This document shows, in pieces, positions 1-64,000 of a DNA stretch of 64,000 nt (its first letter is position 1; the number at the start of each line of letters is the position of its first letter). The position numbers were made by a program, and so were the translations under genes. The notes beneath the pieces were generated by a model. The model worked only from the letters and a program-made list of their open reading frames with translations, did no database searches and had not been told where the DNA came from. This DNA comes from an uncultured delta proteobacterium (GTDB lineage: Bacteria; Desulfobacterota; Syntrophobacteria; BM002): positions 1-64,000 of the forward strand of contig CAVQGX010000018.1 of NCBI GenBank assembly GCA_963712115.1. Direction: 5' to 3'.

Positions 1-12
1 GTATGATATGCA

Positions 13-40
13 AACTCCTCCCGAAATAGTGGGAGGAGTT
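13..40 (-). terminator. Possible intrinsic terminator downstream of the FHA-cNMP-PilZ gene
   Basis: Perfect 10-bp stem AACTCCTCCC/GGGAGGAGTT with 8-nt loop; weak U-tract. Confidence 0.4.
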
Positions 41-94
41 ATAATATAAGTCTCGATATATATACCCTAGAATAAATATCAGGATCGAGGGAGT

Positions 95-1315
95 TTAGTT
101 TAACTCACCGTATTTAGGATTTTTTATTCTGGTAGTGGGCGATGTGTAAAGGAAATGCTCTAGCTCTTTCAGATCCTCGGCCAATATTTCGGAGAATTCA
201 ATGCCTAGATAGATTGTTCCTTTGACTTCCTTCGCCTCAATAATATGGCGGAGAGTTCCGATGCACCGAATGGGCTCCGAAAGCTTTGGCAAAGTAATCT
301 CCAGACGGAGATCGCCACCTACAGGGAGATCAAGAAGAATTCGATCCTTTACCTTTATTCGGACTCCAGCATTTGAAATATCAGAGCTAACTGCCTTAAA
401 AGTCTTTCCTTGAAACCGAGCTGAAACTTTTGAGCTAGGAGAAATAGAGAAATTTACAGCAAGCCTTAGCTCGTAGCGGGGATGGCCCCGTTGTTCAAAG
501 CCGGCTGCCTTCTTTTTGCCTTGCGCCTCCTTGTCACGTTCTCGGTGATACTGTTCCAGTATGCCCTTAACGATTGGAAACTCTTGGATTATCCCCCGAA
601 TAGCCTCGAAATCCAGTTTGCAAAGGAGGGTCTCCTCTGCTGCTTGAACCATGGCAGTGCTGGGGCGCCCAGTAATAAAAGAACTTTCACCAAAAAAATG
701 ATTTTCCGAAAGAAAGCGCAAAGTAACATCTTTTCCTTGGTGATCGTAGGTGAAGATTCGAACCTTGCCATCCAAAATGACAAATAAACAATTCGCCCAA
801 TCACCGTGCCGGATGATTGTTTTGCCTTTATCAAAAACTACTAATCTTGCTCCCTTACAGAGTTGCTCAAGGCCTTCCTCACTGAGGCTAGAAAACACTG
901 GGATTTTAGATATGGTACCGACAACTCTTCTGGATCTCAGGGGTAAGGTTTCCTCATCCGAAGTACTCGCTATATCCGTCAGTTCGAATACCTGAGTGTC
1001 CTTGATGTCGATTTGCTTTTCAACAACTTCTTCTTGAAGGAACCGAAGCGTCACCTTTCCGACCCGGAGTGCGTCTCCACTCTTCAGGACCGCTTTTTTC
1101 ACCTGTTCCTCGTTGACAAAGGTCCCGTTAGAACTTTCGAGGTCTTCCACGATGGGCGCCCCTTCTGTGAGGTAGACCACAGCGTGCTGCCTTGAGACAG
1201 AGTGTTCAGTCAAATGAATATCATTCTCTGTTGCCCGACCAATGGTGACGCGACTTTCTAATGGAAAAATCCTCTCGCCTCTCAGCCCCTCCTGAGTAAT
1301 AAGATAAACCTTCAT
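95..1315 (-). CDS. FHA + cyclic-nucleotide-binding + PilZ domain protein
   Basis: FHA motifs IGR..SRQHA..DLESSNGT; cNMP fold (G..II..GD, FFGE); PilZ RxxxR (QRGHPR) and DxSxxG (DISNAG). Confidence 0.85.
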   Translation of the reverse strand: MKVYLITQEGLRGERIFPLESRVTIGRATENDIHLTEHSVSRQHAVVYLTEGAPIVEDLESSNGTFVNEEQVKKAVLKSGDALRVGKVTLRFLQEEVVEKQIDIKDTQVFELTDIASTSDEETLPLRSRRVVGTISKIPVFSSLSEEGLEQLCKGARLVVFDKGKTIIRHGDWANCLFVILDGKVRIFTYDHQGKDVTLRFLSENHFFGESSFITGRPSTAMVQAAEETLLCKLDFEAIRGIIQEFPIVKGILEQYHRERDKEAQGKKKAAGFEQRGHPRYELRLAVNFSISPSSKVSARFQGKTFKAVSSDISNAGVRIKVKDRILLDLPVGGDLRLEITLPKLSEPIRCIGTLRHIIEAKEVKGTIYLGIEFSEILAEDLKELEHFLYTSPTTRIKNPKYGELN

Positions 1316-1733
1316 GATGCCTTGCCCTCCCTTGGTGCCGAATTGAGATTTTTTAAGACTTATCGTAGTACAAGTAGCAAATCATTCAGATCAATTTTTC
1401 CGGAATCTGTCCAACAAAACTCTTAATGGCAATCTTAAGTTGAGGCGATTTTCTGTAGAGGATATGGAAGGTGAATACTGAATTGGCGCCGTCGGTAACC
1501 GAATGCCCCAACCGTTGCTGGCGAAGCAAGGAACCGTCTAGATTAAATGTTGCGAATTAGATATCTCAAGAATGTCCATGGAAATCAAGCAAATTCATAC
1601 TCAGATCCACCAAACTGATGCTGGTTCTCAACAACCTGTCGACGCCACAAGATTTTACATTACACACTACGCTCTGCTGGGTTTCACTCTGGCACAAGAT
1701 ATGGAAAGGTGCCAAGTGAGGCTGCATCACAAC

Positions 1734-1805
1734 AAAAAACCCCCAGCAACCGGGGCACTTAGCAGCTGGGGGTCGGGGCACCGGACAGAGAAGGCTCTCT
1801 GTCCA
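1734..1805 (-). ncRNA. Putative small RNA with two hairpins and a repeated GUGCCCCG
   Basis: Extended -10 TGcTAAGTT at 1812-1820; hairpin 1783-1804; terminator stem 1739-1773 followed by a U-tract. Confidence 0.5.
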
Positions 1806-1841
1806 AGAAGTAACTTAGCATAGGTGAAGTTGAAAATGGAA

Positions 1842-1935
1842 GAAAAAAGAACCCCCACCAACCATCCGCACTCGGTCGGTGGAGGCTTATTAAAGATAAG
1901 GAGATGTGTGAAGCGGAACAGAATACTAATACCAG
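1842..1935 (-). ncRNA. Putative sigma54-dependent sRNA with an anti-SD tract
   Basis: Upstream -24/-12 promoter; CUUCACACAUCUCCUU tract; 12-bp terminator stem with two G-U pairs that form only on the minus strand, then UUCUUUUUU. Confidence 0.55.
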
Positions 1936-1945
1936 GCACCCTTAA

Positions 1946-1962
1946 CGCAAACCCGATGCCAA
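1946..1962 (-). promoter_or_regulatory. sigma54 (-24/-12) promoter
   Basis: TTGGCATCGGGTTTGCG: GG-N10-GC. Confidence 0.6.
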
Positions 1963-1963
1963 C

Positions 1964-1986
1964 AAAAAAGCGGAGCCGAAGCTCCG
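1964..1986 (-). terminator. UUCG-tetraloop terminator after the 6S-like RNA
   Basis: CGGAGC-TTCG-GCTCCG-C-TTTTTT; an identical 27-nt copy lies at 38068-38094. Confidence 0.75.
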
Positions 1987-1994
1987 ACAAAAAA

Positions 1995-2170
1995 GCCCCT
2001 GCGGAAGTGATGTTGGCAGACTGTCTTGAACCCTTCGTAACTAGATGAGGTCCCTGTTGGTCCTTTAGGCGCTTCGGGTTAACCGATGCGGCACACCGTT
2101 CCAAGGAAGGGTCCCCGTTTGTAAGTGTTGATTCAGAAAATATCTACCAATCATCAAGACCGCAGGGGAA
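1995..2170 (-). ncRNA. ssrS: 6S RNA-like
   Basis: About 175 nt; ends pair (CCCCTGCGG/CCGCAGGGG); internal motifs TGAAtCAACAC, GGTGTGC, GCCTAAAG and GGTTCAAG match my recollection of Deltaproteobacterial 6S RNA. Confidence 0.75.
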
Positions 2171-2231
2171 CCGAATCATAATAGAAAGTAGAGTACCTTA
2201 CCCTGTTCTTAACTATACTCTTATACAGATA

Positions 2232-2277
2232 AGACTACAGTAGCGATTCGGATCCCGTCAATACGAAAAACCACCAT
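2232..2277 (-). promoter_or_regulatory. sigma70-type promoter with upstream 16-bp box
   Basis: ATGGTGGTTTTTCGTA-TTGACG-N18-TAGTCT. Confidence 0.55.
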
Positions 2278-2551
2278 TTCTGAGATTAAACGGCTGGCGC
2301 AAAATGGAGGGAGCAGAGTGGCTATTACATCCCTTAATTCACACTTTCCCTTCAGAAAACTCAATACAAAATGTGGGAAGTATATCTGAACAGGCAAAAT
2401 GTGCAGTATGTAATGTAAACTCCCAAGAAAAGCGTCGGAGAACTCATATAACGACCTATCTTGATTTTCCCCTAGGCTTATATATGCTCTAATATTTTGG
2501 CGAATGTTTAAAGCAAGCGCATCAAAGAGAGGGGGAAAGCAACAGCCTAGC

Positions 2552-3507
2552 TCAATTGATCAGACAGATAATACAGTCTTGGGCGTTGTCGAGTAGCTTA
2601 TTGGTTTTGCTGCCTAACCGAAAAGGGCTGGTCTCTCTGGAGCCTTTACGGCCTACAACCAAAATACCGTAGTTCCCCCTAACCAGTTCGGCAAGAATAT
2701 CTCTGGCCATTCCTATTTCGACGGCTTGAGCCTTAAAGGTCACGTTCTCCTCATGAACACCCGCTTTGAGAAGCTTCTCTTTGCCTTCATCCGCAATCTT
2801 TTTAACTCTATCTGCGTATTCTTTAGTCCACTGAGCTATTTGTATTTCCCGTGCTCTGCGCTCTTGTTCGGTTAAGATGCGTGTGTTGTCCCAGTACTGC
2901 GGGGGTAGGGCGGAACCACGTGAAAAAATGTAAATCTGCTCTCCTTGAGGTGGGCAAAATACCGGATAACGTGTTCCATTGCCCGGCGACTAATGGGCGC
3001 ACCCACTAAAGCCACCAGAACGTTAAGTGAGGCGATTGGCGGATCGATCACCCAAACTGCCTTTTCATCTGCCAAGTGAATGAGCCGGGAGGTGACTGAT
3101 CCCATGAGCACCCGCTTCAGACGAGGAGAGCTGCTTCGAGCCAGGGCAATGACTTCAAATCCTTCTGAGGTGGCCAACTGCAACATGCTACTGGCAGGGT
3201 CATGACACTTCCCCTCACCACGGATTGTTACCCTCTCCGCTTCGACTCCAGAGCCGAGCAAAACCTCTTCGGCTCGTTCCAGGACTCTATGCTCTTGTAG
3301 GCTCAAAACCTTTCGGTATTCTTCCACAGCGGCGGGAGTCAGGCGAAGCAGCTTGGTCAAGGAGGAAAGATGTGGATCTGGAGCACCGTAAAATAACGTG
3401 ATGTTAGAATTTTTTCTGTTTTTCATGAGAGCGCCAGCAGCTGTAACCGCCTGCATGGCAGACTCGGAACCATCGACGCCCAATAGTATTTTCTGCTCTA
3501 TGTCCAT
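2552..3507 (-). pseudogene. Tandem universal stress protein, split by a 1-nt frameshift near 2905
   Basis: KILLGVDGS and GSVT in USP domain 1; adding one C in the CCGCCCTACCCCCG run restores PPLPPQYWD... in frame with the VVGRKG..LGS second domain. Confidence 0.75.
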
Positions 3508-4051
3508 AGATTCAAAACTACCACATTTGAGCAGATTTTGCAGGAAGATATCCTCATCTTGACCGGAGTCCATCTCTAGCGACTGGACGAATCATCCCCA
3601 CGCTAGTTGTTGATGGCCCGTGCTGATCTCAGAGCCTCGATAAGTCTATTGATGAGAGCCCTGAACTCCAACTCGATCAATGGAAAAGTTTAAATTACAT
3701 CCCTTAATTTACACTCGGCTGGAATTTATTCTAGCACAATATTCTGTGGATTGTTGACACGAAGGCACTGGAAGGAAGACTCTGACAGCTGATGACTTAG
3801 AGTTCCGACTAATGACAAATGATAAATGGTAGATGTAAAATGACTGGCTTGACAAAGCCAGATGGGTATAATAACAACAAGTGCTCGGGTTTTAGATTGA
3901 GGTGAGACGGGCCCTTCGACGAGCTCAGGGTAAACTCACGTGAGGTCGAGCGAGACGAGGGTCCGCCCTCCGGGCCGTAGGCCCTATGAGACGGAGGCAG
4001 GGCCTGGATTCTTTACTTTGACCGAAACGGTTTGGCCTGGGAAGGAAAAAC

Positions 4052-4420
4052 ATGCTTGACTTTCAAAAAACTGGCGGGCTGGTACCAGCTATCGTTCAGG
4101 ACGATGACACCGGGCAGGTATTGATGCTGGCGTATATGAATGAGGAGGCCTGGGAGAAGACGCTTAGCAGCGGCAAAGCTCATTACTGGAGCCGCTCTCG
4201 ACAGAAGTTGTGGCTTAAAGGGGGGACTTCAGGCCATATTCAAGAGGTCCGTGCCATTCACCTGGATTGCGACCAGGACACAGTGCTACTCAAGGTTCAC
4301 CAGGTGGGCGGAGCCGCTTGCCACGAGGGATATGGGAGCTGCTTCTACCGCAAGCTTGAGGGCGGCGAGCTCATAACCACTGCAACCAGAGTATTTGATC
4401 CCAAGGAAGTCTACAAGTGA
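4052..4420 (+). CDS. hisI: Phosphoribosyl-AMP cyclohydrolase
   Basis: [15 protein letters not shown]..LWxKG, DCDxD, ACHxGxxSCF. Confidence 0.95.
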
Positions 4421-4566
4421 GATGTGGGATGTGAGATCAAAATGTAGAATCTCAAAACTCACATCACATATCTCACATCGCTCAAGTGAATTTTTGTGTG
4501 CTTAGGATTTCGAGTTTCGAATTAGACTGCGGCTTAGCCGCATTAGAAGAGGAGGTAATTTTCATC

Positions 4567-5439
4567 GTGCAACAGTTGAGACTAGGCGTGCCCAAGGGCA
4601 GCCTTCAGGACGCTACTATAAGTTTATTTCAAAAATCCGGATGGCGAATTTCACTCAGCTCTCGCAATTACTTTCCGGAGATCAATGATTCCACAATAAA
4701 TTGTTCCATTTGCCGGGCTCAAGAAATGTCACGCTATGTAGAGAGTGGCACCTTCGATGTAGGGCTAACTGGAAAGGACTGGATACTAGAAAACGGTTCC
4801 CAGGTAAAAGTGGTTGCGGATTTAGTCTATTCCAAGGTGAGTCAAAGACCGACTCGATGGGTACTGGCAGTTCCCCTGGAGTCAGAAATCAAAGAGCTGG
4901 CCGACTTGGAAGGCAAGAAGATCTCCACGGAACTGACGAACTTCACCCGCAGTTACTTCAAGGAAAAGGGTGTAAATGTAGTGGTGGAATTTTCTTGGGG
5001 TGCGACAGAGGCAAAGGTTATTGACGGGTTATGCGACGCTATTGTTGAGGTCACTGAAACGGGCAGTACTATGCGGGCCAATGGCTTGAGAATAGTCCAT
5101 GAGCTTATGCAGTCCAACACTCAGTTGATTGCCAATTTCGACTCCTGGAAGGACCCATGGAAAAGGGAAAAAATAGAGCAGATTTCCCTTCTTCTAAAAG
5201 GTGCGCTGAAGGCTGAGAATATGGTTGGTCTGAAGATGAATGTGCCTGAAGACAAAGTGGGGGATGTGATGGAAATTCTTCCAAGCCTCAATGCTCCTAC
5301 TGTATCGCACCTCTACCAGAGTAAGTGGTTGGCAATTGAGGTTGTGGTCGACAAGGACCAGGTACGTGAACTCATCCCCGCTCTCTTGAAGCGCGGGGCA
5401 GAGGGTATTATTGAATATCCCCTGCATAAGGTGATCTAG
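4567..5439 (+). CDS. hisG: ATP phosphoribosyltransferase (long form)
   Basis: PKGSL, RAQE, GATE, ETGSTM; GAGGAGG RBS before GTG at 4567. Confidence 0.95.
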
Positions 5440-5698
5440 AAGCAGCTTCAGTGGGCATGGAGCATGGGGCATGGAGTAAAGAGAGATGGGAGGTCGGGCA
5501 AGAGGAGGATTCAAACGCGGAAGTCGGAATGCGGAACGTGGAATTCTTTTCTGTGCTGATGGCCAACGGGCTAAACCGGCAAAACCGGCCAAACTGGCGA
5601 AACGCATTGAACGATTTCAAGAGCCAATATCCCATGACCAAATTTTAGGCACTTTAGTACACTTTAGCTCATTTTAGACATTTAGGTAAATTCTGCCT

Positions 5699-6907
5699 AT
5701 GATTACCAAACGCGCCGAAGAAATAAGGCCTTTTATAGTCATGGATGTGCTCGAGCGTGCCCAGGAGCTCGAAAAGCAGGGGGAGCATGTAATCCATTTG
5801 GAAGTGGGAGAGCCGGATTTCGATACTCCCACCTGTATCCGTGAAGCTGGCGAAAGGGCGCTGAGAGAAGGAAAAACCCGCTACACCCACAGCCTGGGGC
5901 TCCTGGAACTACGAGAGGCCATTTGTGAACAGTACAAAAAAAATTATGGAGTGAAGATTGCTCCAGATCAAATTATTGTTACTTCTGGAACCTCACCTGC
6001 CATGTTGCTGATTTTCGGGGCCTTGCTGGAAGCAGGAGACGAGGTAATCATTTCGGACCCACACTATGCCTGTTATCCCAACTTCATCAGATTTGTCGAG
6101 GGTGTTCCAATCAGGATACCCGTGGCCGAAGAAGATGGTTTCCAATTTAGGCCCGAAGAGATTCGCCGGAAAACAACACCTCGCACCAGGGGGATCTTCA
6201 TTAACTCGCCTGCCAATCCTACCGGAAACCTTTTGTCCCCAGAGCGGATGGCCGAAATTGCCGACCTTGGATCGATGGTTATTTCAGATGAGATCTACCA
6301 TGGCCTGGTTTATGAGGGAGAAGAGCATACAATCCTAGAATACACTGACGAATGTTTCGTCTTGAATGGCTTCTCAAAGCTATATGCCATGACTGGCTGG
6401 CGCCTGGGCTATGTTATTGCACCTCAACGTTTCGTCCGACCGATGCAGAGAATGCAGCAGAATTTTTTCATTTCTGCCAGTGCAATGGCCCAGTGGGCTG
6501 GAGTCGAAGCCCTGAGAAGTAAAGAGGCGGCTGAAGAAGTGGCGCGCATGGTAAGCACCTACGACGAGCGTCGACGCTACATGATCCAGCGACTCAGAAA
6601 AATGGGTTTTGGTATTACCGTTGAACCGACCGGTGCGTTTTATGTTTTGGCCAATGCCAAGAGATTCAGCAGCGACTCTTACCGCTTCGCCTTTGATATT
6701 CTGCACAATGCCAAGGTGGGTGTTACTCCAGGAGTTGATTTCGGCCCGAACGCGGAAGGGTATATCCGGCTTACCTATGCGAACTCTCTAGAGAACATTG
6801 CTGAAGGGATGGACCGGCTAGAGCGTTACTTGGAGAAGCTGCAACCGGCAAGTTCCGCTCAAAGCGCAGAGCGGATATCAGATCACAAAAGAAAAACTGG
6901 CGGTTGA
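5699..6907 (+). CDS. Class I/II PLP-dependent aminotransferase (aspartate aminotransferase-like)
   Basis: GEPDF, NSPANPTG, SDEIY, FSKLYAMTGWRLG. Confidence 0.92.
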   Translation: MITKRAEEIRPFIVMDVLERAQELEKQGEHVIHLEVGEPDFDTPTCIREAGERALREGKTRYTHSLGLLELREAICEQYKKNYGVKIAPDQIIVTSGTSPAMLLIFGALLEAGDEVIISDPHYACYPNFIRFVEGVPIRIPVAEEDGFQFRPEEIRRKTTPRTRGIFINSPANPTGNLLSPERMAEIADLGSMVISDEIYHGLVYEGEEHTILEYTDECFVLNGFSKLYAMTGWRLGYVIAPQRFVRPMQRMQQNFFISASAMAQWAGVEALRSKEAAEEVARMVSTYDERRRYMIQRLRKMGFGITVEPTGAFYVLANAKRFSSDSYRFAFDILHNAKVGVTPGVDFGPNAEGYIRLTYANSLENIAEGMDRLERYLEKLQPASSAQSAERISDHKRKTGG

Positions 6908-7013
6908 AATATTAACCCAGGTTTACTCAGCTCCTAAAATGGCCAGACCAAAATAGGTCTTCGCTTTCCTTAATCATTTCCAACGCTATGCGCCATGAGC
7001 TCTGCTCTGAACA

Positions 7014-7604
7014 ATGATAATTCGTTCAGCTAAATTTATATGCAGTGCGGTGACCCCGGAGCACTATCCACCTGCGGACCTGCCGGAAGTGGCCTTTGCC
7101 GGCCGTTCAAATGTGGGGAAATCTTCACTCATCAACAAGATACTAAATCGTAAGAAACTGGTACGTACCAGCAAGACACCTGGCCGCACTCAGCTCCTTA
7201 ATTTTTTTGAGATCAATGAGATTTGCCGCTTTGTTGATTTACCCGGATATGGCTACGCAAAAGTACCTGCTGAAGTGCAAAAGCGCTGGCGACCCATGGT
7301 GGAGACCTATCTTACCAGCAGGTCCAATATGAGGGGAATGGTCCTTCTCCTGGATATTCGCCGGGAACCTTCCAAAGAAGACTTAAACCTCTGGCATTGG
7401 CTCCAGACTATGTCCATAGAGGTCGTAACAGTAACCACCAAGGTTGACAAGCTTTCCAGAAACAAACGGAATAAACAGATCGCTGCTATTGCCAGAACTC
7501 TCGGATGTAAAAAAGAAGAGTTGATTGAGTTTTCCGCCATGACCGGGGAAGGACGCCACGAAATTTGGAGAGAATTGCTCAGACTTCTAGAAACTAAACA
7601 TTAG
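7014..7604 (+). CDS. engB: Ribosome biogenesis GTPase YihA/YsxC
   Basis: GRSNVGKSSLIN, PGRTQ, DLPGYGYAK, TKVDK. Confidence 0.95.
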   Translation: MIIRSAKFICSAVTPEHYPPADLPEVAFAGRSNVGKSSLINKILNRKKLVRTSKTPGRTQLLNFFEINEICRFVDLPGYGYAKVPAEVQKRWRPMVETYLTSRSNMRGMVLLLDIRREPSKEDLNLWHWLQTMSIEVVTVTTKVDKLSRNKRNKQIAAIARTLGCKKEELIEFSAMTGEGRHEIWRELLRLLETKH

Positions 7605-7738
7605 TCATTTCGCATTTCACATTTCTCATTGTTCATTCAAGACTTGGGACTTTGACGCACAGGAAAAATTAATAGTCCATAGATGACAAATGTGAAATGG
7701 CGGATGATAAATGACAAATGACAAATGAGAAATGAAAA

Positions 7739-8188
7739 ATGAGAGCAGTAGTACAAAGGGTGAAAGAAGCCAGTGTGGCTGTGGAAGGCCAGGAGGTGGG
7801 GCGCATCGGCCAAGGCATCCTGGTCCTGCTAGGAGTGGGGCACAAAGACGGACCGGAGGATGCCAAGTACACGGCGGAGAAAGTGGTTCATCTGAGGATA
7901 TTTGCTGATGAACAGGGCAAGATGAATAGATCTCTTCTTGATGTGGATGGCGGCCTGTTGGCTGTATCCCAGTTTACCCTTTGGGGAGACTGCCGCAAGG
8001 GGAGAAGGCCTTCATTTGTGGCCGCCGCTGAGCCTGCCAAGGCCGAAGCATTATATGAAGCTTTTATTGATCATGTCAGGAGTATTGGTGTGACCGTGGC
8101 CTCTGGACGCTTCCAGGAGATGATGGAGGTATCTCTGGTGAATGACGGTCCGGTTACTCTGTTGCTCGATAGCAAGAAGGAGTTTTGA
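7739..8188 (+). CDS. dtd: D-aminoacyl-tRNA deacylase
   Basis: [19 protein letters not shown]. Confidence 0.97.
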
Positions 8189-8194
8189 ACATCA

Positions 8195-8660
8195 GGCATG
8201 GAGCATGGAGCATGGAGCATGGAGAAAGGGGCACGGAGGTGAGAATGGCTAAATTCAGATTTCAGGACTTAAGAATCTGGCAGTTTGCTATTGAGCTTGC
8301 AGACGAACTCTTTGACATCGCCGATGATCTTGAGCGAAGGAAACTCTACCGTTTCGCTGATCAGATAAGAGGTGCAGGAATGTCAATGTCAAACAACATC
8401 TCTGAAGGGTCCGGATCGGATTCCAAGAGGGAGTTCGCGCGATTTCTGAACATAGCGCGAAGATCCACATTTGAAAATGCGAATGTTACCATTCTTCTTG
8501 AGAGACGAGGTCTTCTATCGATAGAGAGATCCAATAAACTTCTGGAGAACCTCGAGCTTCTCTGTCGACAAATTAGCAGTTTCAAGAACACACTTAGATG
8601 AAGGAACAGGGTTTTTCAGCTTTGATTTTACTCCATGCTCCATGCCCCATGCTCCATGCC
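8195..8660. mobile_element. Cassette bounded by inverted (GGAGCAT)n arrays carrying a four-helix-bundle gene
   Basis: 8195-8224 is the reverse complement of 8631-8660 at 29 of 30 positions. Confidence 0.6.
8245..8601 (+). CDS. Four-helix-bundle protein (23S rRNA IVS protein / TIGR02436-like)
   Basis: FQDLRIWQ..DQIRGAGMSMSNNISEGSG..F.RFL.IAR.S.FE signature; GGAGG RBS. Confidence 0.9.
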   Translation: MAKFRFQDLRIWQFAIELADELFDIADDLERRKLYRFADQIRGAGMSMSNNISEGSGSDSKREFARFLNIARRSTFENANVTILLERRGLLSIERSNKLLENLELLCRQISSFKNTLR

Positions 8661-8670
8661 CTGGTAACCA

Positions 8671-9186
8671 ATGTCAATGAATAAGGAAAACGAACCAGAA
8701 CTAAGACTAAGCGAGAATGAATTACCTCCCTGTGGAATAGTGATCGACAGGGAAGGGGACTGGTACTATCGCGAGAGTCCCATGCAGCGCGCTGACATAG
8801 TTTCACACCTCTGCCAGCACCTGCGGAGGGAAGAGTCTAGCGGACTATATATAATTCAGCTGGGCAAACAAAGGTGCTATCTGGAAGTGGAGGACACCCC
8901 TCTGGTTGTAACCAGCGTTTTGCACCAGGAGGAAAGAGAAGAGGACGACCAGGAAGAACTTTTCCTTTCCATAAAGCATCTAAGAACAAAGCAGCCCCTC
9001 AACCCCAAAACTCTCTGGGTGGGCAGAGACAATGTGCTTTACTGTGAAGTTATGGAAGATACAATTCCTGCTCGGTTCCTGCGCCCCGCCTACTATCAGC
9101 TGGCAGAGTTCATCCATGAAGACAAAGAAAAGCATCGCTTTTACCTTTTACTAGGAGGGAAGCGCTATTACATTGGCCGAAAGTGA
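8671..9186 (+). CDS. DUF1285-like protein
   Basis: IDREGDWYY..YLEVEDTPLVV..ARFLRPAYYQL pattern. Confidence 0.7.
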   Translation: MSMNKENEPELRLSENELPPCGIVIDREGDWYYRESPMQRADIVSHLCQHLRREESSGLYIIQLGKQRCYLEVEDTPLVVTSVLHQEEREEDDQEELFLSIKHLRTKQPLNPKTLWVGRDNVLYCEVMEDTIPARFLRPAYYQLAEFIHEDKEKHRFYLLLGGKRYYIGRK

Positions 9187-9194
9187 GTTGTTCA

Positions 9195-9421
9195 TAGCCC
9201 GGATATTTCATGAATCACTTGCTGCGATCACGGATATGGCCGTCCTTCTCTCCGAGCTGTAGGCTCTACGAGCCGGAGGCCGAGCGTCCTCGGGTGTCGG
9301 CCCCTGCGGCGTACCATTCAGGTACGCCTCGAGACCAATCCCGCGGTACCGCGGGACGGTTGCCCGGAGGCACGCCCATCTTCGTGATCTCGTGACAGCA
9401 ATTCATGCAACATCCAGGCTA
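9195..9421. mobile_element. MITE-like repeat with terminal inverted repeats (copy 1, with a 32-nt nested insert)
   Basis: TAGCCCGGATATTTCATGAAT...ATTCATGCAACATCCAGGCTA; inverted homolog at 55464-55658. Confidence 0.7.
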
Positions 9422-9432
9422 GGAGACTTTGG

Positions 9433-10389
9433 ATGAAAACCGGGAAAAAGTTGTCAGCAAGTGTGATCCTGTTGTTCTTTGTCATTTTGAGCCATTCTAG
9501 TTTCCCTGTCTGGGCCCAATCTTTCAGCCGTCTCAATCTCGATCCTCACCGAGTGCTCTGGAGTGATCTTTCCTTTAGTGCCAGAGGGACTGTTGTGGAC
9601 GTGGCGGTTGACATTCGGCTGTCTCCCTTTCCCTCAGCTGAGTTCCAATCAATGTGGCAAACCTACCCCCAGTCCATTCCACTGCCATCAGTGGGCCAAG
9701 AAGTGTATAAGCTCGAGGTCAATAGGGTCATAGATCACATCTTCAGTCGAGCTGTAAAGTTATCCGATCAGGTTTTGTTTAATCCCGATCAAGCAAACTC
9801 CCTATACGGGCTTCGATTGCGTCGCGGCAAGGATGATATCGAGAGAGCCTATTGGTTCAGTGGGGAAGGAGTCCATCGGTTGCGGAGAATGCCCAAAACC
9901 AAGGGTGAGACTTCACTTGATCCGGCAAAATGGACAGATGTCAAGACTAGCTTCTATCCCTACGATCTGACTCGCCTAGAGTGCCCGCAAGTAGTCGATC
10001 CTATGCTTCTTATATATCTTGTGTCCGCCGCTCCATTCAACAAAGACGGCGAGGTTTTATCCCTGTGCGCATTCGGAAAACAACAGTTGCATCAAGTGCG
10101 GCTAAGGGTTCAAGGATTGCAGACTCTTGAGGTTGATTATTCGGAGAAAGCCGGTGAGGGTGAGGTGCGGAAAAAGGGTAAGGTGGATGGACTGAGGATA
10201 ACACTCGAGTCCGAGCCAATGCTAGAGGATAAAAAAAATGCGGAGAACTTCTCCTTTCTCGGAATGCACGAGGACATAGCTATCCATATCGATCCAGAGT
10301 TGCGCATACCTCTCCAGGTCAGCGGAAGAATCCCCACCGTTGGAGCCGTGACCTTGAAACTAGGTGAAGTAAAAATGAGAGGGCAGTAG
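9433..10389 (+). CDS. Secreted hypothetical protein (possibly DUF3108-like)
   Basis: N-terminal signal peptide; beta-rich pattern; long ORF with RBS. Confidence 0.65.
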   Translation: MKTGKKLSASVILLFFVILSHSSFPVWAQSFSRLNLDPHRVLWSDLSFSARGTVVDVAVDIRLSPFPSAEFQSMWQTYPQSIPLPSVGQEVYKLEVNRVIDHIFSRAVKLSDQVLFNPDQANSLYGLRLRRGKDDIERAYWFSGEGVHRLRRMPKTKGETSLDPAKWTDVKTSFYPYDLTRLECPQVVDPMLLIYLVSAAPFNKDGEVLSLCAFGKQQLHQVRLRVQGLQTLEVDYSEKAGEGEVRKKGKVDGLRITLESEPMLEDKKNAENFSFLGMHEDIAIHIDPELRIPLQVSGRIPTVGAVTLKLGEVKMRGQ

Positions 10390-10490
10390 CAATTTTAGAA
10401 TGCAGATCACAGATTTCAGACTTCGCTGAGCTCCATTACTCCAATCAAGGTTGATAATTGTAGGAGCGGTTTCCCCGAAGGCGGGACAAG

Positions 10491-11183
10491 TTAGCCGCGA
10501 TTGTGACGCCTCAGGATTAGCTCCGATATCTGCCTGGGGTTCAATTGTCGTAGCGAGGTCACCACCAGATGTGCCATAGTCAAACTCTCAGGAGGTGCGG
10601 TGCCCGCTAAAGCAATTGCGGTCATACCGCCGGCAAGAGCTGCTGCTATCCCAGCAACCGCATCCTCGATTACAGCACAATCTGATGGTTCCAACCCCAT
10701 CCGTTGGGCTGCCAACAGGAAAACCTGTGGATTTGGTTTGCCGCGGGTCACGTCACTTCCGGTGACAACTGCCTTAAAGGAGTTTGCCCGGTCCAGCCCA
10801 TTTAGGGACATTTCAACGTTTTCTGGTGGTGCCGAGGAGCCAATACCTAGGACAAAACCTTCTGCAGCTAAACCGTCGATGAGTTGGATTGCGCCGTCCA
10901 TCTTAGGAAAGTTCCGCTGCAGATTTTCACGGTACAGGGCTTGTTTTTGCCTGTGAATTGAAACAACCTGCTCTGCGGGGAGATCCTCACCCCATATCTC
11001 GCGCACGATTTCACTGCCTCTTCGCCCAAAGAGGGAGTCAAAGTCCTTTTCGCTGAGAGTAATTGAGTGTTTTTCAGCAATGGATCGCCAGCACTCGTAG
11101 TGCATCTTGTAAGAATCTAAGAGCACACCGTCTATGTCGAAGATTACCCCAAGCCGCCCTTGAAGACTCTGCTGCATAGTCAC
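10491..11183 (-). CDS. HAD-family phosphatase (beta-PGM-like)
   Basis: FDIDGVLLDS, GKPNP, IEDA..GI.AA..GM. Confidence 0.9.
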   Translation of the reverse strand: MTMQQSLQGRLGVIFDIDGVLLDSYKMHYECWRSIAEKHSITLSEKDFDSLFGRRGSEIVREIWGEDLPAEQVVSIHRQKQALYRENLQRNFPKMDGAIQLIDGLAAEGFVLGIGSSAPPENVEMSLNGLDRANSFKAVVTGSDVTRGKPNPQVFLLAAQRMGLEPSDCAVIEDAVAGIAAALAGGMTAIALAGTAPPESLTMAHLVVTSLRQLNPRQISELILRRHNRG

Positions 11184-11489
11184 CTTGCCATTGGGTCTGG
11201 TTTCCCATCCCTTGCCAAGAGAGACGGGAGATTTATCGCCATAAAATGCACTCTAGTTAACTAGATTAACGGGGCAGACAAAGATCTCAAAAGAAATTTC
11301 CACATTGGTGTCAAACTCTTTGCGTATTTCGTGGCCTTCGTGCTTATATATATTGTAGCGAAATAGTTCAAGCTTGGTTTTAACAAGAGACTATTAAAGT
11401 TTGACCCCATTTGGACGAAATGATATGGGGATATTGGTTTTGAGCCCAGGAAAGATGGGCTATACTTGCGGAGAGATAAGGAGGCGGCC

Positions 11490-12104
11490 ATGGCTGCATC
11501 AAAAACGAAATTGAATAGAAGGGAAGGAAAAAAAGGCGTTGGGACCTACACACTCATTGCCATATTGATACTAGTGCTTGGACTTCTCTTTGCTGTCAGC
11601 ATGAGCAATAGATCAACCTACCAGTTTGTGAGCAACGGAGAGACAATTACCTTGTGGAAAGGTAAATTTATCCCCAAGGGCTCGGAGCCAGAGAAAAACT
11701 TCGACCCTCTGCAAGCGGGTGAGCTAGACGCAAGTGGACTAACGGGCAAGAGTTACGTTGGGCAAGAGGCCGCTTACAAGGCTTTGTTCGGTCATCTGAT
11801 GGCTCTTATTGCTGCCGAGTCAGCCAAAGGAAAAGAAGCCGACCTCAACAAGCTTAAAACCTTATTGGACAAAGGCGAGAACCTTCTTAACCGCGGCGAG
11901 AGGGGGGGTGTGGAGCTGTTGGACGCTAGATTTCAATTGGCTAAAGCTCTGGTTGCCGTTGCCGAGATGAGTCTTGAGCGAGCTTACAGTAAAGCTCTGC
12001 CAGTATACGAAGAAGCTATTAAATCAGGAACAGGAGACAAAGAAACTCTAGCGATAAAGAGGGATAGCATGCAGTCGGTAGTGGAATCTGCTACCTCGGA
12101 ATAA
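11490..12104 (+). CDS. Membrane-anchored hypothetical protein
   Basis: AAGGAGG RBS; single N-terminal TM segment; helical C-terminus. Confidence 0.7.
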   Translation: MAASKTKLNRREGKKGVGTYTLIAILILVLGLLFAVSMSNRSTYQFVSNGETITLWKGKFIPKGSEPEKNFDPLQAGELDASGLTGKSYVGQEAAYKALFGHLMALIAAESAKGKEADLNKLKTLLDKGENLLNRGERGGVELLDARFQLAKALVAVAEMSLERAYSKALPVYEEAIKSGTGDKETLAIKRDSMQSVVESATSE

Positions 12105-12120
12105 AGCTAGCCCCTGTGGG

Positions 12121-13602
12121 CTAGTTCACCAATTTATTGCCTAAACGCACCACTTCAGCCACCAACTCCTCAAAATCCTCCCGTCTACTGCGGTGGTTGG
12201 TAATTGCCACTCGAAGTGCATACCTGCCTTTAATCAAAGTGTAAGAAGGAGCTGCAACTCCACTCTCGTGCAATTGAATAAGAAGTTCTTTGTTTATCTC
12301 ATTGAGGGTTTCATCGTCATGCTGGTCGGCTATGAATCGAAAGCAGACAATATTCAGTGGAACCGGGGCCAGTAGCTGGAGATCAGCTGAATCTTCCACG
12401 AGCTTGGCCAGATAGTGGGCTTGATCGACGTTTTGCTTGATTAGTCTTGCGTATTTTTGGACACCGTGCTCTTTTATGGACATCCACACTTTTAGAGCAC
12501 GAAAACCGCGGGATAATTGCACACCGTAGTCGCTAAACCAGATTTTGCCGCCCGCAAGCCCGCGGTCCGAGTGGGTCAAGTAATCAGGTGTCAGGGCAAA
12601 AGCTTTACGGTGGGCCTCCTCTTGTCGGACTAAGGCACAACCAACTTCGTAAGGCATATACATCCACTTGTGTAAATCAAAGGCGAGGGAGTCGGCCTTT
12701 TCCATACCAGCCACCAGCGGCCGGAGCTCCGGAGACAAACCGGCCAGGGCACCAAAGGCACCGTCAACGTGGAACCACAGTTTTTCGCGGTCACAGATAT
12801 GAGCAAGTGCTTCCAAGTCGTCTATTGCTCCAGTGTTAACAGTCCCGGCGTTAGCGACAACACAAAAGGGTTGACAACCTGCTTGCCTGTCTCGAGCTAT
12901 AGCGGTCTCTAACTCAGACAAGTCGATTTGAAAATCTTTGTCTACGGGTATCTGGCGAAAAGAGTTGCTTCCCAGCCCCAGGAGTTCAACCGCCTTTTGT
13001 ACTGAACTGTGAGTCTCATTGGAACCATAGAGGGTCATTTTGCGGGTCGAAGAATAGATTCCTTGTTGGCGCAGGTCAAATTCAGCTTTGGTATTCCGGG
13101 CCACGGTTAAACCAACCAGGTTGGCCATAGAGCCTCCGCTTACCAGCAAACCACTGGCTTCGGCAGGATAGGCCAGCATCTCTTTGCACCAATCGAGCAC
13201 TTGTGACTCGACATAATTGGCTACATGGTCGGCACCGCCAACGTTGGGGTTCATTCCAGCTGCGAGCATATCCGCCAACATGCCCAGAGGTGTGCCGGTT
13301 CCGATTACCCAACCCCAGAACCTGGGATGAATATTTCCCATGGGATGGGGGAGCACGTATTCCAAGAAATCACGGTATGTTTGTTCCGGTCCCTGCGGTT
13401 TCATTGGTAGGGGCTGATTGAAGTATTCCTTTACTTCTCTTGGAATTGGTTGCCACACATGACGGTCACGCACGGTTTCCAAATAAGTCAACATGTCATC
13501 AACCATGCGGTGGCCCAGGGCCCGCATCAGTTGCCAATCTTCAGGATCGAGTGATTCCTCTTTAGTGACATTCTCACTGCTCATGGTTGTTCTGCCCTCC
13601 AT
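12121..13602 (-). CDS. Group II PLP-dependent (aromatic) amino-acid decarboxylase
   Basis: HPRFWG, SGGSMAN, GTVNTGAID, HVDGAFG, DLHKW; start may be 13584. Confidence 0.92.
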   Translation of the reverse strand: MEGRTTMSSENVTKEESLDPEDWQLMRALGHRMVDDMLTYLETVRDRHVWQPIPREVKEYFNQPLPMKPQGPEQTYRDFLEYVLPHPMGNIHPRFWGWVIGTGTPLGMLADMLAAGMNPNVGGADHVANYVESQVLDWCKEMLAYPAEASGLLVSGGSMANLVGLTVARNTKAEFDLRQQGIYSSTRKMTLYGSNETHSSVQKAVELLGLGSNSFRQIPVDKDFQIDLSELETAIARDRQAGCQPFCVVANAGTVNTGAIDDLEALAHICDREKLWFHVDGAFGALAGLSPELRPLVAGMEKADSLAFDLHKWMYMPYEVGCALVRQEEAHRKAFALTPDYLTHSDRGLAGGKIWFSDYGVQLSRGFRALKVWMSIKEHGVQKYARLIKQNVDQAHYLAKLVEDSADLQLLAPVPLNIVCFRFIADQHDDETLNEINKELLIQLHESGVAAPSYTLIKGRYALRVAITNHRSRREDFEELVAEVVRLGNKLVN

Positions 13603-13743
13603 GCCTTATATGGTAATTGTGAGGAGGAAGAATAACACAGAAAAGGGAGGGATTTGCAAAATAATGAGAGGGAAAGGATGCTTGCTGCAGTCGTCTTTAC
13701 CACACCTGGCTAACCGGGCAAAGGACAGGGGATTGGAGAGTCT

Positions 13744-13956
13744 CTATCTTATTTCTGGTCGGTTAAGCAGGTTATAAGGTAAGAGCAAGACTGCTAGGAT
13801 CGCCTGAAAAACAGAGCTGACAAACATAACTAAGTAGCAGGGCATGGGCTTAGTGATCTCATTCCAGCTTAAATTCTTCATAGTACTTTTCCCCGATTGT
13901 TCTGGGCGGTCAACCGACCTATTTTCACTTTTGTTTATATTGGCTTGGTTGCTCAT
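13744..13956 (-). CDS. Small hypothetical protein with one TM segment
   Basis: Lies directly behind a sigma54 promoter; purine-rich RBS; hydrophobic C-terminal stretch. Confidence 0.5.
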   Translation of the reverse strand: MSNQANINKSENRSVDRPEQSGKSTMKNLSWNEITKPMPCYLVMFVSSVFQAILAVLLLPYNLLNRPEIR

Positions 13957-14009
13957 GGCCCTTCTCGGAAAAAAAGCTTGAAGTGAAGATTTTTCTTGCC
14001 CTTACATAA

Positions 14010-14026
14010 CGCAACGAATGTGCCAA
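14010..14026 (-). promoter_or_regulatory. sigma54 promoter
   Basis: TTGGCACATTCGTTGCG: GG-N10-GC; AT-rich tract 14030-14100 upstream. Confidence 0.75.
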
Positions 14027-14146
14027 CTTCTCAATAATTGAAATCATTAAACTATATTTTGGGTAACATGCTAAAATAATTATAATTTTATGCTATAAAC
14101 AGCTCTCGCCGCTGGAAGAGAAAGGAGGTTTTTGCGGAGGGCAAAA

Positions 14147-14251
14147 GCAAACTAAGTTGGCAATTCTTCTTAGGCATGTAAAAATAGACATTGTTTTCAA
14201 GGGGTTGTGTAGTGGTAACTAAGTTGGCACCTGGTGGGCACGAAGTTGGCG
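14147..14251. promoter_or_regulatory. Putative enhancer (UAS) sites for the adjacent sigma54 activator
   Basis: Repeated near-palindromes GCAAACTAAGTTGGCA, GTAACTAAGTTGGCA, GGCACGAAGTTGGCG. Confidence 0.55.
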
Positions 14252-14258
14252 GGCAGGC

Positions 14259-15869
14259 TTAGAGCCCGTATCTTTGCATCTTTTTCATTAAACCATTTCG
14301 ACTCAAACCCAATTCCTTTGCCACTCTGGTCTTATTACCTTGGTGCTCCCGGAGCTTTTCCACTAGAACTGATTTTTCCAGGGTCTCAACCATTTCCTTC
14401 AAAGAGTGGCGCAGCTGAACTCCATGGATTCCACTGGCCGAGGTGTCCCGTATTTTGGGACTTAGATTGGACAATTCGATTAAGTTGCCATCAGTCACCA
14501 TAGCCACCGCTCTTTCAATTTCGTTCTCCAGTTCTCTCACGTTTCCTGGGAACGGGTAGGCCACCAGAGCATCCAGGGCTTGCTGACTCAATCCTTTAAC
14601 AGGCTTCTTAGTTTTCTTTTTATACTTTGCAACAAAATGGTTTGCCAGCACTGGGATGTCTCCAACCCTCTCGCGAAGGGGTGGTAGTCTAATGGCAAAA
14701 ACCGAGAGTCTATAAAAGAGGTCCTCTCGTAATCTTCCTTCTTGCAGCTCCTTTTCAAGATTCTTGTTGGTGGCCGAAATCACCCTGACATCTACTTTCT
14801 TGCTCAGATCCGATCCTAATGGCTTTATCTCACCTTCTTGCAGAACGCGCAAAAGACTTGTTTGCATGGCAGGGGACATCTCCCCCACCTCGTCCAGGAA
14901 CACCGTGCCCCCGTGAGCAATTTCGAAAAGTCCCTTCTTGTCCCTGACAGCTCCAGTAAAAGCCCCTCTCTTGTGACCAAAAAGCTCGCTTGCCAGCAAG
15001 GTGTCAGGAATGCCGCCGCAGTTCTGAGAAACAAAATGGTTGTCTTTTCGGGGTCCGTTGAAATGGATAGTGCGGGCAATGAGCTCTTTTCCTGTGCCCG
15101 TATCCCCTTCCACCAGAACTGTTATGTCGGAGTCAATTACCCTTTCACAAAGTCTAAAAACCTCCAACATAGGCTCGCTATTTCCTATGATCTGGTCAAA
15201 ACGATAGTGCCTCTCAACCTCCCGCCTGAGGAAGGCAACCTCGTTTCTAGTCTGGGCGATGAGTTCGTCTTTATCTTTGTTTATAAGCTGAAGTTCTCTA
15301 TATGCTCTGTTAAGCTCGGTGCACATTCTGGCATTGTCTAGTGCCATGGCAATAATGGGTGCCAAGGTTACCAGAAAATTTAAGTTTTTTTCATCAAAAT
15401 CACCTTTTATCTTATTGAGAACTTCAAGAACGCCTATGGTCTGCTCTTTAGTTTTGAGAGGTACCGCTATCATGGATTTGGTATGAAATTGAGTGGCAGT
15501 ATCAACGTTGCTGTAATGTCGAGGATCACTGCTGACGTCTAAGATGATTTCTGCTTTACCACTTTTGAAAACGCCACCCGCTATTCCATGATCAGGGGGA
15601 ATACGAATCTCTTCAAGTTTGTCTAAGCGTTCTGGTATGTCACTAGACCAGCAGAAGACCAGCTCATCTTTTCCCTCGTCATACAGAATTACCGACACTG
15701 CCTCTGCACGCATCACATCTGTTATTTGCCTGACTATATGGCGAATAAGATCATCGACATTGAGATACTGGTAAAGAGATTGGGTTATTTCCCAAAGGGA
15801 TTTCAGTTCTTGATGTTCGCGGCTGAGGGGCGGATTATCTCCGCCACTTTCCATTGTTTTCTTGCTCAT
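14259..15869 (-). CDS. GAF + sigma54-dependent AAA+ activator with Fis HTH
   Basis: GDTGTGKE, SELFGH, GAFTGA, REDLFYRL, FPGNVREL; N-terminal GAF domain. Confidence 0.95.
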   Translation of the reverse strand: MSKKTMESGGDNPPLSREHQELKSLWEITQSLYQYLNVDDLIRHIVRQITDVMRAEAVSVILYDEGKDELVFCWSSDIPERLDKLEEIRIPPDHGIAGGVFKSGKAEIILDVSSDPRHYSNVDTATQFHTKSMIAVPLKTKEQTIGVLEVLNKIKGDFDEKNLNFLVTLAPIIAMALDNARMCTELNRAYRELQLINKDKDELIAQTRNEVAFLRREVERHYRFDQIIGNSEPMLEVFRLCERVIDSDITVLVEGDTGTGKELIARTIHFNGPRKDNHFVSQNCGGIPDTLLASELFGHKRGAFTGAVRDKKGLFEIAHGGTVFLDEVGEMSPAMQTSLLRVLQEGEIKPLGSDLSKKVDVRVISATNKNLEKELQEGRLREDLFYRLSVFAIRLPPLRERVGDIPVLANHFVAKYKKKTKKPVKGLSQQALDALVAYPFPGNVRELENEIERAVAMVTDGNLIELSNLSPKIRDTSASGIHGVQLRHSLKEMVETLEKSVLVEKLREHQGNKTRVAKELGLSRNGLMKKMQRYGL

Positions 15870-15950
15870 TGCCCTCACCAAGAAATTAGTGACTGAAAAA
15901 GCCAGCAAATCCACTTTGACGAGCTAGGAAGCTTCAATTCTAGTAGGGTT

Positions 15951-15996
15951 AAAGTACCTCCCTTAGAGAAATTCTGTCAATCCAAAAAACCACCAT
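15951..15996 (-). promoter_or_regulatory. sigma70-type promoter with upstream 16-bp box
   Basis: ATGGTGGTTTTTTGGA-TTGACA-N18-TACTTT. Confidence 0.6.
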
Positions 15997-16068
15997 AATA
16001 GTCAGCAGGTTTCGGCTCCAGCCCATTCTTGTTTGTGGTTGCAGAAATGTAAGATCGAGCAGATATCC

Positions 16069-16182
16069 CTACTTGAAGATCTCTTCAAAAAAGACCTTCA
16101 TGTCCGCCCAGGATCTGAGATCCGCAGATTTACTGTACTTCAAGGCATCCATCCCAAACTTGTCCGCCCGGGGTTAGTGAAA
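16069..16182 (-). pseudogene. C-terminal remnant of a dienelactone-hydrolase-family gene
   Basis: Reads FTNP / ADKFGMDALKYSKSADLRSWADMKVFFEEIFK*; truncated at a MITE-like end. Confidence 0.55.
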
Positions 16183-16618
16183 CATGCGGGCTAAATATCG
16201 TCATATACTAAAATTGATGAGCCTAAACTGAAGGGATGAAAAAGATTACTCAAGATTTCGGGGGTAATGGGATTCTTGATTTTTTTTGCCTCGGGGTTTC
16301 CCTTCGGTTAGAATTATCGCGATTGTCCTGGAACTCTCGTTCAAGCTTGAGTTACTCCTCTGTTCATTTCGTATTCATTCTGTCTGGCCTGTATCATGGT
16401 TCTCCTCCTCGACTTGTTGTGACTCATTTTTTAGTGGAATTATCCTAGTATGATGGTATATATTTGTCGGGTCGACTTATTGACAAACCCTATTTTCCTC
16501 CATGTGCTCCTATATGGTGGATCTGATCACAAGAAATAATCAATCCAGATTTTGTGATGACGGTAGGACCTGCTGAGAGTGTGTAGGCAAATCAGCTTGG
16601 CAGGGGTAGGGGAGTACT

Positions 16619-17056
16619 GTGTTTTTTGATTTCGCCAATGTTTTCATTTTCATCATCCTTGGGCTGGCCATGACCTTTGTGATCATTACGGTTTCAAGGC
16701 TTCTGGCCCCTCGGGTTCAGGATAACCCGGACAAGTTTACCACCTACGAGTGTGGCGAACGTCCCGTGGGCTCGGCCTGGATACTGTTTAACTTCAGGTT
16801 CTATGCGGTAGCACTGGCCTTTCTAATTTTCGACATCGAATTAGCCTTTGTTTTTCCTTGTGTAGTTATTTTCAAAAAATGGCTCAAGCTGGGTGTGGGA
16901 TTTTTGGCCCTGATTGAAGTTGTGGTATTTGTCGTCATCCTTTTCCTTGGCTTGATCTACATGTGGAACCGGGGCGACCTCAAGTGGACCAAGGAAGTGC
17001 CAGAGGAATTGGAGGAGGGAGTAATATTGGAGGAAGAAAGACCGATAGTCTTCTGA
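16619..17056 (+). CDS. nuoA: NADH-quinone oxidoreductase subunit A
   Basis: YECG, FY..AL.FLIFDIE. Confidence 0.95.
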   Translation: MFFDFANVFIFIILGLAMTFVIITVSRLLAPRVQDNPDKFTTYECGERPVGSAWILFNFRFYAVALAFLIFDIELAFVFPCVVIFKKWLKLGVGFLALIEVVVFVVILFLGLIYMWNRGDLKWTKEVPEELEEGVILEEERPIVF

Positions 17057-17102
17057 ACCGATTCTCCGCAAAAGACTTATGTCCATTTAAAGGAAAACTG
17101 AG

Positions 17103-17600
17103 ATGGTAAATATTTATCATAAGATGCCTTCCGAGGGGTTTTTTGGTGCTGTTTTCACCACAGTTGATAAGGCCTTAAACTGGTTCAGACTATCTTCGGT
17201 CTGGTACCTTCTCTTCGGTCTGGCCTGTTGCGGCATTGAACTGATGCAGACCGGCGGGCCGCGGGCTGACATTGATCGAATAGGTTGCGTGCCTCGTCCC
17301 ACTCCCCGACAGGCAGACCTGATGATCGTGGCCGGCACCCTGACTTACAAAATGGCCTCGAGGCTGCGCCTCCTCTACGATCAGATGGCAGAACCGAAAT
17401 ATGTCATTGCCATGGGAAGTTGCGCCAATTGCGGCGGTCTCTTTCAACTTTCCTATTCAGTGGTCAAGGGGGTGGACAAGATTGTGCCGGTGGACGTCTA
17501 TGTTCCTGGCTGTCCACCAAGGCCAGAGGCTCTGACAGAAGGGATTTTGAAGCTCCAAGAGAAAATTCGCCAAGAACGATTTCTGGTGAAAAAAGCATAA
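17103..17600 (+). CDS. nuoB: NADH-quinone oxidoreductase subunit B
   Basis: [25 protein letters not shown]. Confidence 0.95.
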
Positions 17601-18139
17601 TGGAAACACGATCAATCCTAGAAAGAATCAAACGGATTATTGGAGATGCTGATCTGGAATGGGTCGATGAGCAGCCGGGAGATCCCTATTTATTAGTAAC
17701 CAAAGAGAAGTTGCTACGGCTGGCCATTTACCTAAAGGGTGATCGTTATCTCGCCTTTGACACACTTGTGTGTTTGAGCGGGGTGCACAATATGGGGGAT
17801 GAAGATGAAATTGAGGTGGTCTATCATCTTTATTCGTTACGCCACCGCCACCAGTTCATTCTCAAAGTCAAGCTGGATCGACCCGTATTTTTCCCCCATT
17901 TCTATCTCAGAGTAGATTCGGTCTCAGGAATCTGGCCTGCTGCCGGCTGGATGGAACGGGAGGCCTATGACATGTTCGGCATCCATTTTGTCGGGCACAA
18001 TGATTTCCGCAGGTTGCTCCTTCCCCCTGACTGGGAAGGTCACCCACTACAGAAGGACTATCAAGAATCTGCAGCCTACCGAGATATAAGTACAACCAGG
18101 GAAGAGGTTGAAGGGATATTAGTGGGGTTACAGGAGTAA
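17600..18139 (+). CDS. nuoC: NADH-quinone oxidoreductase subunit C
   Basis: W.ERE.YDMFGI.F.GH..RR.L.P..W.GHPL.KDY; ATG overlaps the nuoB stop. Confidence 0.93.
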   Translation: METRSILERIKRIIGDADLEWVDEQPGDPYLLVTKEKLLRLAIYLKGDRYLAFDTLVCLSGVHNMGDEDEIEVVYHLYSLRHRHQFILKVKLDRPVFFPHFYLRVDSVSGIWPAAGWMEREAYDMFGIHFVGHNDFRRLLLPPDWEGHPLQKDYQESAAYRDISTTREEVEGILVGLQE

Positions 18140-18142
18140 TAG

Positions 18143-19258
18143 ATGCCTCTGGCGACAGAAACAATGGTCCTCAACATGGGCCCGCACCATCCCAGTACCC
18201 ATGGGGTCCTCCGTTTCATCCTCCGCACGGATGGTGAAGTAATCCACCTGTGCCGTCCGGATATTGGTTACCTCCATCGGGGGTTGGAGAAGATCGCCGA
18301 GCAGGTTCCTTACGCTCATTTCATGCCATATACGGATCGCCTCGATTACCTAGCAGCTATGAACTGCAACCTGGGTTATGCCATTACAGTAGAGCGGGCG
18401 GCTGAGATTGAGGTGCCGCCACGGGCCGAGTACATTCGGGTGCTGGTGGCTGAACTCAACCGCATCATTAGCCACTTAATCTCGGTGGGCACTTTCGCCA
18501 TGGACATGGGGGCGGTCACTCCTTTCACCCACACAATACGGGAGAGGGAATGGGTCAATGATCTGTTCGAAGAACTCTGTGGTGCACGGCTCACCTACAA
18601 CTATATTCGCTTCGGCGGGGTAGCCTTCGATTTGCCCGAAGGATTTCTTCATAGGCTCAGCCGTTTCCTGGACTACTTCGAGCCGCGACTCGAGCAATAC
18701 AACCGGTTCATATCTAAAAACAAGATTTTCAAGGAACGGTTGGTGGGGGTTGCAGTGATTAGCCCCGAAGAGGCGCTAGACTACAGGCTCGTGGGCCCGA
18801 ATCTGCGGGCTTCCGGTATTGACTGGGACTTGAGGCGGGATGAACCCTATTCAGTCTACGGAGATCTGGAATTCGATGTTCCTGTAGGGGTTTCAGAGCT
18901 TGGAGAGCTTGGCGACTGCTACAGTCGTTACTGGATCCGTATCCGAGAGATGGAACAAAGTGTGCGAATTCTGCGCCAATGTGCGGAAAAAATGGTCGAA
19001 GGCCCCTTCTGGAACAGGTCGAAAAAGAAATTGAAGGTAGAGCCAGGAGAGTTTTACGTGCGCACTGAGGCGCCCCGGGGTGAATTGGGTTTTTACCTTA
19101 TCAGCAAGGGCGGACCTAAGCCTCACCGGTTGAAAATAATGACCGGTTCATTTTCAGCAATGAGCATTGTCGAGAAAGTGGGTTCCGGCCTCATGGTGGC
19201 CGATTTAGTGGCCCTCATTGCCAGTTTGGACGTGGTGGCACCGGAAGTCGACCGGTAA
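18143..19258 (+). CDS. nuoD: NADH-quinone oxidoreductase subunit D
   Basis: NMGPHHPSTHGVLR, GYLHRG.EK, EVDR C-terminus; no NiFe CxxC motifs. Confidence 0.95.
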   Translation: MPLATETMVLNMGPHHPSTHGVLRFILRTDGEVIHLCRPDIGYLHRGLEKIAEQVPYAHFMPYTDRLDYLAAMNCNLGYAITVERAAEIEVPPRAEYIRVLVAELNRIISHLISVGTFAMDMGAVTPFTHTIREREWVNDLFEELCGARLTYNYIRFGGVAFDLPEGFLHRLSRFLDYFEPRLEQYNRFISKNKIFKERLVGVAVISPEEALDYRLVGPNLRASGIDWDLRRDEPYSVYGDLEFDVPVGVSELGELGDCYSRYWIRIREMEQSVRILRQCAEKMVEGPFWNRSKKKLKVEPGEFYVRTEAPRGELGFYLISKGGPKPHRLKIMTGSFSAMSIVEKVGSGLMVADLVALIASLDVVAPEVDR

Positions 19259-19318
19259 GACGCAAAGCGCATGGCGCATAGCGAAATGCCAGCAGGCAGC
19301 TAGCAGCCGGCAGGCAAA

Positions 19319-19378
19319 GAGTCACTTGCCTCCGGCGTCATTAGGTCACTACGCTCCGCTGTCATTTGTTGTAAGAGG
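19319..19378. repeat. 60-bp dispersed repeat (other copies 43083-43142, 51021-51080, inverted 55283-55342)
   Basis: GAGTCACTTGCCTTCGGCGTCATTAGGTCACTACGCTCCGCTGTCATT..TTGTAA. Confidence 0.9.
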
Positions 19379-19536
19379 TGGAAGCCAGAGGTCAGAAGTC
19401 GGAGGCCGGAAGTCAGAGGTCACCTGTAAATTTCGAATTGCGAATTTTTTAGCTGACAGCTGATCGCTGAGAGCTGAAAGCTAATCTCAACGGGCTAAAC
19501 CGGCAAGACTGGCTAAACTAATTGAGAGATTCTCGT

Positions 19537-19561
19537 GTAGGAGCGGCTTTCCAGCCGCGAT
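19537..19561. repeat. GTAG-type REP palindrome
   Basis: GTAGGAGCGGCTTTCCAGCCGCGAT; interrupted copy at 10460-10501. Confidence 0.7.
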
Positions 19562-19659
19562 CTAACGGTTTCAACGACTTGAACGATTTGAACGATTTGA
19601 ACGATTTGAACGACCAGGCATTTTAGACACTTTAGTTCAAACTTTAGGCATTTGTTCGC

Positions 19660-20997
19660 ATGGAAAACCTAGTCAACGAACTTTTCACCAAATTTAGACT
19701 CTTTCAGCAAATAGGTTACGTTCCCACGGCTGCAGTGGTGATGCTCGCTTGCGCTCTTGTGGTACTGAATTTCTTTGGGCTCATGTCGGGGCTTTATACC
19801 TTTCTGGAAAGAAAGGTTGCGGCCTGGACCAACTCCCGCAGAGGCCCAAACCGGGTGGGGCCTTACGGCCTGGTGCAATTTATGGCTGATGGGGTAAAGC
19901 TCATCCTCAAAGAGGATATCATCCCCGCCGCTGCCGACCGGAATATTTTCAAGTTCGCCCCCTACTTACTCCTGCTGGGCACCGCCCTATCTTTCGTGGT
20001 GATCCCTTTTGGGCCGAAATGGATAATCAGCGACCTAAATATAGGAGTGTTATACCTGCTGGCCACGGGCTCCTTCACTGTGATTGGTCTGATCCTGGCG
20101 GGCTGGGCCTCCAACAACAAATATGCCCTTCTGGGCGGTATGCGCTCAGCCGCCCAGATTGTGAGTTACGAGATTCCCAACGCCCTGGCGATTTTGGTGG
20201 TGGTACTAGCAACCGGTAGCATGAGTATGCAGTCCATTATTGGGGCACAAGCCGGCGGCTTACACCACTGGTTTCTTTTTAGCAGCCCTTTCAGCTTTCT
20301 GGCCTTCTTCATCTATTTTATCTCGGCTATTGCCGAGATTAACCGGGTGCCCTTTGACATTCCCGAAGCAGAGTCAGAGCTTGTAGCCGGCTATAACATT
20401 GAATACAGCGCCATGCGGTTCGGTGTTTTTTTTGCGGCCGAGTTCGGCAACATCTACGTCGTCAGCGCGGTAGCGGTGACCTGTTTCCTCGGGGGCTGGC
20501 AACTGCCGCTACCAGTCGAGGTGGATGAACTGGGGCCAGTGGGTGATGCTCTGGGTCATTTCCTTGGCCGTTCTGATATTTTGATGCTTTTGCTGCTGGC
20601 AGCGTTGCCAGCCACCTATCTTGCCTGGAAGGCGTTGCGGGCCTTTGTTTGGGATGTCCGCCGCAAACGTACCTTTTTTGGCAGTCGGTTCGTGCGTTTT
20701 CAATCTGAACTGTTAATTCTGGGGCTTATTTTCGCCGGCGGTGGCTTGACCTTGGCTCTGCACCTGCCACTTAGAGGTCAACTTCCCACGATTTATCGCT
20801 TGATATTTCAATATATTGTGCCCTTTCTGGTCTTTTTTACCAAGGCCATGCTGATTTCTTTCGTAGTCCTCTGGTGGCGCTGGACCCTGCCGAGGCTTCG
20901 GGTGGATCAGTTGATGGGGGTGTGCTGGAAGTATCTCATCCCATTGGGATTCTTCTGTCTTGTGGGACAGGGTTTCTGGCTGTGGCTTTTGAGCTAA
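19660..20997 (+). CDS. nuoH: NADH-quinone oxidoreductase subunit H (with insertion)
   Basis: ERKV..RRGPNRVG, SNNKYALLG.MR, R.PFDIPEAESELVAG, PRLRVDQLM. Confidence 0.95.
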   Translation: MENLVNELFTKFRLFQQIGYVPTAAVVMLACALVVLNFFGLMSGLYTFLERKVAAWTNSRRGPNRVGPYGLVQFMADGVKLILKEDIIPAAADRNIFKFAPYLLLLGTALSFVVIPFGPKWIISDLNIGVLYLLATGSFTVIGLILAGWASNNKYALLGGMRSAAQIVSYEIPNALAILVVVLATGSMSMQSIIGAQAGGLHHWFLFSSPFSFLAFFIYFISAIAEINRVPFDIPEAESELVAGYNIEYSAMRFGVFFAAEFGNIYVVSAVAVTCFLGGWQLPLPVEVDELGPVGDALGHFLGRSDILMLLLLAALPATYLAWKALRAFVWDVRRKRTFFGSRFVRFQSELLILGLIFAGGGLTLALHLPLRGQLPTIYRLIFQYIVPFLVFFTKAMLISFVVLWWRWTLPRLRVDQLMGVCWKYLIPLGFFCLVGQGFWLWLLS

Positions 20998-21006
20998 GGA
21001 GGAAAT

Positions 21007-21648
21007 TTGAAATTATTTGGCCACATCAAAGCCTACTTCCGTAACATCTATGAGGCTGTCACCACCATCTCCATGGGCATGTGGATCACTTTTAAGACAG
21101 CCTTTTTCGAGCGGAAGGTGACCCTTCAGTACCCCTCTCATGACATCCTCGAGGGCAAGCCCAAAGATGCATCGATTAAAACCAAAGGCAATTTGAATCC
21201 ACCCTTTGAGGCCCTCCTTGGGGCCAGCCAGCAGAAATACAAAGGACCCCTAAATACCCAACTGCCTGAACGGTACCGAGGACTGTTGGGCTACGACGAA
21301 CCCAGTTGCATATCCTGTCTTCTCTGTGCTCATAACTGTCCTATTGATGTAATCAGGGTTAAAGGCGTCAAGATTGAAGGCCGCAAAGGTAAGGCCCCAA
21401 CAACCTTTAGAATTGACTACTCCAAATGCATGTTCTGTGGCCTCTGCGTCGAGGTGTGCCCCACGGATGCTGTTTTTTTCACCCGTCAGTTTGAGGGGGC
21501 CACTTTCGATTACCGCACATTAATAAGGGAATTCATCAGTCCGGAACTTTCTTTGGAGCGGATGCAGCTTGCCGAAGAGGCCAAGAAGCAAGCCGAAAAG
21601 GAAAAAAAGAAAAGGGAAGATAAAGAGACTCCGGAGGTTGGAGATTAA
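21007..21648 (+). CDS. nuoI: NADH-quinone oxidoreductase subunit I
   Basis: Two CxxCxxCxxxCP motifs; T.QYP, RYRG. Confidence 0.93.
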   Translation: MKLFGHIKAYFRNIYEAVTTISMGMWITFKTAFFERKVTLQYPSHDILEGKPKDASIKTKGNLNPPFEALLGASQQKYKGPLNTQLPERYRGLLGYDEPSCISCLLCAHNCPIDVIRVKGVKIEGRKGKAPTTFRIDYSKCMFCGLCVEVCPTDAVFFTRQFEGATFDYRTLIREFISPELSLERMQLAEEAKKQAEKEKKKREDKETPEVGD

Positions 21649-21654
21649 GGGAAG

Positions 21655-22155
21655 ATGAAAGAAATTGTCCTTAATGTGTTTATTTTGTTGACGGTTGTTC
21701 CATGCTTATGGGTCGCCCTATCCAGCAATATCGTCCATGCAGCCTTTTCCTTGCTTGTGACTTTGTTTGGAGTTGCCGGCCTCTATGTGCTGCTGGGTGC
21801 AGACTTTATCGGTGTAGTGCAGGTAATTGTATACATTGGGGGAATTCTAGTCCTGATTATCTTCGGGGTGATGATGACCCAGAGAGGCAAGTTGTTGCCA
21901 CTATCCGTCCAGCTACCTGGTAGGTTTTTCGGCGGGCTCCTTAGCTCCATCATCCTTGTAGCTTTGATATTGGCGGCAAGGAGATCTCAGTGGCCTGCGG
22001 CGGCTTCTTTAGGAGAGCCCGAACCCACATCGGCAGCCATTGGTGATTTGCTTCTGGGTAAGTATCTCGTTGCCTTTGAAGTTGCTTCTGTTCTGCTACT
22101 CGTTGCCCTGGTGGGGGCTGTCTTGATCGTCAGGAGGAGTGTGAGAGGAGAATAG
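21655..22155 (+). CDS. nuoJ: NADH-quinone oxidoreductase subunit J
   Basis: QVIVYIGGILVL, FEVASVLLL. Confidence 0.93.
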   Translation: MKEIVLNVFILLTVVPCLWVALSSNIVHAAFSLLVTLFGVAGLYVLLGADFIGVVQVIVYIGGILVLIIFGVMMTQRGKLLPLSVQLPGRFFGGLLSSIILVALILAARRSQWPAAASLGEPEPTSAAIGDLLLGKYLVAFEVASVLLLVALVGAVLIVRRSVRGE

Positions 22156-22157
22156 TC

Positions 22158-22481
22158 GTGTCCTACAGTCTTCCAAGTTTTCTAATTGTAAGTTCCCTAC
22201 TCTTTTGCCTGGGTATGTTCACCGTGCTCACCAGGAGGAACGCCATTGGCGTTCTCATGGGAATCGAACTGATTCTAAATGGAGCTGGCCTCAACTTCGT
22301 TGCCTTTTCTCGCTTTCTCCAACCGTCTCAGACGGCAAGCCTTCTGAGTGGTCAGGTTTTTACTTTATTCATCATTGCCATTGCCGCAGCAGAGGTGGCC
22401 GTGGCCTTGGCCATTGTCCTTGTCCTATACAGCCAGATGAGGACTATTGATGTGGAAGATTTCAAGGAGCTTCGAGGCTAG
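22158..22481 (+). CDS. nuoK: NADH-quinone oxidoreductase subunit K
   Basis: RRN..LMGIELILN, AAAEVAVALA. Confidence 0.95.
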   Translation: MSYSLPSFLIVSSLLFCLGMFTVLTRRNAIGVLMGIELILNGAGLNFVAFSRFLQPSQTASLLSGQVFTLFIIAIAAAEVAVALAIVLVLYSQMRTIDVEDFKELRG

Positions 22482-22539
22482 AGTTCTAGCCTTTCTTGAC
22501 AGCCTTGGCTTTAGCAAACTTTCAGTAAATTTGGACAAG

Positions 22540-22675
22540 ATGAAATTCGAAATCCCAATTTCTCAATGTTCAAAACAGGTGTGGAGGCGAAGACTTAGGT
22601 ATTTCTTGTTTTGATCATTTGGATTTTGGACATTCGGATTTGTTTCGAATTTAGATATTAGGATTTCGGATTTAA
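22540..22675. repeat. Empty inverted pair of ATTTCGG-type heptamer arms (sister locus 44545-44705)
   Basis: AAATTCGAAATCC...TCAATGTTCAAAAC facing GTTTTG...GGATTTGTTTCGAATTTAGATATTAGGATTTCGGATTT. Confidence 0.75.
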
Positions 22676-22718
22676 CAAGTGGACTCGAGCATTTGAGACC
22701 TGAATTTCCTAGACTGCT

Positions 22719-24800
22719 ATGAACGGCTTGACTGATCCTGTAATCATAAGAAAAAGCCTTTGGCTGATTCCCTGCCTTCCCCTGGCGGGAGCTGTAATCA
22801 ACGGGCTGCTGCGAAGACGGTTACCTGCCCGGCTGATACACATCATCGGCTGTGCCAGTGTCTTTTTTGCTTTCCTGGTCTCAGTAAGTGGGTTCATCAC
22901 CCTGGTTAGGATTGAGGAGCCTCACAACCGACTCCTGATTCAGTCACTCTATCAGTGGCTACTGACCGTCTGGGATCAAGGTCGCTTCAGTCTGGACGTA
23001 GCTTTCAGGCTGGATCCCCTTTCAGCAGCACTATGTCTGGTGGTCACCGGCGTAGGGTTTCTCATCCACCTCTACTCAGTGGGTTACATGGCTGGCGACG
23101 AAAGCCAAGGGCGTTATTTTGCCTATCTGAATCTTTTTACCTTTTCCATGCTGCTTCTGGTCCTTGCCGACAACTTGCTGCTTATGTTCGTTGGTTGGGA
23201 GGGAGTGGGCCTCTGCTCCTATCTGCTCATCGGCTTCTGGTTCAGTGATCTGGAAAAGGCGCAGGCTGGCATGAAGGCTTTCATTGTCAACCGGGTGGGA
23301 GATTTTGGTTTCTTTGTGGGGTTGATGCTCCTGTTTTGGACTCTTTTTGAAGGCAGCAGTGGCGGGGTAAGCGGCTTGGGCTTTAATGAGCTGAGAGAGG
23401 CCATACCCTTACTTGGTTCGGCCAGTCCCGTTTTGGGAATCGGGGTTGCCACCTGGATAGCCCTGTTGTTTTTTGTGGGCGCCACCGGGAAATCAGCCCA
23501 GATTCCCCTCTATATCTGGCTTCCAGATGCCATGGCCGGCCCTACCCCGGTGAGTGCTTTCATTCATGCGGCAACTATGGTTACGGCCGGAGTTTATATG
23601 ATTGTCCGGCTCAATTTCCTTTACGCTATCTCCCCAGTTGCCATGACAGTGGTGGCAGTGGTGGGAGCGGTGACCGCATTTTATGCGGCCACCATTGCCC
23701 TGACCCAGAACGACATCAAACGGGTCCTGGCCTATTCTACTATCAGCCAGTTGGGTTACATGTTCCTGGCTGTGGGGGTGGCGGCCTTCAGCACGGGAAT
23801 TTTCCATTTGGTGACTCATGCCTTCTTCAAAGCTCTGCTCTTTCTGGGAGCCGGGAGTGTAATCCATGCAGTACACAGCAACGATATGCAGGAGATGGGT
23901 GGGCTGAAAAAATACCTGCCTTACACCTACCTAACTTTTATGACAGCCTACTTGGCTATATCCGGAATACCCCCGTTCTCGGGATTTATGAGCAAAGACG
24001 AGATCTTGTGGGCTACCTTTAACAGTCACCTTTCCATTCCTGGCCTTGGCAAAGTACTCTGGGCTCTCGGTCTGCTGGGTGCAGGGTTTACGGCTTTTTA
24101 TATGACTCGATTAGTGGCACTGACCTTTATGGGTACTTTCCGGGGCGGTCCAGACAAAGAGAAACATCTGCACGAGTCGCCTCTGGTAATGACCATTCCA
24201 CTCATGATTCTGGCTGTGCTTTCCGCGGTGGGAGGAGCAATAGGGTTGCCGGCAGTAACTCACTTGCCCAATCTGCTGCACAGTTTCTTAAGTCCGGTGC
24301 TTGGCGGTCACGGGACCTCAGGCCACGAGGTCCACGCTTACGGCCTGGAAGTTTTGCTCATGTTGATATCCACTGGAGTGGCTCTCACCGGCATCGGTCT
24401 GGGGTACCATTTTTACCTAAAGAGGCCAGAGTTGCCGGGTCAGATCAAAGCCCGTTTCGTGGGAATGCATCGGCTGCTTTTCAATAAGTACTATGTGGAT
24501 GAAATCTATCAAGCCCTTTTCCTGCGGCCGGTGTTAAAGCTGGTGGCACTTAGTGGTCGCTTTGACCTCAAAGGTATAGACGGTGCGGTTAATCTTTCTT
24601 CCAGGATTACGGCCAAGTTCTCTTTTCTCGTGGGCTGGGAAGATTTGACCATAGTAGATGGCGCAGTTAATGGCCTGGCAGATATCTTCAAGAGATGGGG
24701 TGCATGGATTAGGCATATGCAGACCGGAAGGATACAGCACTACCTCTATTCGGTGGTTTTAGGGATATTCGGTCTGTGCGCGTTCATGTTGTTGTTTTAG
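22719..24800 (+). CDS. nuoL: NADH-quinone oxidoreductase subunit L
   Basis: GWEGVG, NRVGD, GKSAQ.PL..WLPDAMAGPTPVSA..HAATMV. Confidence 0.97.
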   Translation: MNGLTDPVIIRKSLWLIPCLPLAGAVINGLLRRRLPARLIHIIGCASVFFAFLVSVSGFITLVRIEEPHNRLLIQSLYQWLLTVWDQGRFSLDVAFRLDPLSAALCLVVTGVGFLIHLYSVGYMAGDESQGRYFAYLNLFTFSMLLLVLADNLLLMFVGWEGVGLCSYLLIGFWFSDLEKAQAGMKAFIVNRVGDFGFFVGLMLLFWTLFEGSSGGVSGLGFNELREAIPLLGSASPVLGIGVATWIALLFFVGATGKSAQIPLYIWLPDAMAGPTPVSAFIHAATMVTAGVYMIVRLNFLYAISPVAMTVVAVVGAVTAFYAATIALTQNDIKRVLAYSTISQLGYMFLAVGVAAFSTGIFHLVTHAFFKALLFLGAGSVIHAVHSNDMQEMGGLKKYLPYTYLTFMTAYLAISGIPPFSGFMSKDEILWATFNSHLSIPGLGKVLWALGLLGAGFTAFYMTRLVALTFMGTFRGGPDKEKHLHESPLVMTIPLMILAVLSAVGGAIGLPAVTHLPNLLHSFLSPVLGGHGTSGHEVHAYGLEVLLMLISTGVALTGIGLGYHFYLKRPELPGQIKARFVGMHRLLFNKYYVDEIYQALFLRPVLKLVALSGRFDLKGIDGAVNLSSRITAKFSFLVGWEDLTIVDGAVNGLADIFKRWGAWIRHMQTGRIQHYLYSVVLGIFGLCAFMLLF

Positions 24801-24877
24801 GAGATCGCAGGGTGGATTAAGTGGAGCGAATCCACCGTAAGCTGGCTAGATAAAGAATCAGAGAAAAGGAGAAAACA

Positions 24878-26383
24878 TTGATGGTGCCTGAGCACATCTT
24901 GTCTTGGATGATCTTTTTCCCGCTTATTGGGGCCGGGCTGATCCTTTTCGTGCCCAAAAGGTATCCCACCTTGATGAAAGTGATTGCCCTGCTTGCGACC
25001 GTTCCTCCTCTGTGGTGGGCGGCTAACCTATACGTTAGTTTTGATCGCTGGGATAATGGTTTCCAGTACGTGGAAAAGGTCCCTTGGATCGAGGCCTTCA
25101 ATATTCACTATTTTCTCGGCATAGATGGCATCAGCATCCCCATGATATTGCTTACGGCTCTCCTTACCTTTATCTGTGTCATTGCCTCATGGAATATTAA
25201 CGAACACGTCCGGGGCTATTTCATCCTCTTTCTCCTCCTAGATACGAGTATGGTTGGAGTTTTCTCTGCCCTAGACTTCTTCCTTTTCTATGTATTTTGG
25301 GAACTCATGCTTCTTCCCATGTATTTTCTCATCGGGGTATGGGGTGGACCCAAGAAGGAGTATGCTGCTATAAAGTTTTTCCTTTTTACCCTAGTGGGCA
25401 GTGTGTTCATGCTTGTGGTCATGCTGGTCTTCTATTTTGGTTCGGTGGAGCCGGCCACCGGCCTGCACTCCTTTGACCTCACCATTCTTGCTGACCAGTC
25501 CGTGCACCAGTCTTTCCTCATGAGCCGCAATATTCGCTGGCTCTGCTACCTGGGTTTGTTCATTGGTTTTGCCATCAAGATCCCTTTGGTGCCATTTCAC
25601 ACCTGGCTACCGGATGCCCACGTGGAGGCGCCCACTGCCATAAGCGTCATCCTGGCTGGGGTTCTATTGAAGATGGGAACCTATGGGCTCTTGCGGATTT
25701 CCTACCCCTTGCTACCGGATATGGCCATGGCTTTTGCCCTATATGCGGCTCTCTTTGGCTTGGTGAGCATTATTTATGGTGCCCTGTGTGCCATGGCGCA
25801 GCAGGACATGAAAAAACTTATAGCCTATTCCAGCATCAGCCATATGGGCTTTGTCATGTTGGGCATGTCAGTATTTAGCAATACCACGGCGATAAACGGG
25901 GCGGTGCTGCAGATGTTCAACCACGGCACTGTCACCGCCATGCTCTTTTTGCTGGTGGGAGTGATTTATGATCGGGCACACCATCGCGATATTGATGGCT
26001 TCGGCGGTCTGGCCAAGACCATGCCTATTTATGCCGCCTACACCGGCCTGGCCTTCTTTGCTGCCCTGGGGCTGCCTGGACTGTCCAGCTTTATAAGTGA
26101 AGCACTGGTTCTAGTTGGCTGCTTCCAGCAGTACAAGATAATCACCATCACTGCCACCAGCGGCATTATCCTGACCGCCGGCTATTTTCTCTGGACCATG
26201 CAACGCGTGTTTCTGGGACCTCTCAACAAAAAGTATGCCGAGCTTCCAGAAATCAGTCTGCGGGAGGCATTTACCTTGACGCCCCTGGCCCTCATTGTCA
26301 TCTTGTTGGGTTTCTATCCCATGCCGGTGCTGGATTTGATCGGTACAACCTTGAAGCACACGGTGGCCATGGTGGTTGGGTAA
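24878..26383 (+). CDS. nuoM: NADH-quinone oxidoreductase subunit M
   Basis: FWE..L.PMY, K.P..PFHTWLPDAHVEAP, AYSSISHMG. Confidence 0.97.
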   Translation: MMVPEHILSWMIFFPLIGAGLILFVPKRYPTLMKVIALLATVPPLWWAANLYVSFDRWDNGFQYVEKVPWIEAFNIHYFLGIDGISIPMILLTALLTFICVIASWNINEHVRGYFILFLLLDTSMVGVFSALDFFLFYVFWELMLLPMYFLIGVWGGPKKEYAAIKFFLFTLVGSVFMLVVMLVFYFGSVEPATGLHSFDLTILADQSVHQSFLMSRNIRWLCYLGLFIGFAIKIPLVPFHTWLPDAHVEAPTAISVILAGVLLKMGTYGLLRISYPLLPDMAMAFALYAALFGLVSIIYGALCAMAQQDMKKLIAYSSISHMGFVMLGMSVFSNTTAINGAVLQMFNHGTVTAMLFLLVGVIYDRAHHRDIDGFGGLAKTMPIYAAYTGLAFFAALGLPGLSSFISEALVLVGCFQQYKIITITATSGIILTAGYFLWTMQRVFLGPLNKKYAELPEISLREAFTLTPLALIVILLGFYPMPVLDLIGTTLKHTVAMVVG

Positions 26384-26562
26384 AGAGCAGGCAGCTGCCA
26401 GCAGGCAGCAAGGAGAACTCAGAGGTCAGAGATCAGATGTCAGAGGTCGGGGGGATAGCTGATCTCTGATCTCCGACTTCTGACCTCTGTGATGGACGAC
26501 TTCAACGACTTGAACGGCTTTAACGATTTCGACGAATCCGTGACAAAGGGGAAAGCAAGATA

Positions 26563-28056
26563 ATGATACCTGAGAACTTTATACGTAGTAACCTCCAGGG
26601 GATCCCCTTTGTCGGTCCGGAGATCATTCTCGCGGCGGCAATAATTATCCTTCTCATAGTGGGGGTGATTCTGCCTTATTGGCGCCACCGTCTGGTGTTT
26701 ACAGTCTTGGCTCTTTTGGGTCTGGCAGGATCGCTCTTGCCCTTATGGAAGCTGCCAACACCCCAGCCAAACCTGACCTATCTCTCGGGACTTTTCGTTT
26801 GGGATTGGTTGACCTTTTTCTTTAAACCTTTTTTCGTGGTTGCAGGTGGTTTTGTCATCCTTTTGACTCAGGGTAGCAAAGAGATCGACAACGTGGAGTA
26901 CAGCGAGTGCATGGTTCTAGTGCTGGCTGTCACCATGGGCATGATGCTTTTAGTTGCCGCCACCGATCTGCTGATGATCTTTCTTGCCTTCGAGACCATG
27001 GGAATCTTGAGTTACCTACTGGTAGGTATGAGGGCCGGGGATGTTCGCAGTGGTGAGGCTGCTTTGAAATACGTGCTTTACGGTGCCTTTACTTCCGGCA
27101 TTATGCTCTTTGGCTTCTCCCTTCTCTTCGGGCTTGCTGGGACCACCGACCTTTTGGAAATCGGCCGGCAGGTTGTGGCGGCCAGCCAAAATCCTCAAGA
27201 CAAGATCCTGCTGATCGTGGCGGTGTTGTTTTTTCTGGCCGGCTTGCTCTTTAAAACCGCCTCATTCCCTTTTCACTTCTGGTGTCCTGATGTTTACGAG
27301 GGGGCACCGACACCTATTACTGCCTTTCTGAGTGTGGGCCCCAAGGCAGCAGGCTTTGCCCTTTTCATCCGGCTTTTTTATCCCCTTTTCGCCACCAGTG
27401 GAGAAGGAGGAATGTACGAGTCTATTTCCGGTGTGGACTGGCCGTCGATGCTGGCCTTGGTCTCCGCCCTAACCATGACCCTCGGAAATTTGGCCGCAAT
27501 TCATCAAAACAATCTTAAGCGCCTTCTCGCCTATTCGAGCATCGCCCATGCCGGCTATCTGTTAATGGGAATCGTCGCCTTGAGCGACTTCGGGCTGCGA
27601 GCGGTGATTTTTTACTTGGTGGTTTATCTTTTCATGAACCTCGGAGCTTTTGCGGTAGTAGCTCTGGTTGCCAGCGCCGGGGGAAGCGACGAGATTGATT
27701 CCTACCGTGGCCTGGGGAGCAGGGCGCCCTACCTGTGTGTAGCCATGGCTATATTTCTCTTTTCACTAATCGGTCTTCCGCCCTTTGCTGGGTTTGTGGG
27801 CAAGGTCTATCTCTTTGCGGCGGTCATTTACAAAAAGATTTACTGGTTGGCGGTAGTAGCGGCTCTAAACACGGTGGTTTCCCTTTACTACTATTTGCGG
27901 GTGGTCAAGGCCATGTTTTTTGAAAAGCCCACTGAAGCAAGCCAGATGCAGGTTTCCCTCGGCTCCCAGGCGTTACTTTTAGCCTTGTTGGTTCCCACCC
28001 TGGGTTTGGGCATATACTGGCAACCTCTGGCCAAGGTCGTCAGCGGGATGTTTTAA
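26563..28056 (+). CDS. nuoN: NADH-quinone oxidoreductase subunit N
   Basis: EAALKY, PFHFWCPDVYEGAP, KRLLAYSSIAHAGY. Confidence 0.97.
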   Translation: MIPENFIRSNLQGIPFVGPEIILAAAIIILLIVGVILPYWRHRLVFTVLALLGLAGSLLPLWKLPTPQPNLTYLSGLFVWDWLTFFFKPFFVVAGGFVILLTQGSKEIDNVEYSECMVLVLAVTMGMMLLVAATDLLMIFLAFETMGILSYLLVGMRAGDVRSGEAALKYVLYGAFTSGIMLFGFSLLFGLAGTTDLLEIGRQVVAASQNPQDKILLIVAVLFFLAGLLFKTASFPFHFWCPDVYEGAPTPITAFLSVGPKAAGFALFIRLFYPLFATSGEGGMYESISGVDWPSMLALVSALTMTLGNLAAIHQNNLKRLLAYSSIAHAGYLLMGIVALSDFGLRAVIFYLVVYLFMNLGAFAVVALVASAGGSDEIDSYRGLGSRAPYLCVAMAIFLFSLIGLPPFAGFVGKVYLFAAVIYKKIYWLAVVAALNTVVSLYYYLRVVKAMFFEKPTEASQMQVSLGSQALLLALLVPTLGLGIYWQPLAKVVSGMF

Positions 28057-28057
28057 A

Positions 28058-29983
28058 ATGTGGTACCGCAGCCTCGGATTCAAGCTGATTTGCACGGTGA
28101 GTGCCATCGCCATTCTGGTCATAGGTGTTTACGCCACGGTAAACATCAATACCCAGAGAAACCAACTCATCCATCAAGTCATCCAAAGCACCAGTCTGGT
28201 GAGTGACACCATCAAGCGCAGTATGCGCTATGACATGCTCAAGTATCAGCCCGAGAGGCTCCATCGCGCTATTGACACCATTGGCGGGCAGGAAGGGATT
28301 GAGAAGGTGCGTATCTTCAATTACCTGGGGGAGATAATCTATTCTTCCGACCGCAAAGAAATGGGCGCCATGGTAGATAAATCTTCCGAGCAATGCTACG
28401 CCTGTCACGCCAGAGAAAAGCCCTTCGAACGCTTGACTACCTCCGCTAGAAGTCGAATCTTTGAAACAACTGCCGGCCATCGGGTCCTAGGAATGATTAA
28501 CCCCATTTACAACGAGTCCGACTGCTATTCGGCCTCCTGCCACGTTCATCCCCAGGAACAAAAGGTCCTTGGGGTCCTCGATATTGATGTGTCCTTGGCT
28601 GATGTGGACAGGGTGATCATTAGCAGCAAAAAAAAGATGAGCCTTTTCGCCGTGGTGGCGATTCTCGCAATCTCTCTGACAATAGGTCTCTTTATCCAGC
28701 GTTTTGTCAGTCGACCGGTGAAGCACCTTTTGAGAGGAACCGAAAGAGTTGCTGCCGGTGACCTCTCCACTCCCCTTGAAATTTCGTCCGCCAATGAGAT
28801 TGGCACCCTGGCTAGCTCCTTCGACCAAATGACCCAGCGGTTACAGGGCTCTGAGCAGGAGCTAAAGACTTCCGAGGAAAAGTACCGCTCTCTCTTTGAC
28901 AATGACCCCAATCCCATTTTTGTTTTTGATCGCTCGACCTTCCAGATTATTGACGCCAACATCCGTGCTAGCGAGAAGTATGGTTACTCCAAAGAGGAGT
29001 TGCTCCAGATGTCTTTCCGCGACCTGGGTGATCCAGAAGATGCTGAGAAGATTAGGTCATCTGTGGTGGAGGCGTGTATCTTCTTGCCCAAGGTAAGACA
29101 TCGCAAAAAAGATGGCAGCATAATGCACGTGGACATCCATTCCTGCCCTCGGGTACATCTGGGCGAAGATGTGATTATTGCCAATATTGCTGACATTAGC
29201 GACAGTATCCAGGCAGAGGCTCAACTGATCCAGGCAAGTAAGATGGCCACTCTTGGAGAGATGTCTGCAGGGGTGGCCCATGAGTTAAACCAACCCTTGA
29301 ATGCCATTCGTATCGGCAGTGACCTGCTTAAGAAAGTGGTGGATCGCGGCGAGAGACTCGAGCCTGACCTGGCGGGCAAGGTTTCTCGCGAGATCAGTGC
29401 CCAGGTAGAGCGTGCGGCCAACATTATCAATCATCTGAGGGAATTCGGCCGAAAAAGCGAGTCGGGCGAACTGGAAAAGGTGAACATCAACAAACCCATC
29501 AGAGACGTGTTCACTGTGCTAGGGCAGCAACTTAAGCTCAGACAGATCAAAGTGAATCTGGATTTAGATGAAAACCTTCCTCCTGTTTATGGGGTTAGTA
29601 ACCGATTGGAACAGGTATTTATCAATCTGGTTATGAATGCCAGGGACGCCATAGAGGAAATGCTGGAAAAGGGTTATGAGAAAGAGCGAGAAGGACTCTT
29701 GACCATACGTACATACCAGGAAAAGGGCAGGGTGGTGGCCGTTGTCAGGGATAATGGTAGCGGTATGCCAGAGCGCGTTAAGGAGAAGGTCTTCGAACCA
29801 TTTTTCACTACCAAGGATCTGGGCAGAGGGACAGGTTTAGGGCTCTCTATCAGCTATGGAATTATTAAGGATTATGAAGGCACCATAGAGGTGCAAAGCA
29901 TGCCCGGGAGTGGCACCATCTTCAAGATCAGCTTGCCTGGGCTTGCTAGCGAGGAAGACCTGCAAAAGGAAAGTTCGGCATGA
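28058..29983 (+). CDS. Membrane sensor histidine kinase (periplasmic CxxCH, HAMP, PAS)
   Basis: Two TM segments, CYACH and [30 protein letters not shown]. Confidence 0.92.
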
Positions 29984-31479
29984 AAAAATTACTGTTGATA
30001 GATGATGAAGCGAGTACAAGGGACCTGTTGAAATTGTCCCTGGAAATCGAAGGATATACGGTTTTTGTGGCCGAGGACGGTCCCAAGGGACTGGAGTTAT
30101 TTGCCAGGGAGAATCCGTCCATAATTCTAACGGACATAAAGATGCCCGGCATGGATGGCATCGAGGTTCTTAGGAGGATAAAGGAGCAGAGTCCCGATGC
30201 GGAGGTCATTGTAATCACAGGCCACGGAGAGATGAATCTGGCCATTGAAGCTCTAAAGTTGGAGGCATCTGACTTCATTAGTAAACCTGTAAGCGATGAG
30301 AGTTTGAATGTTGCCCTCAAACGTGCCCAGGAAAAGATCTGGTTACGGAACCGACTCAGAGAATACACTGAGGATCTGGAGAGAATGGTCAAGGAAACCA
30401 GCGAAGAACTGATCAAGCACCACGAGCTCGAGCACAACCTTATCCAGACCTCTATGGACGGGATAATCGCCAATGACCGTCAGGGTAAAATCATAATTTT
30501 CAACGAGGGTGCAGAGCGCATATACGGATATACCCGTGAGGAGGCAATCTCCTCATTTAATGTAACCAAGCTCTACCCCGAAGGCCAGGCCAGGCATATT
30601 AAGAAAATGATCTACGGTAATCAACATGGGGGTCCCGGCCGCTTGATCAATTACTCAGTGGAGGTTCTCACCAAGACGGGCGAATTGGTGCCCATTCTAC
30701 TTTCTGCTACTGTACTTTACCAAAGGGGTGAGGAGGTTGCCACGGTGGGCTACTTTAAAGATATGCGCGAGGTCATCCGGCTGGAGCAGGAGCTTGGCGA
30801 AAGCGAGCGCATGGCCACTGTGGGCCAAACCGTGGCGGGTATAGCCCACGGAGTGAAAAATTATCTCCATGGCATGAAACTGGGAGCTTTCATGATAGAC
30901 GAGGGTTTTGAAAAAGATAAATCCGAATCGCTACGCAAGGGCTGGAACTTGGTGAGGAAAAATATCGAGCGAATAAACAAAATGACCAAAGAAATGCTGA
31001 GCCTAGCTAGTACTAGCCCGCCCGCTTTCGAGTTGTGCTCCCTCAATGACATAGCGGAAGAGGTTTGTGAACAGATGAGGGCGGGAGCTGAGGAGAGAGG
31101 GATACGCTTGATCAGTGAGCTGGATCCCGCATTACCCCCAATGACCGTGGATTCGGCAGGTATCCTCACCTGCCTAACGAACCTGGTGACTAACGCGATT
31201 GAGGCCTTTCCAGAGGACAGCATTGGGGGCCAGATCATAGTGTCCAGCCGTGACGACCCGGCGGCCGGAGTCTGTTTGCAAGTGAAAGACACTGGTGGGG
31301 GCATGAGCAAGGAGATGAGAGAACAAATATTTGAGAGTCTCGTAAGCACCAAAGGGGCGCGAGGTACAGGTTTGGGTCTTGCTCTAACTCATAAAATCGT
31401 CCGCGAGCACGGCGGAACCATACAGGTTGAATCTGAGCTCAATAAGGGTTCTTGCTTCACCATTATTTTGCCGCTGTAA
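29980..31479 (+). CDS. Hybrid REC-PAS-histidine kinase
   Basis: IDDE, DIKMPGMDG, AHGVKN, GTGLGL. Confidence 0.92.
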   Translation: MKKLLLIDDEASTRDLLKLSLEIEGYTVFVAEDGPKGLELFARENPSIILTDIKMPGMDGIEVLRRIKEQSPDAEVIVITGHGEMNLAIEALKLEASDFISKPVSDESLNVALKRAQEKIWLRNRLREYTEDLERMVKETSEELIKHHELEHNLIQTSMDGIIANDRQGKIIIFNEGAERIYGYTREEAISSFNVTKLYPEGQARHIKKMIYGNQHGGPGRLINYSVEVLTKTGELVPILLSATVLYQRGEEVATVGYFKDMREVIRLEQELGESERMATVGQTVAGIAHGVKNYLHGMKLGAFMIDEGFEKDKSESLRKGWNLVRKNIERINKMTKEMLSLASTSPPAFELCSLNDIAEEVCEQMRAGAEERGIRLISELDPALPPMTVDSAGILTCLTNLVTNAIEAFPEDSIGGQIIVSSRDDPAAGVCLQVKDTGGGMSKEMREQIFESLVSTKGARGTGLGLALTHKIVREHGGTIQVESELNKGSCFTIILPL

Positions 31480-31528
31480 TTTTTGCCCATCTCCGCGGTC
31501 GCAGTAAGTGATTCATTAAACATCCGGA

Positions 31529-33484
31529 CTAGCTTATCTGGGCGGTTTTAATCTCTGCTGGGAGTATTTTGGGCATCCTAACGATAAAGCGTGACCCTTC
31601 ACCTGGATTGGAATCTACCTTCACGGATCCTTCATGTTGCTCGATTATCTTGTTTGAGATAAAGAGACCTAGGCCTGTGCCCTTGCTTCCCTTGGAGGAG
31701 TAGAAGAGGGTAAACATTTTGTCTCTGGTCTCTTTATCCATACCGATGCCGTTGTCGGAGACATCGAATATTATGTCATCCTCCTCCTGTTTTACCCCAA
31801 AGATGATTTTATGAGCTTTGTTAGAATTGTCTTCGATGCAGGCTTCCAATGCATTTTCGAGAATGTTCGTCAGTGCAGAGGCCAGCACCCCGGCGTCCAC
31901 CTCAAATTCTCCCACGGACTCGTCGAAGTCGCGAACAAATTCAATGCCATGGCCTAGTGCCTTAGGTTCAACGGTCAGGGCCACATCATTAGCAAAGGTG
32001 AGGACATCGGTTCGTTCCCATTGCAGATCTCTCTCCTTGGCATAATAGAGCAGGTCGAGAGACATATTTCTGATACGGCTAACCATATGTTTTACAATTT
32101 CCCAGCCCTCTTTCATTCGCTCCTGGTCTTCTTTCTCAAAACCAGATTCAACCCGGTACATGCCGCCGTCCAAACCTGTCAGTAGTCCCTTTATGCCGTG
32201 GGAGATGGAACCTATCAACAACCCCAACGAAGACAGCTGATCCTGCAACTGGCGTATCTGAGTTATATTGGTGGACATCTCCATCACATGGGTTACCTCT
32301 CCGGCAGCATTCTTGATGGGCGCGGTCCAGATTAGAACATTGTAACGTTCGCCGGTTTTGGAAGTTACCACCGTCTCTGCCTGTTGTGGTTTCCCCTCTT
32401 CAAAAGTCTTCAAGATAGGACACTCGGGGCGTGGTTCACCCTCGTGGGTAAAAGCCTGGGCACAGAAAGAGCCAAACTCTTTACCAAAATCTTCGAGGAA
32501 TTGCTTGTTGGCTGTCATCAGTTTGAGGTTTCTGTCCTGAACGGTTAAATAGCAGGGAGCCGCCTCAAAAAGTAACTGAAACCTCTGTTGACAGGTCATA
32601 AGATCTTCCTGAAGACGACTAACCTCTGTTAGGTCGGCTGCCATCTCAAGGACCAATTCCACTTCACCGTCCCGATTTCTGATGGGAGCGGTGTGTACAA
32701 TGACAGGAAGCTCAATACCCTTTAGATTTTTGACTCTCTCCCTCCTTCGCTGCCCCTGTGCAGTGCTAAGGGTTCTACCGACAGGACAGTTGTCTTTGCT
32801 CCCTGCCTTCTCCGAATATATATCCCAGCTGTTGTGCCCTATCTTGTTTCCCAAACGCTCTTTGTAAAGCTGATTGGTCGCAACTACCTTATGCCCACTG
32901 TTGTGGATAGAAACGAAGCAAGGCATCTCGTTGAAGTAGGTCAGTCCACTTTCGAGATCCTCCACTATGTTCCTCATGGCAGAAGACAAGCCCTCAACCA
33001 CCTGACCCACAGCAATCAGCCTCTCAGCTTCTACCAGTTTGGCTGACTTTTCTCGAACTAGATCTTCAAGGTTTTCTGTGTAATCCTTTAGCTGCCGCCT
33101 CATGGAAATTCTTTCTAGGGCTCTCTTGAGGGCTATTTCCAGAACTTCGTCTTTGATGGGTTTGGTGATGAAATCAGTTGCTTCATACTTGAGGCTCTTG
33201 ATGGCAAGGTCCATATCCCCGTGGCCGGTAACCATGATCACTTCTGTCTCTGGGTTTACCTGCTTAATTCTACGGAGCAGTTCTATGCCGTCCATAACCG
33301 GCATTCTGATATCGGTGAGAACTATGGGGGGATTGATTTCACTGAGAATTCGGAGGGCCTCCTCGCCATTTTCTGCAGTGTAGACTTCATACCCGAGGTC
33401 GGACAGAGATATGTCCAGAACTGCGCGAATATCTTCTTCATCATCTACTATTAATATTCTCTCGCCCATATTTGTCCCATCCAC
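31529..33484 (-). CDS. Hybrid REC-PAS-PAS-histidine kinase
   Basis: VDDE, DIRMP, SHGIKG, DNGIG, GTGLGL; start may be 33469. Confidence 0.92.
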   Translation of the reverse strand: MDGTNMGERILIVDDEEDIRAVLDISLSDLGYEVYTAENGEEALRILSEINPPIVLTDIRMPVMDGIELLRRIKQVNPETEVIMVTGHGDMDLAIKSLKYEATDFITKPIKDEVLEIALKRALERISMRRQLKDYTENLEDLVREKSAKLVEAERLIAVGQVVEGLSSAMRNIVEDLESGLTYFNEMPCFVSIHNSGHKVVATNQLYKERLGNKIGHNSWDIYSEKAGSKDNCPVGRTLSTAQGQRRRERVKNLKGIELPVIVHTAPIRNRDGEVELVLEMAADLTEVSRLQEDLMTCQQRFQLLFEAAPCYLTVQDRNLKLMTANKQFLEDFGKEFGSFCAQAFTHEGEPRPECPILKTFEEGKPQQAETVVTSKTGERYNVLIWTAPIKNAAGEVTHVMEMSTNITQIRQLQDQLSSLGLLIGSISHGIKGLLTGLDGGMYRVESGFEKEDQERMKEGWEIVKHMVSRIRNMSLDLLYYAKERDLQWERTDVLTFANDVALTVEPKALGHGIEFVRDFDESVGEFEVDAGVLASALTNILENALEACIEDNSNKAHKIIFGVKQEEDDIIFDVSDNGIGMDKETRDKMFTLFYSSKGSKGTGLGLFISNKIIEQHEGSVKVDSNPGEGSRFIVRMPKILPAEIKTAQIS

Positions 33485-33558
33485 TAGGGAAGTGGTCGAA
33501 ATATTTCCCCTTGCTGTTGGGCAGCGGCGACTCTGCTTCTGCCCTCTTAGTAAGAGGA

Positions 33559-33915
33559 TTATTCGCCTATGGTATTTCTCACTATCTTCAGCAGTTCGTC
33601 TCGATCAAAAGGCTTCTCGACAACAGCTACAGCCTTTTTTATTGCGAGGTGAGGCTTAGCCAGACCACTGATGACAATTACCGGGATATCCTTGAAATCA
33701 TCCATCTTTGTATACTTGCGGTAAAATTGAGGCCCCGTCACTTCCGGCATGTCAATATCCAGTGTTATCAAATCTGGTTTTTCCTTTTGCAACACTTCAA
33801 ACGCTTCGGGGGCGTTCACCGCGCTACAAGTTTCATAGCCATTATCGTGGAAAAAGCCTACAAGGTAGTAAACCACGTTCGGGTCATCGTCCACGACCAG
33901 GATCTTTTTCGCCAT
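33559..33915 (-). CDS. Single-domain response regulator (DVU0259-like)
   Basis: PDLITLD..MP...GP.FYRK...IPVIVISGL...KPFDRDEL; GGAGG RBS. Confidence 0.88.
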   Translation of the reverse strand: MAKKILVVDDDPNVVYYLVGFFHDNGYETCSAVNAPEAFEVLQKEKPDLITLDIDMPEVTGPQFYRKYTKMDDFKDIPVIVISGLAKPHLAIKKAVAVVEKPFDRDELLKIVRNTIGE

Positions 33916-34001
33916 AGTCCACCTCCACTGCAACTTTCAAGTTAATAGACGGCTCTGTTTTGTTTGATCAAAACGGATTACATTGACACCTGTCCTTATT
34001 A

Positions 34002-35549
34002 CTAATGGGGGATGGGAAATTCGATGATAAAACGAGCACCTTTACCGGACTTGACCTGTATGTTCCCACCGCAGTCTTTTATTATACCGTAACTTATTGA
34101 AAGACCGAGTCCTGTTCCCTTACCAATGCTTTTGGTTGTAAAGAAAGGTTCGAAAATCTTATCCAATTGATCTTTAGGGATCCCATTACCAGAATCAGCA
34201 ACCTCAACAGTCACCTTATCTCCGTCGCTGCTCGTCCTGAGCGTGATCTTTTCGAAGCCTTTCTTAATTAATGCTGTCGACAGTTTCTCTTCGATGGCAT
34301 CCCTGGCGTTCAATAAAAGGTTGATGAAAACCTGTTCCAAGCGAGCTGGGTCTGCCTTTATTGCGGGTATTCCTTCCGCAAGCTGCCAGACAACCTCTAT
34401 TCCCCTCACTTTCAACTGCTGACTCAAGAGTTCGTGGGCCCTTGTTAATAGATCGTTAACCTGGACCTTTTCAAGACTCACCTCGGTTTTTCGACCGAAT
34501 TCTCTCAGGTGATTTATAATTTTGGTGGCACGGTCGACGTTAGCAGTAATCTTCTCTGCCATAAGTTGCAGATGTTCATCCTCGATCTTTTCTTCCTTTT
34601 TGAGTTTTCTCAACAAAAAGCTGCTTGCGCTTTCCATGACAGCAAGAGGCTGATTCAGTTCGTGGGCAATACCGGTTGCCATTTCGCCCAAAGTTGCCAT
34701 TTTACTTGCCTGCAACAACTGCTGTTCGGTTTCCAGCCGCTTTGTTATATCGCTAGTGGTGACAAGCAGCACCCTTTGGCCGTTATACTCTGACGGTGAG
34801 ATCCTGATATTGACGTAAAGTGTCCCGCCATCTTGAGTTTTATGTTTCGCCTGGCCCAGAAATGTGGAAGTCCTCAGTTTTAGAGCGTAGTAGTCTATGT
34901 CCTCTTCACTAAACAAATCTAGAAATGACCTTTTAGTCACATAATCTTTGCTGCAGCCGTAGACTTTTTCCACGCTTTCGTTGCAATCAAGGATAGCTAG
35001 GGTGTCTATATCAAGCACAAAGACTGGATTCGGAATGTTGTTGAAAATAGAGTAGTACTTCATTTCCGATATTCTGAGTTTCTCTTCGAGTTCCTTTCTG
35101 TGAGTAATATCGAGATTCATCTCCATAACGGCGACTATCTCACCTTCAGAGTTCTTGATGGCGCAGGTTTTCACCACCCAATGCCTTCTGACTCCATCCT
35201 TGTCGGGACCCGACTCCTCACTCCAATGAGACTTTCCGTCTTCAAAGGTTTTTTCCACAGGACAGACTGGACATTTTTCACCGAGTCCCTTGTAGGCTTG
35301 ATAGCAGTAATCTCCAGGCTTTGGATCAAATTTGTCAGCGAATTCGCGGTTGTACCTGACAAGTCTGTAATTTCGGTCTTGGACTGTAATTATACAAGGC
35401 ACCAGATCGAACAACATCTGGTACTCATCCACACGTTTGTCCAGTTCGGCTTTTGTTAAAGTCAACTCCTCATCCCTCTCGCTGTCCGCGAGGGGCGGTT
35501 GACCAGTTCCTGGGTGTTGGTCATCCTTACCCATAGTTAGTATCTCCAT
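34002..35549 (-). CDS. Soluble PAS-PAS histidine kinase
   Basis: PAS domain with CY..YKG...[24 protein letters not shown]. Confidence 0.9.
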   Translation of the reverse strand: MEILTMGKDDQHPGTGQPPLADSERDEELTLTKAELDKRVDEYQMLFDLVPCIITVQDRNYRLVRYNREFADKFDPKPGDYCYQAYKGLGEKCPVCPVEKTFEDGKSHWSEESGPDKDGVRRHWVVKTCAIKNSEGEIVAVMEMNLDITHRKELEEKLRISEMKYYSIFNNIPNPVFVLDIDTLAILDCNESVEKVYGCSKDYVTKRSFLDLFSEEDIDYYALKLRTSTFLGQAKHKTQDGGTLYVNIRISPSEYNGQRVLLVTTSDITKRLETEQQLLQASKMATLGEMATGIAHELNQPLAVMESASSFLLRKLKKEEKIEDEHLQLMAEKITANVDRATKIINHLREFGRKTEVSLEKVQVNDLLTRAHELLSQQLKVRGIEVVWQLAEGIPAIKADPARLEQVFINLLLNARDAIEEKLSTALIKKGFEKITLRTSSDGDKVTVEVADSGNGIPKDQLDKIFEPFFTTKSIGKGTGLGLSISYGIIKDCGGNIQVKSGKGARFIIEFPIPH

Positions 35550-35829
35550 TCAAACCAAAGCGAATTTGAATAATTGCCACCAGACATAGACAAAATCAAA
35601 CTCTCACCTTCGGTGATCTCGGAGGGGAGGTCGTTCTCTGTAATATTGCAATCCTAGTCAAAAGGTCGGCTTTTTAAGATCCAAGAAAAAAGCGATTCTG
35701 TCAAGGTCAATTTTCCCCTGTGTGTGGGGCAGTTGATCTCCATACGGCCGAATACCTGCCCCGTACCCAACGTGGAGCGGGATATTCGACAAAGGGAGAG
35801 GACTTTTCGAGTTGCTTGAAGCAAACTAA

Positions 35830-36051
35830 TTAGTCTTTTTGAGGCCATTCATGGATTTCGCGCTCTTCTACAAAATAGCAGAATCGGCTCCAGTCAAACT
35901 CACGCAAGGACACGGGGCACTTGAGTTTGACTTTGTGGTCGCTGATACCTATCACTTCCCAATCTCCGCGGCGCGGACCCTCCTCTATGTGGATCTTTTG
36001 CCCTACCTGAAAAGGGTAGGGCCGAAACATTGCAACTTTATAGACTGCCAT
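35830..36051 (-). CDS. Small hypothetical protein
   Basis: AAGGAG RBS; globular-looking 73-aa sequence. Confidence 0.7.
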   Translation of the reverse strand: MAVYKVAMFRPYPFQVGQKIHIEEGPRRGDWEVIGISDHKVKLKCPVSLREFDWSRFCYFVEEREIHEWPQKD

Positions 36052-36207
36052 CTTTTCTCCTTCTTATGGTGAGATCAAATTTGTCTGCTAATCGTAATTG
36101 ATATAGCTATGGCGGACAACCCACGATCCTGCCCTATCTTGAACTTTTAATCGCTGCCAATTAAGCTTTCTATTATATTAATGCGATTTATCTGGAGGGA
36201 CCGGCGG

Positions 36208-37398
36208 ATGAAAACAAAAGAGAGGTGGTCATATTCCGGGGAGGAAATGGTCAAGGCCCGTTTTGTCTCGAGACCAAACCGTTTTTTGGTGCAGTGCGAG
36301 GCGGAACATCACAATAGAATCAGAGCCTTCCTGCCAAATCCCGGCCGGCTTTGGGAACTCCTCTTGCCTGGCGCCACCCTTTATTTGCGGCGGGATGAAG
36401 GGATTGATGGGAGGCTCAGTACACGCAAAACCCAGCATACAGTCCTTGCCGTGGAGCGTGATGGACGGCCGATCTTTCTTCACACCCACGAGACAAATTC
36501 CGTAGCCCAATATCTTCTGGAAAATGCGCTGATTCCACCTCTGGAAGGATCAAGTATCGTTCAAGCCGAAGTACCAGTGGGGAGGAGCCGTTTTGATTTT
36601 CTTCTCAGTCACAAGGGCAAAGAACTCTATTTGGAAGTGAAATCCTGCACCCTTTTCGGAAACGGGGTGGCAATGTTCCCAGACGCGGTGACGGCCCGGG
36701 GGAAGAGACATATTCTGGAACTTGCAGAGATGAGTCGGAAGGGGATAAGAGTTTCAGTTTTGTTTATTGTGCATCATCCGAATGTTCAATGGTTCATGCC
36801 GGATTATCACACAGATCTCGATTTCAGCACTGCTATGCTTCAGTGTCAAGGAGATGTCCAATTTATACCAGCAGCCATCGGCTGGAACAAAGACCTGTCG
36901 CTGGATATTAGCCAAACGAAGATTTTAAAAATTCCGTGGAACTATTTGAAAAGGGAGGTCAAAGACAGGGGAAGCTATCTACTAATCGTAAAACTGGCAA
37001 AGAGAACTGCAATAAAGGCAGGCTGCTTGCCTGAAAGTTTTTTTCCAGCCGGATACTATGTCTATGTGGGATCGGCTATGAGCGGGCTCTCATCCCGCCT
37101 GGCAAGACACCGTCGCAAGAACAAGAAGATTCATTGGCACATCGACTATCTCACCGCCGAAGCCGGTCATGTTCTGCCCGTTCCGATCCGCTCGTCTAAG
37201 AGACAGGAGTGCGAAATCGCCGGAGCCTTGTCCTCGATTAGGCAAGCTGGTCAGACAGGATTTGGATCATCAGACTGTGAGTGCGTAACTCACCTTTTCT
37301 TCAGCCCAACTAATCCTCTCGAAAGCGAAGATTTTCATCAGTTACTGCAAAACTTCCGAATGAGAGCGCCTTCGGGTCGCACAGCGCAAAGAGCATAG
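36208..37398 (+). CDS. sfsA: SfsA nuclease fused to a DUF123/GIY-YIG domain
   Basis: RPNRF, NPGRL.EL, SRFDF, EVKSCTL, FPDAVT.RG.RH; then G.Y.YVGSA..RL.RH..HWHIDYL..FGSSDC.C..HL. Confidence 0.9.
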   Translation: MKTKERWSYSGEEMVKARFVSRPNRFLVQCEAEHHNRIRAFLPNPGRLWELLLPGATLYLRRDEGIDGRLSTRKTQHTVLAVERDGRPIFLHTHETNSVAQYLLENALIPPLEGSSIVQAEVPVGRSRFDFLLSHKGKELYLEVKSCTLFGNGVAMFPDAVTARGKRHILELAEMSRKGIRVSVLFIVHHPNVQWFMPDYHTDLDFSTAMLQCQGDVQFIPAAIGWNKDLSLDISQTKILKIPWNYLKREVKDRGSYLLIVKLAKRTAIKAGCLPESFFPAGYYVYVGSAMSGLSSRLARHRRKNKKIHWHIDYLTAEAGHVLPVPIRSSKRQECEIAGALSSIRQAGQTGFGSSDCECVTHLFFSPTNPLESEDFHQLLQNFRMRAPSGRTAQRA

Positions 37399-37472
37399 CG
37401 CGAAGCGTTTTAACGTCATTTGCTCCGATTCACTTGCTTTTATTTTCTGTTGACCTCTTAAAGTTAACTTGG

Positions 37473-37766
37473 CTAGGGCAAATTCTTCACGATTTCTGCA
37501 AATTCCTCTTTTGTAAAAGCTTTGAGTGTTTTTGTTCTGATGTTCCCTTGGGCACCTAAAGCTAGAGTAGTTGTAAGCACAAACTCATCATTGGGAGCTT
37601 CACAAATCGCTACATAGTCATACTCCCCAAGGACTGTGTAAAAGCCAAGAACCTTTCCTCCCATCTCTTCAAAGCCCTTGATTGCCTCTTCGATCCTCTT
37701 GGGCGCCTCTCTGATATCTCTTATTCCTTGATCAGTGAGACTGTACAAACCAATATAAGTTGGCAT
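37473..37766 (-). CDS. GYD-domain protein
   Basis: TDQGI, GEYDYV, GNIRT.TL.AF. Confidence 0.88.
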   Translation of the reverse strand: MPTYIGLYSLTDQGIRDIREAPKRIEEAIKGFEEMGGKVLGFYTVLGEYDYVAICEAPNDEFVLTTTLALGAQGNIRTKTLKAFTKEEFAEIVKNLP

Positions 37767-38015
37767 AGGTCAACCTCCCTTATATGTTTGATTGTGGAAT
37801 GCCTTTTAGTCTCTATGTAAAATCCCCCAAGGAGTTAGCAAACCCCTCAGAGGCCTCATATGGGCACTTTCTGGAGACTCCACCACATGACTCACTCCAG
37901 AGTACTGAGAAATATTGCAGCGATGAGTGATATCCAGACCTAATTGAGAACTGTAGGACTGCTACAAGTTATGCTCTTCAGAGGATGAATCAAAGCAGGG
38001 GGTTTCGCTAATTTC

Positions 38016-38061
38016 AGAATAGGCTGAGAGGTCGTTCCGTGTAAATACGAAAAACCACCAT
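38016..38061 (-). promoter_or_regulatory. sigma70-type promoter with upstream 16-bp box
   Basis: ATGGTGGTTTTTCGTA-TTTACA-N18-TATTCT. Confidence 0.55.
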
Positions 38062-38067
38062 TTTGAA

Positions 38068-38094
38068 CCAACAAAAAAGCGGAGCCGAAGCTCC
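38068..38094 (-). terminator. UUCG terminator identical to 1959-1985
   Basis: GGAGC-TTCG-GCTCC-GC-TTTTTT. Confidence 0.7.
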
Positions 38095-38166
38095 CCAGGG
38101 TCTTTGGAAAGTGAATAGTGGAAGACAGCACTAGTAAACAAACTATAGGCAGTTACTCATCGTCAT

Positions 38167-38790
38167 TTATCTTAACCAGGTTAAAATCGACATTAGTAGA
38201 CTGAGTCCTAAGATAGCCAATATCATAGCCCATTCTCTCTTAAAGGCCTCCCGGATAAGGAAGGTATGAGCAGACCTATTGGGGTATGGCCTAATCGATG
38301 GAATCCACCTTGGAACTGTTGATATATATGTAACATATGCCTCTCCATACCTGCGAGCGAGCTTATCTTCTTCCCACAATATGGTTGGCTGATATGATAA
38401 AAAGAACAAAGCAACATAAATAGGTATAAACAAAAGAAGTCCACCCATAATTACAATTCCGAGCCCTATAAAGAAGGTACCCAAATAAGAGGGATTTCTT
38501 AAGTAAGCATAGGGCCCGGCAGTTACCGGTATTTTGAGGTGGCGATTGCTTTCTCTCACTCCCACGCTCCATATCCTTATTGTTTGCCCCAAAACTATGA
38601 GGGGGAAGGATATCTGCCAGTTGAGCAGACTAAATGTCCGATTATGATGGTAGCAAATCACTAAAATTAACAGGACGAAAATCACTAATAAACGATTTCT
38701 GTTCTTATATGACCATTTTCCAAGTCGCAGCATCAGACTCTCTCTGTCAAGTCTTCCTGCATGCTCGTACGTATTCTCTGTTTTTTTCAA
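38167..38790 (-). CDS. Isoprenylcysteine carboxyl methyltransferase / PEMT family protein
   Basis: GPYAYLRNP.YLG, EE..L..RYG..Y..Y...VPRWIP. Confidence 0.85.
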   Translation of the reverse strand: MKKTENTYEHAGRLDRESLMLRLGKWSYKNRNRLLVIFVLLILVICYHHNRTFSLLNWQISFPLIVLGQTIRIWSVGVRESNRHLKIPVTAGPYAYLRNPSYLGTFFIGLGIVIMGGLLLFIPIYVALFFLSYQPTILWEEDKLARRYGEAYVTYISTVPRWIPSIRPYPNRSAHTFLIREAFKREWAMILAILGLSLLMSILTWLR

Positions 38791-38802
38791 CTCTTTAACC
38801 TT

Positions 38803-39225
38803 TTATTCTTCGCCCCGCGACATCTTGGCTGGTTCTTTGAGTCCTCGCATGGAGAAGTAGACATCGCTGCCCTGTATGAATATCCTGACCCCATAGTCGC
38901 CCGATATTTCTTGCCCTTTGATAGTCCAGTTTTTCCATCCCTTTATCTTTTTTTGGCCACTGTGCCATGAGCGATAAAAATAAAGACCATATTTGTCATC
39001 GTATTTTATCAACTTATACTTAACATAGTTCTTGTCGAGATCTATTATATCCTCTGCTCTGCTAAAGCGACCCTCCCGTGTTCCCATCAACAAGGGGTCT
39101 GGTTCATGGATTACATTGCAAAAGGCATCTGGTTTTACCTCAGGATTATCAAATGGTGTGTTTCCCTTGATCGAACATCCAACGAAAATAAGCAGGAACA
39201 CCAGGCAAATAATAAGTCTTCTCAT
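38803..39225 (-). CDS. Putative lipoprotein
   Basis: Signal peptide with lipobox FVGC. Confidence 0.7.
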   Translation of the reverse strand: MRRLIICLVFLLIFVGCSIKGNTPFDNPEVKPDAFCNVIHEPDPLLMGTREGRFSRAEDIIDLDKNYVKYKLIKYDDKYGLYFYRSWHSGQKKIKGWKNWTIKGQEISGDYGVRIFIQGSDVYFSMRGLKEPAKMSRGEE

Positions 39226-39297
39226 ACCAATCTCCTCTTTTTGCTTTGCACCTTTTTAATACTTTCATGATATGAACCGAAATTGTGGGCGATAGAA

Positions 39298-40026
39298 TTA
39301 AATTTGCCCTGTTCCCCGCGAATCGCTATCGGATCGACTAGTTTCGTCTTTGTATTCTTTATATGCTTGGCAGCCTTTCTTGTAACCCAAACTACAGGAA
39401 GTTTTGGTATCTTTTAAAGCTTTTTGTGGATCACCCTTCTGGAAATAACAACGCCCCCGGGTATAGTATGCCCAACCGTCATTAGGTTTCAGCTCAAGTG
39501 ATTTGGACAGATAATTAATGCTTTCGTCATATTCTTCAAGTTGCATATGAAGCCAGCCCAAATTATCGTAAGCTTCAGCATAATCTGGTTTGAGTTTAAT
39601 TACCATTTGAAAGTCAACTGTAGCTTCCCTGTAGCGTTTCACTTTAATATATACACGTCCTCGCCAAAAATATGCTCGGTAGTTATTAGGATCTAGTTCT
39701 ATTGCTTTGTCAAACTCCTGCAGAGCCTTCCGGTATATTTTCTTCCTGTATAGACTATGCCCGGTTCTGAGATGTTTTCTAATCTCTTTTTCTTTTCTGC
39801 TTGGTGACCATGTACTCTCCTTGCCTTCTATTAACCGCTTCCCCTCGTGCCAAAAGTCGCCAATCCACTTGGAAACTGTCTTGAAGGAGTTGTCAAAAGT
39901 ATCTTTCTTTGTTGTCCGTATAAGATAAATAGCTGACACAATAAGTAGTAATAAAACAACAGTGAAGACTCCAATGGCAAGGTAGTCTTTTGAATTCTCT
40001 TTACTGTGGCTATTTTGTTTATTCAT
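39298..40026 (-). CDS. Membrane-anchored TPR protein
   Basis: N-terminal TM; repeats such as AIELDP..AYFWRG and AYDNLG. Confidence 0.85.
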   Translation of the reverse strand: MNKQNSHSKENSKDYLAIGVFTVVLLLLIVSAIYLIRTTKKDTFDNSFKTVSKWIGDFWHEGKRLIEGKESTWSPSRKEKEIRKHLRTGHSLYRKKIYRKALQEFDKAIELDPNNYRAYFWRGRVYIKVKRYREATVDFQMVIKLKPDYAEAYDNLGWLHMQLEEYDESINYLSKSLELKPNDGWAYYTRGRCYFQKGDPQKALKDTKTSCSLGYKKGCQAYKEYKDETSRSDSDSRGTGQI

Positions 40027-41048
40027 ATTTCGAGGTAACTCCTTGCCAGCTCCAACACAAGCGCTGTTTCCCCTGGGGGCTTACTGGTTTTTTCCGACTC
40101 TCCTTTCGAATCATGGGCCGGACTTTTTGAATGCCATGGAACGACTGTCACCTTTGCCCCCTGTGGTCCCCAAATTCGAGGGTCGGTGGGACCGAACAGG
40201 GCAATGGTTGGCGTGTTGCAGGCAGCTGCCAAATGGGTAATACCGGAGTCGTTCCCCAGATAAAGAGAACTGTGCTTCATTAAAGCGGCCAGTTTTCCCA
40301 ACCGCCAATTATTTGCCAGTAGAAGTGAGGTCGATCCCACCTCAGAGCATAATTGCTGGACGATATGTCTGTCAGCAGGTCCCTCAATTAAAGAAATCTT
40401 AATCTTATTGTTACTTGATATTCTCATTATAACATCAAGCCAACCAGTGACTGACCACAGCTTCTTTCTTCCACCGCTGCCGGGATGCAACAAAACCAGC
40501 TGGTTTCCCGCCGTCACATTGTCCTGAACAAATCTGCGGGCCTCGAGAAAATCTTCCTGGGAAGGTGCAATAACTGGAGCGGGGCAGGGGAGGGAGGGAA
40601 TGCCTAGCTCTTCCAGTTGGCGGCATTGGTAATCAGAAACATGCAGGCCGAGATCCGGCTCTGGAAAAGGATCAATGCGGTATGAGGGTTTTTCATATAT
40701 CCTGGCAAGATTGTCAACAAGCGTCTGGCTGGAAGAACGGCAGAAGGCGAAAATAGAGTCTACCGGGGGCAATGAAGCAAATACTCCTGTCTCCAACTTT
40801 CCCTTCGAGTTGTAGAGGGGAGCCCAGCGCTTCTCCGCACAGTTGAGCACAACGTCGAAGTAGGGGCGAGAATGAATGATCTCTAAAATAGAGGGATTGC
40901 CTAGGAAGATGAAGCGAGTTTTAGAGTAAAAACGATGAATAGCCTCAAGCGGGGGCAGGCTTAAGATAAAGTCGCCGATAGCACCCTGGTGGACGATAAG
41001 AGTAGACTTCACGATTTCCCGGTTAGACCGGTCTGTAGGCAGAATCAA
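40023..41048 (-). CDS. Glycosyltransferase family 9 (heptosyltransferase-like)
   Basis: GAIGD, HPGSG..KK.W, GNDSG.THLAAA, FGPT.P..WGP. Confidence 0.9.
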   Translation of the reverse strand: MILPTDRSNREIVKSTLIVHQGAIGDFILSLPPLEAIHRFYSKTRFIFLGNPSILEIIHSRPYFDVVLNCAEKRWAPLYNSKGKLETGVFASLPPVDSIFAFCRSSSQTLVDNLARIYEKPSYRIDPFPEPDLGLHVSDYQCRQLEELGIPSLPCPAPVIAPSQEDFLEARRFVQDNVTAGNQLVLLHPGSGGRKKLWSVTGWLDVIMRISSNNKIKISLIEGPADRHIVQQLCSEVGSTSLLLANNWRLGKLAALMKHSSLYLGNDSGITHLAAACNTPTIALFGPTDPRIWGPQGAKVTVVPWHSKSPAHDSKGESEKTSKPPGETALVLELARSYLEI

Positions 41049-41276
41049 AAACCGGTGGCTTTTATTGGAAAGGTTTCAGTGTTCAGGTTTCAGATTTTAC
41101 CCTTGATTTTTCTTTTTGCTGACACCTGAAACCTGACACCTGAAACCCTGAGATTTGGTGTTTGGAATTTGATATTTTGCAATTCTCCACTACTCCAATA
41201 CTCCATTGCTCCAATAAGTAATTTCTTTGCTCAGTATGCTACACTCGCTCTGAATTTATGAAGGCTACAAGAAACT

Positions 41277-41549
41277 TTACTTGCATCCACCCTTCTGCGC
41301 ATTCCGCTTTCTTTCCGACCACCGTAGAATAGCTCCCACGATGCCGCCCGGTTCTTCAGGTTTTTCAGATTCAGATCGACTGTCAGATTTGAGCTTCTCC
41401 ACACCACCGCTAGCGGCAATAGCTGTTTGCAGACAGTCGCGCAAGTGGTCACAGAAGCGGCAGTTCTCCTGAGGCTGAATGATGCCGTTTTCATCCCTGG
41501 GCATGCAAGATTCAGGAATGCCAAAGCAAGAAGGCCTGTCGTCAACCAT
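41277..41549 (-). CDS. Small Cys-containing hypothetical protein
   Basis: CFG..C..CxxC...C pattern; follows khpA. Confidence 0.6.
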   Translation of the reverse strand: MVDDRPSCFGIPESCMPRDENGIIQPQENCRFCDHLRDCLQTAIAASGGVEKLKSDSRSESEKPEEPGGIVGAILRWSERKRNAQKGGCK

Positions 41550-41600
41550 AAATTCTACCCAGAAGACCAAAGAGCTGCGAGCTCGACAAAGTTGAATGGC

Positions 41601-41843
41601 TCAGAGCCCCTCTTCTTCAATGATCTCAAGAACTACACGCTTTTTGAGCTTAGCAGAGGCAGCGTTGAGGATTGTGCGCATAGCCTGGGCATTACGCCCT
41701 CGTTTGCCAATTACCTTGCCGAGGTCCTCTTTGGCTGTTCTCAGTTCGATTACTGAGGCATGTTCTCCTGCGACCTCGCTCACTCTCACCTGATCAGGAT
41801 GTTCAACCAGCGCCTTCGCCATAATTTCAATTAACTCTCTCAC
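41601..41843 (-). CDS. khpA: KH-domain RNA-binding protein
   Basis: [17 protein letters not shown]; GGAGG RBS. Confidence 0.93.
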
Positions 41844-42050
41844 TGTCGCACCTCCATTGTCAACTGTGACAACGTCCGATATAAGATCATGCGGGAAAAT
41901 TGGAGTCGAGGATTTTTAGCGCAGATGATCGCTTCGACAAAATATATTCAGCCAATTGCTGCTGAGTCAAGCCTTTTTGCTATATGGGTTCGCTTCCGAG
42001 ATTTGCAGGACAAACGGCGGAAAGGGATTATTATCTTTTGGGACGGGGCC

Positions 42051-42854
42051 CTAGAGGGGATTACCAAGCACTTGTAAGAATTCCAGGACATGAGAAATTA
42101 CAATGGTCAAGATCACTCCAAGGGCAAGGAATCCCATTATGACAAGCGGCAGGAGGAGGGCAAAAAAAACTTTGGTTTTAGAGGTGTGGTGGGCCTGGCT
42201 AAGACCAACAAAGTATAACACTATTGCCCAAAGGGGCATTACTATCCTGCCCAGAAAGGGAATTACATTGATGATGGAGGTCGCGCCAGAGGCGTAGGCC
42301 ATCACCTGAAAGGTGGCTGAAAATGGACGTCGGCTTGCGAGTAGAATTCTAAGAACTAGGTGGACGAGCCCTGCAGCGAGGAAGATGAGGGCTAAGAATA
42401 GAACAGGAGTAAGCAAGATGGTACCAGCAAAGCGGACGGTGTTGTCTAAAGCGTTGCTTTCTATAATACCGTAGTGAATACCGAGGAGGGTAATCCAATA
42501 GCGGCCAATAATTTGTCCCAGAGATCCATAGATAAGCAAATATACAAGAGCGTTGCCTATACCAGCGTCGTAGTTTAAAGCTGAAAAGATAGCTGAGGGG
42601 CGAAAGAGAATGGACTTGCTGGTCCGCCAGAAGGCGGCCATATCCAACCATGAGCTTCGCATCTCCCACTCCACCCTCGGGGATTGTACCATCTTGCGCG
42701 CACCTTGTACGGAAGACGCCACTGACGAAACTTGTTCATCGGGGTAGATTATGAGTGTTTGGCAGCGAGGGCAAAAGAACGGCTGCTCTACAGTCATGCG
42801 GTTTGTGGCGCTGATTGCTCCCGCAAATTTACATTTTGGACAGCGAATAATCAT
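42051..42854 (-). CDS. Zinc-ribbon + YIP1 family membrane protein
   Basis: CPKC..CPRC, then a multi-TM YIP1 pattern (TF.V.AY..IPFLG..W). Confidence 0.8.
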   Translation of the reverse strand: MIIRCPKCKFAGAISATNRMTVEQPFFCPRCQTLIIYPDEQVSSVASSVQGARKMVQSPRVEWEMRSSWLDMAAFWRTSKSILFRPSAIFSALNYDAGIGNALVYLLIYGSLGQIIGRYWITLLGIHYGIIESNALDNTVRFAGTILLTPVLFLALIFLAAGLVHLVLRILLASRRPFSATFQVMAYASGATSIINVIPFLGRIVMPLWAIVLYFVGLSQAHHTSKTKVFFALLLPLVIMGFLALGVILTIVISHVLEFLQVLGNPL

Positions 42855-43177
42855 TGCATTTCATATTTAACGTTTACTTGCAATCGCTTCGCTCTGAACT
42901 ATCCTCAGAGTGCTCTGGCCATCTTCGAAGGACTCTACTCCAATTTTGAATAATAACATTATCCCCAGAGAGTTCATACCAATTCCTGTAGGAGCAAGCT
43001 GTGCGTGCCACGACGCAGAGCGCATTGCGCTGCGAGACGAGACTTTCAGCCGGCAGCTTACAACGGGCAGCTGGCAGGCAAAGAGTCACTTGCCTTCGGC
43101 GTCATTAGGTCACTACGCTCCGCTGTCATTTATTGTAAAAGGTTGAAGCCAGAGGTCAGAAGTCGGAGGTCGGAAGA

Positions 43178-43413
43178 CAGAGGGCAGCAGGTCACTAGGC
43201 ACTAAGGACTAGGCACTAAACACCAAATTATATAAGAATTCAGGAGTCAGAATCCAGAATCCAGCAGGGAGAAACATAAAGAGTGTTCTTCCATTTTGGC
43301 TACTGGCTCCTGACGCCTGGCTCCTTGAGCTTTAAGACTTGAACGACTTAAAAGACTTAAAAGACTTAAAAGATTTCCTTTGACCTATGAGCTTTCAGCT
43401 GTGAGCTGATTTG
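43178..43413. repeat. About 230-bp composite repeat; inverted copy at 55036-55261
   Basis: Near-identical; differs by one AAAAGACTT unit and one A. Confidence 0.92.
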
Positions 43414-43444
43414 GCGATTTCAACCGACAAATGATAAATGTGAG

Positions 43445-43510
43445 ATGCGTAACTGGGGCCCCAAAAAAAATTGGGGACTGAGCGGAGCGATGCGAGCGCG
43501 AAGAAACGAA
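43445..43510. repeat. About 65-bp repeat; second copy 45643-45710
   Basis: AACTGGGGCC...TTGGGGACTGAGCGGAGCGA.GCGAGCGCGAAGAAA. Confidence 0.8.
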
Positions 43511-43641
43511 CAGTGATAAGTGGCTGTCGACATTACAAAAAATACTTTGACACTTTTATCTGACTATGGTACTCAGAGGAGAAAACGAGCAGGGTGATGT
43601 CAAACAACTTCGTCAGAAGCAGCTAGATGGAGTAATTGGGC

Positions 43642-44490
43642 ATGGCAGAGCAATTTGGGCGCGTGGCAATAGTTGGCCTTGGTTTGAAGGGAGGATCACT
43701 CGCAATGGTCCTTCGGAAGAAGCGCATTGCCAGGGAGGTCGTTGGTATAGATACGAATCAGACTATTCTAACCAAAGCAGTTCACCGTAATATTGTGGAC
43801 CAAGCGGTAGCAGAACTTGCAGAAGGTCTACCCCAAGCAGATCTGGTAGTCATAGCAGTGCCAACTCAATCCGCCCCTGAGGTTTTGGCCAGCGTTGCGC
43901 CCCATCTTCAGGTCGGTACAGTTGTGTGCGATGTGGGAAGGCTAAAAGGGCCTGTACTGGAAAAAGCAGGAGAAATACTACCTGAGGAGAATCCTTTTGT
44001 GGGCTGCCATCCTGTGGTTTACATGGAGGATAAAGATATCGATGAGGCTTTTCCTGCTCTCTTCCAAAACCGGCCCTGCATACTCACACTGGGCAGAAGG
44101 CGGGATGAGGAGGCTGTCAAACGGATCAGGGAGATGTGGGAGGCGGCAGGGTGCAAGGTCGAGGAAATGGACCCGGAGGTTCATGACCGGCTTTTTTCCG
44201 TACTAGAGGATCTTCCCGTCTTACTCATAAGACTTATCCATAAAGCTGCGGGTCAAGTAAGCCGCTATGTGGATGAGGTGGAAGATTATTTTAGCAGAGA
44301 GCTCAAAGAGATCGCCAAGATTGATGCCACCATTTCTCAGCAGGTGACGGAGAGATTTTGGGCTAATCGCAAATCAATTGTCCATGTTCTTGCCTATTAT
44401 CGCCTCAAACTAAAAGAAGTGAGCGAAGTACTACAGGGAGGAAGTCTCGATGATCTGAAGGCCCTATTGCAGCCGAGATATCGAGCATAA
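43642..44490 (+). CDS. Prephenate/arogenate dehydrogenase-like protein (divergent)
   Basis: Rossmann GLGL.GGS, DVG..K, G.HP, M.PE.HD. Confidence 0.8.
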   Translation: MAEQFGRVAIVGLGLKGGSLAMVLRKKRIAREVVGIDTNQTILTKAVHRNIVDQAVAELAEGLPQADLVVIAVPTQSAPEVLASVAPHLQVGTVVCDVGRLKGPVLEKAGEILPEENPFVGCHPVVYMEDKDIDEAFPALFQNRPCILTLGRRRDEEAVKRIREMWEAAGCKVEEMDPEVHDRLFSVLEDLPVLLIRLIHKAAGQVSRYVDEVEDYFSRELKEIAKIDATISQQVTERFWANRKSIVHVLAYYRLKLKEVSEVLQGGSLDDLKALLQPRYRA

Positions 44491-44765
44491 GCAGCTTTAT
44501 TCAGTCTCATGACCGCACAATTATTTATCTTAGGTGGGCCTTCAAAATTCTAAATCCTAAGCACGAAGCACGAAACAAATTCAAAATACCAATTCTTCAA
44601 TGTTCAAAATAAAATTGAACAAATAGACTCATCCTCGGTTTTGGTCCTTTGAATTTGGTGAATTCGAATTTGTTTCGGATTTCGATATTCGGATTTCGGA
44701 TTTCTATTGGTCTAATATTTTTATGCTGCCCGGCATAGGTCTTTTTGGGAATAGATGATTTGCCT

Positions 44766-45542
44766 ATGGCCAGACCGTCTCCTGATCCTTCCATCACAAT
44801 TCCTCAGCTTGACGACCATCAGTCTAGGCCTCTTATGGCAAAAATGGCGCGTCTTTTACGCCAAATAGGCGCCTTGAAGGAGACTGAGCGATTCCGCCAA
44901 AACCTGAGACTGCCTCAGGAGGCCCTACGTTTGAGCCAACGGGCCTTTCGATTGTATGACGAATACCTAGTTTATGCCCTCAAAGAGCTAGGGAAAAAAG
45001 GCTGGCAGGTCTATTGCGCTCCGGGTTGTGCTGCCTGCTGTTTTAGCATGCCTGCAGGAATCAGCAATTGGGAGTTTCTCATAATTTATGATCATCTCCA
45101 GCAGGATGGACAACTTTCAAAGTTCTTCAGGAGAAATCTTGAAAGTTGCCAAGTACTCGCCCGGGTGAGTGGGCAACTGTTTGATGGGTGGACCAAGAAG
45201 GGAACCGAAGACAAGTCCAGATACGAGAGGCTTTTGCACGATTACATCCTGGCTAAACACCCCTGTGCTTTCCAAGGCGAATCACAGGATTGTCAGATCT
45301 ACTCGGTGCGACCACTGGCTTGTCGAATGCATTTTGCTTTCACCCCGCCTGAGTTATGTGACCCAACTCATCCCCATTTTTCTCAGGCAGTTCGTCTCAA
45401 TCTAAGTCCTCACGGTGATGCTGATGAGGAGTTGAAAAAGCTAGACTCCCGCCTAAACCTTGGCATTAGCGATCTCCTGGCTCCTGGGCTGGTCTCGCTG
45501 ACGGCCAATGTCCTGCGCTTCTCTCCTATTTCATGGATATAA
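44766..45542 (+). CDS. YkgJ-family cysteine-cluster protein
   Basis: C.PGCAACC, C.F...C.IY.VRPLACR. Confidence 0.85.
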   Translation: MARPSPDPSITIPQLDDHQSRPLMAKMARLLRQIGALKETERFRQNLRLPQEALRLSQRAFRLYDEYLVYALKELGKKGWQVYCAPGCAACCFSMPAGISNWEFLIIYDHLQQDGQLSKFFRRNLESCQVLARVSGQLFDGWTKKGTEDKSRYERLLHDYILAKHPCAFQGESQDCQIYSVRPLACRMHFAFTPPELCDPTHPHFSQAVRLNLSPHGDADEELKKLDSRLNLGISDLLAPGLVSLTANVLRFSPISWI

Positions 45543-45705
45543 CATTTCTCATTTCTCATCTGTCATTTGCTATTTGGCAATTGTGATTTATCATTAAATA
45601 CTACTCTGCCGCGATTACCAGTGGCGGATATCGAATGAAGAAATGCGAAACTGGGGCCTCGACCAAGAGGTTGGGGACTGAGCGGAGCGAGGCGAGCGCG
45701 AAGAA

Positions 45706-48700
45706 ATGAAAAATGATAACTGCATCAGGATAATAGGTGCAAAACAGAATAATCTAAAAAATCTGAGCCTGGACCTTCCCCGGGGACAACTTATCGCCGT
45801 TACTGGTGTGAGTGGCTCCGGCAAGTCAAGCCTGGCCTTGGAAACTCTTTATGCTGAGGGTCAACGGCGCTATGTTGAAACCTTCTCGCCCTATGCCCGC
45901 CAGTTCCTGGACAGACTTGACAGACCTCAGGTGGAGGCCATTATTGGCATCCCTCCAGCCATAGCCATAGAGCAAGGAAACCGCATCAAAAGTTCCCGTT
46001 CCACTGTGGGCACAATAACGGAACTTGCAGACCATCTCAAATTGCTCTTTGCCCGAACCGGAGTGCTCCATTGTGGGCAATGCGCCAGACCTGTTCATCA
46101 GGATAGCCTTGAGAACATTTGGTCCTCACTATCAAACGTCCCAGCAGAAACCCCGGCTCTGATAACTTTTCCATTGGAAAAGGAGGGTCGAACCATTGAG
46201 GATATTCGTCTCTATTTGTGGCGTCATGGGTTCCGTCGTCTTTGGCACCAGGGAAAAATACTTAACCTGGATGAACAGTCGATTCCTAATGACGAGCATC
46301 TTGATGTGTTGGTGGATAGAACTGTCTGGAGTCCGGAGAATAGAAAGCGGGTTTTTGACTCGATGGAGCAGGCCTACCATTTCGGCGAGGGTAAGCTCAA
46401 GGTAGTATTCCCCCCTGAGGTCGAGTATCAATTCTCAGCCACATACCATTGTGCTTTCTGTGACATTAGCTATCCTGCCCCCTCATCCCATCTCTTTTCC
46501 TTTAACAGTCCCTTGGGTGCCTGCGAGACCTGTCGAGGCTTCGGCCGAATTATCGATGTGGACCTCGATTTGGTGATACCAGACAAAAACTTGTCCTTGA
46601 AAAAGGGTGCAATCAAGCCGTGGTCCACAGGGCGGATGGAATACTATGATCTTATGGATTTCTGCACCGCGTTGGGAATCCCCACAGATATGCCCTTTAA
46701 CAAACTGTCACCAGGCCAGCAGGAGGCAGTAATAGAAGAAAGTGACGAATTCTACGGAGTCCGCGGCTTCTTTCGCTGGCTCGAAACCAAGACTTACAAG
46801 ATGCACGTTCGGGTTTTTCTTTCCCGCTACCGGGCCTATCTCACCTGTCCAGCCTGCGGAGGGAGTCGTTTTCAGCCTCTCACTCTGCTTTATCGGGTAG
46901 GTGATATGAACATTTCCGAAGTCAACCAGATTTCCATTACTCGGGCGCTGGTTTTTTTTAGACAGGTTGCCGGGACAATCAAGGCTGACCCTGCGTCTGC
47001 CTTGGTGTGCAGAGAGATCATTGCCCGTCTTACTTATTTGTCGGAAGTGGGGCTCGGCTATTTGAGTATGGATAGATCATCTCGTAGCCTTTCCGGAGGT
47101 GAGGTTCAGCGGGTCCACTTAACCCGTGCGCTGGGTTCACCGCTGGTCAATACTCTCTATGTGTTAGATGAGCCCAGTGTGGGTTTGCATCCCCGGGACA
47201 ACCAGAGACTGATAAACATCCTTAGGGCTCTCACACGCCAGCACAACACAGTAGTGGTAGTGGAGCACGACCCAGAGATCATTCGCGCCAGCGACTACCT
47301 CGTAGATCTGGGCCCGGGAGCAGGAGAGCGGGGCGGGGAGGCAGTATTTGCTGGACCCAGCGCTGATGTGGCTTCCGCCGAAAACTCTAGAACTGCTTTG
47401 TATCTCACTGGCCGCAGTCGCATCTCCCGACCAGGCAAAAGAAGAAAACCTCGTTCAGACCGTTGGTTGAATTTACTGGGCATAAAAACGCATAACCTCC
47501 AAAACCTTGATGTGCGCATTCCTTTGGGGCTTATGGTTGCTGTAACCGGAGTGTCCGGTTCCGGGAAAAGCACCTTAGTAGAAGAGGTACTCTATCGCAA
47601 CTGGCTTCGGGCCAAGGGGCTTGCCACTGACCCCCCTGGTTACTGTCGGAAGATAGAGGGTTGGAAGCATATCAACGATGTGGTGCTCATTGATCAGCAG
47701 CCCATTGGAAGATCTCCCCGGGCCAATCTGCTTACTTACACCGGAGCTTTGACCCCCATAAGGGATTTGTTTGCCAGGACGGATTTGGCAAAGCTGAGGA
47801 AATACGGTCCCGGTCATTTCTCCTTCAATGTGCCGGGTGGTCGCTGTGAGGCCTGTGCCGGCCAGGGATCCGAGAAAGTTGAGATGCAGTTTCTGGCTGA
47901 TGTTTATTTGGAATGTGGAGTGTGTAAAGGGAGCCGTTTCCGGGAAGAAATCCTGGAGGTGAGCTACCGGGGTTTTTCAATTGGACAGGTTTTGGGACTG
48001 ACCCTAAATGAAGCCATGGACCTCTTTGCAGATGAGCCGCGAGTCTTACGTGCTCTCTCCTTCCTGATTGGAGTGGGATTGGATTATCTGCGATTGGGAC
48101 AGCCCATCAGTACACTTTCGGGCGGTGAGAGTCAACGCTTGAAGCTTGCCCGCTCCCTGCAAGTAAAGGGTGACAAAAATACCCTAATCATCCTGGATGA
48201 ACCAACCACAGGGCTCCATGCTGATGACACCAAGTTGCTGGTGAAGACCTTGAATCGTCTTGTTGATGGAGGGAGCACAATTGTGGTGGTGGAACATAAT
48301 CTGGACGTAGTCCAATCTGTGGACCATGTAATTGACCTCGGCCCGGAAGGAGGAGATGAAGGAGGTAAGGTAGTCGCTGCAGGCACGCCAGAGGAAATCA
48401 GCAAGTCTTCAAAATCCCATACGGGCCGTTTTCTTGCCAAATACTGGGAGTCCACTGAAGAGGTCGTTGCCACCGGCAAGTTGCCCCAAAGCACTGATGA
48501 CCATGAGTTAGTGATGATCCGTGGCGCTCGGGAACATAATTTGAGAAATCTAAACCTGGATCTGCCCCGCGAGCAGCTAGTGGTAATTACCGGTGTGTCC
48601 GGGTCGGGCAAATCAACCCTGGCATTCAACGTCCTATTTGCCGAGGGCCAGCGCCGCTATTTGGATAGTCTTTCGACCTTTGCCAGGCAATATCTACCTA

Positions 48701-51003
48701 TTCTGGATCGGCCTGAGGCCGAGGAGATAAGCGGAGTGCCCCCAACTGTGGCCATTGATCAACGGAGCAGTCAAATGGGGCCTCGCTCCACTGTGGCAAC
48801 TATAACTGAGATCTATCACTACCTTCGCCTTCTGTTCAGCAAGGTAGGAGAGCCACACTGCCCAACCTGCGGTGACGGTATTAGCGCTATGAGCCCGGAA
48901 CAAATAACCCGAGACATGCGCCAAAAATTCAAAAGTAAGAATTTAATATTGCTTGCCCCCAAAATAATTGGTCGCAAGGGGTTTCACCGCCAGATCCTGG
49001 AGCGAGCTGTGGTTCAAGGCTATGACCAGGCCCGCATAGACGGCCAGTTATTATCTCTAGATCCTATTCCGAAGTTGAGACGATTTCAGGAACACGATGT
49101 GGAGATAGTCATTCGCAGGTGGCAAAGGCTTTTAAAGAAAAACGATATTCAACTCGCAGAGGCAGTGGACGAAGCCCTGGCTGTGGGCGATGGGCAAGTG
49201 GTCGCCTGGGGTGGTAACGGAAGAGAGGTGTTCTACAGCCGTCGTTTGACCTGCGGTCGTTGCCACCTCGGAATGCCTAGCCTCGATCCCCGGCTGTTCT
49301 CATTCAACAGCAGGCATGGCGCCTGCGAGGGTTGCGAAGGTGTCGGCCGATCGAGAGGTTCCGGGGATGAATCGGTCTGTATGGTATGCAATGGCTCTAG
49401 ATTGAACCAAACGGCTTTGAGCGTCAGGATTGGGGGTTTGAATATATGGGAAGTCTGTGCTCACTCTGTGTCAGCCGCCCGCGAGCTTTTCCTTTCTTGG
49501 CAGTTTGCCGGCCGAGAGGCTAAGATTGCCCAACCTCTTATTGATGAGATTCTCAACCGTCTCCATTTCCTCGAACAGGTAGGTCTAGGCTATCTGCACT
49601 TGGAGCGCAGTGCAGATACTCTGTCGGGTGGTGAAGCACAGAGGATCAGGTTAGCGGCTCAAATGGGGTCTAATCTGCGTGGCGTCTGCTACATTCTAGA
49701 TGAACCTACTGTTGGCCTTCATCCTCGTGACAATGAAAAGCTTTTGGAAACGCTCACTGAACTAAAGCGGAAAGGCAACACAATTGTAGTCGTCGAGCAC
49801 GATGAGGAGACGATCAGGAGGGCAGATCACCTCATTGATTTAGGTCCAGGTGCCGGGCAACACGGGGGTAATTTGGTTGCCAGTGGCACCCTGGCGGATT
49901 TGCAAAGAACACCTCAGTCAGTCACCGGCAGTTACCTGAATGGGGACGGTCGGAGGCGGTTAACTTCCAGGGAGAGGAAACCACCCTCAGGCAACTGGCT
50001 CAAACTGCACGGGGCTCGGGCGCGCAATCTTAAAAATATAGATGTTTTCTTGCCCCTGGGAACCTTTAGCTGCGTTACCGGCGTATCAGGGTCCGGTAAG
50101 TCCACTCTAGTGGAAGAAACACTGTACAAGGCCCTGGCCACCAAATTAAACAAATCCGATATTCAACCGGGGTCTCACCAAGATTTGCTTGGTTGGGAGA
50201 ACCTGGACCGGGTAATGAAGGTGGATCACAGTCCCATTGGTCGGACACCTCGCTCTGTGCCGGCTACCTACGTGGGGGTTTTAACTGAGATACGGCGGCT
50301 TTTTGCTTTAACCCCCGAAGCACGAGCCAGAGGTTACGGGCCGGGTCGGTTTTCATTCAACCTAGCCACTGGAAGATGCCAGAATTGCAAGGGTCAGGGG
50401 CAAGTTAGGGTAGAAATGGCCTTTTTGCCCGATGTCTATGTTAAGTGTGAGCAGTGTGGTGGTCACCGTTACAATAGTGAAACTCTGGCAGTACGGTACA
50501 AGGGAAAGAACATAGCAGAAGTTCTAGGGATGACCCTGGAAGAAGGAGCGGATTTTTTTGGGGCAGTAGGCAAGATTCAGCGCTCACTGCAATTGCTTGT
50601 TGATCTAGGCTTGGGATACCTTGGCATGGGGCAACCCAGTCCTACACTCTCCGGTGGTGAGGCTCAGAGACTGAAGTTAGCAAACGAACTCGCCACCAAC
50701 CACAAGGCCCGGATCCTCTATATCTTGGATGAACCCACCACCGGCCTTCACATTGCTGATGTAGAAAAGCTGGTAAAGGTATTGCAGGCACTGGTTGATC
50801 GAGGTCACACCCTAGTGGTGATCGAGCACAACTTGGAAGTAATAAAAGAGGCTGATTACATTATCGACCTTGGCCCTGAGGGGGGTGATGGAGGAGGAGA
50901 AGTTGTGGCGTCCGGCTCGCCCGTGGAGCTGTTGAACAAAACAGAGAGATCATACACAGCGCGTTACCTTAAAGCATATCTTCAAGGCAGTAATGGCGCA
51001 TAA
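45706..51003 (+). CDS. uvrA: Excinuclease ABC subunit A, tandem double-length form
   Basis: Four TGVSGSGKS Walker A and four LSGGE motifs; EGQRRY twice; zinc fingers. Confidence 0.96.
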   Translation: MKNDNCIRIIGAKQNNLKNLSLDLPRGQLIAVTGVSGSGKSSLALETLYAEGQRRYVETFSPYARQFLDRLDRPQVEAIIGIPPAIAIEQGNRIKSSRSTVGTITELADHLKLLFARTGVLHCGQCARPVHQDSLENIWSSLSNVPAETPALITFPLEKEGRTIEDIRLYLWRHGFRRLWHQGKILNLDEQSIPNDEHLDVLVDRTVWSPENRKRVFDSMEQAYHFGEGKLKVVFPPEVEYQFSATYHCAFCDISYPAPSSHLFSFNSPLGACETCRGFGRIIDVDLDLVIPDKNLSLKKGAIKPWSTGRMEYYDLMDFCTALGIPTDMPFNKLSPGQQEAVIEESDEFYGVRGFFRWLETKTYKMHVRVFLSRYRAYLTCPACGGSRFQPLTLLYRVGDMNISEVNQISITRALVFFRQVAGTIKADPASALVCREIIARLTYLSEVGLGYLSMDRSSRSLSGGEVQRVHLTRALGSPLVNTLYVLDEPSVGLHPRDNQRLINILRALTRQHNTVVVVEHDPEIIRASDYLVDLGPGAGERGGEAVFAGPSADVASAENSRTALYLTGRSRISRPGKRRKPRSDRWLNLLGIKTHNLQNLDVRIPLGLMVAVTGVSGSGKSTLVEEVLYRNWLRAKGLATDPPGYCRKIEGWKHINDVVLIDQQPIGRSPRANLLTYTGALTPIRDLFARTDLAKLRKYGPGHFSFNVPGGRCEACAGQGSEKVEMQFLADVYLECGVCKGSRFREEILEVSYRGFSIGQVLGLTLNEAMDLFADEPRVLRALSFLIGVGLDYLRLGQPISTLSGGESQRLKLARSLQVKGDKNTLIILDEPTTGLHADDTKLLVKTLNRLVDGGSTIVVVEHNLDVVQSVDHVIDLGPEGGDEGGKVVAAGTPEEISKSSKSHTGRFLAKYWESTEEVVATGKLPQSTDDHELVMIRGAREHNLRNLNLDLPREQLVVITGVSGSGKSTLAFNVLFAEGQRRYLDSLSTFARQYLPILDRPEAEEISGVPPTVAIDQRSSQMGPRSTVATITEIYHYLRLLFSKVGEPHCPTCGDGISAMSPEQITRDMRQKFKSKNLILLAPKIIGRKGFHRQILERAVVQGYDQARIDGQLLSLDPIPKLRRFQEHDVEIVIRRWQRLLKKNDIQLAEAVDEALAVGDGQVVAWGGNGREVFYSRRLTCGRCHLGMPSLDPRLFSFNSRHGACEGCEGVGRSRGSGDESVCMVCNGSRLNQTALSVRIGGLNIWEVCAHSVSAARELFLSWQFAGREAKIAQPLIDEILNRLHFLEQVGLGYLHLERSADTLSGGEAQRIRLAAQMGSNLRGVCYILDEPTVGLHPRDNEKLLETLTELKRKGNTIVVVEHDEETIRRADHLIDLGPGAGQHGGNLVASGTLADLQRTPQSVTGSYLNGDGRRRLTSRERKPPSGNWLKLHGARARNLKNIDVFLPLGTFSCVTGVSGSGKSTLVEETLYKALATKLNKSDIQPGSHQDLLGWENLDRVMKVDHSPIGRTPRSVPATYVGVLTEIRRLFALTPEARARGYGPGRFSFNLATGRCQNCKGQGQVRVEMAFLPDVYVKCEQCGGHRYNSETLAVRYKGKNIAEVLGMTLEEGADFFGAVGKIQRSLQLLVDLGLGYLGMGQPSPTLSGGEAQRLKLANELATNHKARILYILDEPTTGLHIADVEKLVKVLQALVDRGHTLVVIEHNLEVIKEADYIIDLGPEGGDGGGEVVASGSPVELLNKTERSYTARYLKAYLQGSNGA

Positions 51004-51272
51004 TCCAGCAGGCAGCTAATGAGTCACTTGCCTTCGGCGTCATTAGGTCACTACGCTCCGCTGTCATTCATTGTAAGAGGTAGAGGACAGAATTCAGGTT
51101 TCAGCTTTTTTGTTTCTCTTCCCTGACACCTGACACCTGAAACCCTGCGAATTGTTGTTTGGGATTTCCGATTGCTCTCGGCAGCCTCACCTTGGTTGCA
51201 TGGCGGCGGCAGTGGCGGGCAGGTGCTGTGGACCGGGTGGGGAGGATTGAATAAAACTATTCTATGATCTTA

Positions 51273-51680
51273 TCAAGACCCCTTCATTTTCGCCTCAATA
51301 ACGAGTTTGGCGGCTATTTCTGTAATATAGCGCATGCGACGTACTAAGGTTAAGATTAACTTTCTAAGAAGTGGCGAAAATGAATCATATTCTTTTGTGA
51401 GTCTGTCATGGTCAAGAACTCCCAACCTCACATATCCAAGAGCAACAGCCGAAGCGGCTCGAGGCACCTTGCCCCTTTCTAAGAATGCCATTTCGCCAAG
51501 GATTTGGCCCTCGCCAATAGTGGTAATGGACACCGCACCCTTAGGAGTGCTTTTTTGTATGCGAACCTGGCCTTCCAAAACGATATAGATCCAGTCTGTG
51601 GAGGTGCCCTCTCTCAAGATCACATCTCCATCTTGATACTCTTCTTCTTCCAGTAGCATGAATGGATCAATATCTATCAT
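51273..51680 (-). CDS. Stand-alone cyclic-nucleotide-binding protein
   Basis: GEMAFL....PRAASA. Confidence 0.85.
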   Translation of the reverse strand: MIDIDPFMLLEEEEYQDGDVILREGTSTDWIYIVLEGQVRIQKSTPKGAVSITTIGEGQILGEMAFLERGKVPRAASAVALGYVRLGVLDHDRLTKEYDSFSPLLRKLILTLVRRMRYITEIAAKLVIEAKMKGS

Positions 51681-52229
51681 GATCTCAACCAGTTATCTGT
51701 AATTGCAGGGTTGAACTTTCATTGTTGCCTAAACTTCTACGCAAAGCACACAAATCACTCAATCAATGTTTGAGTCTCACAACAGCCTGTGGAATAAAGG
51801 TTTTTTCGTTAAGCAAGAGGATCAGCAGGAGCGGGAGGGAGAGAGATCCAGCCAGATCCGTGATCGCAGTAGGCCATTTATGAAACGTCCGGGCTATGGC
51901 TAATTTACTAGATGGTGGGGTCAAGGATCAAGAAAAATCAGAGGACAGAAGACAGAAGTCGGAGGTCGGAAGTCAGAGGACAGAAGACAGAATTTCGGAT
52001 TGCGGATTTGGGATATGGGATGTGAGATATGAGATTTGGGATTGCGGATTTTTATCTGATCGCTGACGGCTGAATAGAACCGGCAAAACTGGCTAAACAG
52101 GCCAAACGAATTGTGAGGTTTGAACGATCGAATGACTAATGATAAACATTTATGATAGAATCGCGCTGCTTCGAGACAAGGAAGCATCCGGGCTAGAATC
52201 GATCAAGTAAACAAGGATAATAGTTAGAT

Positions 52230-52481
52230 ATGGACACGGGAGTCATTCTAAGAATAATACTGTTGATTGCGGCTTTTATTCTACTCTTTCTTCCTACCGT
52301 GTGGGCCATCCGGGACATAGCTTACCGCAGCTTCCCCTCCTTAAAGGCTAAAGCTATGTGGTTTGCCTTAGTAACGCTCCTGCCGCCAATTGGAGCGTTT
52401 GTCTACATTGCCGTGGGCCGGCGCCGGGCTGGGACAGCAGTTGAAGAAAAAGACCAGGGACCACTGACCACGGACAACTGA
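52230..52481 (+). CDS. PLDc N-terminal domain small membrane protein
   Basis: WA..D..R.F..K..W...V..LP.IG..Y...GR. Confidence 0.8.
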   Translation: MDTGVILRIILLIAAFILLFLPTVWAIRDIAYRSFPSLKAKAMWFALVTLLPPIGAFVYIAVGRRRAGTAVEEKDQGPLTTDN

Positions 52482-52493
52482 CGGTAGATAAAA

Positions 52494-53168
52494 TTATTCT
52501 GTGGGCAAATAAGGTTCCAGGTCTTTTATGTATTTGGTAATAACCCTGTATCCCGAATCACTGAGGAGTTGGACTGCGGTGTCGCGATTGGCAGAAGGAA
52601 CCCTCATAACCAGTTCATGGATACCAGGATACTGGTGTAAGGGCAGGGTAATCATGCTCACGATGCTGATATTTGCATCTTTTAGTATGGTGCAGACATC
52701 TGCCAGCACTCCAATACGATCCTTTACCAGAACCACGAGGCGACCACTCTCCTGTTGAACTCCAAGGCCATCCAGCAGGACTTCCATCAGATCGGTGCTG
52801 GTTATAATTCCCACCAGTTTTTCACCTTCCACCACTGGTAGACTGCCAATCTTACGTTCGTGCAGGATCTTAGCAGCGCGTTCGATGGTGGCGTTGGGAG
52901 TTATGGTGATTGGGTCTTTTACCATTACGCTTTCCACGGTGAGCTTCTGCAAGACGTAGGTGAGTTCATAGATGCTCAAGGTGGTGGCTGGAGAGGCCCA
53001 AGCTTGTTTGATGTCCCGATCCGTAAGGATGCCTACCAGATTTCCCTTTTCGTCAACGACAGGTACCTGTTTGACGTTGTGCTCCCGCAGCAGATCTCGT
53101 GCTTTTACCAGGGGAGTATCAGGAGTTACCTTGATGAGATCAGTTGTCATTTTCCGACCCACATACAT
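52494..53168 (-). CDS. CBS-pair + ACT domain protein (AcuB-like)
   Basis: LVGILTDRDI..A.ASPATTLSIYEL, DR.GVL. Confidence 0.9.
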   Translation of the reverse strand: MYVGRKMTTDLIKVTPDTPLVKARDLLREHNVKQVPVVDEKGNLVGILTDRDIKQAWASPATTLSIYELTYVLQKLTVESVMVKDPITITPNATIERAAKILHERKIGSLPVVEGEKLVGIITSTDLMEVLLDGLGVQQESGRLVVLVKDRIGVLADVCTILKDANISIVSMITLPLHQYPGIHELVMRVPSANRDTAVQLLSDSGYRVITKYIKDLEPYLPTE

Positions 53169-53191
53169 AGTCTCCTCCTCTGCCTAATTTT

Positions 53192-53797
53192 CTAAAAAGT
53201 GATACCAGACCTATGCAATTGTTGCAGAAGGTCGTAGAAACCTTCTGAAGTCAGATATACCATCTGTATAGAAGGGCCAAACTGAATGTTATCTCGATTG
53301 ACCAAGGACTTGTTCTTGTAGGCAACCAAGCGCTTGTTGTTCACCAGCGTACCGTTGGTGGAGTTGGCGTCAACAATTTCGTAGGAATCTTCCTCCGCTG
53401 GCGCGACAAAATAGGTATGCAATTTGGAAACAGTTTTGTTGGTAATCACGATGTCGTTATTGGCAGCTCGACCAAGGCAGATCATATTAACAGGAGCTGA
53501 GCTGGCGTGCTTGGCTATTTCGATTACTAAGGTTTCATATATTTGAGATTCGGTGGAAGGGGAGATTTCTCCAGGAAGTTCGTCGCTGTATTCAGAAGAA
53601 AAAGTTTCAAATTGAAAAGCCGTGTCCTCTATCCAATCTCCGGCTTGCGGCCAGAGTAGCACGGGATATTTGTGTTTTGCTTGAAACAGGCTAGAGGTAA
53701 GCCCCGAGGCCTCTTTCAAATATTCAACGATTGGCCTAAACTCACCTGTCATCAAACTCTCCAAGACTAAGTCCTGTCCCGCTGCAGTCTCGGGCAA
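53192..53797 (-). CDS. FHA-domain protein
   Basis: LGR..NDIV...VSK.H..D.NSTNGT; true start may be the internal Met. Confidence 0.82.
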   Translation of the reverse strand: MPETAAGQDLVLESLMTGEFRPIVEYLKEASGLTSSLFQAKHKYPVLLWPQAGDWIEDTAFQFETFSSEYSDELPGEISPSTESQIYETLVIEIAKHASSAPVNMICLGRAANNDIVITNKTVSKLHTYFVAPAEEDSYEIVDANSTNGTLVNNKRLVAYKNKSLVNRDNIQFGPSIQMVYLTSEGFYDLLQQLHRSGITF

Positions 53798-53803
53798 AAA
53801 CCA

Positions 53804-54163
53804 CTATTCTTTGTGGCCGAGAATCATGAAATCTTCACCTTCCTGGAGAATGTATTCCTTATCTCCCAATCCGAATTCAGGGTCGTACCGGAAGGGTATT
53901 CTAAGATCATCTGCAGTTGCTATACGTTCCAAAATATAAGAGAGTACCGCGGTCATTTCATGGATGGCAGGAAGCATAACGTTTTGGGGAATGGCTATTT
54001 CCTTGAGGCCGAAATGGGTGTATATGCCACGGGTAACAAGTACTCCTTTTGCGGGTAGATGGACAATTTCCACCACTTGAGCAGCGTTTTTTTGATTAGC
54101 TATAGTTGCTACGATGACTTCCTGGGTGGAATCGGAACCGTTAAATAACTCGGGCATTAACAT
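53804..54163 (-). CDS. Hypothetical protein
   Basis: AGGAG RBS; co-oriented with the FHA and CBS genes. Confidence 0.65.
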   Translation of the reverse strand: MLMPELFNGSDSTQEVIVATIANQKNAAQVVEIVHLPAKGVLVTRGIYTHFGLKEIAIPQNVMLPAIHEMTAVLSYILERIATADDLRIPFRYDPEFGLGDKEYILQEGEDFMILGHKE

Positions 54164-54525
54164 CTCCTGGGCTCAACTATTTTGTGCGTCTTCAAGTTAA
54201 TTACACGACTTCACCAGATTTGACAAGTCTTGCCCTCAGAGCCAAATTCGCTTGGCACTTCTGTTTATTGTTGAGTTTTTCCGACATGCACGTCTCATAC
54301 CACCTATATCGCATAGAGCATGGCGCATAGCGTCAATTAGTAGCATCGTTGAAGCCGTTGAAGTGGATGAAATCGTTCAAGTCGTTCGAATCGGTGCTGG
54401 AGGCCTCTCCCAGAGGAAAATCTCACACTTAGTTTGGCCGGTTTAGCCCGGTTGCCAGGTAGCACAGACAAGAATTCCACGTTCCGCGTTCCGACTTCCG
54501 CGTTTAAATCCTCGTCTCGCCTTAT

Positions 54526-54542
54526 TTGGCATGCTGGTTGCT
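54526..54542 (+). promoter_or_regulatory. sigma54 promoter
   Basis: TTGGCATGCTGGTTGCT: GG-N10-GC. Confidence 0.65.
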
Positions 54543-54668
54543 AATATAGTAAACGGTTAAAATCATATTACTCTTTAAGTGGTTGTTATATTTAAAAAAT
54601 TATCATGCAGGGGCGATTGGCCTTACCCGATTTTGTATACAATGAGATACATATACGGGAGGACTAAG

Positions 54669-54920
54669 ATGAAACTTACGGGTAAATTAGCTTACTACGA
54701 AAGCAAACTAAAACTTCTCAGTAACCCGAATTTAGATGCCAGTCTCTTGAAACTTGGATGCTGGGATGCTCCTTTCGAGAAAGCGGGGCTTTCGGATCCG
54801 CGAAGATGTCAGTATTTTATTAAGCAGTGCAAAAAATATTATGAGCAAAAGATAGATCGGATTCAGAAGGAGCAGCGCGCCGCTCGTCGCGGCAAATGGT
54901 ATGTCCGTTTGGGACTGTAG
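54669..54920 (+). CDS. Small basic hypothetical protein
   Basis: GGGAGGA RBS before ATG 54669. Confidence 0.6.
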   Translation: MKLTGKLAYYESKLKLLSNPNLDASLLKLGCWDAPFEKAGLSDPRRCQYFIKQCKKYYEQKIDRIQKEQRAARRGKWYVRLGL

Positions 54921-55463
54921 GCAAAATCTGGTTCACTCAGAACATCTCTAGGCATTATCTGTAATGCTTTCGCATGGCGCTAAGTGCGGAGCTCATAGCG
55001 TCAATTGGTCTAATCGTTAAATCCGTTCAAGTCGTCAAATCAGCTCACAGCTGAAAGCTCATAGGTCAAAGGAAATCTTTTAAGTCTTTTAAGTCGTTCA
55101 AGTCTTAAAGCTCAAGGAGCCAGGCGTCAGGAGCCAGTAGCCAAAATGGAAGAACACTCTTTATGTTTCTCCCTGCTGGATTCTGGATTCTGACTCCTGA
55201 ATTCTTATATAATTGGTGTTTAGTGCCTAGTCCTTAGTGCCTAGTGACCTGCTGCCCTCTGCCCTCTGACTTCCGACCTCTACCTATTACAACAAATGAC
55301 AGCGGAGCGTAGTGACCTAATGACGCCGAAGGCAAGTGACTCATTGCCTGCCAACTGTCTTGTGTCCTCTGATCCCTTGCCTCTGATTCCTTAACCCTTT
55401 TTATTGACTACACTGCTCAATTAAGATTAAATTGAACTCACCTATATAAAGATCAATGGTTGT

Positions 55464-55658
55464 CAACCCAGATGTTTCATGAATTGGTGTCACGAGACCA
55501 CGAAGATGCGCGTGCCACCGGGCAACCGTCCCGCGGTACCGCGGGATTGGTCCCGAGGCGTACCTGACTGGTACGTCGCAGGGGCCTGCACCTGAGGACG
55601 CGCGGAAGGACGGTCATAATCGTGGTCGCAGTAAGCGATTCATGAAACATCCGGGTTG
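55464..55658. mobile_element. MITE-like repeat, copy 2
   Basis: CAACCCAGATGTTTCATGAAT...ATTCATGAAACATCCGGGTTG; homologous to 9195-9421; solo ends near 16178-16193, 31494-31531, 51858-51896. Confidence 0.75.
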
Positions 55659-55733
55659 ATCGGTCAAAGTATTATGAGTATTTCTCTGTAATGATATACA
55701 GACATAGAGCGAACCGTCGGAAGGAGAGAAGGT

Positions 55734-56900
55734 ATGACAGCAAAAAAGCCCCGTACCATAGCCATACTTACTGGTGGCGGCGACGTGCCCGGACTGAACC
55801 CATGCATCAAAGCACTGGTCTATCGTGGTATTGAGGAAGGGTTAAGGGTACTGGGAATCCGGAGAGGATGGGCAGGTCTTTTCGAGTTTAACCCTGACCA
55901 CCCCGATTCCATGAAAAAAAATATTATGGAGTTGGAGAAGGGGACAGTTCGCACCATAGACCGCTCCGGAGGTACCTATCTCCACACCTCGAGAACCAAT
56001 CCGGGAAGAGTCAAATACGAAAACGTCCCTGAGTTTCTCAAAGACCAGGCGAAGGAAAGTGAACTTAATGACTTTACCGAGCACGTGCTGAGCAACCTGA
56101 AACATCTAGGCATTGATGTATTAATTCCCATTGGAGGGGATGACACGCTCAGTTATGGAGAGCGTCTTCACGAAGAGGGCTTCCCCGTGGTGGCAATCCC
56201 TAAAACCATGGACAACGACGTCCATGGAACCGACTATTGTATTGGTTTTTCCACCGCGGTAACAAGGAGTGTCAATTTCATCCATTCTTTGCGCACCTCT
56301 ACCGGTTCCCATGAGCGCATCGCTGTTATAGAGCTCTTTGGCCGCTACTGTGGTGAAACTTCTCTGATCTCAGCGTATCTAGCGAGTGCTGACCGGGCCA
56401 TAATCTCTGAAGTTCCTTTTGACCCTGAGAGGCTCGCCCGTTTGATCATGGAGGACAAGCAGGCCAATCCCAGCAATTATGCCATGCTCACTATCAGTGA
56501 GGGTGCGCGCATGATCAGCGGCGACATGGTACAGTATGGAGAGGCCGACGCCTATGGTCACCGCAAACTTGGCGGGATTGGTATGATGACTGGTGAGGTT
56601 CTGAAGAAATTAACCGGGCAAAACATTATTTTCCAACAGCTCTCGTACCTAATGCGGAGTGGCGCCCCGGATTCCCTTGACCTGATGGTGGCAGTCAACT
56701 TTGCTAACATGGCCATCGACCTAGTTCTCAAAAAAGTGAGTGGCCGCATGGTCTCCTTGACCCAGGGAGTATACACGGATGTGTCCATGAGCGTCATTAC
56801 GAGCGGACAGAAAAGGGTTGATGTCAGAGAGCTATATGATGCGGAGCAATATCGGCCAAAGGTCCGCCACGTGATGGGAAAACCGATGTTTCTTTATTAG
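55734..56900 (+). CDS. Phosphofructokinase, predicted PPi-dependent
   Basis: [15 protein letters not shown] (Asp at the ATP/PPi discriminating position), PKTMDND. Confidence 0.9.
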
Positions 56901-58054
56901 ATCTCAGTTCGCCCAACAATTCCTACACACTTAACTGCCGTCCCCTCTGCTGGGTGCGTATAGGGTGCGGAAAGGTGCAAGTTATCTAGTTCGTCCACCT
57001 GGTTTTTATGCTCCCCTGGCATCCAGTGAGCGTACTTGTCCAAAGTGATACTCAACTGCATGGTGGCCCAGCTGCTTACTCACGTCAACGATGTTGTCAC
57101 CTTTGGCGATCCGCAGGGTGGCGTAGGTGTGGCGCAGGTCGTGAAACCTGATAGGTCGGGGTGAGATGTCTTGGAGTTTTCTCTGAAGGATGAAGTTGTA
57201 GTTTAGCCTGTTACCTGTTTCATCGGCGAATATCAGCCCGGAAATGCTTGCAACCTTGCGATGCTTCCTCAGGCCCTTGAGTGCTTCCACGGTTGCAGGA
57301 GTGAGATCGACCGTGCGAGTCTTCTTGTTCTTTGGAGGCCCGGTCCGATCCAAGCGGTAGTCATAAGCTCTTACTTACCTCGAGGGTCCTGTTGTTCAAA
57401 GTCGATGTCGGACCATTCAAGTGCAAGTACCTCGCCCAATCTCAAGCCGGTTCTGACTGCTAGCAAATAGGCTGTAGAAAGCTCAATTTCAAGCCCTGCT
57501 GCGTTTTCCAGCATTTGCTGTACCTCGGTAGCACTCAATGGATCGATGCTCGTTTCAGCCTGCCAGTTCCGCAATATTTCCGTGGTTCTCTGGCAGGGTT
57601 CTGATACTGATAATTTCATCCTCAATCGCATTTTCAAAGATACCGCTAAGCACTGCTAGAATTACTTGAGTTCCAGGCCGGAGAGTAGTCCCTTGCCTTT
57701 GAGATGTTCCGATAAAGTGCTTAACGTGTTTCCGTTTAATCTCATCGAGTCTTTTGCTGCCAAAATGAGGCTCAATGTGCAATCTGAAAACCTCCTTGTA
57801 TTTCATGCAGAGTGCTTTACAGCCTGCTCTCTGAGCGGAGAATCGAGCCATTGCTTGCCGTATTTGGCGACCGTCGGACGTTGATCCCTAACCATGCCCA
57901 TATCGCCAGCTGCAAGGCGCTCTCTTATCCTCCTTGCTACGTTGTTGGCAGTGCGCTTGTCGCCTATCTTCTTGCTCCGACGCCTGCCTTTGTGGTGGAT
58001 GAACACCCACCACTCCCCTGAATCTTTGACTTTTTCTCTAACGTTTACAGCCAT
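56897..58054 (-). pseudogene. Tyrosine integrase with several frameshifts
   Basis: Fragments carry RTGLRLGE, PPKN, FHDLRHTYA, QLGH and ITLDKY in different frames. Confidence 0.88.
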
Positions 58055-58102
58055 CTTCAATCACTCTCCTTTCGTGCTCCGGGTGTTGCTCTCACCTATT
58101 CC

Positions 58103-58182
58103 CAGGTCATAACCAGCTTCGTTCGCTATTGTGTTCTCACTTGTGTTCTCACTTGTGTTCCTAATTTTCACAGGTCATAACC
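58103..58182. repeat. Direct repeats upstream of the integrase
   Basis: TTGTGTTCTCAC about 2.7 copies (58129-58160) between two CAGGTCATAACC (58103, 58171). Confidence 0.8.
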
Positions 58183-58191
58183 TACCTTGAA

Positions 58192-58416
58192 CTAGTCTGT
58201 TTCGGGATCCCGATTTGCTACTTTACTCCTTTCAGTTTCTTCCTTCAGCGTTTGACAGTGGCCTATAATTTCCTCTGCAGCCTTGACAAGCATCTGTCCT
58301 GCATCGATAAAAAAGAACTCCCCGCTGTTGTTCAGGTCTCCAGGATCCATGTTTTTGAGAAATTTCCCTATACCTTCCACTTTTTCAGCACACCCTAAAA
58401 GATCCTCGTAAATCAT
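58192..58416 (-). CDS. Small phage hypothetical protein
   Basis: GAGGAG RBS; ATGA overlap with the upstream gene. Confidence 0.65.
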   Translation of the reverse strand: MIYEDLLGCAEKVEGIGKFLKNMDPGDLNNSGEFFFIDAGQMLVKAAEEIIGHCQTLKEETERSKVANRDPETD

Positions 58417-58667
58417 TGGCTCTCCTCCTCTTTGGCCGGTTTCTGGCCGTTGCCAAGCAGCATGTTCTCGAACTGCGTCAACGTTTCTCCCACTTCCAAA
58501 AGTGATTCGCCCATACCCCACACAATATCACCGCCGTGTTTCGCTATTCTGTACTTCTCGAAATCGGAGCTCATAATCGCCGCCCATACGAAGTAGAGCT
58601 TTCCCATTTGTGGGCGAACCTCCTTCTCCCAAAAGCATTTTGCCTGTTCTACTCTTTCTTCATTCAT
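58413..58667 (-). CDS. Small phage hypothetical protein
   Basis: GGAGG RBS; overlapping operon arrangement. Confidence 0.65.
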   Translation of the reverse strand: MNEERVEQAKCFWEKEVRPQMGKLYFVWAAIMSSDFEKYRIAKHGGDIVWGMGESLLEVGETLTQFENMLLGNGQKPAKEEESQ

Positions 58668-58947
58668 CTGCTCTCACCTCCTCCCCGGTGGAGGCCTCCT
58701 CTTTGGCCTCAGCTTCCAGGATTTCAACCATTTGTTTGAAATGGAATAAGGTGTTGTTGTAGTTGGCCGTGATTTTGTCGAGTATTCTGTGTAGACCACG
58801 GCAGGCTTCAGTAAATCGGTTTCCATCTTCGCTTGCCTCCCCTGCTAGACCTATAGAACTACTAAGGGCAAGCAGGTTATCGCATTGTTCTTTCCAGACG
58901 AAGATTTGCTGGTGATACAACCTCAGGGCTTCTTCTTTAGTCATCAT
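58660..58947 (-). CDS. Small phage hypothetical protein
   Basis: AAGGAG RBS. Confidence 0.65.
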   Translation of the reverse strand: MMTKEEALRLYHQQIFVWKEQCDNLLALSSSIGLAGEASEDGNRFTEACRGLHRILDKITANYNNTLFHFKQMVEILEAEAKEEASTGEEVRADE

Positions 58948-59257
58948 AGGGTCACTCCTTTCACCCCTGAAACTCCCCTACCTGGTGCCGTGAGCCGCCG
59001 TAGGATCGACGATCGCCGAATTTAGGTACTTGGGCACGTCCCAGGATCCAGAAACGAAAAAACCCCCACCCCAGCCACGGCCAGAGTGAGGATGAACTGG
59101 TTTTGCGCGAGTTCTTCCCAGGCGCAGACGCACAGGCCCCCAGTGCCTCACGGCAAGGAACTCGGGAAACTGGTTATTTAAGTCTGCGCGGTTCATAGCT
59201 CTGCCTTTCGGGAAATTGGTTGACGTATATACTTTTAGTTTTAGTATATTGAAGTCA

Positions 59258-59500
59258 ATGTCAAACATACGAATGCACGAAGCTCTTGCAACACCCAGAG
59301 GTGATTTGAGTTTGCAAACGAGAAATGCTACAAGCGCAAACTAGCAAAGAGATAGGAAATCTCGCCGGCGTATATCTCATGAAGTAGAAACAATCTCCTG
59401 AAAACCATTCGCATCTAGAGAAGTTGGAGAAGTCCTAAGAAATATGACTGACATCGAAATTCGTAGAAGGATTCTCACTGCCCGCTCGATGACCAATATG
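59258..59500 (+). pseudogene. Frameshifted XRE/Cro-C1 HTH repressor remnant
   Basis: Pieces read LQAQ / LAK / EIG / ISPAY / EVE across single-base indels. Confidence 0.4.
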
Positions 59501-59507
59501 ACATGCA

Positions 59508-59837
59508 TCAAGAAAACAAATCCTCAAATAACATCAGGATCCCCAACTCATCAGCCACAGTCTTAACGCCCCGGGGCCCCTCATTTACCTTCACCGGACT
59601 GTTCCTCCTGCCAATCTCGAAATCGCCGGTACTTCGCCGGATAGAAAATGCACCATAAAAAAATCCAGTAAGGCTCGAAATCCTCTTCTCAGCACCCTTG
59701 ATGTGGCGGTATCTGCATTTTTTGCAACTCCATCCAGGCCAGCTCCGTGCCACAGCATGGTCGAGACAACGGGTATAAAGCGGACAGGCAAGATTCCGAT
59801 ACCGGTTGCCAGTAACTCTCCGAGGACGACGTTCCAT
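59508..59837 (-). CDS. Cys-rich phage hypothetical protein
   Basis: RN..CP.Y..CL..A....W..WSC..C; AGGAGG RBS before MERRP. Confidence 0.55.
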   Translation of the reverse strand: MERRPRRVTGNRYRNLACPLYTRCLDHAVARSWPGWSCKKCRYRHIKGAEKRISSLTGFFYGAFSIRRSTGDFEIGRRNSPVKVNEGPRGVKTVADELGILMLFEDLFS

Positions 59838-60061
59838 TGACCGAGTTGGCCTCCTGCTGGTAAACTGAAAAGGCCAGCTGGTCAATTTTTCTCTTAACTA
59901 AGCCAGGAGATGCACGCTCCTGGCTTTTCAACTTTAGATTCCACCCCAAATGTTACCAGGGGGGGGTGCCCTGGGTATAGGGTCAGAAGTGAATGGGCGT
60001 TTCACGCATGTTTCACGCAACAAATAGACCTTGTGGAACAACAAACAGGCATTATAGAGCA

Positions 60062-60262
60062 TCAGTTATCTGGGCGTAGAGCCCGGTTCAAAACCTTCTC
60101 ATTCTCCAGCAGCCACTTCGCCACGTTTGGCAAATAATACAGGCGGACTTGATTGGTCACGCGAATAAAGGGAAACTGCTTTTCCGTCCTCAGCCGGGAT
60201 AGTGTTACCTTCTTCAAGCTCAACAGGTCCAACAGTGTGTCCTCTGTACAGAAATTCTCCAT
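60062..60262 (-). CDS. Excisionase/AlpA-like winged-helix protein
   Basis: L.LL.L...TL..LR....FPFIRV....RLY....V..WL. Confidence 0.65.
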   Translation of the reverse strand: MENFCTEDTLLDLLSLKKVTLSRLRTEKQFPFIRVTNQVRLYYLPNVAKWLLENEKVLNRALRPDN

Positions 60263-60590
60263 TTTCAGTGCTTCTTCGTTCACGGCGCAAAACCTCCTCT
60301 TCAATGAAACTTTCAAGCCAATAGCAGCGAACTAGGTCGCCACGCTGATTTAGTTCTCTCCACCAGGCCAGTTTCCTCTCCTGACTCATAACCAAAAACA
60401 ATTGCACACACCTGGAGCAAAGAAACCCCTCGGCGTCCTGCGCCGGCTTGTAATCCGTAGCCTCTCCACAAAACCCACAGCGGGCGCCGCTGACTATGTC
60501 TCTCTCATCCTGGCGCATGCAATCCTCAGATTCGCAAAGCCACGGCCATTCCGGGCATTCAGGGCAATCCTGACAGGATCTCAATTGCAT
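60099..60590 (-). CDS. Cys-rich (zinc-finger) phage protein; 3' end uncertain
   Basis: CxxC pairs (CGFC, CSRC); GGAGG RBS. Confidence 0.5.
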   Translation of the reverse strand: MQLRSCQDCPECPEWPWLCESEDCMRQDERDIVSGARCGFCGEATDYKPAQDAEGFLCSRCVQLFLVMSQERKLAWWRELNQRGDLVRCYWLESFIEEEVLRRERRSTENGEFLYRGHTVGPVELEEGNTIPAEDGKAVSLYSRDQSSPPVLFAKRGEVAAGE

Positions 60591-60610
60591 ACTTCCTCCT
60601 TTGACTTAGC

Positions 60611-60760
60611 TTAGGTCCAGCCTTTTGGACTAGGGACCGGATTGATCACGATGATCGGCGTGATCTCAAAACCACAGCCAGGGCATAGTGTTTTAACGCC
60701 GGTTGGATTTGTTTCGAAGATCTGATTGCACGCGGGACAACGCACAACACTACCTCTTTC
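60611..60760 (-). CDS. Small zinc-ribbon protein
   Basis: CPAC..CPGC; start uncertain. Confidence 0.45.
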   Translation of the reverse strand, partial: ERGSVVRCPACNQIFETNPTGVKTLCPGCGFEITPIIVINPVPSPKGWT

Positions 60761-61073
60761 AATGTTTTGTAGTTCCCTGAGATTCCGCCTGCAGAGCCAA
60801 GTAGGCCTCCAGGAAGCCAAAGACGAAACTGGCGAAGAAAACTTGGTCAATTAGCTCACCGTGAGCCTTCGAAAGATGATCAGCAAGTGACTTGGCGGCA
60901 CTGGGTAATGCTTCACGAAGTTTTTGGGTCAGATCAGTCGCGGTTTGGAAATGCGCCATGATGGGGTCTTGCTGGCTGACTACCTCAAAAATATCTAAAC
61001 GTCGAGTAGCTAAAACTTCAAAGGCCTTTGTAACTACATCTTCGCTCAACGTCTCATAGTTCAAGGCTTGCAT
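60759..61073 (-). CDS. Phage hypothetical protein
   Basis: GAGG RBS directly after the giant ORF. Confidence 0.65.
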   Translation of the reverse strand: MQALNYETLSEDVVTKAFEVLATRRLDIFEVVSQQDPIMAHFQTATDLTQKLREALPSAAKSLADHLSKAHGELIDQVFFASFVFGFLEAYLALQAESQGTTKH

Positions 61074-61082
61074 CGCTTCACC

Positions 61083-64000
61083 TCATTGCGCGCGGCGCCG
61101 CGCCTTTGTTGGATAGCTCAAATAAGTTTGCCGGTACCAGCGCACTGCAGAGTCGTATAGTTGACGCTGCGCCGGCGTGAGTCCTCTTATAAACCGATAG
61201 CGCAGTTTCTTCGGCATGAAGGCTAATGGGTGGCTGATTTTAATGGCCTGCCGCAAAGCCTTATAATTCCCGCCCAGGTCAAAATATTGCTTTTTGTACT
61301 TCTCAGCGAGCTTCTGATCACCGTATTTGAGTGCCTGCTTGTAGTAGTAAAGTGCATTGCTCCTGGCTGTGGGTGTGCCAATAGAAATGTCTTGACCTTG
61401 CTCCCGGAGGTATTCACCTGCCAAATGACGGATTGCATAGTACGAGGCTTCACCCGGATCCGTGCTGTAGGTGATCAGGTTAGTAAGGTCGTGAATCAGG
61501 CCCCTAGTTGGCTTACTCGCCAAGTGGCGGTAGGGCATATCCAGAGAAAGAGTCCGGGCGATATGTTCAGCGCGATCACGGATCGGTCTTGGCCGTGATA
61601 TGTCAGGCCAGAGTGATACTCCCGTTAGGATCTCGAGCAAACTGCGTTCCAGGGGTCTGGCGCCCAGAAGCACCCTGCGCAGAGGAGGCAGATCGAAAAA
61701 CTCACCCATGTCTGTGGGCATCCAACCCATTTCCTTTAGCTTTTGTGCCGGCGTACGCTCTTTGGTGATCACGTCCATGATATCGTGGGGGAGCTCACCG
61801 GCACCGAACCACTCGAGGGCATCGGATAGAGCGCCCTGGAATCTGAGCGTGATCAGGCTACCATCCTCACGGCGACCGAGGATCAGGTGCAGTTGACGCC
61901 TGCCTGCCTGTCTCAGTTTTCTTTCTTCATCAGGCCAGAACGTAGCATTGTAAAGCATGGCTGCGGCATAGAGCATACTGGCCTTGACAGCGAGTTTAGT
62001 GCCCTTCCAAGCTATTTTCTTGGCACCGACTCCCGCTATCCTGGCCTTACGGCCTTTTACCTCTCCTTCATGCGGCAGGTTTTTGATGAGCCGGACATAC
62101 CTGGGAGCGTTGATCTCCATCCACGACCAAAAATAGATTAAGTGCTTGCGAAGCCATTGACCCGCCTCGGACACTGCTCCGTAATCACCTATCAGTTCCC
62201 GGGCGAGTTTTGCGGCTTTGTCGTCTCTATTCTTGATAGCGTCTATTTCGCTCTTTTTTGAAGCTCCATAGAGATTCTTGCCCTTGGCGAGCTCTGTCTT
62301 GAAATGACGGTAGGCAGCGAGTCGAAGGACGTTCTCGCGCCACATTGTAAAGTCTTTGATGTTCTTCCACCTCGCGCGGATCCAGTTCGGCTCTTCGCCG
62401 GCAATCAACTTGAAAAGGCCTTCTTCAGTGATATCCGGGATCTCGCGTACAGTAAAACCGGATCCAACGACACCCTTGCGGAGTGCCGTACGCAACTCGG
62501 GTGTCATCTCCTTGCCTTTAAGCTGCCAGGCCCATAAATCATTGGCTGCGTCTTTGACATATTTAAGAATCTTTGGGTCATAGGCCAGCGTGATATCCAA
62601 GTCGCCGCTAAGGTTGTTGATGTTGTATTTCACCACCCGGAATGGATTAAGGAGGATCCACTGTTTCCAGGAAGTACCGATCGCTCTTGATGCCTTTGCA
62701 AACGGCCCCTGATCCGGGAAATCCCGGAAGTTGTCTAGTGTATCGGCTAATCTTGTTGGAATGACCCATTGAGTTTTTGGTCGTCTTGCCAGCACACGTC
62801 GAACGTCCGGATCTTCTAAGGATTTTTCACCAGCTTGCACCCGTTCGAGCACTTTGTCAGTAATGCTATTTACAAAATAAAATCTAGGGTGCCTGTCGGG
62901 GCTCCATGGTCGATAATCCTCCGGTTTCATGTGTTCCCACGTTTTGAACTTATTTCCCAATTCCTCTTTAACCATTGCATTTCTGCCAGCAATGGCCTTG
63001 AAAATCGTAGCGGCCTGCATGGATCCAGGGCCGCCGTCTTTGACAAGCCACCCAAGGAATTTAAACCAATTCTCATGATTGGATCCCGGCCTGGTCCACA
63101 TTTCAGGATCTTCGGGGTAATCCTCCTTGTCAGCTAGGTACTGCTCCCAGGAGTCAGCCAGGTCCTCGATAACATCGTCATAGCCGGGACCATCGAGCTC
63201 GCCATCGTAGGCCATCTTTGCGAGCTTATTGTTGGACATGGCAATGCGTTGCTTATACCCGCGAAAAGGATCAACGTAGTCTTCATCCCCAGGTACCGGA
63301 GTGCTACCGTCTTTACGAGCAGGATTGGCCTGCTTGATTACTTCACGGTAATTCCACGCTTTGGCCTCGGACTCCAACTCTCCCCTGATATCGGCTTCGG
63401 CTTGAAGCTTGTCCAGGGTATGAACGGTTTCCAACTGCGCGAGTCCCTGGGCGATCACAACAAATTCAGACTGGAGATATTCAGTGTTGAAGTCTTTGAC
63501 TGATCCTACCCTCGCGATCTGCCAGCCTTTCCTCGAGAGCCTTACATCAGCGGTGGAAGTTCCAGGAGTCAACCGCCCCATGGCCATGTATTCAAGCACC
63601 TGATGATGGTAATAGGCATCGTTTTCTAAAACTTCTTCATGGAGTAGGTTGTTTTCAACGAGTTCCTCGCGTAGCCGGCGCATAAGCTGCTGGCGAGTCT
63701 CCAATGCCGTGCGAATGTATTCGCTTTGCGCTGCGGCTCCTTTGAATTTGCCGAGGTCGGCTATCACTTCCGCACGGTTCTTGTAACCAAAAGGAAGAAC
63801 TTCTTTCTCCTCGAACATGCCGCGATCGATATCACGCAGGAGATCCGGCAGGATGATATTGCGAGTGAAGACGTCATATTCCCAATTGGCAAGATTGCCG
63901 GTAATTTTTTTAAGTGCATGCAGCGCGGTAGCCTGAGAGTATTCGGGTACGGTTAAGTACTGTCTCAAGATATCGATTAAGCGTCCGTCTGTTTTCGGAT
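61083..64000 (-). CDS. C-terminal part of a giant phage protein (large polyvalent / internal virion type)
   Basis: Frame open to the window edge; helical C-terminal signature NP.....N...D...E...R...Y...A....R....DY....F..W. Confidence 0.7.
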   Translation of the reverse strand, partial: PKTDGRLIDILRQYLTVPEYSQATALHALKKITGNLANWEYDVFTRNIILPDLLRDIDRGMFEEKEVLPFGYKNRAEVIADLGKFKGAAAQSEYIRTALETRQQLMRRLREELVENNLLHEEVLENDAYYHHQVLEYMAMGRLTPGTSTADVRLSRKGWQIARVGSVKDFNTEYLQSEFVVIAQGLAQLETVHTLDKLQAEADIRGELESEAKAWNYREVIKQANPARKDGSTPVPGDEDYVDPFRGYKQRIAMSNNKLAKMAYDGELDGPGYDDVIEDLADSWEQYLADKEDYPEDPEMWTRPGSNHENWFKFLGWLVKDGGPGSMQAATIFKAIAGRNAMVKEELGNKFKTWEHMKPEDYRPWSPDRHPRFYFVNSITDKVLERVQAGEKSLEDPDVRRVLARRPKTQWVIPTRLADTLDNFRDFPDQGPFAKASRAIGTSWKQWILLNPFRVVKYNINNLSGDLDITLAYDPKILKYVKDAANDLWAWQLKGKEMTPELRTALRKGVVGSGFTVREIPDITEEGLFKLIAGEEPNWIRARWKNIKDFTMWRENVLRLAAYRHFKTELAKGKNLYGASKKSEIDAIKNRDDKAAKLARELIGDYGAVSEAGQWLRKHLIYFWSWMEINAPRYVRLIKNLPHEGEVKGRKARIAGVGAKKIAWKGTKLAVKASMLYAAAMLYNATFWPDEERKLRQAGRRQLHLILGRREDGSLITLRFQGALSDALEWFGAGELPHDIMDVITKERTPAQKLKEMGWMPTDMGEFFDLPPLRRVLLGARPLERSLLEILTGVSLWPDISRPRPIRDRAEHIARTLSLDMPYRHLASKPTRGLIHDLTNLITYSTDPGEASYYAIRHLAGEYLREQGQDISIGTPTARSNALYYYKQALKYGDQKLAEKYKKQYFDLGGNYKALRQAIKISHPLAFMPKKLRYRFIRGLTPAQRQLYDSAVRWYRQTYLSYPTKARRRAQ

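Follow-up and report, generated by a model that had tools for sequence, protein, structure and literature searches.

Tandem heptamer arrays in the operon spacers of an uncultured delta proteobacterium and inverted-arm cassettes carrying a PF05635 gene

Introduction

What are the short tandem repeats that fill the spacers between genes in an uncultured delta proteobacterium (assembly GCA_963712115.1)? In the 64,000-nt stretch of DNA analyzed here (contig CAVQGX010000018.1, positions 1 to 64,000; referred to as the window), many spacers contained degenerate units of 7 to 9 nt, often as facing inverted pairs with no open reading frame between them. A sequence-only reading of the window proposed that these were scars from the repeated gain and loss of hairpin-bounded cassettes, each lineage with its own repeat unit. 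We examined this idea in the whole genome and in relatives of the same genus.

Results

Tandem arrays fill spacers throughout the genome

Every site at which the sequence-only reading had placed degenerate tandem units held repeats as described (Table 1). The repeats were located with TRF, except those at 37382 and 19621-19652, which were under the TRF threshold and were recognized by eye. Spacers filled with 7-nt tandem runs were a feature of the whole genome and not only of the window. TRF returned 4,676 rows genome-wide (2,115 of period 7, 426 of period 8, 541 of period 9, and 455 of period 14), and a 200-nt block shuffle of the genome yielded 79 period-7 rows among a total of 667. By crude ORF calls, 79% of the genome was coding, and 89% of the bases in period-7 arrays were outside these ORFs. 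The arrays were dispersed and intergenic, and their heptamer units were of 274 different types. The genus is an extreme case, with a density of about 43 to 53 arrays per 100 kb, within essential operons. The 86-nt dispersed core that accompanied some mosaics was present in 56 copies in the genome.

The nuo operon (11 subunits) was indeed split three times, as had been claimed, by spacers of 404 nt (nuoD-nuoH), 240 nt (nuoK-nuoL), and 182 nt (nuoM-nuoN). The other nuo junctions were 2 to 12 nt long, except nuoA-nuoB (49 nt) and nuoL-nuoM (80 nt), both of which were without arrays.

Table 1. Tandem arrays, hairpins, and the filled cassette located in the window
Feature	Position	Strand	Basis
Gene-less hairpin, hisI-hisG spacer, GATGTGA-type arms, G-rich arm first	4417..4479	+	TRF, GTGAGAT x3 at 4417-4437; fold -26 kcal/mol, z -5.47
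Solitary-array mosaic, hisG-aminotransferase spacer: GCATGGA x3, AACCGGCAA x4.3, TTTAGACAC x4.6 (5644-5685)	5455..5685	+	TRF
Emptied cassette, engB-dtd spacer: CATTTCN x3.6, loop, AAATGAN x8.6	7605..7742	+	TRF, CATTTCA 7606-7630 facing ATGACAA x8.6 at 7683-7742; fold z -2.06
Upstream arm, filled cassette	8196..8224	+	GCATGGA x4.1 (TRF)
PF05635 (23S_rRNA_IVP, four-helix bundle) gene, 118 aa, cassette cargo	8245..8601	+	Pfam E 2.4e-25
Downstream arm, filled cassette	8631..8661	+	CTCCATG x4.1 (TRF, 8631-8659)
Mosaic, nuoD-nuoH spacer: CGCATAG, 86-nt dispersed core, CAGAGGT, AATTTCG, AGCTGAA, AACGATTTG x5.6, TTTAGACAC	19261..19652	+	TRF, CGCATAG 19261-19283, AACGATTTG x5.6 at 19564-19613
Long gene-less hairpin, nuoK-nuoL spacer, AAATCCG/ATTTCGG type	22540..22675	+	-39.2 kcal/mol, z -3.11
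nuoM-nuoN spacer: AGCAGGC array, TCAGAGG/CTGACCT hairpin, ACGACTTCA 9-mers	26386..26535	+	TRF, TCAGAGG 26419-26448 facing CTGACCT 26459-26489; fold -43.5 kcal/mol, z -4.84
AGGTTTC/CTGAAAC hairpin, then 8-mer array CAATACTC	41071..41216	+	TRF, AGGTTTC 41071-41097 facing CTGAAAC 41119-41147; fold z -4.78
361-nt array mosaic and 86-nt core	43040..43400	+	TRF
Gene-less hairpin, same family as nuoK-nuoL hairpin	44545..44705	+	Fold z -3.94; TTTCGGA 44673-44704 (TRF)
CATTTCT/AAATGAN arms, small GC-rich insert between	45543..45715	+	TRF, CATTTCT 45543-45568
86-nt core, then weak CCTGAAA-type hairpin	51005..51146	+	CCTGACA 51122-51144 (TRF)
Mosaic: CAGAAGA x7.7, ATTTGGG x8.6, AACAGGCAA	51939..52107	+	TRF
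Mosaic: ATAGCGC (54306-54332), TCGTTGAAG 9-mers, TTCCGCG	54306..54504	+	TRF
Inverted copy of 43040-43400 mosaic	55049..55392	-	TRF; 90.7% over 55049-55357

Neighboring arrays face each other at short range

The facing inverted pairs noted in the window reflected a bias that was present genome-wide. Same-unit neighbors less than 200 nt apart included 197 inverted and 22 direct pairs, and inverted pairs prevailed at gaps of less than 50 nt (137 versus 7), 50 to 100 nt (32 versus 7), and 100 to 200 nt (28 versus 8). At gaps of 800 to 1,500 nt the bias was lost, as indicated by counts of 37 inverted and 58 direct pairs. Of the 2,070 period-7 arrays, 687 had an inverted partner no more than 300 nt away (match of at least 12/14); the control counts were 72 for reversed, 99 for complement, and 179 for direct units. 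About two thirds of the period-7 arrays were solitary, that is, without an inverted partner. Period-9 arrays were essentially unpaired, as 43 of 528 had an inverted partner and the controls gave 16 to 36. Where like arrays were separated by over 500 nt, the genes between them were also considered as cassette cargo and were rejected because they were ordinary housekeeping genes.

RNA folds of seven facing pairs in the window had z scores of -1.67 to -5.47 relative to dinucleotide shuffles, and a single-arm control scored -0.08. The value of -1.67 belonged to the 51005-51146 hairpin, for which 12 of 200 shuffles folded as well. Sense and antisense strands folded equally well (73 versus 73; Wilcoxon P of 0.94), so selection on the stems at the RNA level was not apparent.

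Inverted arms surround PF05635 genes

The only filled example in the window, the cassette at 8196-8661, was placed between dtd and a DUF1285 gene. Its arms were complementary at 20 of 21 positions (starts 8203 and 8639). The 118-aa protein had a relative in the PDB, 2gsc (E 1.5e-8), which is a solved PF05635 structure from Xanthomonas campestris. The orthologue in the related genome G014 was 81% identical and occupied the identical site. An Rfam scan of the window found no rRNA.

The hairpin-bounded cassettes that the sequence-only reading had postulated proved to be a real class, with PF05635 genes specifically as their cargo. Of the 14 PF05635 matches in this genome, 11 had 220-nt flanks that contained an inverted match at 18/21 or better, compared with 18 of 1,322 other ORFs of 100 to 200 aa. 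In the genus, whose members are kin and therefore yield non-independent counts, 66 of 81 PF05635 genes were located between inverted tandem-repeat arms at a threshold of at least 18/21, and 75 of 81 at a threshold of at least 17/21. Across phyla, inverted arms were found at 41 of 76 PF05635 genes and at 0 of 144 shifted controls. Thus, the inverted-arm architecture was specific to PF05635 genes. The gene was under purifying selection (median dN/dS of 0.079; 39 usable of 85 pairs), which indicated that it is functional.

The neighbor upstream of the cassette was co-oriented in 68 cases and not in 2, and read-through from this co-directional host gene, which the cassette directly follows, is the probable means of its transcription. 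The G-rich arm came first in 60 cassettes versus 13, and the same orientation prevailed in gene-less hairpins between co-directional genes (113 versus 28).

On balance, we think it probable that the short arrays (mostly 7 nt, with some of 8 or 9 nt) are the arms of an IVS-like PF05635 cassette that is full, emptied, or solitary. A full cassette consists of an upstream arm of about 4 to 5 units, usually with G-rich sequence in the sense strand, followed by the PF05635 gene and a reverse-complement downstream arm. Gene-less hairpins would arise by loss of the gene, in one case via deletion between direct repeats, and solitary arrays would represent either later stages of decay or copies that were seeded independently. 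By analogy with 23S rRNA intervening sequences, pairing of the arms in the transcript may loop the insert out, as the sequence-only reading had proposed, and would allow it to be tolerated within operons; RNase III may cleave the stem, as excerpts of PMC4990558 describe for those sequences. RNase III was present in 15 of 17 genus mates; in this assembly (94.4% complete), it was not found. The elements would be selfish or neutral and not host regulators. Several results weigh against this reading: the cassettes were without an associated transposase, recombinase, or reverse transcriptase, RNase III was missing from the assembly, the two strands of the stems were equally stable, most arrays were solitary, and, as described below, array density did not track PF05635 gene number, few arrays matched this genome's own cassettes, and few orthologous sites were gene-less with the same unit.

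A different source of dispersed inverted pairs would be elements of the REP/REPIN or MITE type whose mobility depends on a transposase gene at another locus, and an IS200/RAYT-like ORF with flanking inverted repeats is located at G000:C20:238078-238593 (family assigned by eye from the translation and not Pfam-confirmed). We regard this source as highly improbable. A single transposase cannot have all 274 heptamer units as its substrates, the arms enclose PF05635 genes and not transposase genes, and no target-site duplications were seen in the spacer alignments inspected. Inverted arms, such as a MITE would have, were present; no transposase-bearing parent element was found.

Each PF05635 lineage keeps its own repeat unit

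The claim that each lineage has its own repeat unit was borne out, as arm sharing followed protein identity. A common arm in the same orientation was found in 21 of 21 protein pairs at 90 to 100% identity, 48 of 52 at 80 to 90%, and 33 of 62 at 70 to 80%, but in only 7 of 2,440 pairs below 40%. None of the PF05635 protein pairs above 40% identity had a flipped arm orientation. Every PF05635 lineage therefore kept its own unit in a fixed orientation.

Most of the arrays shared these units. Among the 2,070 period-7 arrays, 1,593 (77%) matched the arms of at least one of the 75 cassettes in the genus (at least 13/14), compared with 240 (12%) for a reversed-unit control, and the arms of this genome's own 11 cassettes were matched by only 448 of the 2,070. 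In the window, GCATGGA, AACCGGCAA, and TTTAGACAC of the 5455-5685 mosaic all arm PF05635 cassettes elsewhere in the genus, as do both the AGGTTTC/CTGAAAC and CAATACTC units at 41071-41216. Array density did not track PF05635 gene number; G013 and G018 each had 4 PF05635 matches, and their densities were 53 and 4.8 period-7 arrays per 100 kb, respectively.

The independence of density from PF05635 copy number would fit a different order of events, which we consider possible but doubtful. A slippage or STRR-type process would make the heptamer arrays and hairpins, and PF05635 genes would lodge or be kept there; the protein would recognize its own unit and may act in trans, as RAYT does on REPINs. 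The 78% of arrays without a cognate gene in this genome, the solitary majority, and the whole-unit shifts in copy number between strains all fit this order, and in many bacteria long simple repeats are most often heptamers (Mrazek 2007, quoted in part of PMC4679880). However, slippage alone leaves unexplained both the strict, orientation-fixed pairing of lineage and unit and the G-rich-first orientation that gene-less hairpins share with cassettes, and it does not account for arms around PF05635 genes in phyla whose genomes are not rich in arrays.

In the two solved structures of the family, PF05635 proteins form pentameric rings, and the cassette arms had a median of 4.4 units. As a tentative proposal, these proteins may read tandem heptamers in a sequence-specific manner, with about one unit per subunit; each lineage would recognize its own unit and would maintain or spread arrays of it in trans.

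Spacers occur in filled and empty states and turn over rapidly

Orthologous spacers did hold cargo, and both states were found. The engB-dtd spacer, which is empty here, was filled in the sister species G012 and G010, where the same arms surrounded a PF05635 gene of 126 to 131 aa (Pfam E 2.2e-15). In the alignment, the ends of the missing segment fell in direct AAATGAN repeats. The dtd-DUF1285 spacer was filled here and in G014 and was gene-less with the same unit in G016. Of 31 orthologous comparisons, only 4 revealed a gene-less site with the same unit (2 by script and 2 more by eye), 10 had other units, and 3 had no arrays; hence, most arrays are not individually demonstrable as scars. The proposal that the arrays are cassette scars was thus upheld for the existence of cassettes and of filled and empty states, but not for most arrays; two thirds of all period-7 arrays are solitary.

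Four spacers contained different PF05635 lineages in different species. Related strains differed by 7-nt and 21-nt indels within arrays and in the presence or absence of arrays. At the hisI-hisG spacer, G014 had the same unit, other species had other units or none, and related strains had 7-nt insertions. The nuoD-nuoH junction was expanded in 10 of 10 relatives examined, with differing arrays, and a homologue of the nuoK-nuoL hairpin was found in 5 of 9 relatives and was replaced in G002, G007, G013, and G001. The same junctions were expanded in all relatives with differing units, and G002 was no exception despite the 95% identity of its NuoH. These results indicated that rapid turnover is limited to a small number of permissive junctions and that different cassette lineages have re-used some of them.

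Expansion of identical operon junctions in all relatives could also reflect selection on host regulatory elements, such as intercistronic stem-loops that set the processing or stability of the mRNA, or sites bound by global regulators. In four species, TTTAGRCAY 9-mers immediately preceded the nuoH start, and orientation was biased relative to transcription. A regulatory role has been proposed, in the portions of the sources used here, for paired tandem 7/8/9-mers in Geobacter metallireducens (PMC2700814) and for TAACTGA repeats in Beggiatoaceae (PMC4679880), and most Xanthomonas repeats are transcribed (Rehm 2015, PMC4692102). Host regulation is nevertheless an unlikely explanation: sequence, unit, and length at one junction varied between species with 85 to 95% identical flanking proteins, some species had no arrays there, presence or absence varied at the strain level, and sense and antisense stems were equally stable.

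Discussion

Our preferred reading, that the arrays are arms of an IVS-like PF05635 cassette, invites comparison with several known systems. As described in part of PMC4990558, the ORF-bearing intervening sequences of 23S rRNA (Leptospira; Coxiella burnetii, whose IVS carries S23p) have the same cargo family, sit in the transcript of essential genes, and are proposed to be mobile without a known mechanism, all of which is like the present element; excision of their stems by RNase III is established for 23S rRNA. In both cases, terminal inverted repeats make a stem around the ORF. The 23S rRNA IVS is in helix 45, whereas the present element is between protein-coding genes (dtd and the DUF1285 gene), has arms of tandem 7- to 9-nt units, and has hundreds of gene-less copies.

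The cyanobacterial STRR of Mazel (1990) are reportedly tandem heptanucleotides of several unit types that are high-copy, intergenic, and of no known function. The arrays here are also tandem 7-nt repeats of many unit types, dispersed and intergenic. Unlike STRR, short-range inverted pairing is the rule here, and a cognate protein gene is identified; the literature searched gave no gene associated with STRR. Calothrix heptanucleotides are cited in the consulted part of PMC4692102. The host, whose genome is of the sulfate-reducer type, carries dsrA (575 bits, above the curated cut-off) as well as the 11-subunit nuo operon and, unlike STRR hosts, is not a cyanobacterium.

REP/REPIN elements, as Bertels and Rainey are said to have described in 2011, are associated with RAYT transposases. 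The likeness consists of a gene flanked by its own cognate repeat, a lineage-specific repeat family, and many dispersed gene-less inverted pairs. The flanked gene here encodes a four-helix bundle without known catalytic activity and not a Y1 (IS200-like) transposase, and the arms are tandem arrays and not a single palindrome.

In excerpts of Rehm et al. 2015 (PMC4692102), the GGGAATC repeats of Xanthomonas form heptamer arrays of preferably about four units between aligned ORFs, as here, with 70 to 75 convergent (inverted) pairs per genome that are transcribed. Xanthomonas has a single prevailing G-rich unit, which is interpreted as forming G-quadruplexes, in contrast to the 274 units here, most of which are not G4-capable, and those excerpts make no link to PF05635. 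Similarly, in the part of Aklujkar 2009 (PMC2700814) considered, G. metallireducens has sites of 3 to 5 tandem 7/8/9-nt units of several classes, as opposite-strand pairs at variable distance; these sites number in the tens and are interpreted as targets of global regulators, with no mention there of a cargo gene.

PF05635 proteins resemble Avd, a DGR accessory protein (PMC10053308, in part), and our PF05635 profile search did not reach 4DWL at E 0.01. Unlike DGR Avd, the cassette has dtd and the DUF1285 gene as neighbors, and the reverse transcriptase profile RVT_1 had no match in this genome. No paper in the literature searched tied PF05635 to heptamer repeats. To our knowledge, this large family, which has solved structures, has no known function outside DGR Avd.

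The heptamer repeats of bacteria have been unexplained since 1990, and the PF05635 cassette may tie this old puzzle to one protein family. The present elements are akin to two known kinds, STRR repeats and rRNA intervening sequences. If PF05635 proteins do read tandem heptamers, then the heptanucleotide excess, cyanobacterial STRR, the paired heptamers of Xanthomonas and Geobacter, and ORF-bearing rRNA IVS would be one widespread selfish system, comparable to REPIN/RAYT but based on a non-enzymatic nucleic-acid-binding protein. For annotation, such spacers are easily taken for regulatory RNAs, terminators, or assembly artefacts. In this genus, filled and empty alleles occur naturally, insertion spacers are re-used, and population data are at hand for tracing the mechanism of movement; its dozens of protein-unit pairs make the idea that a protein reads its own repeat a simple binding experiment.

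Tandem arrays and inverted pairs

The assembly under study (G000; 4.9 Mb, 70 contigs, 48.9% GC) encoded dsrA, and the window (G000:C18:1-64000) was annotated by Pfam searches on 60 ORFs, as shown in the table below. Rfam and ARAGORN (tRNA) scans of the window gave no matches. The window held 70 TRF rows, which were nearly all located in spacers and mainly had a period of 7, 8, 9, or 14. Across the assembly there were 4676 rows, including 2115 of period 7, 426 of period 8, 541 of period 9, and 455 of period 14; for comparison, period 6 contributed 87 rows and period 10 contributed 213. A 200-nt block shuffle of the genome yielded 79 period-7 rows. Using crude ORF calls that placed 79% of the genome in coding sequence, we found that 89% of the period-7 array bases were outside the ORFs. 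Arrays with a period of 7, 8, or 9 and their multiples made up 7.5% of all noncoding DNA, and there were 274 distinct heptamer units when rotations and strands were merged.

The sequence-only reading had named repeat units at a series of window sites and had described facing inverted arms without an ORF. The stated unit was present at every site named. Same-unit neighbors showed a strong inverted bias at short range, with inverted-to-direct counts of 137:7 at less than 50 nt, 32:7 at 50 to 100 nt, and 28:8 at 100 to 200 nt; the bias was gone beyond 800 nt (37:58). In a more sensitive test, an inverted partner within 300 nt was found for 687 of 2070 period-7 arrays (controls, 72 to 179) and 148 of 422 period-8 arrays (controls, 9 to 21). 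The 9-mer arrays were unpaired in this test (43 of 528; controls, 16 to 36). Seven window hairpins had folding z values of -1.7 to -5.5, and the value for a single arm used as a control was -0.08. Most arrays were solitary. These results confirmed that the arrays and hairpins are present beyond chance.

Other dispersed elements were also observed. The 231-nt element listed in the table had 150 blastn matches in the assembly, 54 of them near full length. A small GC-rich insert within heptamer arrays was found in hairpins of some species and was missing from homologous hairpins of others; it was reminiscent of the small dispersed repeats of Nostoc reportedly described by Elhai.

Features of the window (positions) and of other contigs where stated
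Feature	Position	Remarks
hisI, hisG, aminotransferase, engB, dtd		Gene order in window (Pfam)
Facing arms enclosing an ORF	8196-8661	GCATGGA x4, PF05635 gene, CTCCATG x4
PF05635 (23S_rRNA_IVP) gene, 118 aa	8245-8601	E 2.4e-25; followed by DUF1285 gene
nuo operon, 11 subunits (nuoA-D, H-N)	16619-28056	Pfam
Signaling genes and UvrA-like gene		Further along window (Pfam)
1765-aa UvrA-like protein	45706-51003	Duplicated UvrA-type ABC, interaction, and DNA-binding domains; ~2x normal UvrA length
Phage-integrase-family gene	57006-57851	Split into at least 3 frames
Run of small ORFs	58192-61073	No Pfam match; adjoins broken integrase gene
961-aa ORF	61083-63968	No Pfam match; near broken integrase gene
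892-nt indel polymorphism	11225-12118	Absent from related strains in public runs X1, X2, and X9
212-aa ORF within the indel	11466-12104	No Pfam match
86-nt core, 56 genome copies	19304-19388, 43068-43152, 51005-51090, 55290-55350 (-)	
231-nt GC-rich dispersed element	9195-9425, 55470-55660 (-)	Internal palindrome (CCGCGGTACCGCGG)
361-nt array mosaic	43040-43400	Brackets, with next row, tyrA, CxxCxxCC gene, UvrA-like gene, and others
Inverted copy of mosaic, 90.7%	55049-55357	12 kb off
Small GC-rich insert	43450-43510, 45640-45705	ACTGGGG...GGGGACT, then GAGCGGAGCG-type words; also nuoK-L spacers of loci L018 and L020
TTTAGRCAY 9-mers	5644-5685, 19621-19652	Directly 5' of start codons; also loci L013, L016, and L023
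Array indels of 7 and 21 nt	4420, 4427, 7613, 7711, 10403	Among related strains (public runs)
Other PF05635 lineages		GATTGCG-armed; GGAGTAAT-armed
Three PF05635 cassettes (locus L259)	G000:C30:121568-124795	Different lineages within 3.3 kb

PF05635 genes lie between inverted arms

Only one facing pair in the window had an ORF inside, and this ORF was the PF05635 gene. We refer to an upstream array, a PF05635 gene, and a reverse-complement downstream array as a cassette, and we scored a gene as armed when its 220-nt flanks matched each other in inverted orientation at 18/21 or better. Eleven of the 14 PF05635 matches in the assembly passed, each with a different unit, versus 18 of 1322 other ORFs of 100 to 200 aa; several of these 18 were spurious frames in other repeats. 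Every genome of the genus (18 of 18) carried PF05635 genes (1 to 14 matches per genome), and 66 of the 81 genes with usable flanks reached 18/21 (75 reached 17/21). A cross-phylum set of 80 loci was collected with a 7-sequence profile, as a 28-sequence alignment was too divergent. In this set, 41 of 76 testable genes reached 18/21; among control positions offset by 800 nt at the same loci, 0 of 144 did so. The set spanned Bacteroidota, Chloroflexota, Planctomycetota, Gemmatimonadota, Acidobacteriota, Nitrospirota, Proteobacteria, Firmicutes, candidate phyla, and archaea. The median arm had 4.4 units. Of 136 scored arms, 102 were heptameric.

The median dN/dS of PF05635 genes was 0.079 (39 usable of 85 pairs, the others being saturated at synonymous sites), and these genes are under purifying selection. 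The PDB relatives 2gsc and 2rld have five chains apiece, and the 2gsc protein is a homopentameric ring according to an excerpt of PMC4990558. In an excerpt of PMC10053308, PF05635 is identified with the DGR protein Avd. A reverse-transcriptase origin via the Avd link was rejected, as there were zero RVT_1 matches in the assembly.

Arm units follow protein lineages and match gene-less arrays

Each lineage had been proposed to have its own repeat unit. When we asked how often two proteins of the genus had an arm word in common that was also oriented alike with respect to the gene, arms were shared by 21/21 pairs with 90 to 100% identity, 48/52 with 80 to 90%, 33/62 with 70 to 80%, 9/21 with 60 to 70%, and 7/2440 with less than 40%. 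No shared arm was flipped among pairs with more than 40% identity. The 84 genes formed 29 clusters at 60% identity, and identity between clusters was only 14 to 30%. The proposal thus held across the genus.

Arrays were linked to arms by a match of at least 13/14 to an arm of one of 75 genus cassettes. This link was found for 1593 of 2070 period-7 arrays (77%) versus 240 (12%) for a reversed-unit control, for 172 of 422 8-mer arrays versus 25, and for 204 of 528 9-mer arrays versus 28. Thus, empty and solitary arrays largely draw on the same units as cassette arms. Only 448 period-7 arrays matched the 11 cassettes of the genome itself, and the cognate gene of gene-less arrays was usually absent from the same genome. 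The GTCATTA...CGCTCCGCTGTCATT words of the 86-nt core served as arms in a single PF05635 lineage (G000:C3:31748-32062 and relatives); therefore, some lineages have longer, nonheptameric arms.

Filled and empty spacers

The sequence-only reading had interpreted the arrays as scars from the gain and loss of cassettes, and orthologous spacers did contain a PF05635 gene as cargo. In the assembly under study, the engB-dtd spacer consisted of CATTTCN x3.6, a loop, and AAATGAN x8.6, without an ORF. In two relatives (G012 and G010), the same arms enclosed a PF05635 gene of 126 to 131 aa (Pfam E 2.2e-15). The alignment indicated that our spacer was that of G012 minus ~480 nt, and the missing segment ended in direct AAATGAN repeats that flanked the gene on either side. 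This footprint was as expected from deletion between direct repeats, which accounts for the long right arm, and we infer that the event ran from filled to empty. The dtd-DUF1285 spacer was filled in our assembly and in relative G014 (proteins 81% identical), carried GCATGGA x2.3 without a gene in relative G016, and contained other units or only 21 nt (G005) in other species.

We then considered 31 foreign cassettes with both flanks mapped onto our assembly. A script classed the sites as filled by the same lineage (6), filled by another lineage (10), gene-less with the same unit (2), gene-less with other arrays (10), or without arrays (3). One "other lineage" row (G012:C106) was an artifact of an interval spanning two spacers, and the G010:C77 row was just below threshold with 7 words; both represented the engB-dtd case. 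Correction by eye gave 4 same-unit empties and 9 other-lineage rows. The latter fell on four spacers (C30:121.1-122.2 kb, C30:122.5-123.3 kb, C30:124.2-125.0 kb, and C20:192.3-192.9 kb), and at the C20 spacer four species each carried a different PF05635 lineage; the four lineages were unrelated, and every one had arms of its own. Therefore, repeated colonization occurs at some spacers. At locus L259, the cassettes were separated by 200-aa and 411-aa ORFs, and the same spacers carried other lineages in other species.

Larger cargo was also considered and rejected. Of 19 ORFs between like arrays 400 to 2100 nt apart, 3 had no match and 16 belonged to ordinary Pfam families (dUTPase, TatA, HAD, ECH, RapZ, RadC, AhpC, Na/H exchanger, and others); genes enclosed at these larger distances are resident housekeeping genes.

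Operon junctions and orientation

Four nuo junctions (D|H, K|L, L|M, and M|N) were expanded across the 10 relatives, as was I|J in most, with gaps of up to 404 nt; junctions B|C, H|I, J|K, and N|HK were mainly 2 to 24 nt. The spacer units varied by species, even between our genome and G002 (NuoH 95% identical), and the nuoK|L hairpins of six species were homologous; in the remaining species, this hairpin was replaced. TTTAGRCAY 9-mers were located just before the nuoH start in four species, and the AGG in each unit could serve as a weak ribosome-binding site.

Hairpins were similarly frequent in tandem (148/2862), convergent (34/566), and divergent (28/568) spacers. The upstream neighbor of genus PF05635 genes was on the same strand in 68 cases and the opposite strand in 2 (downstream, 52 and 19); across phyla, the upstream counts were 64 and 9. 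In 60 versus 13 genus cassettes and 34 versus 6 cross-phylum cassettes, the sense strand of the upstream arm was G-rich. Gene-less hairpins between codirectional genes had the same G-rich-first polarity (113 versus 28), and in solitary arrays it was weak (508 versus 388). Derivation from cassettes predicts that full and empty forms share polarity, and this result is also compatible with any orientation-dependent constraint.

RNA-level observations

Joints in metatranscriptome contigs skipped spacers at 4407>4549 and 22483>22758; both were also found in X9, for which the run type is unrecorded. Other spacer-skipping joints were annotated "between: not known." We rejected these joints as evidence of RNA processing or expression, as they came from contigs only and reflect strain variants. 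For the 148 hairpins between codirectional genes, sense and antisense fold energies gave an equal split (73:73), which provided no sign of selection on the RNA strand. RNase III (TIGR02191, PF14622) was not found in our assembly (94.4% complete) and was present in 15 of 17 genus mates. The idea that its loss let hairpins accumulate was rejected, as rnc was missing only from our assembly and two incomplete genus mates; the absence is probably an assembly gap.

Array density and gene dosage

The density of period-7 arrays per 100 kb was 43 in our assembly, 53 in relative G013 (4 PF05635 matches), 4.8 in the sister genus (G018; 4 matches), 1.9 in G030 (zero matches), and 1.6 in the shuffle. PF05635 copy number did not predict array density across the genomes compared. 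Array density characterizes the genus and does not follow gene dosage, which argues against a simple scar model. Further points against such a model were the solitary state of most arrays, the prevalence of replacement over same-unit scars in orthologous comparisons, the lack of an evident enzyme for movement, stems without sense/antisense asymmetry in stability, and the housekeeping genes between distant like arrays. These points led us to retain the idea that arrays arise first and that the protein then recognizes, keeps, or spreads them in trans, although we regard this order of events as rather unlikely. Overall, the earlier cassette-scar interpretation was partly supported.

DISCUSSION

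STRR tandem heptamers have long been known in cyanobacteria. In excerpts, Rehm et al. describe Xanthomonas GGGAATC arrays with four units preferred and 70 to 75 convergent pairs (PMC4692102), Aklujkar et al. describe tandem 7-, 8-, and 9-mers in Geobacter with paired sites on opposite strands (PMC2700814), and MacGregor describes TAACTGA repeats (PMC4679880). An excerpt on ORF-bearing 23S rRNA intervening sequences (IVSs) covers S23p, stems, and RNase III excision, and cites an older idea that the ORF of the IVS serves mobility (PMC4990558). Our search of mainly openly accessible literature found no paper that tied PF05635/S23p to heptamer repeats.

The element is a variant of the IVS and STRR kinds. 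The present work adds the null result for gene dosage, spacers that have been reused, naturally occurring alleles in both filled and empty states along with the footprint of a deletion, a polarity common to full and empty forms, and a quantitative, genus-wide link between arrays and cassette arms.

Follow-up and report, generated by a model that had tools for sequence, protein, structure and literature searches.

The locus lies in a window of 64,000 nt (the whole stretch of DNA analysed, positions 1 to 64,000 of contig CAVQGX010000018.1 of an uncultured delta proteobacterium). In and around the spacer downstream of dtd, the following features were identified:

7739..8188, + strand: upstream host gene dtd, D-aminoacyl-tRNA deacylase (PF02580, E 1.6e-59; TIGR00256)
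8195..8224, + strand: left arm, four tandem heptamers GCATGGA, GGCATGGAGCATGGAGCATGGAGCATGGAG (from the sequence, TRF and an inverted-repeat search)
8235..8242, + strand: ribosome-binding site (RBS), GGAGGTGA, with the ATG 2 nt downstream (from the sequence)
8245..8601, + strand: 118-aa four-helix-bundle gene, PF05635/TIGR02436 (profile matches)
8631..8660, - strand: right arm, four heptamers, inverted relative to the left arm and differing from it at one base
8671..9186, + strand: downstream host ORF of 171 aa, with a weak DUF1285_N match below the cut-off, also present in the relative L001

The left arm begins 7 nt past the stop of dtd, and 10 nt lie between the right arm and the next ORF (8671); the cassette takes up 466 of the 482 nt of the spacer, and the RBS and the 118-aa ORF are all that the arms enclose. 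After reverse complementation the arms are identical at 29 of 30 positions, and this pair (33 nt, 94%, 400 nt apart) ranks first among the 25 inverted pairs of the window. TRF reported 4.1 copies of GCATGGA in the left arm (100% matches) and 4.1 copies of CTCCATG in the right arm. The unit GCATGGA belongs to the class GCA[T/A/G][A/G]G[N], as defined by the logo of the 63 two-armed cassettes described below. Tandem heptamer repeats of cyanobacteria are named STRR, and the arms are repeats of this type: intergenic arrays in which a 7-nt unit recurs in tandem three or more times.

The dtd gene, the cassette gene and the downstream ORF are co-directional. A promoter scan of positions 7500-9300 revealed no promoter-like site between dtd and the ATG, and no terminator-like sites were found in the same interval; dtd is likely to be the source of read-through transcription for the cassette gene. 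Rfam detected no rRNA in this interval, and the cassette is not inserted in a 23S rRNA helix. The sole Rfam match, to a microRNA and on a hairpin neighbouring the cassette, was sub-threshold and was discarded. A Pfam scan of the 74 window ORFs of at least 60 aa found no transposase beside the cassette, the only recombinase pieces being integrase fragments at 57009-57851. The picture given by the first-pass annotation, of inverted heptamer arms around an RBS and a 118-aa gene in the dtd spacer with no transposase, is borne out in full.

The 118-aa protein matches PF05635 (E 2.4e-25; 89.3 bits against a cut-off of 33.8) and TIGR02436 (E 1.5e-24; 86.3 bits against a cut-off of 24). PF05635 was the only family returned by Pfam, and no nuclease or recombinase motif was recognized. 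The "23S rRNA intervening sequence protein" family has thousands of members and two solved structures; to our knowledge it has no established role, and we know of no catalytic activity of the PF05635 four-helix-bundle fold. The AF2 model of the cassette protein (pLDDT 93.4) consists of helices 6-31, 35-56, 61-87 and 93-116. In Foldseek it resembled 2GSC and 2RLD (TM 0.82-0.86) and the Avd chain 8UB7_B of a diversity-generating retroelement (DGR; TM 0.79, sequence identity 9%), and phmmer linked it to 2gsc_A with E 1.5e-8. The model is an up-down four-helix bundle of the kind known from the family members XCC0516 and BT_0352.

The solved relatives 2GSC and 2RLD have five chains (A-E) in the crystal, and solved PF05635 relatives have been described as pentamers (Lin 2006, as cited in PMC10053308 and PMC4990558). 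With a pI of 9.4 (median 9.06 over 42 family genes), the cassette protein is, by analogy, probably a basic pentameric ring like these relatives. Comparison of the gene with its L001 ortholog gave dN 0.10 and dS 1.70 (dN/dS about 0.06); judged by these codon changes, the protein is under purifying selection and functional. Synonymous sites were saturated in random pairs of family genes, with usable dN/dS values in 3 of 61 pairs. A phage collection of 50,697 records contained no match to the protein at E 1e-3.

The distribution of the arms was analysed in relatives of the cassette gene, namely the best 80 of 205 confirmed homologs, which had full 200-nt flanks, identities of 62-81% and about 10 phylum labels ("Myxococcota" being just the NCBI placement of "Deltaproteobacteria bacterium" records). 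An arm was defined as at least three units of GCA[T/A/G][A/G]G[N] in a 200-nt flank. Both arms were present in 63 of these 80 homologs, one arm in 17 and none in 0, while among control ORFs taken from the same loci, at distances above 500 nt, 5/361 had both arms, 44/361 one and 312/361 none. A strict pattern gave 217 arrays in 828 kb: 59 '+' arrays lay no more than 200 nt upstream and 64 '-' arrays no more than 200 nt downstream, compared with only 5 and 3, respectively, in the wrong orientation. The modal arm among the best 80 has four units (30/80 left arms, 35/80 right arms), and the median length of the 63 two-armed cassettes is 489 nt. The expectation that gene and arms would recur as one unit was thus confirmed, and by this count the gene with its inverted arms is a conserved unit and not a local oddity.

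That the repeat is due to chance or to faulty assembly can be regarded as extremely improbable. Many homologs do lie on short contigs, but the same layout was seen in 80 assemblies independent of one another, some of the sequences being finished plasmids or contigs longer than 100 kb, and the arm match at dtd is the best in the window, where the motif count given below was not reached by chance.

A Smith-Waterman score of upstream against downstream flanks separated family genes from controls moderately (median 31 vs 17), with 39 of 83 main-clade genes at or above the control 95th percentile; the unit-based count was preferred. When further small cargo genes were sought between arms of the cassette's unit, the 14 control ORFs scored as having both arms proved to be large host genes lying between hairpins.

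The arms are not uniformly kept. Both were found in 0 of 5 genes from Balneolota, 2 of 4 from Bacteroidota and 3 of 5 from Nitrospirota, weak or one-sided arms occurring where the gene looks vertically fixed. The ORFs there are intact, which implies that arms in cis are dispensable for the protein. In a phylum-labelled tree based on 118 columns, with 39 of 75 inner branches unresolved, the label had to change 25 times, the minimum being 9 and the mean after shuffling 31.6; this points to a mixed vertical and horizontal history, with no single transfer proven.

L001 was the single syntenic relative found, and among the best 80 of 205 relatives it is the only locus (1/80) in which dtd adjoins the family gene. 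The cassette and its unit are retained there between dtd and the same downstream gene, with six units in the left arm (four in the window) and three in the right (four in the window), while the heptamer arrays of the two spacers neighbouring the cassette are entirely different in window and L001. Because the syntenic relative also has the cassette, the cassette at dtd is, as far as this sequence comparison reaches, old and vertically inherited. The mobility suggested by the first-pass annotation is consequently not seen at dtd, the sole relative with the locus being filled as well. Of the observations that the first-pass annotation named as speaking against its idea, vertical presence at dtd was found, in L001, and a lack of arms in most homologs clearly was not.

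Tandem repeats are frequent elsewhere in the window, where TRF gave 70 rows, mostly 7- and 9-mers located in spacers. The two-unit 14-mer of the cassette (no more than 2 mismatches) occurs 9 times against 0.66 expected, and 0 of 100 shuffles reached 9. Only four solo arrays share the unit of the cassette, and an inverted-repeat search of the window recovered empty hairpins of other units:

5453..5477, + strand: solo array of the cassette's unit, GGCATGGAGCATGGGGCATGGAG, 14 nt past the hisG stop, without an inverted partner
19262..19282, + strand: solo array of the cassette's unit class, GCAAAGCGCATGGCGCATAGC, 3 nt past the nuoD stop
37379..37399, + strand: solo array of the cassette's unit class, overlapping the 3' end of an SfsA-DUF123 gene
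54311..54331, + strand: solo array of the cassette's unit class, GCATAGAGCATGGCGCATAGC, in a mosaic spacer
7599-7744: empty hairpin of the unit CATTTCN
26414-26489: empty hairpin of the unit GGTCAGA
41072-41147: empty hairpin, unit differing from that of the cassette
44545-44703: empty hairpin, unit differing from that of the cassette

The array at 5453..5477 is missing from the orthologous spacer of L001. Since the empty hairpins of the window are built of other units, they are not footprints of the cassette, as had been supposed.

Such surroundings are what one would expect if slippage-born arrays and the gene were only passively associated, the gene inserting into hairpins or surviving best there with no functional link. 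The window and L001 are full of unrelated, fast-turnover heptamer and nonamer arrays, gene-less hairpins are common, and arm copy number has drifted between the two genomes. We nevertheless consider this very unlikely: a single unit class accompanies a single protein clade under about 10 phylum labels, other clades having different units; the unit of the cassette was kept in L001 while the neighbouring spacer arrays were replaced; and the difference between homologs and control ORFs already disfavours a passive link.

The capacity of the arms to pair as RNA was examined by folding. In the predicted structure of 8185-8670 (MFE -170.2 kcal/mol, z -5.14; equally stable shuffles 0/100), 8191-8224 pairs with 8631-8666. 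At least 15 arm-arm pairs were present in the MFE structures of 55 of the 63 two-armed cassettes (median 24), and the median energy of the arm duplex was -40.6 kcal/mol, compared with -16.7 kcal/mol for shuffled arms. The '+' strand folded better than the '-' strand in 57/63 cases, an advantage that may be mere coding-strand composition. Median arm complementarity was 81%. Unit-by-unit compensatory change was not detected: complementarity at variable positions was 222, against 243.6 +/- 10.7 for shuffled unit order, and 97.9% of the shuffles reached the observed value. Nor was there a G-U bias in arm mismatches (69 of the A-C type, 80 of the G-U type); as A-C mismatches are as frequent as G-U, there is no strand-specific RNA signal. 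Together, the lack of compensatory change and of G-U/A-C asymmetry leaves selection for exact pairing unsupported. The earlier proposal of an RNA stem is therefore upheld for predicted pairing and not for covariation or G-U bias.

Conserved units whose exact order and pairing are not conserved are what protein-binding sites would look like, and the arms might accordingly be double-stranded operator arrays at which an oligomeric protein loops its own gene for autoregulation or silencing, the RNA hairpin being incidental. The modal arm of four units, the description of relatives as pentamers (see above) and the basic protein would agree with this. It appears distinctly unlikely to us, given that the cassette of the window has no promoter-like site to be regulated, that a gap of variable length (2-154 nt) separates the left arm from the RBS downstream of it, that gene-less hairpins would have nothing to regulate, and that rRNA-borne copies are described as processed at the RNA level (PMC4990558).

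Gene-less hairpins of the cassette's own unit do exist. A further 84 arrays of this unit lie elsewhere in the relatives' loci, and gene-less pairs have the same polarity as the arms in 16 cases (+,-) and the opposite one in 1 (-,+). An empty hairpin in L030 corresponds to the filled neighbour at a paralogous site minus the RBS and the gene, and comparison with the Calothrix ortholog shows that a family gene of Nostoc punctiforme contains an inserted hairpin, 188 nt long, that is built of the cognate unit and has no gene. The junctions in L087 and L030 showed no target-site duplication. The idea that empty copies accompany the cassette and can insert is supported by the L030 copy and the N. punctiforme insertion.

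Inverted arrays are also found around more distant members of the family. Among 27 such genes (chromosomal paralogs together with genes of cyanobacterial and Riemerella plasmids), 20 had flanking inverted repeats that reached or exceeded the 95th percentile of the controls, the periods being 7, 8 or 9. Related proteins have related units (L083/L084, L086/L087, L088/L090); the exception is L076 153-512, whose arrays are in direct rather than inverted orientation. The suggested covariation of repeat unit and protein clade was hence recovered, GCA[T/A/G][A/G]G[N] belonging to the main clade and other 7-, 8- or 9-mers to the distant ones, and it yields a testable rule, that a family gene predicts the adjoining repeat unit. 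The solved relative XCC0516 abuts a 4-unit array of GGGAATC (PMC4692102, supplement file 2, row 27). The Xanthomonas table of that supplement itself lists the array as touching XCC0516.

These observations bear on a further explanation, in which the protein is the trans partner of the repeats, as RAYTs are of REPINs: gene-less hairpins and arrays would be non-autonomous copies that the protein helps to spread or maintain, together with an enzyme of the host or of other origin, and RNA processing would be secondary. It would account for the inverted cognate repeats around the gene, the gene-less doublets of the same polarity in the same loci, the de novo insertion of one gene-less hairpin into a gene, the different units of different clades and the decay of arms beside intact ORFs where the gene is fixed. 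The 186 GGGAATC arrays and 70 inverted pairs reported for Xanthomonas campestris (PMC4692102), with one array abutting XCC0516, fit as well, and the same reasoning identified RAYTs as the partners of REPs (PMC3116915). On the other side, no catalysis is known for the fold, and neither a nuclease nor a recombinase motif was recognized in the protein; some genomes have more than one copy of the gene (L045, L053, L056 and L058 each have a pair separated by about 1 kb), whereas RAYTs are single-copy; and the junctions mentioned above showed no target-site duplication. We regard this explanation as unlikely.

The placement at dtd is typical. Upstream of the family gene, 70 of 76 loci have a co-directional neighbour (median gap 98.5 nt), and downstream of it 63 of 73 do (median gap 76 nt). 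The neighbours form functional pairs: glycosyltransferase pairs, epimerase pairs, Wzm-Wzt, kinase-regulator, MacB-MacB, CcmE-CcmF and imuB-dnaE2. None of 149 immediate neighbours in the relatives encodes a transposase, integrase or reverse transcriptase. A co-directional position in an operon with no transposase nearby, noted initially for this one copy, is thus general.

Any explanation has to accommodate the established anatomy, conservation, operon placement, gene-less counterparts, purifying selection and predicted pairing. The reading that we favour, with about even confidence, is that the dtd spacer harbours one copy of a cassette of the intervening-sequence (IVS) type, widespread and, as a class, undescribed, that occupies mRNA spacers. 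Such a cassette would have its own RBS and no promoter, with the gene in the loop of a long hairpin of heptamer arrays. It would be transcribed by read-through from a host gene, here dtd; the arms would pair on the host transcript into a stem of about 24-34 bp, and RNase III would cut this stem, by analogy with the ORF-bearing IVSs of 23S rRNA. Cleavage would free a small mRNA and uncouple the cassette from its neighbours, and we propose that this release makes insertion tolerable inside operons, as in rRNA. The protein, in turn, may recognize the repeated heptamers of its own clade, which would explain why the unit tracks the clade and why gene-less hairpins accompany the cassette. Over evolutionary time, cassettes and gene-less hairpins would move and cross phyla. 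If the arms are RNase III sites, they would offer a natural way of adding a gene to an operon without polar effects.

A broader proposal, which we put forward tentatively and consider rather unlikely, is that PF05635 proteins are the missing partners of the tandem heptamers (and 8-/9-mers) of bacteria, in a relationship resembling that of REPINs and RAYTs and with a non-enzymatic, Avd-like binder as the partner. Every clade would recognize a unit of its own, each copy of which perhaps engages one subunit of the ring, and the gene would travel within a hairpin of that unit. Gene-less hairpins and arrays in Desulfobacterota, cyanobacteria, Bacteroidota and Xanthomonas would be non-autonomous elements spread or maintained in trans, and the classical rRNA IVSs just copies that landed in rRNA. 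This would join three loose ends: the function of the protein family, the origin of ORF-bearing rRNA IVSs, and the tandem heptamers of cyanobacteria, large sulfur bacteria, Xanthomonas and others. Plasmids of Nostoc and Anabaena are tractable carriers.

No earlier general description of this cassette class was found in the literature. The closest counterparts are the ORF-bearing rRNA IVSs. That of Coxiella burnetii is described as an element of 428-444 nt with a 28-bp stem containing one mismatch, an S23p ORF in the loop, and heptamers GACAGAT, in 2-3 copies depending on the strain, preceding the ORF; RNase III cuts within the stem, and the native sequence apparently does not support translation of the ORF (PMC4990558). 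The IVS of Leptospira also bears an ORF (as cited in PMC4990558). The likeness to such elements claimed at the outset holds for layout and size (466 nt vs 428-444 nt). As far as that account goes, the two share a protein of the same family in the loop, a stem of roughly 28-30 bp interrupted by a single mismatch, an ORF in the sense of the host transcript, tandem heptamers of variable copy number adjoining the ORF, and the lack of a transposase. They differ in host site, the cassette lying in an operon spacer and the rRNA IVSs described in 23S rRNA helix 45, 25 or 9; in the arms, which in the cassette are themselves tandem heptamer arrays; and in the ORF, which in the cassette is preceded by a strong RBS and subject to purifying selection, while that of Coxiella is reported as probably untranslated. 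RNase III cleavage is reported for rRNA IVSs; for the cassette, pairing of the arms is predicted.

PF05635 is described as the Pfam family matching Avd-like proteins (PMC10053308), and in what is reported there Avd and the cassette protein share the four-helix-bundle fold, the PF05635 match and a basic character. Unlike DGRs, the cassette has no nearby template/variable repeat pair, and no reverse transcriptase is encoded among the 74 window ORFs or the 149 immediate neighbours in relatives. With the REPIN/RAYT system, as outlined in PMC3116915, it has in common a gene bracketed by inverted cognate repeats, gene-less inverted doublets in spacers, covariation of repeat type with gene clade, and vertical inheritance plus occasional transfer. 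RAYTs are Y1 (IS200-like) transposases, which the cassette protein is not, and no enzymatic motif is known in it; its repeats are tandem heptamer arrays and not the single palindromes of REPs, and its gene can be multi-copy. Small size, inverted ends and the lack of a transposase recall MITEs and integron cassettes, the latter also for a single promoterless ORF expressed from outside, but no target-site duplication was seen at the L087 and L030 junctions, there is no integrase or attC-like single site, and both arms are tandem arrays.

Finally, tandem heptamer repeats resemble the arms in being intergenic, 7 nt in unit length, often near start codons and often in inverted pairs (PMC4679880, PMC4692102). 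They are described as patchily distributed across phyla by a mechanism that is not known (PMC4679880, PMC4692102); TAACTGA repeats, for instance, are reported from Beggiatoaceae, Cyanobacteria and Bacteroidetes (PMC4679880). The available text of PMC4679880 and PMC4692102 names no protein partner for heptamers. In the genomes compared here, the conserved layout of gene and arms ties an orphan protein family to these unexplained bacterial heptamer repeats.

The first-pass annotation had described a gene within an inverted heptamer array at 8195-8660. This was confirmed by the sequence, by the arm pair ranking best of all 25 inverted pairs of the 64-kb window, and by TRF, which gave 4.1 heptamer copies in each arm. 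The cassette comprises:

8195-8224, + orientation: left arm, GGCATGGAGCATGGAGCATGGAGCATGGAG, read from the sequence
between the arms: ribosome-binding site, GGAGGTGA
8245-8601: sole ORF between the arms, PF05635 (E 2.4e-25) and TIGR02436 (E 1.5e-24)
8631-8660, - orientation: right arm, reverse complement of GGCATGGAGCATGGAGCATGGAGCATGGAG with one change

The two-unit motif occurs nine times in the window against 0.66 expected, a count reached by 0 of 100 shuffles. The left arm lies 7 nt downstream of the end of dtd and the next ORF begins 10 nt downstream of the right arm, so the cassette itself is the spacer. No promoter-like site was seen from dtd to the cassette ATG, and no terminator-like site across 7500-9300; neither a second family member nor a transposase near the cassette was found among the 74 window ORFs of at least 60 aa. 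Folding of the region as RNA predicted a terminal stem (8191-8224 paired with 8631-8666, z -5.14). The protein was confidently modelled as a four-helix bundle (pLDDT 93.4), superposing on XCC0516 (2GSC) and BT_0352 (2RLD) with TM 0.82-0.86, and on the Avd chain of the DGR complex (8UB7_B) with TM 0.79.

A near-length search returned 2911 homologs at E<=1e-5, many of them 70-87% identical and on short contigs. In species-representative genomes 205 relatives were confirmed, and the best 80 of the 205 (62-81% identity) were analysed. They belong to Desulfobacterota-like bacteria, Nitrospirota, Ignavibacteriota, Balneolota, Bacteroidota, Planctomycetota (Scalindua), Chloroflexota, Pseudomonadota and Kryptoniota, and to bins titled KSB1 and Aminicenantes. 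The 200 nt upstream of each gene were aligned to the reverse complement of the 200 nt downstream. Nearly everywhere among these best 80, one class of tandem heptamer was present upstream and its complement downstream, the upstream logo being GCA(T>A>G)(A>G)G(C>G>A). The strict pattern gave 217 arrays in 828 kb; at the 85 genes, 59 + arrays lay within 200 nt upstream and 64 - arrays within 200 nt downstream, with only 5 and 3 in the wrong orientation. With one mismatch per unit permitted, and only genes with full flanks counted (80, from the best of the 205), both arms were found in 63, the left only in 9, the right only in 8, and neither in 0; the modal arm was four units long. Among control ORFs taken from these loci at a distance of over 500 nt from any family gene, 5/361 had both arms and 312/361 had no arm. 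The idea of a gene-in-hairpin cassette was largely right and extends far beyond the window; the mechanism is a proposed one. Both arms were best kept in the Desulfobacterota-like group (37/42) and weakest in Balneolota (0/5), where the ORFs are nonetheless intact. Alternative cargo between arms was rejected: the two-armed ORFs among all 489 controls (14) were large host genes between hairpins.

The cassettes are placed within operons. The nearest upstream ORF of at least 100 aa was co-directional at 70 of 76 loci (median gap 98.5 nt), as was the nearest downstream ORF at 63 of 73 (median gap 76 nt). According to a Pfam analysis of 149 neighbours (E cut-off 1e-8 in an initial set of 75, 1e-15 in the remaining 74), cassettes split functional pairs and sets: two glycosyltransferases, two epimerases, Wzm/Wzt, a histidine kinase with its sigma-54 regulator, tandem MacB permeases, glutamate synthase parts, ETF/ETF-QO, CcmE/CcmF, an ECF sigma factor and kinase, and LexA-like/ImuB/DnaE2. 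Polysaccharide loci were frequent among the sites. Transposases, integrases and reverse transcriptases were absent from the 149 neighbours, and a phage collection gave no match to the cassette-protein clade. Small genes adjoin some cassettes, namely PDDEXK_3 (PF13366) once and DUF7718 at two loci (L034 5186-5596, L013 6410-6826 and L074 1508-1825). PDDEXK_3 'GxxExxY' genes are likewise scattered, small multi-copy inserts.

The syntenic relative L001 has the order hisG, aminotransferase, engB-like, dtd, cassette, 171-aa gene and 318-aa gene, with flanking proteins 64-89% identical to those of the window. Its cassette retains the unit GCATGGR, with 6 and 3 units against 4 and 4 in the window. 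The synteny and the retained unit argue that the cassette is old and vertically inherited at the dtd locus; purifying selection acts on its gene (dN 0.10, dS 1.70). The two genomes carry wholly different arrays in the hisG-aminotransferase and engB-dtd spacers: on this sequence comparison, the arms at dtd are retained while other spacer repeats turn over. Among the 80 loci, dtd is the neighbour only in L001. Two copies within about 1-3 kb were found in each of L045, L053, L056 and L058, and four assemblies contributed two loci apiece; the TIGR02436 family description mentions multi-copy paralogs. A protein tree of 78 rows (6 of 84 were left out because of internal stops or unusual length: L022, L042, L058 twice, L045-3275 and L061) was poorly resolved. 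Phylum labels required 25 changes, where at least 9 are needed and shuffled labels average 31.6; Ignavibacteriota and Balneolota clustered, and Nitrospirota, Bacteroidota and Scalindua were scattered among Desulfobacterota-like rows. This pattern fits vertical descent with transfers, and binning errors are also possible.

Twenty-seven distant family genes were examined, 17 from the homolog loci (7 by tblastn, 10 by family HMM) and 10 borne on plasmids of Nostoc, Calothrix, Anabaena, Geminocystis, Stanieria, Aulosira and Riemerella. In 20 of the 27, the flank inverted repeat reached or exceeded the 95th percentile of 120 control ORFs. These arms, too, are tandem arrays, built of different units, and related units are common to closely related proteins:

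GGGAACA / GGGAARA: L084, L083
GGGTGTR: L086, L087
GGCAGAA: L088, L090
ACAGGTG: L085, between cas6 and cas4
AGTCAGG: L089
ATCAGCT: L048
TAAGCAG: L050
AGAAATG: L065
GGTCAGA: L009
ATTGAAA: L051
8-mer GGTTYAAG: L082, L003
9-mer AGTGACTAA: L019
9-mer AACCCAAGT: L003

As an exception, the arrays of L076 are direct; L090 and L074 have a single arm, and no flank arms were found at L050-3241, L019-5164, L074-5173 and the fragment L036. Two Scalindua genes (L019 9483-9845 and 5164-5475) represent a more distant four-helix-bundle clade with an ANYREA motif, with inverted 9-mer arrays AGTGACTAA / CTTTAGTCA on its flanks. Going by these arms, the abundant 9-mer arrays of the window may have their own family partner. 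On Anabaena sp. 90 plasmid pANA02, the ACAGGTG-armed gene (L085 1480-1848) lies within a type I-D CRISPR-Cas operon, a further insertion inside a functional operon.

Outside cassettes, 84 cognate-unit arrays were found in the homolog loci and window. Among neighbouring arrays of opposite orientation that lack a family gene, 16 pairs had the (+,-) order versus 1 with the (-,+) order (loops 6-211 nt), the prevailing polarity being that of the cassettes. In L030, an empty hairpin and a cassette alternate in the spacers between tandem MacB paralogs. The empty hairpin (560-705) can be aligned to the filled one (5905-6445) across the arms and loop-proximal sequence, and what it is missing is exactly the ribosome-binding site and gene. 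In L087 (N. punctiforme pNPUN01), the family gene carries a 188-nt insertion at about 1780-1970 relative to its Calothrix ortholog, which is a gene-less GGGTGTR hairpin whose unit matches that gene's own arms. Together, the two cases argue that hairpin and gene are separable modules and that hairpins insert. No target duplication was seen at either junction. The annotated 140-aa product of L087 runs into the insert.

The other window hairpins had been taken for footprints of the cassette; this was not right, since their units differ from its own. These gene-less inverted heptamer hairpins (loops 12-79 nt) are:

7599-7744: unit CATTTCN/NGAAATG, the arm unit of a distant PF05635 paralog (L065 7492-7866)
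26414-26489: unit GGTCAGA, the arm unit of a distant PF05635 paralog (L009 5762-6139)
41072-41147: gene-less hairpin
44545-44703: gene-less hairpin

Operon spacers that combine several short tandem arrays in a recurrent order occur at 5440-5700, 19260-19660 and 54300-54520 (reverse), and further at 26386-26535, 43145-43373, 51939-52107 and 55042-55268. They begin with (GCAWRGN)x3 directly after the upstream stop, followed by GGTCAGA- or AGCTGAN-type heptamers and then by 9- or 10-mers just before the next start codon (AACCGGCAA, AACGATTTG, TTTAGACAC). Spacers of this kind interrupt the nuo operon behind nuoD, nuoK and nuoM; their composition is wholly different in L001. A GCAWRGN array also overlaps the 3' end of an SfsA (OB and nuclease domains)-DUF123 fusion, a single 405-aa ORF at 36181-37398. 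Elsewhere in the window, a 1765-aa ORF (45706-51003), about twice the normal UvrA length, contains duplicated UvrA-type ABC ATPase modules (UvrA_inter x2, UvrA_DNA-bind). A tyrosine integrase lies in two minus-strand fragments (catalytic, 57009-57353; N-terminal SAM-like, 57558-57851), beyond which the ORFs of some 6 kb, one of them 961 aa long (61086-63968), lack Pfam matches; together these may be a decayed integrated element. Among such ORFs, a perfect 12-mer tandem repeat, TTGTGTTCTCAC x2.7, is found at 58129-58160.

According to PMC4990558, tandem GACAGAT units, two to three in number, precede the S23p ORF in the rRNA IVS of Coxiella, the single published instance found. A 4-unit GGGAATC array between bccP and XCC0516 of Xanthomonas campestris, overlapping the annotated XCC0516 start, is recorded in PMC4692102 (supplement file 2, row 27), whose text has no match to '23S', 'S23' or 'helix bundle' and leaves the family unmentioned. 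In the openly accessible full-text literature, no general link between the family and flanking heptamer arrays was found, nor was a description of IVS-type cassettes in operon spacers.

Anatomy, conservation, placement in operons, separability of hairpin and gene, and selection on the gene are shown by the data; the mode of action is inferred from the rRNA-borne relatives. In rRNA-borne copies, according to PMC4990558, the arms form a stem cut by RNase III, and the host RNA tolerates the element since it functions in pieces. By analogy, mRNA-borne cassettes would be transcribed by read-through and excised at the stem. In support, 55 of the 63 two-armed cassettes had at least 15 predicted arm-arm pairs in the MFE structure (median 24), and the arm duplexes were much more stable than shuffled ones. 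Against a strict need for the stem stand the median arm complementarity of 81%, a mirroring of unit order between arms no better than chance, and the lack of G-U bias among arm mismatches. Conservation lies in the unit and its orientation, and this points to recognition of the repeated units, most simply by the encoded protein as a putative ring; solved relatives have five chains, and the modal arm four units. The main rival to RNA excision is the analogy with REPIN/RAYT, repeat doublets with a partner transposase gene, and the two readings may be complementary. Also in favour of excision from RNA, the cassettes (median 489 nt, range 422-638) match rRNA IVSs in size.
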